A stretch of 64,000 bases of DNA from the human T2T-CHM13v2.0 reference genome, Homo sapiens. The position numbers and the translations under genes were made by a program. A model generated the notes under the pieces. That model had not been told where the DNA came from. It ran no database searches and worked only from the letters and a program-made list of their open reading frames with translations. Where the stretch lies: NCBI RefSeq assembly GCF_009914755.1, contig NC_060936.1. The stretch is one strand, 5' to 3'. Below, piece after piece: positions 1-64,000 of this stretch; the first letter of the stretch is position 1, and the number at the start of each line of letters is the position of its first letter.

Positions 1-439
1 AATAATTAACTCTTTCTTCTATCCCAGTCCTCTAGTTCCTCAATTTTCTCTTCCAAGGTTATCATTGTCTCCAGTTTCTTCTGTATTTATGTGTATGTCT
101 GTTATGTTTTGTGTTTGTATTGTATGTGTTTTTTGTTTTGTTTTGTATTTTAAATCAGAAATGCTATAAGTGCTATTCTTCAGCTTAGGGTTGATTTATA
201 AACAAGCCCATAATTTTGGGATTCCATATCAGTACTTATAGAACATCTTTCTTTTAAACAGCTATATTTTATTCCAGTGTGTAAATAAACAGAAATTTAT
301 GTAACCAGTCCTCTGTTGATAGATGGTAAGGTTATTTTAAATATTTTGCCTTTCCAAACATTAGTAAATTAGTGTATTTTTACATTTATCTTTGTAAATA
401 TGTGCAAGTATATTTGTAGGGTAATTTCTTAGGGAAAAT

Positions 440-1200
440 TGGGTAGCCATCTGAAAAATAATGAAGGTATAGTTTCATCTCTCTATACAAAGATAAATTC
501 CAAATATATTAAATCAAAGACACTAGAGAAAAACAGAGGAGAATGTCTTTATGATTTTTGAGTCACGAAAGCTTTCTAAGGCTAACACGAACTCAGAAGG
601 TATAAGAAAGAAGATTGAAATTTGACTGCACATTTTTAAAAATCTGTGTGGCAAAAACACCATAAACAAAAAACACAAATAACACCTGGTGAAAATGTAT
701 TTGTAACACATCCTACAAAGAACTAAATCTTGTAATATGTAAAGAGCTTTTGTGTATTGATAAAATCAAGCCCCATTCAAAAATGACCAAAGCATACAAA
801 TAAAACATAGAAATGGAAATACAAATGGCTTTAAACACATGAAACCATATTCATAAGGAAAGAAATCACAAATTACACTGTTTTTTGGTCTTTTTTTTTT
901 TCCTTTTTGTGGAGAATGGGGGGGGGTCTCACTATATCACCCAGGCAGGTCTTGAACTCAAGCTATCCTCCTGCCTCTGCCTCCCTAAATGCTGGGATTA
1001 CAGGTGTGAGTCACCATGCCTCTTGAGAAATGCATATTAAAATAATGAGATGCTATATTTCACCTATCAGATTGGCAAAGACCAACATATTGTGTTCGTG
1101 AGGGTGTGGGGAAACAAGCAGGCTCACAGATTGTTGGTGAGACTGTAAATTGGTACAACCTCTATGGAAACCAATTTGGCATCAGCTAGCAAACTTTTAA
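440..1200 (+). mobile_element. Old L1M 3' fragment interrupted by a minus-strand Alu monomer (~881-1022)
   Basis: Degenerate L1 ORF2-end/3' motifs (aaatgcatattaaaataatgagatg, gtaaattggtacaacctctatggaaa). Confidence 0.6.
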
Positions 1201-1204
1201 AACT

Positions 1205-1502
1205 AGCCAGGTTTAGTGGCTCACAACTGTAATCTCAACATTTTGGGAGGCCAAGGCAGGTAGACTCTTGAGCTTAGGAGTTTGAGACCAGCCTGGGCAA
1301 CAGGGTGAAACCCTGTCTCTACTAAAAATACAAAAATTAGCTAGGTGTAGCATGGCTGTAGTTCCAGCTACTCGGGAGGCTGAGGTGGGAGGATCGGGCT
1401 TGAACCCAGGAGGTCAAGGCTGCAGTGAGCTGTGATTGCACCACTGCCCTATAGCCTGGGTGACAGAGTGAGACTTCCTTTCTCTCTCTCTCAAAAAAAA
1501 AA
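1205..1502 (+). mobile_element. Alu (J-like)
   Basis: Dimeric Alu with A-tail. Confidence 0.9.
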
Positions 1503-2483
1503 TTTATATGAAAGTTAGTAGAGTTTTTTTTTCTTTTAGTCAAATCTGTTTATTTGGATTATCTGCATGTTCTTAACCAGAAGGAAATGCTACACAGAGT
1601 TGAAGAATAAAGACAAAATATTAAAAATTTAAGGTAGGTATTATGTTCTTTGTATAATGTGGATAACAGCCATATTGAGCTACGGAAAGTAACATGACAA
1701 AAGAATCTCTGAGTGTATATCACTCACGGTCCTTTAGGAAATCGATAGTACCTTTTTTTAAAAAAAAAAAAAAGGAGGCTGCAAAGAGTTTCAATTCTTG
1801 AAAGTGTAGGCAGGGTTAAGGGAAACAGCATGGGGTGGTGGGCAACCTCAGGTGCTGGCATCTGGCTCTAGGAAGCCATTACCCTCCCTGGCAAGAGGCA
1901 ATGGAGAAAACACTTACAGAACCAAGTGAACACTGTCACTTTGGGAGAGGCCACCTGACAGGGGCTGTGGAAAAGCGTGAGCCACTGTCAGACAGAGACC
2001 TGGCAGGGTGGGAGCCAGGAGAACAAATGCTGCAGGCTCTTCCTCCTCCTGGCCCTCCATCTGCTGGGCCCTCCCACTGGCCACATTCAATGGGAAATCA
2101 GAGGGCAAAGGAGCCAGACTGATGCTGTCAATAGAGGCCTGTCTCCTGGGATGCTGAACAAAGATGGGTTGCTCTTGCTCTGCATCCACGGGATAGATCC
2201 GGAAGGGCAACGGATGATTTCATTCAGTGTAATATGCATATTGGTAATATATTCAGGGCCTTGCTTCATTTCCACCTTTCTCCAAAAACATATTATCACT
2301 TTTCTTTCAAAGTAATTACTTCTGTAGTAATCCTTTTTGGAATGGAAGCCATAGATCATTCAAACTCCCAATCCTTTTCTTTCCGAGACAGCATCTTTAT
2401 ATGAAAATTGTCATAGCATGATGTAGGCTGATTTAAAAAAAGAAGAAAAAAAGGCTTTCTGAAGACACTGCATTTGCACATTA

Positions 2484-2792
<309 letters not shown>

Positions 2793-2959
2793 TTAAAGGC
2801 AATGATACCTAGAATATAAGCACATTAAAGAGTATATTATGAGAAATAAATAGTGCATTTTACATAGAGTGGGTTTTGAAAAATAAAAGTTATGTTTGGC
2901 CATGCATGTACTGGAGAAGGAGTCCATTATCTGGTTTTCTTCTTTTCTTTCCTTTGTTT

Positions 2960-3571
2960 GTTTTTATTATTGTTGTTTTTGAGACAGGGTGTTGCTCTGT
3001 CACCCAGGCTGGAGTGCAGTGGTGCAATCTCTACTGGCTAACTGCAGCCTCGACTTCCCAGACTCAAGCTTGATCCTCCCACTTCAGCCTCCCAAGCAGC
3101 GGGACTACAGGTGCGTGCCACCATGCCTGGCTAATTTATTTTTTACTATTTTATTTTATTTATTTATTTATTTTTTATTTTTTTTTTTTTATTGATCATT
3201 CTTGGGTGTTTCTCGCAGAGGGGGATTTGGCAGGGTCACAGGACAATAGTGGAGGGAAGGTCAGCAGATTTACTATTTTATTTTATTTTATTTTATTTGA
3301 GACAGAGTTTCACTCTTTGCCCAGACTGGTGTGCAATGGCTTGGCTCACTGCAACCTCCACCTTCTGGATTCAAGTGATTCTCCTGCCTCAGCCTCCTGA
3401 GTAGCTGAGTTTATAGGCATGCGCCACCCTGCCTGGCTAATTTTGTATTTTTGGTAGAGATAGGGTTTCTCTATGTTGCCCAGGTTGGTCTCAAACTCAT
3501 GGGATCAAACAATCCACCTGCCTGGGCCTCTCAAAGTCCTGGGATTACAGGCATGAGCCACTGCACCTGGC
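2960..3571 (-). mobile_element. Compound Alu cluster containing the SVA fragment
   Basis: Alu right arm ~2960-3135 and a further Alu ~3270-3571. Confidence 0.85.
3162..3269 (-). mobile_element. Severely 5'-truncated SVA (SINE-R 3' end + poly-A)
   Basis: ttgatcattcttgggtgtttctcgcagagggggatttggcagggtcacaggacaatagtggagggaaggtcagcagat is the SVA 3' terminus. 20-bp TSD at 3142-3161 and 3269-3288. Confidence 0.9.
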
Positions 3572-4904
3572 CCCTTTCTTCTAATAGTGCCTCTCAACCA
3601 TACACCTCCCACCTCATTTGTATTTGGTTAGACAAAGTGACTCCCTCAGATCAACCAGGGATTAATCCTGGAGCTCCAACACATATTTAAAACTACTGGC
3701 TTGATAGTCTAACAACATTGTAGATTACCTAGAGAGAAGCAGATACGTTATTTAAACGGATTTCTTGACCTATTTACATGATAAGATTTAATTTCCTTGA
3801 AATGCCATTTTGAAAACTGGGATTGGCATCCCTTACAGGTTCTCTAATTAGTTGCTTTCAGATTACTTGGCAAGTAAAGGACTATGTTGTTATGAACCCC
3901 ACCTGCAGTATATCCCGAACAGGAATCTCCATCTTGGGTTTCTTTTTGTAAAGTCTGCATTTGACCCCTTTACACTCTTTTCCGTGTTCATAAACGTGCT
4001 CAGGGTTGGAAAAGCTGTTTCAGTAGAGATGGCATATTTCTGGTGGCATTCGGGGGCAGGTACAGGAGTTGCAGGCATCCATCGTATGCTGTCCAGCGTC
4101 TGCACGTTCCCTTGTTTGCTCCCAGTGGGTAGAGAACCCGGCATTGTGGGTACCTTATTAGAACTGTCAGGAGGTAATATTACATAAATAATGAAATAAC
4201 ATGTTAATGCAATTCATTACAGGTTCGTTGGAATTTATTGTTCAGGTTATTCCTTTCACTGCTCTGAGAAACATCAGGTATACTAGACTCACCTGAAGCA
4301 GGATGTAAGCGTATAATTTGTCAGACGGGCAATATGGTCTAGTGGATCCAGAATTTGAATATTATTTCTGGCTCTGCTGCTGGCTTCCTTTATGACTAGG
4401 AGGGAAATGTCTCTGGGTGTTGCCAGTTTCGGTATCTGTGGATTGATAAGCAGATCGCAAGCATGGATGTTATAATAGGTTATTTCATGGGAAATTAAAC
4501 AGCAAATCTAATGAGAGGAGCGGGTTACTTGGTCATTTCTTTCTAGGTGCTATTTGGTGCTTTAAGAGGACCTCTAGTATTGGATAAGTTAAAGGAGTTT
4601 CAGAAAGTGCATCATAACAACATTACTGAGAGCTCAGAATGTGCTACATGGTTCTGAGGGCCATCTGCGTATTAACCTCATTTAATCCCTGCAGCACACC
4701 CGGAGGTCATTGCATGATATTGATGCAATTTTACAGATGAAGAAACTGAAGCACATATGGTTAAATAATTTGTCCAAGATCACAAAGCTAGTAAGCAGCA
4801 GAACTGGGGTTTGAACTCAGGTTATTTAAACTCAGAGCCCCAGTTCTTATTCCCCAGTATTTGACTCCCCTTTGCTCTCACCTGGTGATAGAAATGATAA
4901 TGAC

Positions 4905-5205
4905 CAGGCTGAGCGCAATGGCTCACACCTGTAATCCCAGCACCTTGGGAGACTGAGGCAGGTAGATCGCTTGAGCTCAGGAGTTTGAGACCAGCCTGGG
5001 CAACACAACAAAACCCCATCTCTACAAAAAATACAAAAATTAGCTGGCTGTGGTGGCATGCCCCTGTCATTTCAGTTACTTGGCAGGCTGAGGTGGGGGA
5101 GTGGCTTGAGCCCAGTAGGCAGAGATTGAAGTGAGCTGAGATCATGCCACTGCACTCAAGCTTGGGCAACAAAGCAACACTCCATTTCCAAAAAACAAAA
5201 GAAAA
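4905..5205 (+). mobile_element. Alu
   Basis: Alu consensus. Confidence 0.9.
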
Positions 5206-5291
5206 AGTATGAGATTTAACTTAAAAATAATTTTCCTTCATCTGATTAGAAAGTATAATCAGGATGAGCTTTAGTGTGTTGTTTTTTGTAG

Positions 5292-5492
<201 letters not shown>

Positions 5493-7896
5493 TAGGCATC
5501 TTTCCCAGCACTGCTGCTGTGATTAGTACCTTAACTCCAGCCTAGGCAGGTGCAGTGCATCAGCGGCTCTCTTCTCTAGCTTCTTTTACCTCAGCCCAAG
5601 CCACTCTGTAGAAATGGGCTCCACCCATGTCATCTGACCTGTAGGTCTCCACTCTTTCTTCCCAGTTCTCAGATGGTTCTTGGAGCACTGGCGAAGTCAA
5701 GCGAAAATAAGGTGGTGAGTTTTCCCCAACGAAATAATTAAATTTTGGCTGATGCTGGCCTTTAGTCATCGAAGGCCGAGAAAGTACCGCCCTAACCAGG
5801 GAAAAGCAATATCAGATGTAGGCTGTTCTGTTGTGTCTCAACCTCAAAATGCTTGTGGCAAAAGGGACAAACCTCCAATAAGTCTATATTAGAGGTTCAA
5901 CAGAGTTCATTGAAAACTTGAAACAAATCTGAAAAGAAAAACACTCTACAAATAGGGAAAAAAGATGGGTAGCTGAGAGTGATAAAGTGAGATTCCCCAG
6001 ATATGTTGCTGTCACCACAGGCAAATCTCAAATTGTTTTCAATGGAGCTTTTGGAAATTTAAATTAATCCTGCCATTTTCAGGCTTGGTCGTTTGGAATG
6101 TGTGTTAGTGAAACGCAGTGATGTAGTTTTATAGACTGTAAGAACCTTGGAGGCACCTGAATTCTTGAAGCTAGAGATTTATTGTAGGTCTTCTCTTGTT
6201 CTCTGAGAAGAAAACCAGACTTCATATAACAAGAAGTGAGACAGAAGAACAGTTTTCAGAAGCATGTGTCACTCTGCTATTTTAGGAATTGTTCCAATAA
6301 GAGATGTTTATAGTAAGCTTGGTGTGACCCAGCCAAGAAGCTTAATATAACAAGGTTAACTGAATTGTGGGAGGAAAGTTTCTAGCCTATACCAGCTTGC
6401 ATTTATTAATAATCAGAAAGGTTGCGGATGACAGACTTGCTGAGCATTTACTAAATCTGGTACTTGTGGTTTGCAAATCATGTGATTAACAGCTGCTATC
6501 ATCTATCCTAGAAACGGCAGGAAGAAGTGTTATTATTTTATCACATAAAATAGTAGTCACAAAGAGAATGAAAACAGTTTAATTTGGCAGATATAAAATT
6601 CACTGGTTAAGCAGAAAACCATGCTCTGCCCTCCCACTGAGCTCACTAAAGATGGGTTTCCTGGGAATGTCTCAGTGAACAGATGTTTCTTCTTAGGTTT
6701 TGATGAAGAGTTTAGTGGCATCTAATCATTAGTGAAGGGTTGTTTTGGCAAAAGGAATCTCTTGTCTATCTACACACATACTTAAATTTTTTTTTTTACG
6801 TATATTAAGGATTTTGCATTAATTACCAATAGGATCTCACATAGATGAATCATGAATGATTGACTGGCTTTCCTAATCAAGTTTTGAATGATTTTAAAAA
6901 TCAGCCTGCCTGATCTAAGGTTTGGAAGTTCAATGCTCAATAAATAACTTTAGTAAAGGGAGGAAAACATTTTAAAGGAAAAAAACAGGAAAGATAATTA
7001 CATTGTTAATCTGTTTGGAGTTAGAATTTGATTCAGAAAGATTTCTACAGAGCCTTTTGAATCACCCTGAAATCTGCCAGCTTTTTCCAGGATGCTGCTT
7101 TTGTACCTCTGTATACATCATATGCCATTCTTTGCAATAAAATGCAACTTTCTTAGTGATTGAATAATATAGATGTTGATAAACACAAATTATGTCATGT
7201 TGTTTACATATACATTCCTAAAGAATAAGAAATATTGTCTACATTGTACATACGTAGTAGATTAACTCATTGAAGTCAGAACAAATGTAGATTTCTATAA
7301 GTCCCAAAGAGTATGGATGTCTTAGAGGTTGATGTTGAAGTCTGCAGTTACACTGGTGGTGAAAATCAAATATATAACGAATAACTTTAGGTAAGAATCA
7401 AATCGGACTTGTTTTACAGATGTTGCCATGTGTTAGAGGATTTTACTTGTTGCTTTATAGTTTTGGATCGGGCAGATGGTTGAAAAGTGTTGATTCAAGA
7501 GCTTTGACTGTATGGAACAAGATAATTGAGGCAATAATAATAATGGGACTCAGAATCTATAAGCCAGAGCAATGAAGCATAGTTCAATCAATAGGAGGAA
7601 TAAAAAAGATTAGCAACATAAGCAGTATCGATAATCTCTAACATCATTTTACATTACATTTAGCTCACATGAATCCAAGTGGAAATTCCTCTAACAGATT
7701 TATAGTTCCACTTCTTAATTTTCTGTTTATAACCCTAGAAATAGCAAACAATATGTATAACATTCTGTGCAGTGCATATAATAGCCACATAATAGATGCT
7801 CCTAAATTTTTCCTAGCCTCACTCCCAAGCTGGGATAATTTCCTATTATAGGTTCTCATGGCTCCTGACTATGTAATTATTTATTTGACATTTTTC

Positions 7897-8093
7897 AGGT
7901 TGTCAGATTTAGCTAAAAAAAAAAAAAATACAAGACAGCCAGTGAAATTTGAATTTCAAATAAACAACAAATAATTTTCCAGTATAACTATGTCCTGTGC
8001 AACATTTGGGGGCATACTTACACTAAAAAATTAGTCATTGTTTATCTGAGATTAAAATTTTATTGGGCTTCCTAAATTTAACCTAATAGCTCT
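7897..8093. mobile_element. MER53-like palindromic hAT DNA transposon
   Basis: ggttgtcagatttagc...aaatttgaatttcaaataaacaac...ttgtttatctgagattaaaatt; internally palindromic. Confidence 0.8.
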
Positions 8094-8269
8094 AGTGGCT
8101 TACTTGTTCATAGCTGTATCTTCCACAGACTACGAGTTTCAGGATATTGTTTTCTTCATCATTGTATCCCCAGTATTTGCACAGGGCTTAGCACTTAGCA
8201 GAAATTCAATAAATATTGGTTGGCTGTCTAAAGGGATGGATATTAAAACTACTTTAATATATTAGATAC

Positions 8270-8740
<471 letters not shown>

Positions 8741-9769
8741 AAAAACCATGGAAAATGCAACTGAGGTTCATAGAACTTGAAAGCAAAAGAAGCAGTTCTT
8801 GCCATTGGGTTATCTACAAGTGTACCATCTTTATGTAGTAAATAATCAACTAAGATCGCTAAGAGGGAAATTCCTTTTAAAAGAGATAGACTCCAAGCAA
8901 CTGATTCTCCTAGTACAATTCACTTTCAGTTCTTAATTTTCACTTAATGCCTTTTCAAAGGCAGTTACTGTACAAAGCAAGTTGGGCTTGTATTTTTAAG
9001 TATTCTGGCAGATTGCAGCTAATCCTTTCTACCAGGATCGAAAATTAAAAAAGACGTTAAGAGGTTTAGACAGAAGAGACAGGAGATATTTCCAAGCTGC
9101 ATATGGAGAAGATGACACAAATTTTGAAATCTTTATCACCCCATCTTATTTATTAAACTCCCACCCATGTTCTGCTCTATATTAGAAAAAGCAAAACAAG
9201 TTAATCTTATGCAGCTTTGGTAGCTCATGAAGAGCCATTGTTTTCAGTGCACTCTTTATAAGGTTTAGCTTATCAACCACAAAGCAGGGCTCACTTAGGT
9301 AAGTCAGGAAAGTTTAGAAGACAGTAGAAGAAAGCCTGGGAAACATGGTGAAACCCTGTCTCTACTAAAAGTACAAAAAAAATTAAAAAAAAATGCTAAG
9401 TGTGATGGTGCACGCCTGTGGTCCCAGCTACTTGAGAGGCTTAGGTAGGAGGATTGCTTGAGCCTGGGGAGTTGGAGGTTGCAATGAGCCATGAGTGCAC
9501 CACTGCACTCCAGCCTGGGTAACAGACCAAGACCCTGTCTCGAAAATAAATAAACAAATGAAAACAGATGGTTAAAGGAAAAAAAATGCCTTGGAAATGC
9601 AAGTAGAAACATGTGCCTTATGTGCTAGGAACATTAATCTAGGTCAGTTACAAATGCCTACAAAGTGAGACTGTTTGTTATGGCTTGAACAGCCTACCAC
9701 ATCATCATTCAGTGACAGGAGGGGACAGGATTTGGGAGCATGAGTTTCCAGTTCTGGGGTCTCTTTTAG

Positions 9770-10157
<388 letters not shown>

Positions 10158-10727
10158 TTAACTACTGTTTTATAAGGCTCTTTGCTCGACATAGGGAAGT
10201 CAGATGTGTTCCTGCCAAGTCAGTCAACTGTAGATTTGGAATGCTTTGTGTTCAAGGGTGAAGCCTCTTCTGTCATTACTGCTACTGCACTTCTACCTTC
10301 CCCCTGGAGCAACTGAGCAGCTCTTATTTATTCAAGGTGGGAATTTCTCCAGAAAAGGTGATCCTGAAAAGTAGTTGGGAGCCAACAATCACAGCAGCTG
10401 GGGGATAAGTCCATAAGCCCACTAATTATATACTTTATATATAATTGTAGATTATCAGTTGTGCCAACAATAATGTATTGAGTATCTAGAAAAAATCACA
10501 TCATAGTTTTGAGTACAAGAATTAAAAAGTATTTTTGAGGAGAAGGCATGCACACACATTGGAAACAATCCAAGAATAGAAGACAACATTGAATTAAATG
10601 ACAAAATGTGTGTTACAATTATAAATCCTAGGAGAGATCAGAAAGAATGGAGTCCCATGATTAAAAACTGATTCTAGAATTTCAAGAGAGGAGTGTATTT
10701 TAGACTTCACGTTGAGAGATCATTCTT

Positions 10728-11037
<310 letters not shown>

Positions 11038-12437
11038 AAGAGATCATTCTTGAATAGAGGGAAAGAAGGGTATTGTCAGGAAACAATGTAAAGGTTGAGA
11101 GATGGTCATTACCTTAAGTGGTAAAGGATTCTGTTGGTGGAAACTGCACTGGCTAGAACTGGTGGTCCTCATATTGAAGATCAAGTAAGATTCAGAGGAT
11201 TTTGAGTATTTTCTTCTTCCCAGTAATTCTAGATACCCCTTCCAATTATAGTACATTTAAAATTTCTGTATTATTGTTCATTCTCTATTAGGGGATTAAA
11301 AAAAAGATTCATGGAAATTTCTGTTAATGTCCTAAAAAATCATAGTTTTTGAAATCAGTAATTCCATAACTATTCAACTATTTGTTGTAACTATTGAAAC
11401 TATTTTAACCTTTTGCCTAGAGTATTTAAAAAATATCTGTCTAATCTAATCTAATCTAATCTGTCCATCCATCCCTCTGTTGCCCAGGCTGGAGTACCTG
11501 TGGTGACACCTTCATGGCTCACTGAAGCCCTCCCATACTCAAGTGACCCTCCCACCCCCACCTCCTGAGTAGCTGGAACTACAGGCACGCACCACCACAC
11601 CCAGCCTAGATTATTTTAAATCTTACTAGTTTAGGTAAAATTTTGAATGTATTTCCAAATTTCTGAATTACTATAAGAAGTGAGATTATGCCTTTTTTTT
11701 TAAAGGTCATATATCTTGCTACGCAATAAAACTATGCTGGAGTCAGACATTCTTTGACTCAAATCTTAGAGATGGGACCATTAGCAAATTACTTGGCCTC
11801 TTTGATTCTTAGTTTCCTTATCTATAAAAGGAGGATATTTCCACACAGCTGATAGGGTTTATGTGAAATTTAGACATAATACACATAAAACACCTAATAT
11901 GGGGCATATTTAGTTAAGTTCTGAATAGAGGGCAACCAGTACAATACCAATGGTAGGTATTCAAATGAGAGATGTTAGCATCATTGTCACCTGCCCTATT
12001 ATAAATAAAAAGCAATGTGGTTATCTAGCCTCTGGAGCTGGACTGCCTGCGTTAGAATCTGAGCTGTGGCATTTATTGGGGTGTGTTGCTTATTCTCTTT
12101 CTGTCAGAGAATGGAGAAAGCAGTAACGTTTATCTCAAAGAGTTGTTTTAAGGATGAAATGAGTTGATGGGTGTGAAGAGCTTAGTACCATGCCTGGCAC
12201 TTGATAAATACTTTATACATGTTAGCTGTTATTTTCCTGAAATTTGAGGGCCAAAGTTAAATGCATGGAAAATTTGCTTAGAGAAACTGAGCATCTTGTC
12301 ATGATCCCGCCAAAGTTGATTTGGGAATAAATTGCCTATTGCTAAATTATTGTTAGGAAAATACTGACTTTTAAACATGTATCTACTTTTGCCTATACTT
12401 TAGCCACTTCATCTGTATACTAGGAGGAAAGTCAACA

Positions 12438-13011
12438 ATGGCCTCTCCAAGGAAGGTAACTGAGAAGCGGCATAACCCAGTGGAAAGCATCTGTAGAAAG
12501 ATCAGAGCCATCCACAAGAGAGAAGCAATTTCAAATCCAATTCAGCAGATTATCAAATACCAATCTAGCAGTTTTGATAGCCCACAGACGAACACCAAGA
12601 AATATTTTGAAGAGGTACTGAGGAAAATGACTGCTGCTTGTGTTCCTACGCCCGGCTCTCATTGGTCAAGTTCTGAGGAAGTCGATGCCTTCATTTCATC
12701 GCCTCAAATAATATCTCCAAGAACCCCATCCACCTCTCACCTCAGCTCCCCTGAGACTGCAACATACTCTGTTATTCTCACAAGTTCTGAAAACGTCTCA
12801 AAGCCGAAGTCACAGAGCAACAAGAATTATACATCTTTGATGTCACAGATCAGAAAAGCAGAGTTTTTCTCTAACAAGGATTTGAATAACTATTGTAGTG
12901 AAAATAATTTTAGTACCTTAACACTTGACTTTGATTCCACCTTTGTTCAAAGCTTGAAGTGTTTTGATCCTCAGGATTCAGTGGTAAAAAAATTATCTCT
13001 GAATGAAGATG
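12438..13011 (+). CDS. IRAG2: Long IRAG2/LRMP isoform, coding exon 1 (aa 1-191, MASPRKVTEKRHNPVESICRKIR...KKLSLNED)
   Basis: ATG in strong Kozak context (acaATGG). Acceptor ...ctttag at 12402-3 with branch-like actgac at 12363. Donor G|GTAAAT after 13011, phase 1. Confidence 0.85.
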
Positions 13012-13336
13012 GTAAATATTCATCTTTTAATGTTTGTCCTTCCAATAGAGCAATAAACATATCTACTTTTAGAATACCTGAACTAAAAAAAAATCTACAT
13101 TATTAAAGTTTGGATGGAATCATCCATCTTTCCCTTTCTGTTTTAACTATGTTTGTTTCCAGAACAAAACAGAACGTCATGATGGGAATACTTAGATATA
13201 GGGGAATATTTCCCTATATCTAAGGGGAAGGCTGTTTATTATGATAGGTTTTCTTTGTTAAACCAAAAAAAAAAAAGGAAAATTAATCATTATAGCACAG
13301 AAAGCATCAGGATTTACAAACTTTTTCTTCTAATAG

Positions 13337-13450
13337 GATGGAAACAAGAAGCTGATGATGGTAAAGAAGATGTAATATACAGCATCAACAGGGCCTGTAA
13401 AGAAGAGGCACTCACAAGTATTTTTAATGCATGTGACATCAAACGGAAAG
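13337..13450 (+). CDS. IRAG2: Coding exon 2 (GWKQEADD...EEALTSIFNACDIKRK); start of EF-hand 1
   Basis: ttttcttctaatag| ... AAG|GTAAGC, phase 1-1. Resembles KASH5 EEQILNSTFEACDPQRTG. Confidence 0.92.
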
Positions 13451-13874
13451 GTAAGCTAAAAATTATCTGTTTAAACATTTGGTAGGACTGTCCAAGTCAT
13501 CTGAACTTTCTATTGTGAGAGAAAGGGAAATGATTTGTGTGTGGGTCTCATTGTCTGCGTCTACATATGTGATGGATGCCACCTAATTTGGGAATAAGGT
13601 TTGCTCTGTAGGGCTTGGTTATTTCGTTATAATTTCCCTGTACCTGTTTTGCATCAGCATATTTTAACAGTGACTTGAATGATTCTTTTTGAGCTTATCA
13701 GCTGACTTACCATCTTTATTTATTGAAACTACTTACATGTCGTAGGTGGCGCCCCACAGGAAATATGCTTTTCAAATATGTAAAACCACTATACAAAATT
13801 TTAGTTAATTTTGGGCTTTCACTTCTGTTTTTCTTTAATTTTTATTTTTGAGATGTGTTTTTTAAAAAATTTCC

Positions 13875-14975
13875 AGACCTAAAACTACAAAAACCCTAGG
13901 AAATACCATTCTGGACATTGGCCTTGGCAAATAATTTATTAATAAGTTCCCAAAAGCAATTGCAACAAAACAAAAATTGACAAGCGGGACCTAATTAACC
14001 TCTGCACAGCAAAAGAAACTGTCAATAGAGTAAATAAACAATCTACAGAGAGGTAGAAGATATTCACAACCATGCATGTGACAAAAGTCTAACATCCAGA
14101 CTCTGTAAGAAACTTAAACAATTCAACAAACAAAAAATAACCTCATTAAAAAGTGGGCAAAGGACATGAACAGACACTTCTCAAAAGAAGACATACATGC
14201 AGCCAACAAATATATGAAAAAATACTCATCATTACTAATTATTAGAGAAATGCAAATCAAAACTGCAATGAGATACCATCTCACACCAGTCAGAATGGGT
14301 ACTATTAAAAAGTCAAAAACCAACAGATGTCGGTGAGGTTATCGAGAAAAGAGAACACTTACACATTGCTGGTGGGAATATAAATTAGTTCAGCCACTGT
14401 GGACAGCAGTGTGGAGATTCCTCAGAGAATTTAGAGCTACCATTTGAGCCAGCAATCTGTCCACTGGGTATGTACCCAAAGGAATGTAAATCATTCTACC
14501 TGAAAGACATATGCACTTATATGTTCATCACAGCACTGTTCACAATAGAAAAGACATGGAATCAACCCAAATGACCATGAACAGAAGACTGGATAAATAA
14601 AATGTGGTACCTACACACCATGGAATACTATGCAGCCAAAAAAACAAACAAGATCATGTCCTTTGCTGCAACATGGATGCAGCTGGAGGCTATTATCCTA
14701 AGCGAACTAATGCAGGAACAGAAAACCAAACACTGCATGTTCTCAATTTTAAGTGGGAGTTAGACATTGTATATACATGGAAACAAAGATGGGAACAATA
14801 GATATGGGGACTACTTGAGCAGGGAGGCATGGGCTGAAAAACTACCAGTCACATATTATGCTCAGTACGTGGGTGATGGGATCATTTGTACACTAAACCT
14901 CAGCAACACGCAATTTACTCATGTAGCAAACCTGCACATACACCCCCTGAACCTAAAAGTTGAGAGAAAAAAAAA
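13875..14975 (+). mobile_element. 5'-truncated L1 (old L1PA/L1PB 3' end)
   Basis: ORF2 C-terminal and 3' UTR motifs (gagataccatctcacaccagtcagaatgg, aacctgcacatacaccccctgaacctaaa). Confidence 0.9.
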
Positions 14976-15633
14976 TTCCACAAGTAATTTTAAGTATATA
15001 AATGATTCATGCTCATTTGTAATAAAATTAATAATATACTGACAAGCGAAAAGAAGGAAAAAAAATTGGTAATCCTGTTTCCCTGAGTAACCATTGTTAG
15101 TGACTTGTTGTATATCTTTCCACAATTCCTGTCAATATGGTTTTGTTTTATTTGAATTCATAATTGTTTGTTATAGAACATTTCAAACATATACAGAGGT
15201 AGAATTCTATGATGAATCCTTATGTATTTGTCATAACCAATTATGTCTCATTTCTAACCCTGCGCATTTTCCTCTCCTCTACTCTGGATTATTTTGAGGC
15301 AAATCGCAGAGATCATAGTATTTCATCCACAAATATTTCAGTACATATTTCTAAAAGATAATTGACTAATTTAAAACACAACTACAATGCCATTATCATG
15401 ATTTTAAAAGTAATATACTTTTCTAATATTATCAAATGTCTTGTTAGTAGTCAAAATTTCTCATTTGTGTGATAGATACATATCCTTTTTTTCTTAAACA
15501 GTTTTACTGTTCAAGCCAATATCCAAGAAATGTTTATTCATTGCAGTTTGTTGTCTGTCTTATCTCTGTGTTTCGCTTTCCATCTGTTTTTTGCATTTTG
15601 TTGTCTGTTAAAGAAACCCATCCATTGATTGAT

Positions 15634-15957
<324 letters not shown>

Positions 15958-16414
15958 TGATTGTGTATCTGTAGGAACACAAGCTGTTTCTCTGTCTCCT
16001 ATGTTTAGAAATATGATCAGATAAAAGTTTGAGGGTTTTTATTTTATTTTTTTTTATTTTATGGGGGCAAGAATTCTAATAGGTTGGTACAAATGTGACT
16101 GCAGTTTTTAACCATTGAGAGTAATGGCAAAAACCACAACTACTTTTGCATCAACCTAAATACATAGATGGTGTTATGTGTTTTCAACAGAAGGAAACTA
16201 TTGATGATGAAGGCCTAGACCTATATTTTCATTAGATGTTGCAAATGGTAATATTCTATCATTCCTTCCTAATGTATCACCTGAAATACATCTATAATGA
16301 GAAACTCTATTCCGCGTTATGAACTATTTTGCTATACTGGTGTCCTGAAGGAGAGAGGCAGGATAAAAGCTTGATTGATTCTCTTTACCTACCAGTTTTA
16401 AAAATACTAAACTG

Positions 16415-16860
16415 GGGCTGGGTGGGGTGGCTCATACCTGTAATCCCAGCACTTTAGGAGGCCAAGGTGGAGGCTCTGCTTGAGCCCAGGAGTTTGAGAC
16501 TACCCTGGGAAACATAGTGAAACCATGTCTCCACTAAAAATAGAAAAATTTAGGCGGAGTGCAGTGCTTCAAGCCTGTAATCCCAGCACTTTGGGAGGCT
16601 GAGGTGGGCAGATCACTTGAAGCCAGGAATTTGAGACCAGCCTAGCCAACATGGTGAAACCCCACCTCTACTAAAAATATAAAAATTACCCAGGCGTGGT
16701 GGCACACACTTGTAATCCCAGCTACTAGGGAGGCTGAGGCACAAGAAGCGTTTGAACTCAGGAGTTGGAGGCTGCAGTAAGTTGAGATGGTGCCACTGCA
16801 CTCCAGCCTGGGAGACAAAGCGAAACTCCATCTCAAAATAAAAGAAAAATTAGCTGAGCA
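16415..16860 (+). mobile_element. Alu left arm followed by a full Alu
   Basis: Alu consensus. Confidence 0.88.
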
Positions 16861-17116
16861 ACATAATTGCTAAAGATAGTGTAAGGTGTTTTCTTGGTCA
16901 TCCTTTTTTTTAAAAAAGTGATATACTAATGTATTCTCTAGTATGTGTGAGAATGTTTTCAAACTTGTTTTATAATCTGCTTTTTCTCATTTAATAATTT
17001 GAGTACCTGTCTGCATCAAAAAATTTTCTTCATATGCTATACCATTTTTGATGTAACATGTTTAACCAATCCATGTCAATTGGATATTAATTTTTTCTGC
17101 TTTAAAAATTATAATA

Positions 17117-18161
<1,045 letters not shown>

Positions 18162-18287
18162 GGAGGCCTTTCTAGTTTTGATATGACAGAGGGCTTAGAG
18201 TTTCAGTGGAGGAAAATATGATAAATGATTATTGCTGGCTTTCCAGCTTGCTTTCCAGTTCTTCTACAAATAAAATAATGCAATTCT

Positions 18288-18606
<319 letters not shown>

Positions 18607-19464
18607 TTAGTCATTTTATTTCTCTTTCTAATAGTGTCACATCTAAATGACATGTTAAGTTTAAATAATGTTAAAGTTATTAAAAACTTTGAAGTTATTC
18701 AGCCTCCTTTATGAGTATCTCCTCCTTCTAATTAAGAGACTTTTTTTTTTCTGATGTCATGGTCTATCCTTATTTCCTTAAGGGAAGAACCTTCTCTGTG
18801 GCATCTGCCCTCTCAAACTTCTACTTAATTTTTCCCTCTCCTTTGCAAGTAGCCAGCCCAAGGCAGGCCTTTGATGGGAGTAAAAGAAAAGTCTTATGTT
18901 TAAAAAAGATTGGTGTGTCAATGACTAACATAGTTTGGATGATTTTCTTTTCTGAATGTGATAGTAGGGATGACTGTCTAAAAATGCCTCCTCCACCCCC
19001 TAAAAAGTAGAAATTTTCACTTGAGATTGAAATTTTAACTAAAGTAGAGAAAAAAACTTCCTTCATTGAAGGCTTTTCAAGGAACTGAAAGGAAAAAATG
19101 TAATGTCATTTTGGTCACCTCCCACGAGAAATTATTGATTACATATATCATCAATATTTAAACCTCGCAACTCTGTGTGATAGGTATCATCGTCCCCATC
19201 TCAGATAAAGAAACAGGTTCAGAGAGGTTAATATTCCCAAAGCTACACAGCTGGTAATCTTCAGAGCCAAGATTTGACACTAGGTCCATTAGACTTTAGC
19301 CCAAGGCCAGTGTTCTTTACAATATACCATGCCAGCTCCGCAGGACTGCCAGGGTTATATATCATGTTTCTAGGATCAGGAAACATTAAAGAGATAGGTG
19401 CTTCACTTGTGAAAAATATAACTTTTCTGTCTTTCAGAACTGATCTGCTCTTCTTTTTCCAAAG

Positions 19465-19645
19465 GCTCAGTCGGAGTGGCCAAAATAATCAATTTCCTGA
19501 GACAAACAACTAGCCAAAATTCTGAAGACAGTGGCCTTGAGCAGTTGTGGAACATGCTTGATCCTGAGAAGAGAGACCCACATGTGGACCTGGAAACTTT
19601 CCAGGCCATGATGAAAGACTGGATGGCTTACTGTGGAAACACATG
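19465..19645 (+). CDS. IRAG2: Coding exon 3 (GSVGVAKIINFLRQTTSQNSEDSGLEQLWNMLDPEKRDPHVDLETFQAMMKDWMAYCGNT); EF-hand pair
   Basis: ttctttttccaaag| ... ATG|GTAATC, phase 1-2. Resembles KASH5 ...LDPNGEGPKATVDLDTFLVVMRDWIAAC. Confidence 0.93.
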
Positions 19646-19746
19646 GTAATCAGAGTCCTAGTGGGATGCAGTTTAAGGTTCTATTTTAACAATTGATTAT
19701 AATTATGCTAATCACTGTTTCCTGTGTTGATGGAAATACTATTGTC

Positions 19747-19916
19747 CAGTGCTTTAGCATGCATTAGAATCACCTGAATGATGTTAAACCTGATTGCTGG
19801 GGTCCCACCATCATGATTCAGCAGATCTGGGGTGAAGCCTGATAATTTACATTCTAACAAGTTTCCGATGATATTGATGCTGGGAGTGGGCTGGACATGC
19901 TTTGGGAACCACTGCT
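19747..19916. mobile_element. MER5A-like hAT-Charlie element
   Basis: gcattagaatcacctg...cattctaacaagttt...tttgggaaccactg. Confidence 0.75.
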
Positions 19917-20137
19917 GTCATTCATTTCTTGTGATTAGTGGGGAGCACATGTGATACTCTCACAGAGAATTGAGCTGACATACGAGTCAGGTGAATTATT
20001 GATACTATCCAATCTCCAAATGTATTTAAATTCAATAATAGACTCCCTTTTAAGGGCAGTGGGGCTAGTCAGTGAATGTAATTTGGAATCCTAGAATATA
20101 GGGAGGCTAAGGGGAACAAGAAAGAATAGTAGAATAG

Positions 20138-20955
<818 letters not shown>

Positions 20956-21226
20956 TTACCAGATTTCTGGTAGGATTAGGATGTATAGATAACTAAAGAA
21001 AATATGACTGAAATGTTGCATGCCATACACATTTTATTCATGAAGTCAAGATAAATATATAGAAATAAGTAATGTTAGTGTAATCAAAAACTGCAAATAC
21101 AGATATAACATTTCTACCCATGAGTTTAACAAAGATTTTTAAAAAATGACTCTAGCCCATGTGGTGGACTGTGAAAAGGGTGGAGAAATAAGCCCTCCCA
21201 TATATTATTGGTAGTAGTGCAAGTTA

Positions 21227-21656
<430 letters not shown>

Positions 21657-21886
21657 CTAATATAGAAGGTAGAAGGTAGTTTATGACAGTGATAAATACA
21701 AGCAATCTAGATATTTAAAAAGAGACAATTGGACAAATTATAGTGCTTCCATACACTAGAATACTAGTCATTTAAAGTAATAATATTTGATAAGAGAAAT
21801 TAATATGTAATTACTTCAAATAAATAGGTCATAGATCTATTCATGTAGTATAATCCCATTTTTGGAAGAAATAAAAATATGCATAG

Positions 21887-22266
<380 letters not shown>

Positions 22267-23275
22267 TAATTTTTTGTTTTCTTAAGAATTTAATATTTCC
22301 AAAATATATGTTTGTATAATAAAAATATTAATAATTATAAAACAGCATGAAGACAAAAGAAAAAACATTTTTATAACAAGTGTAAAGGAAAAATCATGGG
22401 CGCTAGAAATACAGAAGATAAGAGCAGAAACTCAGAAATGGGGATAGGTGTGAACACGAGAATAGTCAGAACTCTGTGTGAGTTCTTTCATTCCCCCAAC
22501 TTGTGACAGACATCTCACAATGACAAACAATGAGATGTAAACATATATTTGTTGAATTTTGTGGCTATTCCAGAGAGAAGCTTGAGGATTTGGTGCTTAG
22601 GTTAAGTAACAAAACTTAAATTATAATATAGGACTCTGAAAGGAAATGGTTGAAATGTTAATATGTTTATTTTGCAGTTCAAGCTAGAGTGTGTGTGCTA
22701 CACAGCCTGTACAGAGGGTTTCCCAGATTCCAGAAGTAAAATGCCCAAAGTAAAATTAGTCGAGGTTCTATTTGATTCTCCATGAGAAAGGGAAAATGTA
22801 TCCCTGTCAATGTATCCCAAAGTATTCATTGTTCGTGTATTTCCTTCTCAATCTCTTAAGCCCCATGATCTTGCAACCTCCACAAGTCTCCACTTACCAG
22901 TCCAACCTATGTCTATTTCCTAATCCACCGAGACCCCACATCTCCTAATCATACGCTGCCTGTGAGTTTTCTTTTTCATATTAGGTAAAAGTGTATGGAT
23001 GGTGGAGGTAATGCCTAATGTACCACCTACATTAGAAACAGTTTCACTAGGAACACAGACTATTTTCTATCACTCTAAGTACCTAGCATAGTATTGAGCT
23101 CCAAATAGTTGTTGAATGAATATATATTTTTTTAACTCAGAAGGAATTACCTAAAAAGGAAAGTACAGAGCATAAATCTGAAAAAAAAAAAAAAAAAAAA
23201 AAAAAAAGACAAAACTTGGTCAGGCAAAGAATCCTAGCTCACTGGTTTTGTTTTTTTTTTTTTTTTTGGCTACAG

Positions 23276-23355
23276 GGAAGGAGTGAATCATAGATTAAGC
23301 AGCATCATCGATGATTCTGTTTGTGAACAGGATGGCATAAAATCAGATGGAACAA
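23276..23355 (+). CDS. IRAG2: Coding exon 4 (WEGVNHRLSSIIDDSVCEQDGIKSDGT)
   Basis: T-tract+ggctacag| ... CAA|GTATGT, phase 2-1, open frame. Confidence 0.85.
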
Positions 23356-23443
23356 GTATGTATGTGTTTCTTCAGGATTGTTCTGTTTTCTTACGGTTTG
23401 TAGAAAATGATTTTTTTTCATAAAACTCTTGTATGTGTTTCAG

Positions 23444-23522
23444 TGAAGATGAGCACAGATATAACAGATTCTACATTGGGGAGCTTCGAGGCTTTGGGAG
23501 GAGAAACATCTAAAGGAGTCTT
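23444..23522 (+). CDS. IRAG2: Coding exon 5 (MKMSTDITDSTLGSFEALGGETSKGV)
   Basis: gtgtttcag| ... CTT|GTAAGC, phase 1-2, after an 88-nt intron. SFEALGGE resembles KASH5 NLESFGGE. Confidence 0.9.
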
Positions 23523-23961
23523 GTAAGCCTTCTTACTCTGCTTTCGCAAGTGTTTCAACTTCATTTTTCTTGTTTATTTCATAAATCTACGTATTTCAGT
23601 TACAATGAAGTCACTTTGCTCTTTTTTTGCAGTAGAGCTAGCATAACTGATTTTAAATTCTTCACTGATTCTAATAATGCCTGCATTAGAAACAGTTTCA
23701 CTAGGAACACAAATTCTCGTATGACTAGTAATCCAAAATCACTTGCTCTCTCATGAAACCCTTCTCCCTCATTAATTTCCTGTGCTTTCTGTAGGGAAAA
23801 GTTCCACCTGAAGTAGGGTTATGATATTGACCTTACACTCTTTTGGAAATTATTTTAAAGCACTTCTTTAGTAGAATCTTTTAGGCATGAATGAGAAAAG
23901 CTGTTTTCCACGACATGTGTAAGTTTTGGGTATTAAGGAGAGTGATTCTGCCTCTGCTTTA

Positions 23962-24327
<366 letters not shown>

Positions 24328-24576
24328 TCAACCTGAGCCCCGGGATAAGATAGCAAAAAAGAAAAAGAGACCTGGGGCTCCATGAAACACACAGTCCAGA
24401 ATCTTAAAGGATTTGTGAACTGATATCATGGCAAATGATGCTCATAAACATTGACAAGTTATACAAAACATTAGGAAAGATGAGTACTGAATTGTGAGCT
24501 TCAGACTACAATGATAAGACTCTAGGAACTGTTTCCTAGGTAAACCTGCCGAGATCCCTTCGCTGAAAGAATATAG

Positions 24577-24878
<302 letters not shown>

Positions 24879-25228
24879 TTATTTCAGGATCTCTCATATT
24901 CCAGGCAGAAATAGGAACTCTTCGTTTAGAAGACAAATGTTGAGAGTGAAGGGGAAAAGAATCAACAAAAACTGTAGAAGTTGATTTTACATCTGGCAAA
25001 TGATGGCTACTTGGAAATTTTGGGAAACATCTTTGATGCTATTGTAATAAAATCTGAATAGCTATTTATTATATACATTAATTATGTTTATGATGACAGA
25101 TGAGGGTAAAGTTAAAAAAAAAAAAACTCACCAGAATATCAAAGTTTGGTTTGTTTAACCGTATACCTTATTTTATTAGAAGGAATTAGTGATGTGAAGG
25201 TTATTCTCATCTATTCTTTTACTTGCAG

Positions 25229-25387
25229 AGAGGTGTCTGATTTGATTGCCTACGTAGCAGACCTTCATTTCAACAAAAGAAAACTTGAGGAAGAAAATAA
25301 TAAGTTTAAGTTGGCTTTAGAAACCCTGGAAGAAACTAACAGCCAGTTATCAGAGGACTGTACCGAATTGCGCCTTCAGGTAAAAAG
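25229..25387 (+). CDS. IRAG2: Coding exon 6 (LEVSDLIAYVADLHFNKRKLEEENNKFKLALETLEETNSQLSEDCTELRLQVK); coiled coil
   Basis: ttttacttgcag| ... AAG|GTGAGC, phase 2-2. Resembles KASH5 ADLLSSLEDLELSNRRLVGENAKL. Confidence 0.93.
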
Positions 25388-25439
25388 GTGAGCCACAGTG
25401 GGGTCCAGTGTGCGGGGAACTTTCATTTCTTTTTTCTTT

Positions 25440-26603
<1,164 letters not shown>

Positions 26604-27077
26604 TCATATGTTTCACTAAAGCATTCTCATCCTCAAAATCTTTGACCTTGTCCAGTCCAGTCTCCAAACTAATCTTTAAAAAAATTGCTTACCTCAAGTC
26701 CTCTTCATTTCACAATTGGCTTATTTATTATTTAACTGAAATATAAAAATTCAAAGTTTCTTTAACAAAACTGCTTTGGATGAATATGTTGGTCAGGATT
26801 TTTGGTTGCAAGCACTGGAATCTAACTCTGGTTTAATAAGCAGTCAAGAAATATATCAGAAAGGAATTAAGTAACTCACATAATGGACAGAAAGGCTGGA
26901 GAATCCAGATGGGCAATCAGAATGCCACTGTCTACAAAATTAAGCCACGTGTCTTTCTCTTTTCTCCTTCCCCTAATCCTTTCTGAAGACTGTCTGTTTC
27001 CTTTGGGTTCCCGCAACCTAGTTTTGATATTGTCCAATTGTCCCATCATAGTGTAATTTGTTTTCTGTATTAACCAT

Positions 27078-27892
27078 TGAGGTGGGAGGGTTCCCTTGAC
27101 TGCCTCGTGGGACTTGCAACCGGGATGGCTTGTTGGCTCAGCTGCCATGCTCAAACCCCTTGCAGGAGGGGGAGCATGCAGGTGAGCAGGTGTAGGAGCT
27201 GGGGTGAGTGCCTTTAGGTGCCAGGAGGAACAAACCCCATACCAGCCTGTGGCAGCATCTAGGGGTTGCCCACAACCTCTGGAGCCCCAGAGGGCATGTG
27301 TTACAAGCAATACTCTTTTAGCATTTGCCATCTATGGACAGCTAAGAGTTAAACTAGCTCAGTGGAGGATCAGGGTGACAGCCTTTTACACCCTACCCTC
27401 TTGGTACCCAGGTTCTTGTCCAACATCCAGGAAGAATCAGGTCACACAAACTTGAAGGATGGTGAATGTGGAGATTGTATCGAGTGGTGGAAGTGGCTCT
27501 CAGCAGGATGGGGAGCTGGAAAGGGGATGGTGTGGAAAGATAATCTTCCCCTGGAGTTTAGCTGTCCCAGCCAAACTCCTCTCTGACAGTCCCTGGCCAA
27601 ACTTCTCTCTGACCTTAGTCTCTGATGTCCAGCTGCCTCTTCTCCTCTTGATGTTCAGAGCTTCTTCTCTTCTCTCCTTCTCTTCCACACTGCTCTGCTC
27701 CTCTGCCAGTGGAGCTTGGAGTTTTTGTGGGTACAGGATAGGGGGCATGGTGGGTCAAAAGGCAGCATTCAGGTGGGAAATCAGGGATGCGAAGTTCTCA
27801 TTTAAGGCCATGGGTCCAGGTTTGAGGGTGGAACCCTTGCCAGGAACCCTGCCCTTTTCTACCTAGTGTTTCCCTGCCTCCTGTTTATATCA
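27078..27892 (-). mobile_element. Solo ERV1 LTR (LTR1/LTR28/MER52 group)
   Basis: Minus strand begins TGATATAAACAGGAGGCAGGGAAACACTAGGTAGAAAAGGGCAGGGTTCC and ends CCTCA; 4-bp TSD ccat/ctgt. Confidence 0.8.
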
Positions 27893-28887
27893 CTGTGACC
27901 TCCTTGATGGGAGGAACTATGTCATATTCATCCTGTTTAGCCTAGTGCTTAGTAGAATACCTACTGTAGAACAGCACTACTTTCCTTCTAGTTACCTAAA
28001 AGCCAGAAACCCTTATTTCTTTTGATTCTTATCATACTGTATTGTCAGTATGATTGTCTGTTTACCCCACTAGGCTATAAACTCCAGATGAGTAGAATTC
28101 TCCGGATTCAGTCATTCTTCCCTTCTTCAATGCCTAGCACAGTGCCTGGGACAGGTTCAGCACTCAATTAGTATTTGTTAAATGATCAATGTAATTTCTT
28201 AGGAAAAAAATTGTATCTCCTTTGAAGGCTTTGTTCCTAAGGGAACAGTCTATAATCTAACGGGAGCTACAGGTAGGTAACTTCATGATATGGATTACCA
28301 TAATTCATTTAATCAGTTTCCTGTTGGTGGATGTTTAGGTTTTTTTTCCAATGCTTTGTTATAATCAACAGTATGATAAACTTCTTTATAGAATATGTCA
28401 TATAGAGACTTGGTAATTATTTATTTGTTTAGTTGTCATCTCCCTCCATAGTATGTAAGCTCTATAAGGCCAAGGACCATGTCCCTTTTGTTCACCATTG
28501 TAGCCTGCATTGTAGAGCACCTAGAACATGGTATTATTCAATTAATATTTGTGGAACTGCATTAACTAACATTACATCTTCTTAGTAGGGGGAAAGAACC
28601 AGGTAATTCAGCCAGTGATGATTTTCAAAGGGATCCTCTAAATCTTTAGCTTCAGGAATACATTTGTCTGTTTTCCCCATAGTCTCCATTCCCCACTCCC
28701 CATTTTCTCCAAATTCCTTCCTTTTCCAAGGACTGAAAGATCATGGGTATATTTTTACTATGCGGGCATCTGGTTTAAGCCTTTAGTGGTTTTCAACTTG
28801 GGTCCAAAATAGTCCTTGGCTGTTCTTAGTGTCTTTGACGGTTATATTTGAGGTTTTGCTCATGGCCTTCTCCCCCCACCCCCACAG

Positions 28888-29005
28888 TGCCCACCAGGCT
28901 ATTATGAGAACAAATCTGTTAAAAGAAGAACTGGAGGAACTGAAACTTAGTATGAATGCTTCAGAAGAGCAGAAGAGCATGATTGTAGCCCAGAGCAAAC
29001 AATTA
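28888..29005 (+). CDS. IRAG2: Coding exon 7 (SAHQAIMRTNLLKEELEELKLSMNASEEQKSMIVAQSKQL)
   Basis: cccccacag| ... TTA|GTAAGT, phase 2-0. Resembles KASH5 STQQALQFAKAMDEELEDLKTLARSLEEQNRSLLAQARQA. Confidence 0.93.
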
Positions 29006-30324
29006 GTAAGTCATCTATTATAGTACTTTGAATTTGGCGTATAATTTACATAACTGAAATATACAAGAGGACTTATCCGGTGGAACATCAGAAGTCAATA
29101 TCCTGATGAATGAATTGGTAACACTTTAGAAAAGTAAAGGCAGGTAGGATTTTTTTAAATCTGTGTTTTCCTTTTCTTTCTTTCTTTTCTTTTTTTTTTT
29201 TTTCTTTTTTTCTTTTTTTTTGAGACAGGATCTTGCTTTGTTGCCCAGGCTGGAGTGCAGTGGCAGGATCGTGGCTCACTCCAGCCTCGACCTCCCAGGC
29301 TCAAGCGATCCTCTCACTTCAGCTTCCCAAAGTGTTGGGATTATAGGCATGAGCCACTGTGCTTGGCCTCCTTTTCAATCAAGATTTAAATTTTTTACAT
29401 ATTTCTCAGTCACATTCACAATAGTTTCTGAAAACCCAGAAAATATCTGGAATGCCTCCTAAAGTCGATAGGAGAATTCAAAAATATCTGATACTAAAAA
29501 CCACTTGAATTAAAAAAAATCTGTGAAACTTTCACCTTTTTTCTCAGATTTAAAAAAAAACAGTTATCTCAGTACTTGCAGGTTACTGAGAAGCTCCATA
29601 AATCATTCCTTATGCTAAATAAGCACAGGCTTATAATTTCAGAGCAAAAGAGTCATTTAGACTAAACTTTAAGTCAGATGCCAGAGAAGTGATCATTTTT
29701 ATTGAGAAGGTTCAACTGTTGTATAAAGAATTAGTAATAGTCTTCAAAATCCTGATAGATGCCAGCAGTACTCTAGTATCATTAACTATGGTAAGGAGTG
29801 GCTGAAAGTCATTCCGACTAATTTGTTTCAGGTATCAGTTGCAAAACTGTTTTTAGAGTCTCTAAATCTTGGAGAGACTTGGTTCCAGCCCTGTGGCAGT
29901 CCCTTATGACCTCCCACAAACAAAATAACTTTGTTTAGCTTAGCTCTTGCCTCAGTAGTAAAATATGGGGACTAGATCATTGAATGCCAGGTCTTTTGTG
30001 ACCCTGCAAGTCTATATGGATGCATTATAGGAAAGACTCAATCTGGGACCACTAAGGAGCTTCTAACTGAAGGCAATGGAGAGAACTGGTCAAGAGCCCA
30101 CGCTTGGGAGTCAGACTGCCTGCCTTCAAGCTCCGGCTCCAAGGGCTGTGTGACTTTAGCCCTGCCACATAGTCACTCTAAGCCCGTGGGTCCTCCTAGA
30201 TAAAATGGAGATAACAATACTACTTACCCTAGGGCTGGGAGGGATAAATGAGCTAGCGCATGTAAAGCATTCAATGTCCTTTCTTTCCTGTTAGGAATTG
30301 GTAATGTTAAATTGCTATTGATTA

Positions 30325-30618
<294 letters not shown>

Positions 30619-30920
30619 TCAGAGTCCTAGATACGGAATCCTAATCATTTGCATTTTGTAGTGTTTTATAATTTTAAAAGATTTAGTTGATACTTCATCT
30701 CATAGGTAATAACAGAAAATCTGTAAGGTAGAAACAGAAGTTGCTATATTTTTGTGTACTAAAAAATGTAATAGAGCAATAAAGTCCAGAGGAAGTTTTT
30801 AATTGTTCAAAGTCAATTGTCTAATAAATGATAGAGCTAAATTAACCATTCTATGGTATATATGTACTTTAGAACATCATGTTATACATGGTAAAAGCAC
30901 ATGATGTTATTTATCTGTCA

Positions 30921-31330
<410 letters not shown>

Positions 31331-31967
31331 CTAGCTTGAGATATTTTTTCTTTCATTTTTATATTATAAAGGTAATACCTATTTACTTTATAAAAATAAA
31401 GAAATGCATATTAACAAATAAAAAGTTTTGCAAAATTCTTAACCTACCCTTGAAATTTACTGTTAACATTTTGGCAAATAGCCTGTCCTGAAATATATTG
31501 ATTTTTTTTTTCTGATGGTTCTGAATTTGAGGCTGTTAATTGTAAAACAGTTTTTGATGCTCATATGTTGTGATGATGTTGCATCTGAGAATATCCACAG
31601 CTTCAAATAGAACTCTAGAGCTCTGTGATTTCAAGGTGCTATTTAAATAGCTGAGTTTACAACTACCTGTCATAAATGAAGTAGCAGGGAAAGAAGCCAG
31701 GTTGTTACTTTTTTGTTTCTTTTGTCTTTTCCTCCCTAACAACCATAGTTACATTGAGTCCAGGAGGAGAATGACTTCACTTAGATCCCCAAGTACCTGT
31801 AGGCCAAGGCTTAACCCCACATTGAAAATATTTTCAGAGTAGGCTCATTTGTGATAGGTGAATGCTACATTCAAAGTTGGTAGAGAATGTCAGCCTTGGA
31901 GGTAAATATGTGGTATTTTCATAAACATCTTAAATATATTTTAATTATTTTTCTCACAATGAATTAG

Positions 31968-32018
31968 GAGACAGAAAACCGGGCTCTGATTCTTAAGATT
32001 CGGATTCTACAGGAAGAG
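31968..32018 (+). CDS. IRAG2: Coding exon 8 (ETENRALILKIRILQEE)
   Basis: ...gaattag| ... GAG|GTATGT, phase 0-0. Resembles KASH5 EKEQQHLVAEMETLQEE. Confidence 0.9.
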
Positions 32019-33149
32019 GTATGTCAGAATCGTTAAACACTGGCATAGACAAACATGCAAATCATATCATCGTGGTTTATGGCTGTGGGTTAAATAAAAA
32101 TCATGTAAATATAGCCTCCTATAGGCCAGAGAGCAGGTTGACTTGTCAAACTACAAGTGAGGAGGAATGGATGGGATTTTCATGTCTGAACAGAGAAACT
32201 GTTACTTTTGCAATTATCCTTGGAAGAAATGGGATTTAAGAAATTCAAATTTAAGATGAAATACAATGAACCCATCTAAAAAATATCCAAATCAAGAAGG
32301 AAAGTATGGATGTTATCTAATCATTTTCCATTTAATTCCATTGAACAAAGTGGCAAGAGTCTTGAGTCTACGATTCAGATCTTAAATTCACTGAAAAAAG
32401 GACCTTGGAAAAACCATTTATCTTTTCTGGGCTAATAGTACCTATGCCATGGAGTTATTTTCGAGATTAACTAAGATAATTCACGTGAAGCCATTTGGTA
32501 AACCACAATGTAGCTTATAAATGTTAGGAAATATTAGTATAATCTCAAAGAAAAAGAATATAATTTTTTTAAAGCAACAAAATTGAAGCATTGGAAGAAC
32601 AGGGAACAAGCTACTAGCAAGTTACTATTTTGCTGGGAAAATTCCTTTTATAATAGACACCATTTGAATATCAAGTAGTATGCCAGTTTTTAAATTTTGC
32701 TTTTATGTGAGGCTATCAGAAGTATTTATGAAGCTATGCAGCACAATCTGGAGAGTTATTCAAAATGTGGGCCAAGTGGGTATTTTAAAATTTCATAGTG
32801 GATTGGAAAGGAACAATTAAAGTTTGGAAAGAAAGCCTATATTAGATTCAGAGCTGGTATAGCCACAAGGCCAGGCTTTTGTGAAACTAGTGATTTACAA
32901 TTAAACTACTAATGTAAGATATTTTTCTCCTCTTATTTAGATGAGTGACACGTATCAAAGAATTGTACCAAACCAGTTCAGAATTGAGATAGAAGGAAGA
33001 TTGAAAGCCCTTCATCATGAAATAGCATTGCAATTATTGACTTACATTAGAAAACGAATATAAGTGTTGTCACTAGCTAAGATTCCTTTGGGAGGTAAAA
33101 ATCTGATGCATTGTGAAGAGTAACATCACAATGGTTTGGGTAGTGATTC

Positions 33150-34790
33150 ACTTTTATTCATTCATTCATTTTGTTCATTCAACACGTATTCATTGGAAGA
33201 TCTTAGAGCTATTCTAAGTGCTGACTATATGAGCTTAGCAAAATAGCTCATGTGGAACTAGTATGTTAGACGGTAAAAAGAGCTATAGAGAAAAGAAAAG
33301 CAGAAAACAGAACTGAGGCAGAGAGGAGTGCAATTTAAACTAGGGTGGTTAGGAAAAGCAGCCTTATGAAGCTAATCCTTTGATTCAAAACTGGGAAAGG
33401 AGGTTTATCTGTGAAAGAGCCTTCCAGGCAGAAGAAATAGCTGAAAATCGTGAGGCTGCAGCCTGCCTGCTATTTTGGAGGGACAGCAAGGCCAGAGTGT
33501 CTGGAGCAAAGTGAACAAGTAGCAAGAGATGCAGGCCAAGAGCTGGAGGGTCCAGACACAAGGGGCTTACACACGCATCCTAAGGACTCTGTCTTTTTTT
33601 AAAACAAAACAAAACAAAACAAAAAAAACACTTGAGTGAGATGGGAGCCATTGAAGTGTTTTGAGCAAAGGAGTAATATGATCTAATTCCGTTTTAACAA
33701 GACAACTCTGGCTGCTGGGTTTAGAATCCATTGTAGCGGGGCAAGAGAAAAAGCAGGAAGACCAATTAAGAGGTCTTTGCAATGATCCAGTCAAAAGCTG
33801 ATGGGGGCTTGGACTGAGTAGTTGCAGTGGAGGTGGACAGAAGTGTTTGGATCAGGAAATGCTTTGTAATATATCCAAAGATATTTGTTATGTTTTCAGG
33901 TAAGAAGGAAATTTTCTTCTGGTTGTTTCTAGTGTCTCAGTGAAATACAAAGCAAAGTCATCAGCTGAGAGTGAGGATGTTGGAGGGGTTATTGGAAATT
34001 TGAGGAAAGAGAAGGAATGAAATGAGCTAGGGGTTCGAAAATTTTTTGTAAAGGGCCTGATTGTAAATATTTTTAGGCTTTGCTAGCCACAAAAATGACC
34101 TTTGTGTCAACTACTTACCTCTGCCTTTGTATTGTGAAAGCAGTCATAGACAGTATGTACCTGAATGGGCACAGCTGTGCTCTAATAAAACCTTATTTAC
34201 AAAAACAGGTGGTCAGCTAGATTTGGTCTTTAGGGGTGGAGTGAGGGGGCTGGGCATAGTTTGCCACCCCCTGATTTAGGTAAAAGGCAGTATAAATATA
34301 CCAGGATGATATGATATGATCACCAGTAAACACTGAGGTTAAAGGCCATGAATTAAACCTGTGACCTATCTGTTCATGCTTTCTTTAAGCATGTTCATCT
34401 GAAAGGGTGCTGGTGTGGAGTGGGTGGTAAGCTAATCTAGGTAAATGCTAAGAAGCAGGAGTTAGGCAGGGAATGGAGGCATTTGGAAGGGAATGATTAT
34501 AATGATTGCCCAGGGAAGAACTGAAGCTAAATAAAGAGGGGTCTGAGTTCATGGGAAGGTTGAAGGATAATGAAAAGGTGGTCGGATCAACGGATTGCGG
34601 GTTCCAGGGGGGATTGAAGGTTTGTGGGTATAGAGGAAGTAATCTGGAAAGCCAAGAGGTGGTTGTTGAACGGTGGGATGCTTGCACTTAAGGTAATGGA
34701 GGGGCTGCAGTGACTGGTAATAACAAGTTTGAATTTATGACTATGGGAGTAGTGGCTGAGGTTGAATGGAAGATAAAAAGGCAATACTGA
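33150..34790 (-). mobile_element. L2 remnant with nested MER58A-like element (34028-34273)
   Basis: (ttca)n L2 tail at 33155 and degenerate L2 body. MER58 motifs gtaaagggcc...ttatttacaaaaacagg...gtttgccaccccctg. Confidence 0.7.
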
Positions 34791-34885
34791 GAGTGATGAA
34801 ATACCACCTCCTAAAAGAGACTTTGTTTGTCCTCATCTTTTATTTTTCTTGGTGCTAAATCCAAGAATACTATCTTTTACATTAG

Positions 34886-34963
34886 AATTTCAAGAACATC
34901 ATGGATATAGACAGACTGGAAAAGAAGATTGAAGACTTGTCTAAAACTGAGACAGAGCACCAA
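34886..34963 (+). CDS. IRAG2: Coding exon 9 (NFKNIMDIDRLEKKIEDLSKTETEHQ)
   Basis: tcttttacattag| ... CAA|GTAAGC, phase 0-0. Confidence 0.9.
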
Positions 34964-35124
34964 GTAAGCACTTCCCAAATACTGGTAAAATATTTTTTTT
35001 CTGTCAAACCAGTATTATTTTATGAAAATGTCTATGCCTCATTGACAAACTAAACTTTGGTTATAAATTCTGAAACTTTTAGTCTACAAAATATTTGAGT
35101 TATATAAAAGCTAGTTTCCTTTTC

Positions 35125-36450
<1,326 letters not shown>

Positions 36451-37012
36451 TTATATTATATGGCAATTTTTAATTTAATTGTGTCTGATTTTATGAATTT
36501 CTAAATCAGGAAATATTTCAGATATTGTACCTTCTTTAAATTTTATTTTTATTTTTTTGTAGTTTACCAACCTCAACCTGAGATAATGTACCTTCTTAAT
36601 GCTAAAAATGAGGAGAGATGGGAAAAATTTATCCCTAATTATATTAAGAAATTATACCTTACAAAAATATTTTTTGTCTAGATAGTGTCTAAAAAGTCTA
36701 TATTTCATACATATTTTTGTTATCTGTCACACATTCTCATCAGGAAACAGATGACAACGACTAGTAAATTCATGAATTTGTGTCATGCTTATTGTCATCT
36801 CTAATGGCTTATTTGAGAAATATTTTGTTGTTGTATGTGTCTGAAATGATGATATACTTAAATTTCTACATTCTGATGTAGAGTTTTCCAGTTTCCTAGC
36901 AGAAACTAACATTTCATGTGTGTGTTTACATATATATGTAAAACAACAGTTATAATTTAAACATCAATTTTAAAAAAATTAACTAACAAATAATCAGTTA
37001 ATTTGTGAATTT

Positions 37013-37329
37013 AAAGATGGGATCTCACTCTGTTACCTGCGCGGTAGTGCAGTGGCATTATCATAGTTCACTGCAGCCTTGAACTCCTGGGTTCAAGTGA
37101 TCTTCCCATCACAAACCTGCACGTTGTGCACATGTACCCATCTCAAACTCCAAGTAGCTGGGAGTACAGAGGCACACCACCATGCCCAGTTAATTTATTT
37201 TTAAATTTTTTGTATAGATGAAGTCTTGCTATGTTGCCCAAGCTGATCTTGAACTCCTTCCCTCAAGTGATCCTCCTACTTTGGCCTCCTAAAGCATGGG
37301 ATTACAGCTGTAAGCCACCATGCCCAGCC
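37013..37329 (-). mobile_element. Alu (J-like) containing a ~30-bp L1 insert
   Basis: Alu consensus interrupted at 37111-37136. Confidence 0.85.
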
Positions 37330-38374
37330 TTCTTAGACATTAAAATTAATTCTACACTAGGAGTGGCTGTCTTTGCAAAACACAACTGTGATAAACCAGT
37401 GGAAAGAGCCAGAAGACACGGGTTCAGATCCTGTCTTTTCTACTGAAAAATTTTATAACCTCAGGCAAGCTCTAAGTCTAAATTTTCACATCTACTAAAT
37501 GGATGTGATGTTTGTACCTATCCCACAAGCTTGCTATAAATTCAGATGATGATGTGATTATATCCAATGTATAAGATTATGGTGATGATTCTGCTTCTGA
37601 CCATGATGATTATTTTTCCAGGTTCTCAATTCAGTCAATATACATATTTATTCATTCTATAATATGCAGCAGCATATGCCAACAAGCTTGCTTTTGATTT
37701 GAATAAATTGATATATCCTTTATGTTCACTTAGCTAAAAGAAATCTTAAGCATTGTTACAATATGTTTTTTTTTTTATTTAAATTTTAGTTTTAGAGATG
37801 AGAGTCTTGCGCTGTCACCTGGGCTGAAGTGCAATGGTGTGATCATAGCTCACTGCACCTTCGAACTCTGGGGCTCAAACCATCCTCCAGCCTCAGCCTC
37901 CCGAGTGCCTGAGACTACAGGCATGTGCCGCCATGCCAGGCTAAACTATGTTTTTAAAAGGGGAAGAGTCTTCTATGTGTCCTCATGGAATCTCTATGTT
38001 CATATTGTATCTAGACTTTTTATTTTCACCAAAAAAGTGAAGATTCTGAACATTCCCTTATTATGTTAAGTGTGGAATGGTGGGAAGGGCACTTGGCTGG
38101 AGCTGTAGACTTGCATTCCAGGCTCAGCTCTGCCATTGACAGTGTGCGACATTGGGTGGGTGAGTCTCTGGGTAGTGTGGAGTTTGGTTTCCTCACTGGT
38201 AACATGAGAGCAATGATGCCTGCCTCTAGAGTTGGAAGGGAAAGTACTTTGTAAAGTGAAAAGTACATGCATGTTAAAGGTGCTTCAGAAACATCTTACT
38301 GGAATGATTTTATGGCACTGTCCTTTTACCAAAGCAATGTCCCAACGGCCTTCCCTAAATTCGTCTCTTTTCAG

Positions 38375-38431
38375 ATGCAGTTACACACATATGAGAACAC
38401 TTTGCTTAATAAAGATACAAGTTTGCAGAAG
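38375..38431 (+). CDS. IRAG2: Coding exon 10 (MQLHTYENTLLNKDTSLQK)
   Basis: tctcttttcag| ... AAG|GTTGGT, phase 0-0. Resembles KASH5 RQLFECEHLICQRDTILSE. Confidence 0.88.
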
Positions 38432-38474
38432 GTTGGTATTGTTCCTTACCACAAAGTCCCATGGAATTGGCTAG

Positions 38475-38783
<309 letters not shown>

Positions 38784-39759
38784 TAAAAAATCTGATTCTA
38801 ATATGATGTCATGAGACTTTCCTTTATAGTACTTTATAAAAATAAGTTTGAACATATCTTCTCTAAATTCTGGTGGTGTTCATCCACACGTGACAAATAT
38901 TAGTGTGCCAATCTACCAGTCACTGGCTAGATACTGGTGATGTCGTTTTAATTTCTAACAACATAAATGAGTCTGCAGCCATTCATTTTAGGGTGGAAGA
39001 AGAATATATACCCAAATTATTTGAAACCCAATTTGATTGATTGATTAGATAGATACATAGATAGATATCATTCTATTCTTGTATCCTGTGATTGTAGCCA
39101 AGGATACCGGCTACAAAGGTGCTGGTTACGGTAACTTTAAGAGACACAGGAAGGAACACAGCCTCAGTCAGTAATCTTCCACAGTCCAAAACAGAGAAGT
39201 GAAGAAAGAATGATATTTGCCACTCCTCTTTTCCATGCACATTTTGAAGTTTCAAAAGAAACATGCATAGCTGTGGACTTTGACTGGGATACTGCGTATT
39301 GTCCTAACTTGATGTCTTCATTGCGGGTGTTCTCTATGTAATGATATTGCGATAGTAGTGGCTACTCAGTTCCTCCCTAACTCTGGTCTTCTCACCATTC
39401 TGCACTCCTGCTCAGGGTTCATCAGGTATTGATTGATCATCTCCCATGTGCCAGCCACCACGCTAGCCACAGGATAAAATTAGAGATCAGGTACTCACTA
39501 CCTGTACCTTTTGGTCTTGTAGAAGAAAACAATGATTTTAAGGAGGTATCATTAGTACTGAAAAAAATCAGATGCCTTTATTTCATTGGTCACTTGCAAG
39601 ACTGATTTTTTTCTTTAACACATCATGATGATAAATATAATTTTGTTTTGGGCTTAAGAATCACCTTTTAGAGTTTGATTCCACTGGGTCAGACAAACAC
39701 AGATTATATTGACACCAGTTACATATTGCTCCCTTTTTGTCCGTGTGTGTGTGTGTGTT

Positions 39760-40057
39760 TGTTTTTGTTTTGTTTTTTTGTTTTGTTTCACTCTTGTTGC
39801 CCAGGCTGGAGTGCAATGGCGTGATCTTGGCTCACCACAACCTCCACCTCCTGGATTCAAGTGATTCTCCTGCCTCAGCCTCCTGAGTAGCTGGGATTAC
39901 AGGCATGCGCCACCACACCCGGCTAATTTTGCGTTTTTAGTAGAGACAGGGTTTCCCCATGTTGGTCAGGCTGGTCTGGACCTCCCGACCTCAGGTGATC
40001 CGCCCTCCTCGGCCTCCCAAAGTGTTGGGATTACAGTCGTGAGCCACCACGCCCAGC
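39760..40057 (-). mobile_element. Alu (S-like) next to a (TG)n tract
   Basis: Alu consensus. Confidence 0.9.
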
Positions 40058-40238
40058 CGTCCTTGTGTGTTTTTAATCGCAAAACACCGACTGGTTCAGT
40101 TTTCAAATAGTGAGACTGGTAGAATTGCATGACGATTGGGCATTTACAATTTTTCTGTGGCTCACATTAATAGTCTAATATATATGATTTGGTGGACCCA
40201 TTACTTTTTTGCTATTATTTCTCTCTTCTACTTTTCAG

Positions 40239-40298
40239 AAAGGCTTATATATAGAAGAACTTAAATCAACCATCATAGAATATGGAAGCATTATAGAG
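40239..40298 (+). CDS. IRAG2: Coding exon 11 (KGLYIEELKSTIIEYGSIIE)
   Basis: ttctacttttcag| ... GAG|GTATAC, phase 0-0. Resembles KASH5 RTRDVESLAQTLEEYRVTTQ. Confidence 0.88.
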
Positions 40299-40401
40299 GT
40301 ATACCTGTTATTATTAATCTCACACCTTGCAAGGTGGGCTTGTTAAATGTAAATTCCCCACTAGAGTAACATGTACAGCCTAATGTTGTGTGCGATTCCA
40401 G

Positions 40402-40466
40402 AATTTACGAGGGGAAAAAAGTAAACTGGCTCATGAGTTACAGCACTTGCAACAGGCACTCATCAC
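40402..40466 (+). CDS. IRAG2: Coding exon 12 (NLRGEKSKLAHELQHLQQALI)
   Basis: gattccag| ... CAC|GTAAGT, phase 0-2, after a 103-nt intron. Resembles KASH5 ELRLEISRLEEQL. Confidence 0.88.
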
Positions 40467-40636
40467 GTAAGTAGAGGGCAACCCTTGCCAGCCTCCTCTC
40501 TTGTTCCTCTACCCTACATTATTGGCCCAATTGAGCTTTGTATGTGCCACATTCTTTTCTTCTATACGTTTGTATGTGATATTTTCTCTATTTTTCTCCA
40601 TGAGAACTTCTTTGTGAGTTTTCTATGACCCCTGAT

Positions 40637-40999
40637 TGTCTTAGACAGCTCAGGATGCTATGACAAAATACCATAGACTGTGTGGCTTCAATAATACTCA
40701 TTTATTTCTTACAGTTTTGGAGGCTGGAACTCCAAGATCAGGATGCCAGCAGGGTTGAGTTCTAGTGAGGGCCCTGTACTAAGTTGCAGATTGCCGACTT
40801 ATCCTTGTACAAGCATGGAGGAAAAGCAGTTAGCTAACTCTTTGGCTTCTTCTTATAAGGACACTAATCCCATTCATGAGGGCTCCAACCTCATAACTTA
40901 ATTACCTTCCAAGTGTTCCATTTCCAAATACCATCGCATTGGGGTTAGGAATTCAATATATGAAATAATGGGGGGCAAACAAACATTCAGTCCATTGTG
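40637..40999 (-). mobile_element. MaLR LTR (MLT1A-like)
   Basis: tgtcttag...caaaataccatagactg...ggacactaatcccattcatgagggctcc...aaacattcagtccat. Confidence 0.8.
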
Positions 41000-41044
41000 T
41001 TGACTTTCCCTTGCTTGCTTTTCCCTTACCCTGGAACTAAGTAA

Positions 41045-41348
<304 letters not shown>

Positions 41349-41941
41349 TAAGTAATTGTTTTGAATGTAAGCATGGCACCTTGTTCTCACCTCTTTCCTA
41401 ACACACATCATCCTGTATGATAATTATTTGTTTCTGAATGTGAGTAATATGCTAGTCCAGGATCCACAGGAGCCACTCAGATAACAAAAATGAGTAAAGC
41501 TAATGGAATATGCACGCATCTACATTATGCAAATGGCAAAGGAGATAAGTGCATTACCGATATAAAGGCAAAGGGGTTACTCTGTTTAGCTCCAACTAAT
41601 TGTGACATCAAAACGGTATGGACCTAATCTGGCCACATCTTCTGATTTTGGAAGAAAAGCCAGAAATCCAGATTTTTAAGTGACATTTTCTGATTTTTAA
41701 CTGTTGGTACCAATTCTTTTAAAAACTGTGGCCTGGTGTATGACCTCCTAGACTCACCAGTCTGTGCAGCTCCTGGAGGACAGAGACAATTTCTGATCAC
41801 TCTCCCTATTCCCAAGCACATTATACAATCCTTGGCACATGGCACTGATTGTTTCGTGATAAATGGACCCTATATTCTGTTGACTTCAAACGTAATGTTG
41901 GAGGCACACCTAACTAGACTATTGTTTTTGTTTTTCTCAAG

Positions 41942-42041
41942 AAATGGGATCCAGTTGAATGTTAATGGAGAGTGTAACAGTATCATCTCTGAAGGAGAAA
42001 AGTCTTTACATTACGAACTCACTCTTGCTCAGTCTGCAGAG
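41942..42041 (+). CDS. IRAG2: Coding exon 13 (TNGIQLNVNGECNSIISEGEKSLHYELTLAQSAE)
   Basis: tgtttttctcaag| ... GAG|GTAGGT, phase 2-0. Confidence 0.88.
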
Positions 42042-43746
42042 GTAGGTCATTATAAGAAGATGGAAAGCTTTGAAAGATAACTACCCCATGTGATAGCTTA
42101 TGATTTAATGAAGGTTCACAGCTTGCCAAAAACTACCAGTGACACTGAGAGAATGTGCTGATAGTTCTTAGAGTCCAAGTCTAAAGTTTCTTAGCTTGGG
42201 GAGAAAGGACCATTTTCAAGTTACGGCCGAAAGCTACAGCAAGGTTGAAGGTTTGTGGAAGTGTGCATTCAGGGACTTTGGGACTTTAGAAATCTTTGTT
42301 TTCTTGACAGGACAGACTACCTGCCCTGATTCCCCAGCCTGGGATCCCAAAGGTAGCAGTAGATATCCATGAGTTATTTTTTAGAATTTTCCAAACCCTG
42401 AAAGTAAATATATTTATCAAAAAATAAAGATGCCCAGAAACAATACCAAATTTATTTGCTTTAGATTATAATTGTATCAGCCCAAATTAATGACATTGAT
42501 TATTACATTCTGAACAGAAACTAGCATTTTCTTACATGTGTTTTGGTTAATTTTAAAGTGGCAAAATGAATTTATTAGTTTAAACAATTTCCATTTGTTT
42601 GGTAGACCCAGTACTTTATAACATGGGAAGAAATATTTTAAAAACCTTCTCGGGGATAAAGATGTTCTGACTCCCTTATGCTATATTTTCATTCCTTTGT
42701 ATTCTCCAGTTTTGTGCTTGTTATGCTCAGAAATGCTTTATTTAGAAAAATGCTTTCTTTTCACCATTTGATGGTCTCTTCCTATCTGTGGACGATAGAT
42801 ATGTCAGAATGTTCTCCTGTTGACAGCTGTGATGCCACCTTGAAAGGAGAGAAAGAATGCCTTTGGGCAAACGCTATTTGAATTGCTTCTGCCAAGGATG
42901 CAGGGACAACATATGCTGCCTTCATCTGAAGCCATCTCCGGCAGCCCTGGACATTCTGCTGAGGGCTGTGCTTTCCTGACATTCTGTTTCAAATACTCAT
43001 CATTTCACTGTGTTTTTGAAACCAAGCCAAACTGCCAGACTGAATGAAACTGTGGCAAATCTGCCACAGCAGTGTGTTTTTATCCTCAGTCCTCTGAGAT
43101 AATAATGATGTCAAGATGCCAGCCCAGAAAGTTCTATAGTTCTAAACAGGAAGGTTATCAGCCGGCAAAGTTCTGGCTCTGAGGTTTACCCACTGATGAG
43201 TTGGGAAGTTTGTCTTCTAACTAGAATCTCAAAGTAAGAGTCCTGTAACCTTTTCAACAGGCAGCAAAAAGAAGACTTGGGTCATATATTTAAAATATGA
43301 CAGGAGGCAGAGATTTTGAGAGAAGTATAGGGAATGTACTTTGTGAAACATCATATGGTCTTTTATGAATGGAAGGGAGACAAAAGAAGCCAACCTGTTT
43401 TCAGTGGGATTGATGGAGCAGCCCTTCTCCATCAATTTTTTCCCCCTGGGTATTTCTTTACCTATTTTTATGTTAAAATTAGAGCCATAACCGTTTATAT
43501 CATCAGCATGTAAATGTCATCTATTGATAATGAGTTTTCCTTAAGACAGAATAAATGTTCAATTGGAGCCATCCCAGAGAGAAAATATCAACAGCTTTTT
43601 TAGGATGTAGGAGAATTTCACAAAACTATTGAGAACCAAATGACAAGGACAATGACATTAACTCATGAGCATCATTTTTGTTAAGTGAAAATAATGAATG
43701 TTCTTTATTCAGATGTCAATTGTGGGCATTTCGATCCTTGTTTCAG

Positions 43747-43881
43747 AACACTGAAACAGAAAGGCAGCACAATGTAATCAACTTGTCATCTCTGGACGCC
43801 ATGATGGATCAGGAAATGCTGCTATTACTAAGAGAGCCCGCACAGAAGGCAGTGGAATTCACAGCCACGCTTCAGAAGCTG
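43747..43881 (+). CDS. IRAG2: Coding exon 14 (NTETERQHNVINLSSLDAMMDQEMLLLLREPAQKAVEFTATLQKL)
   Basis: ccttgtttcag| ... CTG|GTATCG, phase 0-0. Confidence 0.85.
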
Positions 43882-44337
43882 GTATCGTATAACATACCTT
43901 TATCATGGTGTTCCGTTTTGGCTGGCAATATCTGCAGATAACTGACCTGCAACCTGTTTGCTGAGTCCAAATGTGTCTGTGTGCTGCTGAGACCCAAATT
44001 AATACACTCTGAAAAGCGAAGGTTTTTCTCAAACCTTTCTGAAGCTGGCCTTTTAGTTCTGGGTCAATCAGGGCTAACAGATTGACCATTAGATACGGAT
44101 TGCTTGAGGTTATTTTTTCCTGTGAGCTAATCTTTAGTATCAAAGGGCTGAAGACATGGTATCTATTGAACAGTTTCCTTCTTTAAATTTTCTTCTGGTT
44201 AATGGCTGGTATTCCTTTCTCCATTTTGACTTTTCACTGGAAACTCTGGATGATTGGAGAAATCAGAGAACAATATTTTCATACTGGTATTGCCAGTCCC
44301 TTTCATAGTGCCTAGCATATAGTAGGTAGCATTTAGT

Positions 44338-44386
44338 TTGGTACATTTTGGTACATTTTACATTTTGTACATTTTGGTACATTTTA
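44338..44386. repeat. Short tandem repeat of TTTGGTACAT variants (~5 copies)
   Basis: tttggtacat tttggtacat tttacat tttgtacat tttggtacat. Confidence 0.85.
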
Positions 44387-44678
44387 GAACGGTAAAAATA
44401 AGTGAAAATGGTTGTTTTCTTCTATTTAAAAAGATGGGGTTTGTTCTGGAAAATGATTCTCTCTGTATATATTCAACATGTATAGAGCACCTGATGATAT
44501 AGCATATACACATGGCAACATCCTGGAATAAAAGAAAGTCACTGGGGGCATTAGATGCAAAGGAACGTATTCTGGTATTTTCCTGAGTTACCTATATAGT
44601 AGAATTTTGGTCTCAATGGATTCTGATTATATAATAGCATATGTCTTCCTAGTTGAAGATGTGGAACTCTTTTTTCAG

Positions 44679-44780
44679 CACGAAGAAATTTCTAAAATTG
44701 CAACCCTCATTGAAAACTCTCGACGGTGGGTAACTAATCCAGAAATTACTGTGAAAGAAAAGTGGGAGGAGCAGCTTACT
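44679..44780 (+). CDS. IRAG2: Coding exon 15 (HEEISKIATLIENSRRWVTNPEITVKEKWEEQLT)
   Basis: ctcttttttcag| ... ACT|GTAAGT, phase 0-0. Confidence 0.87.
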
Positions 44781-45389
44781 GTAAGTGTTTTATATTTTAT
44801 GATTTTCCTGGTTTTTCTTCTACTTTGTTAAGCCAGGTAATAGTATATACAGTACCATTTCTAAGACTTTATTGTAGTCTTCTGCTATCTTAGTCTGATC
44901 ATGAGTATAGACTGTGTGTCCAGGGGTGTATATGAGTGTGAGGGTGAGGAAAGTATGTGAGAGAGAGTGAGTGTGCAGATATGTGAGATGTGATGGAGAG
45001 AAAATAATAAATAAGATGATTTAATGAAAAAAATGCATTTATCTCCTTGTAAGAATTGGCTAGTCTAAATTAAGATTTTTCCTTAGCCTATTAAAATTGC
45101 CTAACTTTGAAAGAATGATTACTGTGTAACAGAATCTTATTCCTGAGACTTTGACGGTTTTACTATCTCAGGAACTTGCAGAACATTGGAAAAACAGGAA
45201 CTTCTTAGGTAGCTATTCCCAGCTTTATTAGAAAGGAAGCATATGAGAAGGTATCTCTTTCATCTGTCCCTCACCTATTTACCTCTACTTCTTGACTGCC
45301 AGCCACTTTCTAGCATCCATCAGCCCCTTAAGTTAAGCTAAAGAAAAAAGTAAACTCTGGAATATGATTTCAACTCCTTTGCCAATCTA

Positions 45390-45720
<331 letters not shown>

Positions 45721-46067
45721 TGATATTATTGCATTATCTTGTCCCATCCTGTTCTAAAGCAATTGTGATGACTACTGAAGTTGTCAGGGGAAACTTAAGA
45801 AAAAGAAAGCAAAGCTCAGTTTTAGGGACATAATAGGCACTTTATACATACTTGTTACATTGACATAACCAATAGGATAGTCAATCTCTGGGCAATTGGA
45901 AATTGGTATTAATTAACATACAATTGAGAATTGGTACTCATTGACATACAATTTTGGCATCCAGTATGCCATTGAGATGGAATGTCCACAGCTTTTTAGA
46001 TTGCCTCTGTCATTTGTCCGTGTTTAACATTGGAGTACTGGGGTTTGTTTTGTGACTTTTCTTGTAG

Positions 46068-46231
46068 GAATTCAACAATATCATGGAAGAGAAGCTAGAT
46101 CTTTGCATATTAATGCTGAACATCTTGGGAAACCACAAAGAGTCTCTTGATAAAGAATTTGCCAAATTAATAGAGATTTTGAAGAGATTCAGGCAGGAAT
46201 ATTTTTATTTCAGAAAAGAATTTCTTGCCAG
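46068..46231 (+). CDS. IRAG2: Coding exon 16 (EFNNIMEEKLDLCILMLNILGNHKESLDKEFAKLIEILKRFRQEYFYFRKEFLA)
   Basis: ttttcttgtag| ... CAG|GTGATG, phase 0-2. Confidence 0.88.
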
Positions 46232-46454
46232 GTGATGATCATTTATATATAAGAAATCCATGCTTTATATACATGACATGTTTATGATCATGCCACTGCA
46301 TTCAGTTTACTTTCTGCAAGTTGTATACATTGATTTCAGATGATACTTTTTTCAGAGAAGATATTCTGTTTGATAATTCTGAATTGTAAAATAGTATGAA
46401 ATTGACTTACATGTTCAAAATTGCAAATGACGAACTATAAAATCTGTGGAAACC

Positions 46455-46750
46455 AGCCAAGCGCGGTGGCTCACGCCTGTAATCCCAGCACTTTGGGAGG
46501 CTAAGGTGGGCGAATCACCTGAGGTCAGGAGTTTGAGACCAACCTGGCCAACATGGTGAAACCCTGTCTCTACTAAAAATACAAAAATTAGCTGGGTGTG
46601 GTGGTAATGCCTGTAATCCCAGCTACTTGGGAGGCTGATGCAGGAGAATTGCTTGAACCCGGGAGGCAGAGATTCAGTGAGCTGAGATTGCACTACTGCA
46701 CTCCAGCCTGGGTGACAGAGTGAGACTCCATTTCAAAAAAAAAAAAAAAA
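46455..46750 (+). mobile_element. Alu (S-like)
   Basis: TSD aaaatctgtggaaacc. Confidence 0.93.
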
Positions 46751-47460
46751 ATCTGTGGAAACCAGTATACTGAGTTATTTTTTCCCTAGAGAAGGAATTT
46801 GGAATTACAAAATATAATCTTTTACCAGAAGAAGCCTTAGAGAGCCTCTAGTAACCTCATAATTTTTCAGAGGACTAAGGCATGAAGAGATAAAGTGAAT
46901 TGACTAAGACCTGAGAGTTACTAATGGAAGCTCTAGAACTTGAAGCCAGGTCTGTTGGCTCCTCCCCACTGGGTTTTATGTTTGACCTCAGTGTATCATG
47001 TTGGGCACTGGGCAACTAAATGTCAGTTAAATGGAGTCATAGGGAATAGATGGTAACAAATATAAAATAACTTACCCTCTTATCCTTTCTCTACCCTCAA
47101 TTCTTATGATAATGGGGAAATTCTTGAAATTTTTACACCCTGGAAACCATAAGCACAGTGATTATATCTTTTGTTAACTACCATTTATATAGCTGCTAGG
47201 ACCATACTTAGCACTTACTTAAGAAATGCTTTTTGAGCAAATGAGCAAATGAACACAGGTATATATTTCACTTGAACAAAATTTTAAAATGTAATTAGAG
47301 ACTGAGGTAAGCTTGAAGCAAATAGCCAGAAGAAACTATTTTATTCCCCCCAAATATAAGGAAACTAGATACCAGAGAGAGAATACCAGAGGAACTCTCA
47401 AGAAAATGATCTTCTGCTTTCCCTAAGAAGCAGAGAACCCACACTTCCCCATAGTGGTAA

Positions 47461-47823
<363 letters not shown>

Positions 47824-48322
47824 AACATTCTTCTATTTAGCAACAAAGAACTATTTGGAGAGAGGTCTGCACTAATGTCATCTCGAAATGAGTGAATCTT
47901 CTGTATTGTCCTACTTAGACATACAAGCAGCCCGGTTAAATAACAGTAGGTGTCATTTGTCTAGAGGCTACTGTGTCAGATGTAGTGCTAAGAATCTGAC
48001 ATATATTTATATCCAGAGAGGTTGCATAATTTGCCCAAGGTTACCCAGCTGGGATTAAGTGACAGCTGGGATTCAGACCTAGTTCTGTCTGACTTCAGAA
48101 CCTGTGTCCTTTCGATGGTTGATCTCCCACCATCGACTTGTTAAATCTGATACAAGATTCTTTAAAAATATTCTGGGAACCTGGCATTGGGCAAAATACT
48201 CCTTATCAGCATAAGATGGTTATAACCTCTGGCTTTTGGACACAATTTAAAACTGACAAAGCCACATAAAGGCTACACACAAAATAATTTGACTGTGGAT
48301 TTTAGCTATGAATAAGTAGATA

Positions 48323-48645
48323 GCTGGGTGCCCCGGCTCATGCCTGTAATCCCAGCACTTTGGGAAGCCAAGACAGGAGGATAGTTTGAGCCTGGGAGTT
48401 CAGACCTGCCTGGGCAACATAGCGAGACCCTGTCTCTAAAAAAAATTTTAAATGAGCTGGGCATGGTGATGCATGCCTGTAGTCTCAGCTACTTGGGAGG
48501 TTGAGGTGGAAGGATTGAGCCCAGGAGTTTGAGGCTACAGTGAGCTATAATTGTGCCAGTGCACTCTAGCAGCCTGTGAGACAGAGCAAGACACTGCCTC
48601 TTAAAAAAAAAGAGAGAGAGAGAGAGAAAAGAAAAGAAAAAGAAA
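48323..48645 (+). mobile_element. Alu (J-like)
   Basis: Alu consensus. Confidence 0.88.
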
Positions 48646-48929
48646 ATAAATGGAGTATTTTGTGAGGATGAGAGAGAATTCTGTTTAGATGAGGTAGGAA
48701 ATGTTTATTAAAGGTAAATTTTTAGGGGCTATTTACTGAGGAAGAGAAGGTTCCCATTCTGCTGTGGGACAAATAGGCTCTAATGCTGAAGAATGGAAAT
48801 AATTGAGTGGGCCAAAGAGAGGCATGGACAGGAAAGTTCTCTCAGAAGCCTTGGCGAGGAAACAAGTCTTGATTCGTACGACATCCGTCAGGATGTCCGC
48901 TCTTTGCCTGGCTTCCACCCCTTCCCCAA

Positions 48930-50052
48930 CCCCAGGTGCTAAGCAATTATAGGAAATAAGACAGAAATCTCTGCCTCTATGAAACTAACATCTAGTAAAG
49001 GATGCAAATAACAAACAAATAAACATATAATGTCAGAGAGTGTTATAAAGAAAATTAAATCAGGATAAGAAGACAGAGAATGACTGGGAGCATTTTAGAG
49101 AGAATAGCCAGGAAAGTCCTGCCTGAGGAGTGATGAATTGAGTAGAGAGCTGAGTGGGGCGAGGGAGTGAGCTATGTGATGATCCGGGTGTGTTCCAGGC
49201 AGAGCAAGGAGCCGGTGCCAGGAGCCTGAGGTTGTAGTGAGCTTGTTGTTTTTGAGCAGCAGCAAGAAGCCGCCATGGCTGGGGCAGGGTGGGGGGTAAG
49301 CAGTGGTAGGATGTGGGGCCAGAAGGATAGACAGGGGCCAGGCCACACACAGCCTTTGCAGTCCATGTTTAGGAGTTGGGATTTCATTGAGTATGGTGAG
49401 AAGCCATCAGAGGGTTAGGAGCAGAGAAAAAATGTGATTTGTGTTTTGTTTTTGTTTGTTTTTATTTTTTTCTTCTTTCTTTGTGATTTGTGTTTTGAAA
49501 GATCTGCTGGATGAAGAATTATTTATAGAGGGCAAAAGTGAAAGCAGTGAGATGAGTAAGGAGAGTTTTCTTTTCTTTTGTTTTCTTTTTTTTCAAGACA
49601 GAGTCTCACTTCATCACCCAGACTGGAGAGCAGTGGCACGATTTCAGCTCACTGGAACCTCCACCTCCCGGGTTCAACCTCCACCTCCCGAGTTCAAGTG
49701 ATTCTCTTGCCTCAGACTCCCAAGTAGCTGTATGCCGCTATGCTCCGCTAAGTTTTGTTTTTTTTTTGTTTTTTTTTTTTTTCAGTAGAGATGGGGTTTT
49801 GCTGTGTTGGCCAGGCTGGTCTCAAACTCCTGGTCTCAAGTGATCTGCCCACCTAGGCCTCCCAAAGTGCTGGGATTACAGGTATGAGCCACAGCACCAA
49901 GCCAGAGAAGAGGTTTTCAACAACAGATAACCATTTAGATATTCTGATATCAACTTACTGGTTTGTGACCCATTAAAAAAAAAAGACATAAAATAATAGA
50001 GTGCATTACATATAGTAAGAATAAGCAGTGCTGAATTGAATTTTTGTTTCAG

Positions 50053-50098
<46 letters not shown>

Positions 50099-50420
50099 GT
50101 TTGTTTGTATACTGAGTTGAAATATAAAATATTTCATGATTAAAAAGTTATAGACTTAGGAACTATTGCTGCAGTCCAGGTGAGGGATGTAGTGTGGGTC
50201 AGGGTAATAGTCATGGAAGTGATAAGAAATTATTAAATTTGAAGTGTATTTTTGAGGGTGGATCTGATCAAACATGCTGGCAAGTTATATGTGTGGAGAA
50301 AGAGAGGAGTCATCCTTGACTTAGAGGCTTTTGATCTGAAAACCAGGTAAATGGTGTGCTATTTAGACAGCTGAGAAAGATGCAGACTGGAATAGAAATC
50401 AAGATTTATCATTCGAACAT
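48930..50420 (-). mobile_element. L2 remnant with nested minus Alu (49565-49903)
   Basis: Degenerate L2 motifs (gttccaggcagag, gagaagccatcagagggtt, ctattgctgcagtccaggtgag). Confidence 0.65.
50054..50100. repeat. (TG)n microsatellite
   Basis: About 16 perfect TG units plus an imperfect tail. Confidence 0.95.
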
Positions 50421-50559
50421 GTTGGCAGGGAGAATTGTTGGATTTAAACACAAACACAAGCTAATATATACCTCTTTACATGATGATAAAATTTCTGTGG
50501 GAGAAAAATCTTCAAAGGTTTATCATCTGTTGAATATCTTTAACAGATGGTACCATCTA

Positions 50560-50852
<293 letters not shown>

Positions 50853-53800
50853 CCCATCTAGTATTTTTAAAAAGCTATTTCTAAGACTTATGATTCATAA
50901 AGTTCATAAAACACGTTGTTATATTGGTGAAAATACATATAAGTAATTGAAAGTGTGAGTATTAATAAATAAGGATTTATGATGGTCCTTAAAGTCCTTT
51001 TGCTTTCTCTTGGAAGATAATGGACACTCTTGAAAATATAGACTATTCCTGTAAGAGAGAAAAGTAGATAAAAGTGATGTCTTTGAAATTAAAAAAAAAA
51101 AAAAAGAAGAGGAATGATTCCTGCAAGATGGTGGAATAGGAAGCTCTGGACCCTCCTTCTCTCCAGGAGCACATGAATTCAACAACAATACATGAACAAA
51201 TTCCTATTGTGAAGAACCCAGAAACTAGTTGAGAGGCTCCTGAATCCTGAGTGAGAGTGAATCCAGCTTCATCAAGGCTGGTAGGAAAATCTGAGGAATC
51301 CTCACCATAATCCTTATCCCTAGCTTAGCGCCACGCCAATGGAAAGAAACCTCCAGCTCTCAGCTTCTCCCTAGCATGGTGGGGTGGGGAGGAGAATCAA
51401 ACCACATGTCCAACATTTCAGCTTTCCTGGGGGCTGCCTAAGATACTGGCTTCTGTTTCACTTGTCTTATAGTGCTAATGGGACCTGGCATACTCTAGAT
51501 GCCTGGATACCACTGAAAACGAAGAAGGTAGTTTGAACTAGCATGCATGCGCTTGCTGGAGCCCCTACTCCCAGCTCAGTGAAAAGCCCTAGGTCTCAGC
51601 TTCTTTCCAGGGATGAAAGGATGGAAGAGCTGGATTATGTATCCAATGTTTCAATTTTTCTGGATGCTGCCCAAAGAATTGGCTTCTGTCTTACCTGTCT
51701 CGGAGTACTATGAGACGCATCATGCTCTAGATGCCTGGGGGCTGCTAGAAACAAAAATGGTGGTTTGGATTAGTGTGAGTGTTTGAGACCACCCCTGGCC
51801 TCCAGAATCTCTTCCTGGATTGATTAAGGGATTTCTCCGGTATGAGACCAGTATGTGAAGACTGGGAGAGTTGGCTATTTTTTCTAATGCATAGTTAAAA
51901 AGAGTCAAGGACAATAAAGAAGTAGGAAAATATGTTGCAAACAAAGGAACAAAATAAAGCTCCAGAAACGGACCCTAATGAAACAGGTAAAGAACTTACC
52001 TGACAGAGAATCCCATAAAAATGCTCGTGGTCAGAAGAAAATGCCTGTGCAAAGTAAGAATTTTAACAAAAAGAAAATACAAACACAGAACACTGTAACA
52101 CTGTAATGGTTGTGGTTAAATCACTTTTAATTCTTATATAAAAGTTAAAAGTATTATAAGTAAAAATAACTATAAAAATGTTTATGATACATAACTAAAA
52201 ATATGTAAATTATGATATCAATAATAAAGTGTTTGAAGGAGAGAGTAATAGAATAGAGTTTTTATATGTGATGGAATTTAGGTTGTTAGCTTAAAATAGA
52301 CTATTATAAGATGTTTTATGTACGCTCCATGGTAATGCCAAAGAACATACCTATAGAGCAGACACACACACAAAGAAAGGAATCAAAGAATATTAATACA
52401 GAGAAGTCAACAAAACTCAAAGGAAGGCAAGCAGAGAGGAAAAGAGGGAAAAAATAACTACAAGACAGACAGAAAAATAATAAAATGGCAGTAGTAAGTC
52501 CTTCCCTATCAATAATTACTTCAAATATAAATGGATTAAACTTACCAATCAAAAGACATAGAGGGCTGAACATATTAAATTTAAAAAGCCCAGATTCAAC
52601 TATATGCTGTCTCAAGAGTCTCACTTTAGATTTAAGTACATACATAAACTGAAGGTGAAGAGATGAAAAAAGATATTCCAAGCAAATGGCAGCCAAAAGA
52701 GAGTATGGGTAACTATATCAGACAAAATAGACTTTAAGTCAAAAACTGTCATAAGAGACAAAGAAGGACATTATATAATAAAAGGATCAACTCACCAAGA
52801 AAATACGATATCTACACACCCAACATTAGAGAACCTAAATATATAAAGCAAACACTGACAGAACTGAAGGGGGAAATAGAAGACATAGACAGCAATAAAA
52901 TAATAAGAGACTGTAGTATTTCATGTTCAATAATGGATAGAACATTTAGACAGAAAATCAATAAGGAAACAGCAGGCTTGAATGGCACTAGAGAGTAAAT
53001 GGACCTAACACAGAACATTCTGCCCAACTGCAGTAGAATATACATCTTTCTTAAATGCACATAGAACATTCTTCAGGATAGACCACACATTAGGTCACAA
53101 AACAAAGAGTAACAAATTTAAGATTATTGAAATCATACTAATTATCTTTTTCCTACCATAATGGAATAAAACTAGAAATGTATAGCAGAAGGAAAACGGA
53201 AATATTCACAAATATGTGAGAATTAAACAACAGACTCCTGAACAACAAATAGGTCAATGAAGAAATAAAGAAAATTAGACTTGAGACAAATGAAAACAAA
53301 AGCACATACCAAAATCTTTGGGATGTAGAAAAAGCAGTACTCCTAAGAGGGCATTTTATAGTGATAAACACTTATACTAAAAAAGAAAATAAATTTCAGA
53401 TAAACCTAACTTTTTACACTTCAATGAACTAGAAAAAGAACAACTTAAGCCCAAAGTTCCTTCCCAAGAGAAAGGAAATAATAAAAATTAGAGCAAAAAG
53501 TTGTTTAAAATAGAAAAGCAATTAAAAAGCAGCAAAACTAAGAGATGGATTTTTGAAAAGATAAACAAGACAGACAAACCTTTAGCTAGACTGAGAAGAA
53601 GACTCAAAATCAGAAATGAAGGAGATATTACAACTAGAACTGCAGAAATACAAAGGATTATAAAAGACTAGTATAAACAATTTTATGCCAACAAATTAGA
53701 TAACCTAGAAGAAATGGAAAAATTCCCAGAAACATACACCCCATCATATTTCTTTATGAATCATGAAGAAATTGAAAATCTGAAAAGATCTACAACCAGT

Positions 53801-55517
53801 AAGGAGATTGTCTCAGTAATTAAACACCTCCCAAAAAAGAAAAGCCCAGTATGAGATGGCTTCACTGGTGAATTCTACCAAACATTTAAAGAAGATTAAC
53901 GCTAATCCTTCTGAAAGTCTTTACCAAATAAAAGATAAAAAAAAAAAAAAAAGGAAAGGAAAAGGAAGGTACACTTACAAATTCATTTCATGAGGCCAGC
54001 ATTATCCTGATACCAAAGCTAGGCCAGTACCCCTGATGATGCAAAATCCTCAAGAAAATATAAGCCAGTCAAATACAAAAGCACATTGAAAGGCTTATAC
54101 ACTATGACCAAGTGGGATTTATTTCTGGGATGCAAGGATGGTTCAATATATGCAAATTGATTATCTTGATATACCACATTAACAGAATGGAGCATAAATA
54201 TTTTGTGATCATCTCTATAGGTGCAGAAAAAACATTTGATAAAATTTAACAGTATTTTGTGTAAAAACTCTTAAGAAACTAGGAATAGAAGAAAATTATC
54301 TCAACATAATAAAAGTAATGTATGAAAAACTCAGTGAACATCACTCAATGGTAAAACACAAAGTTTTTCCTCTAAGATCAGCAACAAAGCAAGGATGCTC
54401 ACTCTCACCGCTTCTGTTCAGTGTAGTACTAGCCAGAGCATTTAGGCAAGAAAAAAAAATAAAAGGCATATAAATATAAAAGGAAGAAGTAAAATGATCT
54501 CTGCAGATAACATGATCTTATTTATAGAAAACTCTAATGATTTCACAAAAAAACCTGTTAGAATAAAATTTAGTAAAGTTGCATGACACAAAATCAACAT
54601 ACCATAATAAATTTCGTTTATATATGAGCAACATTGAACCATCTGAGAAAGAAATTAACAATCTCATTTACAATAGCATCAAAAAGAATACTTTGAAATA
54701 AATTTAAAGAGGTAAAAAACATATAATAAAAACTACAAAATATTGATGAGAGAAATTAAAGAAGACACAAATAAATGAAAAGGCATCCTACGTTCACAGA
54801 TTGGAAGAGATCATGTTGTTTAAATGTCCATACTACCCAAAGCAATCTATAGATTCAATGCAATCCCTAACAAAAATTCCAATCACATTTTTTTACAGGA
54901 ATAGAAAGAAAATCCTAAAACTTATGGAACCATGAGGGACCCTGAATAGCTGAAAACAATCTTGAGAAGAAAGAACAAAGATGGAGACATTACCGTTCCT
55001 GATTTCAAAATATATTACAAAGCTACAGTAATTAAACCAGTATGGTATTAGCATAAAGACAGATATATAGACCAATGAAACAGAAGAGAGAGCCTAGAAA
55101 TAAACCAATGCATAGATGGTCAATTGATCTTCAACATAGATACTAAGAATATGTAATAGGGAAAGGATAATCTCTTCAACAAATGGTGCAGGGATAACTG
55201 GACATCCACAGACAAAAGAATGAAATTGGACTCTTATACCATAAACAAAAATCAATTAAAAATGGATTAAAGATGTAAATTTAAGACCTAAAACTGAAAA
55301 CACCTAGAAGAAAACATGGGGGAAAGCTTCATAACATTGGTCTTGGCAAGATTTCTTGGATATGACACCAAAAGCACAGGCAACAAAAGCAAAATAGGCA
55401 TGTTGGACTGCATCAGTCTGAAAAGCTTCTGCACAGCAAAGAATACAATGCAATGAAAAGACAACCTATGGAATGGGAGAAAATATTTGTAAACTAAAAA
55501 ACTGATAAGGGGTTAAT

Positions 55518-57547
<2,030 letters not shown>

Positions 57548-57791
57548 TATGGGGTTAATATTTAGAAAATATAAGAAACCCCTACAACTCCAGAACAACA
57601 ATAAAAAAACACAAATAACTAGATTTAAAAATAGACAAAAGACTTGAATAGGCATTTCTCAAAAGAAGACGATAAATGGCCAAACAGGTGTACAAACATA
57701 CTCAACATAACTAATCATTAGGAAAATGCAAGTTAAGACTATAATTAGATATTGTATCATACCTGTTAGGATGGCTATTATTTTAAAAGAC

Positions 57792-58647
<856 letters not shown>

Positions 58648-60319
58648 TTACAGAGTTTTCTCAAAATATTAAAAATTAAACTACCATCTGATCTAGGAAC
58701 CCCACTTCTGGGTATTTATCCAAAATAATTAAAATCAGCACCTGGAAGAGCTATTTGCATTCCCATATTCACTGCGGCATTATTCTCAATAGCCAAGATT
58801 TGGAAACAACCTGAATGTCCACGGATGATTGGATAAAGAAAATTTGGTATGTAAATACAAGGGAATATTATCCAACCTTTAAAAAGAAGGAAATTCTGCC
58901 ACATATGACAACATAGATAAACCTGGAGGACACTATCCCAAGTAAAATAAGTGAGTCACAGAACAACAAATACTGCACGATCCCACTTCTCTGAGGTATC
59001 TAAAATAGTTAAACTAATAGAAAGAGAGAGAATAGTGGTTGCCAGGAGCTAGGGGAGGGGAAATGAGGAGTTGCTACTCAATAGGTATAAAGTTTCAGTT
59101 ATGCAAGATGAAGATGTTCTAGAGATCTGCTGTACAACATTATGCCTGTAGTTAATAATACTGTATTGTACACTTAAAAATTTGTTAAGTGGGTAAATCT
59201 CCTGTTAAATGTTCCTGCCACAGTTAAAGAAAAAGAGAGAAAAAGAGAGAGAGAGAGACAACGATAAGCTATTGAAGGACGCTCAGTGGAAAGTGTGGTG
59301 ATGTAGGCAGTTTTTATTTTTGCTTAGGATTTTGTTTGCTTGTTTACCAGTATGGTAAGCATTCTGTGAGACCATTCTTGCCTCTCATGTGGTCCTTCGT
59401 GTAACCAGGGCTGGATTTGTGCCAGTGTGCAGTGGCATTCTGACTAAATGTTAACGTTTGAGAGGCATGCACAAGGCCTACGGCTGACAATGTCTTCCTT
59501 GTTGTTTTGCAACTCCCGACATTTATCACCACTTTGAGTTAAGGTCCATATTCAAGTCAGATTGTTTCCAGATAATCATTGAGGTACTGGCATGTAACAC
59601 ACATTAAATAATCTCATCTGCCAACAGAGAGTAAGTGCATTTTTACATGTTTTAGAGATTAGAATTGGATCCAAATGAGGTGTAACGTAATGGCACCATG
59701 AGATCTGTGGTGGGGAAGGGTGATGGGGAGAAAAGCTTCAGCAAAAAGAGGACTAAAGTAGAAATATCAACCGCCAGCTTTCATCTGTGCCTGGGGGCGG
59801 TCCTTCCTGTGCTCGTGGCACGTGTTTATACTATGATTGACAACCCTTAAGGAGAAAGGCTAAGGTCATGAAACAAAGCTCTCTTTCCTTTTCTTTTCCC
59901 TCCCCCTACCTTTACCCCATTCCTTTCTTTTTCTGTAAAAGCTAGCTGTGATGTGTAAATGTTGCACCTGTCACCCTGACCTCATTGTAGAGCCATCTTC
60001 TGAGTAACTGGCAACTGGCAACTGATGCTAAGTGCTATGAATGCAGCTGGTGGGAACTGAACACACCAGTGTAAAAGATGAAACTAGAAGTCCTTATCTG
60101 TAAAGTGAGGGTGTCAGGCTAAGCGACCAATAAGCTTTGCTTAAGATTTTATATTTGTGAAGCATTTATATGTAAATACTTTCACTTTTTCCTCTGATCT
60201 CTAAGGAAGTGGTGTTAAGTTTGAGTTTGTCATAATTTCACAGGGTGACTCTTAGTTGAAATGTCACTGACAGCTTGCGGTTTGGACTTTTTTTTTTTTT
60301 TTTTTTTTTTTAACTCCAG

Positions 60320-60434
60320 TCAGAAACAACTAGAAGCCATTAAACAACTACAGGAAGATGCTGTCAACCAGGAAGGCATCCTTAGGAAGAGCCTCCAAGA
60401 AACCAGCCAACGGCTGGAGGATGTGGAGGAGCAG
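60320..60434 (+). CDS. IRAG2: Coding exon 17 (SQKQLEAIKQLQEDAVNQEGILRKSLQETSQRLEDVEEQ)
   Basis: Long T-tract+aactccag| ... CAG|GTAGGG, phase 2-0, matching exon 16 across a 14-kb L1-filled intron. Confidence 0.88.
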
Positions 60435-60539
60435 GTAGGGTGGCTCATGGCTACATTAGATTCAGGGGACATCTCCTCAGATGCCCTGCAAACCATGAAA
60501 TAAAAATGGAGGAGGAACAACAACAACAAACAAAAAAAA

Positions 60540-60800
60540 AAAGCAAAGAGGAACTGCAAGTTCAGTCCCTAGCGACTAACAGTGAGCAGAGGAAGTAAAG
60601 GGGGAGTTGTAAGAGAGGCGGTATCAACAGCCTGCTGATGAAAGAGGCGACTCTGCAGAAAGAGGCAACTTGACATATCAGGACTTTAACCGCTGTAGAA
60701 ATAGCTCAGGCATACCAAGCCCATGCAAACACAGAATTGCAGAAGTTCAGGAGAGGCTTATCACTTCCCTGAGAAGAAAAACACATTTTCAGTTTTGCCT
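60540..60800 (+). promoter_or_regulatory. Putative internal haematopoietic promoter of short LRMP/IRAG2
   Basis: PU.1/Spi-B-type AAAGAGGAACTG (60545) and AGAGGAAGT (60588); ETS+GATA CTTATCACTTCC (60757); near-octamer ATGCAAAC (60723). Confidence 0.55.
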
Positions 60801-60878
60801 GCATCATAAGAGTGAGCACTCCATTGCTTTCTTTCCTGGCCACACTGCTACAATCCAGCACTAACTATCCATGTCCAG

Positions 60879-61041
60879 GGTAAGGATCGAGATCGAGAAG
60901 CCCACACTGCCAGTGAAAAAGCTACGTCTTTACTGCATAAATTAGAGGAAGCAATTTCGGAACAACGGAACCTTCAAACTATAAATACTGAATTATCGAA
61001 CACTTGCCAGGCACTTCAGCAGAAGACAAGGAAACTGAAGA
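60879..61041 (+). CDS. IRAG2: Coding exon 18 (GKDRDREAHTASEKATSLLHKLEEAISEQRNLQTINTELSNTCQALQQKTRKLK); probably doubles as 5' UTR exon of short lymphoid LRMP
   Basis: Branch CTAAC at 60861, atgtccag| ... AGA|GTGAGT, phase 0-1, coiled-coil heptads. Sequence recalled as the LRMP mRNA 5' end. Confidence 0.8.
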
Positions 61042-62034
61042 GTGAGTAGCAAATATTCATTTATGACCCAGTTTTTGTCCACCCTCAGGCGGGGCATAGG
61101 ACTACAGACATTTTTCTAGATTACAGCTAGGATATTATTCCTGAGTTTATGACAATGAAATGGTTTGAGAAGGCAATATTGTGGGGCTTTCAGAGAGGTT
61201 TGCTGAGTGGCTAGGTGCATGCATGGGTTTAACCATTAACTTCCCTTTTTGCCTTTTTATTATAAGCTGGTTTTGTCTGTGGCTGTTTTTTTCTTTTAAA
61301 ATTAATTAAAACTTCTCAAAATTTCTAAAAGTAAACAAGGAGAAAAATCTAGTATGCATGGTATATTTGAACTTGCAAGTTGTTATATATTATACTCTGA
61401 TTTTATTAGCTAGTTTTTTTCCTCTCATATGGTAGAAAAGGCCTTGCTCGTCTATTTTCTTTGGAAATTTTAGGGGGTTGGGCAAAATAATTATGAATTC
61501 AGTGTATATCAAAATATCAAATGTGTGAAAATTCTTTTAAAGTTTTAATGCATTCTCTACATACATCTACATACATATTTTGCATTTTAAAAATTGGAAT
61601 ATTTGTCATTTTTCTGTATTACCCAAAAGTATATAAACAGTTACCAGAGATTTATGTGAGAAGACAGTTGTCACATTACAGATGTCAGATTAGCTATAAA
61701 ATTGTTTCATTCTAGAAACCTAATATGGTAAAAATAAACCTTACTTATTTAGCCATTTATCAGACAATTGCTTTTGTTCAGCCAGTTTCTTGTTCTAGCA
61801 GTATAAATATTCTTTTTATAGAAAGTTACTTGGTTTGAGAAATAAACATTGTTTATTTGTTAATTGTTATATAATTATAAATAATTATATATTTAATATA
61901 TAAGCTTAAGGTAGGCTAGAGATGAAAAATTTCAGACTTGTGTTTGTTTTGGATTTATTGTACCCTTTCTACTATTATCTGAGAAAGCTATTTAGGAGTT
62001 TAAGAAATAGTCTAGTTTTAAAATAGCAATGGTT

Positions 62035-62185
62035 TGCCGGACACAGTGGCTCACCCCTGTAATCCCAGCATTTTGGGAGGCCGAGGTGGGCAGATTGCTT
62101 GAGCCCAGGAGTTTGAGACCAGCCTGGACAACATGGTGAAACCCTGTCTCTACAAAAATTACAAACAAATAAATAAATAAAACAT
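62035..62185 (+). mobile_element. Alu left monomer (FLAM-like)
   Basis: TSD aaaatagca(a/g)tggtt. Confidence 0.88.
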
Positions 62186-63553
62186 TAAAATAGCAGTGGT
62201 TATTCAACATATTATTGTCATAATTTTTAAACCTTTATTGAATTTGCCAGTTTTCAATATTCTGATTCACTCTGTTAAGCTAGTAAGGCAGTCTTTAAAT
62301 TACACAGTCTGTGTGTTATTTTACTACTGCTCAGAGGGCATTGGAGAAGGTTCCCTTGTGATTAGAACTGTTCATGTTGAGACATGAATCATAAGGCATT
62401 CCAAAGTTGGTTTAAGGTGTGTCTGCTTTAGACACTGTGCCCAGGACTATTCTTTTGCTCCAGTTTTGCCTTTTGATTAAATCAATATTATACCTGAGTT
62501 TTATAAACTACTAAGAATTTGTTCCCCTTCCTCACTGTGATTTTCTTGCAGTATTTTCTTAGAAGAGTCAACTTTAATAACTTACCCCAAAGTGCACGTT
62601 CTTGATATTATGAACTTGCTATTGTTGTCTTCCCAGTTTATCTTCACGGCCCAATAGATTCAAATACACTTAAAAGCAGAATATGAAAGCTGCCCTGGGT
62701 TGATACGTGTATTTTTTTCTGCCTGGATAACGTAGAGTGGACACTTCCTTTCTGTCTTGAGTTATGCATAACCTGTCCAGATTTATGAAATCCCTTACTT
62801 GTTACTTGTATCTTTTGCTGCCCAAAAAACCCATACAAATCAGGATTTTGCTTATATGACCATGTACTTACGATCTTTCTAACAATGCCCTTTAAATTCA
62901 ATCTTTGAGAGAAGAGGGAAATTTAGATAGCACGTATTTTCAAAATGTTCTATATAGCAGATGTTCCAGATAGACTGCAAACAAATGTCAATGACTGCAG
63001 TTATCACACAAACACGTCCACGCACATCCCGCCATGACCACTGCCACCCCATGCTGTTTGAGTTCTGAGTCAGACATCTGATTCTGAGTCAGAAAACAAA
63101 ACATATTTATATCTATTTAGCTTTTCTGAAACTCTCTGGCTAGTTTAATAAATTCACAAAGTATTTCAGACAATTGTTTTCTGATCCATCTAAGTTGCAT
63201 CAGCACATTGTGTGGGGATGCAGCTGGTTTGTCCAAATGTTCAGATCAATGTGCATAATGTTCACACTACAACTGGAAATTTATATGTGATGTTTGATCA
63301 GAAATCCTGAACTTTATCTTGAATAAATGATATTGTTCAAGTTTTCAATTGCCTTCAGGACTGGGCTGATTTATGAGGCAATTCATGTGCATGATATTCT
63401 TCAAGAAATGTGCCATGAAAACTGTTCAATTGCTTGAATGGTTACTTATATATTTTATTTCTTCTGCATCTAAACTTTGTTTATATCCAAGTATCTTGTT
63501 AATAGACACATGACTGGATTATAATTAGTGTTTGCTTTAAAAAGGAAATTTTT

Positions 63554-63874
63554 TTTATTATACTTATGTTCTAGGGTACATGTGTACAACGTGCAGGTTT
63601 GTTATATATGTATACATGTACCATGTTGGTGTGCTGCACCCATTAACTCGTCATTTACATTAGGTATTTCTCCTAATGCTACACCTCTCCTATCCCCACC
63701 CCATGACAGGCCCCAGTGTGTGATGTTCCCCGTCCTGTGTCCAAGTGTTCTCATTGTTCAATTCCCACCTGTGAGTGAGAATATGCAGAGTTTGGTTTTC
63801 TGTCCTTGCGATAGTTTGCTCAGAATGATGGTTTCCAGCTTCATCCATGTCGCTACAAAGGACATGAACTCATC
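63554..63874 (-). mobile_element. Short 5'-truncated L1PA 3' end
   Basis: L1PA 3' UTR; 16-bp TSD taaaaaggaaattttt at 63538 and 63875. Confidence 0.93.
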
Positions 63875-64000
63875 TAAAAAGGAAATTTTTAAAAGCTTAT
63901 AGGATGTGTATATAACATATTAGGGTGAATCTTATGTACAGAAATCATGGACTAATTGATACAATCCAAAACTATCACCCCCTTACTATTCACCATCTCT

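What the first reader, a model, noticed from the sequence alone, without database searches (positions are those of the whole stretch)
12438..61041. Intact 18-exon, 798-codon KASH5-like N-terminal extension of human LRMP/IRAG2: a candidate 'Futile cycle'-type nuclear-envelope dynein adaptor
Seen: 18 exons with canonical splice sites, consistent phases and no stop over 49 kb of repeat-filled introns. Exons 2-13 align in order with the KASH5 EF-hand pair and coiled coil. Established: KASH5 is the meiotic LINC-complex dynein adaptor. Zebrafish futile cycle (lrmp) combines a KASH5-like N-terminus with an LRMP-like C-terminus and is required for pronuclear congression and centrosome-nucleus attachment. 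The characterised mammalian LRMP/Jaw1 is the short form lacking this N-terminus. Inference: humans retain a long Fue-like isoform that would join a dynein-binding module to the LRMP IP3R-binding coil and TM/KASH-like tail. It may act in oocytes, zygotes or germ cells. A long transcript model may already be annotated, but I know of no functional characterisation.
Basis: partly seen in the sequence, partly recalled or inferred. Interest (0 to 1): 0.92.

Follow-up and report, generated by a model that had tools for sequence, protein, structure and literature searches.

The report
Long KASH5-like isoform of IRAG2
The human IRAG2/LRMP gene has 18 intact upstream coding exons that add a KASH5-like, probably dynein-binding, module to the protein; gene catalogues already list this form, but no paper found here has studied it, and it could link the nucleus to the dynein motor in eggs or germ cells.

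Summary
Window 12438-61041 holds 18 exons, all with AG/GT splice sites. They give 798 open codons plus one base.

The exons encode four parts:
- a conserved N-terminal region;
- an EF-hand pair (Pfam EF-hand_9);
- a full KASH5-type coiled coil (Pfam KASH_CCD, 150.6 bits);
- a second helical region.

KASH5 on chr19 is the only other human KASH_CCD locus. Twelve consecutive exons have the same lengths in both genes or differ by multiples of 3.

The frame runs on through the canonical 5'UTR exons into LRMP, giving a 39-exon, 1445-aa Fue-like ORF that ends in the TM/KASH6 tail.

The feature is already annotated. Exons 1-17 equal RefSeq NP_001308653.2 ("LOC645177", 766 aa). That protein ends by read-through into a stop/poly(A) signal in intron 17. 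Fused models of about 1440 aa exist from sawfish to primates.

Ten literature searches found no paper on the mammalian long form. One 2013 paper states it is absent.

Dynein-adaptor function is inferred: the three most critical LIC-contact residues are conserved. It is untested, and no human transcript data could be consulted.

The parts
5671..5714 (+). Non-coding first exon and upstream promoter of the long transcripts. It lies 110 bp from the 5' end of LINC02909, which is on the other strand.
   Evidence: Listed in the hub table. The donor is GTGAGT. There is no CpG island (observed/expected 0.2-0.3). An ATG at the exon's third base is out of frame and opens a uORF that overlaps the main start.
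12404..13011 (+). Exon 1 with the start codon at 12438 (A at -3, G at +4). It encodes residues 1-191, including a deeply conserved N-terminal motif at about residues 10-27.
   Evidence: The N-terminal motif is nearly invariant from sawfish to human. It has no Pfam match and no second copy in the human genome.
13337..13450 (+). Exon 2: start of the EF-hand pair (entering helix and first loop).
   Evidence: AG/GT sites. Pfam EF-hand_9 covers P0001 residues 219-282, which spans exons 2-3.
19465..19645 (+). Exon 3: main EF-hand exon. It holds V234 (the fue site) and L257, F275 and M279 (equivalents of KASH5 L77, F97 and M101). An alternative acceptor at 19438 adds 9 aa inside the loop of EF-hand 1.
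   Evidence: Pfam EF-hand_9 scores 43.2 bits on this exon alone, against a cut-off of 37. The exon is 44% identical to the KASH5 exon on chr19. Residue mapping is; the alternative acceptor is.
23276..23355 (+). Exon 4: linker between the EF-hands and the coiled coil.
   Evidence: The KASH5 counterpart is 65 nt, a difference of 15 nt.
23444..23522 (+). Exon 5: linker.
   Evidence: The KASH5 counterpart is 67 nt, a difference of 12 nt.
25229..25387 (+). Exon 6: start of the KASH5-type coiled coil.
   Evidence: Pfam KASH_CCD scores 47.2 bits, above the 43.3 cut-off, on profile positions 3-53. This is one of only two KASH_CCD loci in the human genome.
28888..29005 (+). Exon 7: coiled coil.
   Evidence: KASH_CCD profile positions 57-93. 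Its length of 118 nt is identical to the KASH5 exon.
31968..32018 (+). Exon 8: coiled coil.
   Evidence: 51 nt, identical in length to the KASH5 exon.
34886..34963 (+). Exon 9: coiled coil.
   Evidence: 78 nt, identical in length to the KASH5 exon.
38375..38431 (+). Exon 10: coiled coil.
   Evidence: 57 nt, identical in length to the KASH5 exon.
40239..40298 (+). Exon 11: coiled coil.
   Evidence: 60 nt, identical in length to the KASH5 exon.
40402..40466 (+). Exon 12: end of the KASH_CCD match.
   Evidence: 65 nt, identical in length to the KASH5 exon. In P0001 the KASH_CCD match runs over residues 344-532.
41942..42041 (+). Exon 13: short linker carrying the conserved SLHxEL motif at 42003-42020 (residues 560-565). 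This is a possible Spindly-like dynactin contact.
   Evidence: The S-L-H-x-E core is present in 23 of 23 IRAG2-long rows of alignment A1; the sixth residue is L in 22 and M in the newt. The KASH5 counterpart exon is 88 nt, a difference of 12 nt.
43747..43881 (+). Exon 14: start of the second helical region.
   Evidence: The KASH5 counterpart is 123 nt, a difference of 12 nt.
44679..44780 (+). Exon 15: second helical region.
46068..46231 (+). Exon 16: second helical region.
60320..60434 (+). Exon 17. It is preceded by a long run of T. Its donor is CAG|GTAGGG. It overlaps a RefSeq 'enhancer' element.
   Evidence: and the hub table.
60435..60504 (+). Read-through tail of the 766-aa soluble product: 22 codons, then stop TAA at 60501-60503, which lies inside the AATAAA at 60499-60504.
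   Evidence: In 15 of 16 N-only models from other mammals the protein reads past the same donor, and 7 of 16 stop at the homologous position. A genomic run of A begins about 30 nt downstream, so oligo-dT internal priming cannot be excluded.
60879..61041 (+). Exon 18. It uses an internal acceptor inside canonical IRAG2 exon 1, preceded by a cactaac branch-point-like site. It joins the extension in frame to the downstream exons.
   Evidence: (P0002 residues 753-808, 94.6% identical).
60791..61041 (+). First exon (5'UTR) of the canonical short IRAG2 transcript. Its transcription start lies inside intron 17 of the long form.
   Evidence: Hub table (NM_001366544.2).

Best explanation
These exons are the coding 5' part of long, upstream-promoter transcripts of IRAG2 (LRMP/Jaw1/KASH6).

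They encode, in order:
- a conserved N-terminal region (residues 1-200);
- a non-canonical EF-hand pair (about 205-290);
- a roughly 190-aa coiled coil paralogous to KASH5 (343-535);
- a short linker with an invariant SLHxE core;
- a second helical region (573-798).

Two products are likely.
1. If exon 17 is spliced to exon 18, the frame continues through what are 5'UTR exons of the short mRNA. It then runs into the IP3-receptor-binding coil, the transmembrane helix and the SUN-binding tail. The result is a protein of about 1445 aa with the architecture reported for zebrafish Futile cycle/Lrmp.
2. If the exon-17 donor is not used, a stop and poly(A) signal 66 nt downstream give a soluble 766-aa protein. 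This is the RefSeq protein NP_001308653.2.

The proposed mechanism is inferred. The coiled coil dimerises. The EF-hand pair binds helix 1 of the dynein light intermediate chain, as in KASH5. The membrane-anchored form would then recruit dynein-dynactin to the ER or outer nuclear membrane, coupled to SUN proteins.

Shown here: exon structure, intact frame, homology and conservation. Inferred: the 17-18 splicing in human, dynein binding, localisation and site of action.
For: **Intact frame**
- 18 exons with AG/GT sites give 798 codons and no stop.
- The frame continues through 21 further exons to the LRMP stop codon. That is 39 exons and 1445 aa, or 1454 aa with the alternative acceptor.
- From exon 18 to the canonical start, the canonical 5'UTR exons are open for 148 further codons with no ATG.

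**Family membership**
- P0001 scores 150.6 bits on KASH_CCD (profile 2-190 of 191) and 55.4 bits on EF-hand_9.
- The fused monkey protein P0002 adds MRVI1 at 944 bits.

**Paralogy with KASH5**
- KASH_CCD matches only chr19 (KASH5) and this window in the whole genome.
- BLASTP gives E 2e-38.
- Exon lengths are 187/65/67/162/118/51/78/57/60/65/88/123 in KASH5 and 181/80/79/159/118/51/78/57/60/65/100/135 here. Six are identical and every difference is a multiple of 3.

**Conservation**
- 50 of 69 relatives and 64 of 65 carry KASH_CCD together with MRVI1. They include primates, other placentals, marsupials, platypus, lizards, a bird, a newt, sturgeon, paddlefish and sawfish.
- Identity of the coiled coil to human is 75-89% in non-primate placentals other than hamster. 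The canonical LRMP N-terminal region is only 60-71% identical.
- Human departs at 3 of 216 columns that are conserved in the other placentals, the lowest figure of the 15 species.

**Dynein contact**
- The three KASH5 residues whose mutation most impaired dynein binding are L77, F97 and M101 (PMC9242646, passages). They are L257, F275 and M279 here.
- The fue-mutation site V54 (PMC10071310, passages) is V234.
Against: - No transcript, ribosome or peptide data could be consulted. The only human protein record retrieved stops in intron 17 and lacks the anchor.
- Only 3 of the 9 LIC-facing KASH5 residues are identical. R73 is G and L98 is Q here.
- Profile and sequence searches of solved structures found no EF-hand dynein adaptor. 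The only strong hits were the IRAG2 tail peptides.
[quoted passage not shown] I cannot tell which exons that allele removed, or whether mouse has the extension.
- The review PMC10298018 says the LRMP luminal tail targets the protein largely to the ER. It reports that swapping in other KASH tails moves the protein to the outer nuclear membrane.
- The 5' exon carries an out-of-frame upstream ATG.
- The orthologous long proteins are mostly automatic gene models. Such models favour open frames.
Confidence: 0.55

Rival explanations
1. In humans the upstream exons work as a separate unit (the former LOC645177). They would make only the soluble 766-aa EF-hand/coiled-coil protein that ends in intron 17, and this product is never joined to LRMP. 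Any dynein-related role would then be cytosolic, or centrosomal by analogy with ZYG-12a, rather than membrane-anchored.
For: - The RefSeq protein retrieved, P0001, has exactly this structure.
- The stop lies inside an AATAAA signal.
- 15 of 16 N-only models from other mammals read past the same donor, and 7 of 16 stop at the homologous codon.
- The exon-17 donor departs from consensus at +4 and +6.
Against: - Exon 18 and the 148 codons of 'UTR' exons stay open. They are 57-76% identical to human in non-primate placentals other than hamster, with 0-6% of residues gapped. A pure UTR would not be expected to keep a frame.
- 50 of 69 and 64 of 65 database relatives are fused forms.
- By my count, the hub's tally of IRAG2 exons in the window (12 listed plus 8 more) has room for both a terminal exon-17 form and exon 60879-61041.
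- A genomic run of A begins about 30 nt after the AATAAA, so the short cDNA could be an internal-priming product.
Confidence: 0.2
2. The long isoform is real, but its KASH5-like module does not recruit dynein. It could instead regulate IP3-receptor or HCN4 signalling, ER shape or oligomerisation of IRAG2, or bind microtubules in some other way.
For: - 6 of the 9 LIC-facing residues differ from KASH5.
- The characterised short protein acts on IP3 receptors, oligomerises through coiled coils and affects ER and Golgi shape (passages of PMC10298018 and PMC10827754).
- No structural or binding test could be run.
Against: - The three residues most critical for KASH5-dynein binding and the fue site are retained.
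- The spacing from the EF-hand pair through the coiled coil to a conserved L-x-x-E motif resembles KASH5. The motif lies at 560-565 here; a potential Spindly motif lies at 371-376 in KASH5.
- Citing papers report that the zebrafish orthologue binds dynein and is needed for pronuclear congression (PMC3787381).
Confidence: 0.2
3. The exons are an evolutionary relic. They are transcribed at low level or only predicted, and have no protein function in humans.
For: - The papers that discuss mammalian LRMP describe it as the short protein only.
- The promoter is not a CpG island, and the 5' exon has an upstream ATG.
Against: - There is no stop or frameshift in 798 codons.
- Human departs from conserved placental columns less than any other species tested, at 3 of 216.
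- The N-terminal and SLHxE motifs are nearly invariant since the split from cartilaginous fish.
- RefSeq holds the product under an NP_ accession, which by my recall marks a curated rather than a model record.
Confidence: 0.05

Closest known systems
KASH5 (CCDC155), the meiotic LINC-complex dynein activating adaptor
   Same: - It has an EF-hand_9 pair followed by a KASH_CCD coiled coil in the same order, and is the only other such locus in the human genome.
- It is 29% identical over 362 aa.
- Twelve consecutive exons have the same length or a length differing by a multiple of 3.
- L77, F97, M101 and V54 are conserved.
- The EF-hand loops are non-canonical in both proteins (for KASH5; my reading of the loops for this protein).
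   Different: - This protein has about 200 extra N-terminal residues with their own conserved motif.
- It has a second helical region (573-798).
- In place of the short KASH5 C-terminus it continues into the whole LRMP protein.
- 6 of the 9 LIC-facing residues differ.
- Dynein binding has not been tested.
Zebrafish Futile cycle (Fue/Lrmp)
   Same: The reported architecture is the same: a KASH5-like N-terminal extension (about 343 residues similar to KASH5) on an LRMP-like C-terminus with a KASH tail (PMC3787381, Fig. 1 legend and text). The human 39-exon ORF matches this.
   Different: - I had no zebrafish sequence. The fish compared were paddlefish, sturgeon and sawfish.
- Fue's maternal role in pronuclear congression is known only from papers citing the 2012 study, which is not held.
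- No mammalian function is known.
Canonical LRMP/Jaw1/IRAG2 (KASH6), 555 aa
   Same: It is the same gene with the same C-terminal exons. The long ORF ends in the tail peptide that was crystallised with SUN1 (PDB 8b46, 8b5x and 7z8y match the end of alignment A1).
   Different: - The short form starts from a promoter inside intron 17 (transcription start at 60791).
- It treats exon 18 and the next four exons as 5'UTR.
- It lacks the EF-hand and KASH5-like coil.
C. elegans ZYG-12 isoforms
   Same: This is a functional analogy only. One locus gives KASH-anchored isoforms that recruit dynein to pronuclei and a KASH-less isoform at centrosomes (PMC13224763, passages). That resembles the anchored and soluble products proposed here.
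   Different: ZYG-12 is a Hook-domain adaptor and is unrelated in sequence. No homology is claimed or was tested.
EF-hand-pair dynein adaptors (CRACR2a, Rab45, Rab11-FIP3, ninein)
   Same: The layout is an EF-hand pair followed by a long coiled coil. KASH5 was modelled on the CRACR2a-LIC structure 6PSD (PMC9242646).
   Different: No sequence match to any of them reached E 1 in the searches of solved structures.

Membership tests
KASH5-like module (Pfam EF-hand_9 PF14658 plus KASH_CCD PF14662) | EF-hand_9 match above the curated cut-off | tested here: met
   P0001 scores 55.4 bits against a cut-off of 37, over residues 219-282. Exon 3 alone scores 43.2 bits.
KASH5-like module (Pfam EF-hand_9 PF14658 plus KASH_CCD PF14662) | Full-length KASH_CCD match above the cut-off, lying C-terminal to the EF-hands | tested here: met
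   150.6 bits against a cut-off of 43.3. Profile positions 2-190 of 191 align to residues 344-532.
KASH5-like module (Pfam EF-hand_9 PF14658 plus KASH_CCD PF14662) | Shared exon-intron structure with KASH5 (common descent) | tested here: met
   Of 12 consecutive exons, 6 have identical lengths and the other 6 differ by 3-15 nt, always a multiple of 3.
EF-hand-pair dynein activating adaptors | Hydrophobic pocket residues that contact LIC helix 1 | tested here: inconclusive
   3 of 9 are identical (L77, F97, M101, the three with the strongest mutant effect). Y60 becomes F, I36 becomes A, T40 becomes I, V64 becomes T, R73 becomes G and L98 becomes Q.
EF-hand-pair dynein activating adaptors | Direct LIC binding and activation of processive dynein-dynactin motility | not testable with these tools
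   This needs pull-down, ITC and single-molecule assays.
EF-hand-pair dynein activating adaptors | Long dimeric coiled coil followed by a Spindly-type motif | tested here: inconclusive
   The coil region is low in Pro and Gly (1.6%). The S-L-H-x-E core is invariant about 25 residues after the coil. Its second position is H, not the F or A of the consensus as I recall it.
KASH/LINC proteins (KASH6 = LRMP) | C-terminal transmembrane helix plus SUN-binding luminal peptide on the same polypeptide | tested here: inconclusive
   The genome permits it: the frame is continuous over 39 exons to the tail, and the tail matches PDB 8b46 and 7z8y. Whether human mRNAs join the two halves could not be tested. 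The RefSeq protein retrieved lacks the tail.
Futile cycle/Lrmp orthologue | KASH5-like N-terminus fused to an MRVI1-family C-terminus at the IRAG2 locus | tested here: met
   All three Pfam domains are present in P0002 and in the sawfish and newt proteins. The human exons align to P0002 from end to end. No zebrafish sequence was compared.
Futile cycle/Lrmp orthologue | Maternal requirement for centrosome-nucleus attachment and pronuclear congression | not testable with these tools
   This is a genetic and cell-biological property. It is known for zebrafish only, through citing papers.

The most novel reading that the evidence does not exclude
IRAG2-long, together with its soluble 766-aa sister product, may be the still unidentified KASH-type dynein adaptor in non-murine mammals, including humans. 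It would attach centrosomes to pronuclei and drive pronuclear migration and parental-genome clustering.

Mouse genetics would have missed it because the extension is degenerate or lost in murid rodents:
- there are no Mus or Rattus rows;
- the hamster model departs at 44% of conserved columns.

The KASH-domain dominant negative used in bovine zygotes (PMC8162515) should displace any KASH protein, by my understanding of such constructs. The phenotype seen there would then be compatible with this protein rather than KASH5.
Probability: 0.2. Interest if true: 0.85.

Novelty: new member of a known kind. Interest (0 to 1): 0.55.

Why it matters

The 2013 paper that linked KASH5 to zebrafish Fue states two things (PMC3787381):
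- the Fue N-terminal extension is absent from human and mouse LRMP;
- land vertebrates split the functions between two genes.

The sequence evidence here contradicts that for human and for most tetrapod lineages sampled. The full Fue-type gene persists alongside KASH5.

This gives a concrete and cheaply testable candidate for a membrane-anchored dynein adaptor in mammals. It also bears on studies of LRMP/IRAG2 in other settings:
- knock-outs;
- antibodies;
- association signals near the 5' end of the gene;
- the '5'UTR' exons of the short mRNA.

All of these should take the long and soluble products into account.

It is not a new discovery of sequence. RefSeq and UniProt already hold the models.

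Tried and rejected
**Exon finding**
- My first exon hunt used home-made splice scores. It found only 4 of the 7 missing exons. It also assumed a wrong phase after exon 12. I replaced it with protein-guided mapping.

**Length discrepancy**
- I looked for extra exons that could explain why the canonical protein is 555 aa (numbering in PMC10827754) while my model has 499 aa after the canonical Met.
- tblastn with 7 further orthologues found none.
- This is unresolved and lies outside the window. The real human long form may be longer than 1445 aa.

**Other negative searches**
- Searches of solved structures found no EF-hand adaptor.
- Rfam gave 0 matches in the window.
- The N-terminal motif has no second copy in the genome.

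**Tools and papers that gave no result**
- Pfam failed on a 17-residue exon. I repeated it without the short exons.
- Complex prediction (EF-hand region with the LIC1 helix-1 exon, P0207) was not available.
- Structure prediction was not ready and was still not ready after 20 further calls.
- The primary zebrafish paper (PMC3360835) is not held.

**Literature**
None returned a paper describing a mammalian long isoform.
- 'LOC645177' occurs in one paper, an electronic-health-record study (listing only).
- Supplementary tables are not covered by the search. Oocyte, testis and other transcriptome or proteome tables could list LOC645177 or IRAG2.

- dN/dS could not be computed, because only protein sequences of the orthologues were available.
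- The mouse and rat loci could not be inspected.

Full report
**What is there**

The window is the 5' part of human IRAG2 (LRMP/Jaw1). The 11 exons that the hub table lists for 'other transcripts' between 12404 and 40298 all have AG and GT sites. Spliced from the ATG at 12438, they give 517 open codons.

I placed the remaining seven exons by mapping two database proteins onto the window. A junction search that required AG/GT, an unbroken frame and the best match to the guide protein then refined them. The seven are 40402-40466, 41942-42041, 43747-43881, 44679-44780, 46068-46231, 60320-60434 and 60879-61041.

The total is 18 exons, 2395 nt and 798 codons plus one base, with no stop. An earlier attempt with my own splice scores found only some of these exons and used a wrong phase.

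**What it encodes**

Pfam scans were run on single exons because spliced sequence may not be typed into tools. They already gave EF-hand_9 for exon 3 (43.2 bits, cut-off 37) and KASH_CCD for exon 6 (47.2 bits, cut-off 43.3) and exon 7.

A search with exon 1 returned a human RefSeq protein, NP_001308653.2 'uncharacterized protein LOC645177' (P0001, 766 aa). It equals my spliced translation at 743 of the first 744 residues. On P0001:
- KASH_CCD matches end to end (profile 2-190 of 191, 150.6 bits, residues 344-532);
- EF-hand_9 matches residues 219-282 (55.4 bits).

Residues 343-535 and 573-798 are very poor in Pro and Gly (1.6% and 2.2%) and rich in charged residues. This fits two long helical or coiled segments.

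The first 200 residues have no family match. They begin with a motif of roughly 18 residues that is nearly invariant from sawfish to human. That motif has no second copy in the human genome.

**Relation to KASH5**

- In the whole assembly the KASH_CCD profile hits only chr19 and this window. The two best EF-hand_9 hits are the same two loci.
- The chr19 exon retrieves KASH5 proteins at 97-100% identity (298 proteins at E ≤ 0.001, 120 listed).
- BLASTP of P0001 against macaque KASH5 gives 29% identity and 52% positives over 362 collinear residues, E 2e-38.
- The gene structures match. KASH5 internal exons are 187, 65, 67, 162, 118, 51, 78, 57, 60, 65, 88 and 123 nt. IRAG2 exons 3-14 are 181, 80, 79, 159, 118, 51, 78, 57, 60, 65, 100 and 135 nt. 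Six are identical, and every difference is a multiple of three.

This is paralogy by duplication, not chance similarity of coiled coils.

**Continuity with LRMP**

I fetched 60 kb downstream of the window and mapped the 1454-aa snub-nosed-monkey protein P0002 onto it.
- Every exon is present in human.
- All junctions resolve with AG/GT.
- The frame never breaks over 39 exons. The product is 1445 aa, or 1454 aa if the alternative acceptor at 19438 is used.
- It ends in the LRMP transmembrane segment and luminal tail. That tail is the peptide crystallised with SUN1 (PDB 8b46, 8b5x and 7z8y match the end of alignment A1).

Exon 18 uses an acceptor at 60879. This lies inside the first exon (60791-61041) of the canonical short transcript, whose start site therefore lies in intron 17 of the long form.

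From exon 18 to the canonical start codon (residue 947 of my model) the frame is open for 202 codons with no ATG. This stretch is annotated as 5'UTR in the short mRNA.

One loose end remains. The canonical protein is numbered to 555 (PMC10827754, passages), but my model has 499 residues after that Met. I found no extra exon with seven more orthologues. The true human long form may therefore differ downstream of the window.

**A second, soluble product**

P0001 does not use the exon-17 donor. It reads 22 more codons to a TAA at 60501-60503, which lies inside an AATAAA (60499-60504).

Nineteen of the 69 relatives found lack the MRVI1 domain. I looked at 16 of them and left out three short or low-quality ones.
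- 15 of the 16 read past the same donor.
- 7 of the 16 (human, capuchin, elephant, camel, two bats, sloth) stop at the homologous position.

This suggests a conserved intronic-polyadenylation product. Two cautions apply:
- a genomic run of A starts about 30 nt after the signal, so oligo-dT internal priming is possible;
- this intron is also the promoter/enhancer region of the short form (hub table), which could explain its conservation.

**Conservation**

- 50 of 69 proteins found with exon 1 combine KASH_CCD with the MRVI1 domain, at lengths mostly 1300-1470 aa.
- 64 of 65 proteins found with a marmot EF-hand/coil query do the same.
- They come from primates, squirrels, guinea pig, mole-rats, hamster, ungulates, whales, carnivores, bats, afrotherians, xenarthrans, marsupials, platypus, two lizards, a bird, a newt, sturgeon, paddlefish and sawfish.

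Most are automatic models, so they are not independent proof of expression. They do show that the frame is intact in all these lineages.

| Region | Identity to human |
|---|---|
| Coiled coil, non-primate placentals other than hamster | 75-89% |
| Canonical LRMP N-terminal region, same species | 60-71% |
| EF-hand pair, sawfish to gecko | 47-55% |

At columns where at most one of the other 14 placental sequences deviates, human departs at 3 of 216 in the extension. This is the lowest of the 15 species, so I see no sign of decay on the human lineage. The three other primates in the set make this test lenient for primates.

The hamster model is the outlier: 51 substitutions and 82 gaps at 303 such columns. 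No mouse or rat protein appeared in either list. One search scored only the 8000 candidates sharing the most words, so that absence is weak evidence.

**Function (inferred)**

KASH5 is a transmembrane dynein activating adaptor. Its EF-hand pair binds helix 1 of the light intermediate chain (LIC) without needing calcium. Nine pocket residues were mutated, and L77D, F97D and M101D had the strongest effect (PMC9242646, passages). The zebrafish fue mutation corresponds to V54E (PMC10071310, passages).

In the human IRAG2 extension these four positions are L257, F275, M279 and V234. L257 is invariant in all 27 aligned sequences. The other six pocket residues differ, two of them non-conservatively.

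The S-L-H-x-E core of an SLHxEL motif is invariant about 25 residues after the coiled coil. It occupies roughly the place of the potential Spindly motif noted in KASH5 at residues 371-376.

I therefore think the most likely mechanism is a dimeric adaptor that recruits dynein-dynactin. When spliced to LRMP it would be anchored in the ER or outer nuclear membrane and coupled to SUN proteins. When terminated in intron 17 it would be soluble.

The structure and complex tools that could have probed this were unavailable.

**What is known**

- The feature is in RefSeq (the hub table; P0001) and UniProt. One example is a pig entry named 'KASH5-like coiled-coil domain-containing protein'.
[quoted passage not shown] It also says that terrestrial vertebrates have separate Kash5 and Lrmp genes, possibly after loss of 5' versus 3' exons. 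It cites unpublished data that Lrmp-null mice are fertile.
- PMC10071310 says the KASH protein for mammalian pronuclear migration is not known.
- Reviews and structural papers from 2013 to 2026 treat LRMP as the short lymphoid, taste-cell or ER protein.
- Ten full-text searches found no description of the long mammalian form. Supplementary tables were not searchable.

**Verdict**

The homology and the intact, conserved frame are solid. The existence of the models is already known.

Three things remain untested: the joining to LRMP in human cells, dynein binding, and a role at the nuclear envelope in eggs or germ cells.

I rate this an uncharacterised mammalian member of a known family. Interest is moderate to good because it contradicts a statement in the literature and offers a testable candidate for an open question.

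Noticed in passing
window 12465-12520 (exon 1, residues about 10-27): An N-terminal motif of roughly 18 residues is nearly invariant from sawfish to human. It has no Pfam match and no second copy in the human genome, and KASH5 lacks it. Its function is unknown.
   Followed up: partly
window 19438-19464: An alternative acceptor lies 27 nt upstream of the RefSeq acceptor. It is open in human and is used in the snub-nosed-monkey and pig models. It would insert 9 residues inside the loop of EF-hand 1, which could tune the binding pocket.
   Followed up: partly
window, codon for residue 730 in exon 17 (60320-60434): This assembly encodes Ser where RefSeq NP_001308653.2 has Arg. It is the only difference in 744 residues.
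   Followed up: no
window 60435-60878 (intron 17): This 444-nt intron contains the stop/poly(A) signal of the short soluble product, a genomic run of A, the transcription start of the canonical IRAG2 mRNA (60791) and a cactaac branch-point-like site before the exon-18 acceptor. RefSeq 'enhancer' elements overlap exon 17 itself (hub table).
   Followed up: partly
window 5561-5714: The long-form first exon (5671-5714) lies 110 bp from the 5' end of LINC02909 on the opposite strand, so the promoter is probably bidirectional. There is no CpG island. The exon has an out-of-frame ATG at its third base, giving a uORF that overlaps the main start codon.
   Followed up: partly
L003-L004 (window coordinates 69680-77520, outside the window): Four '5'UTR' exons of the canonical IRAG2 mRNA, and the start of the fifth exon up to the canonical ATG, are open in the long frame. 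They are 57-76% identical to human in non-primate placentals other than hamster, with few gaps. They therefore behave as coding sequence.
   Followed up: partly
proteins P0075 (hamster) and the lists: The hamster long model is short (1187 aa) and unusually divergent in both the extension and the canonical part. No mouse or rat long form was listed. The extension may be degenerating in muroid rodents.
   Followed up: partly
window 16437-16687 and 57955-58251: These are Alu-like tandem or adjacent repeat copies within introns. No Rfam family was found anywhere in the window.
   Followed up: no
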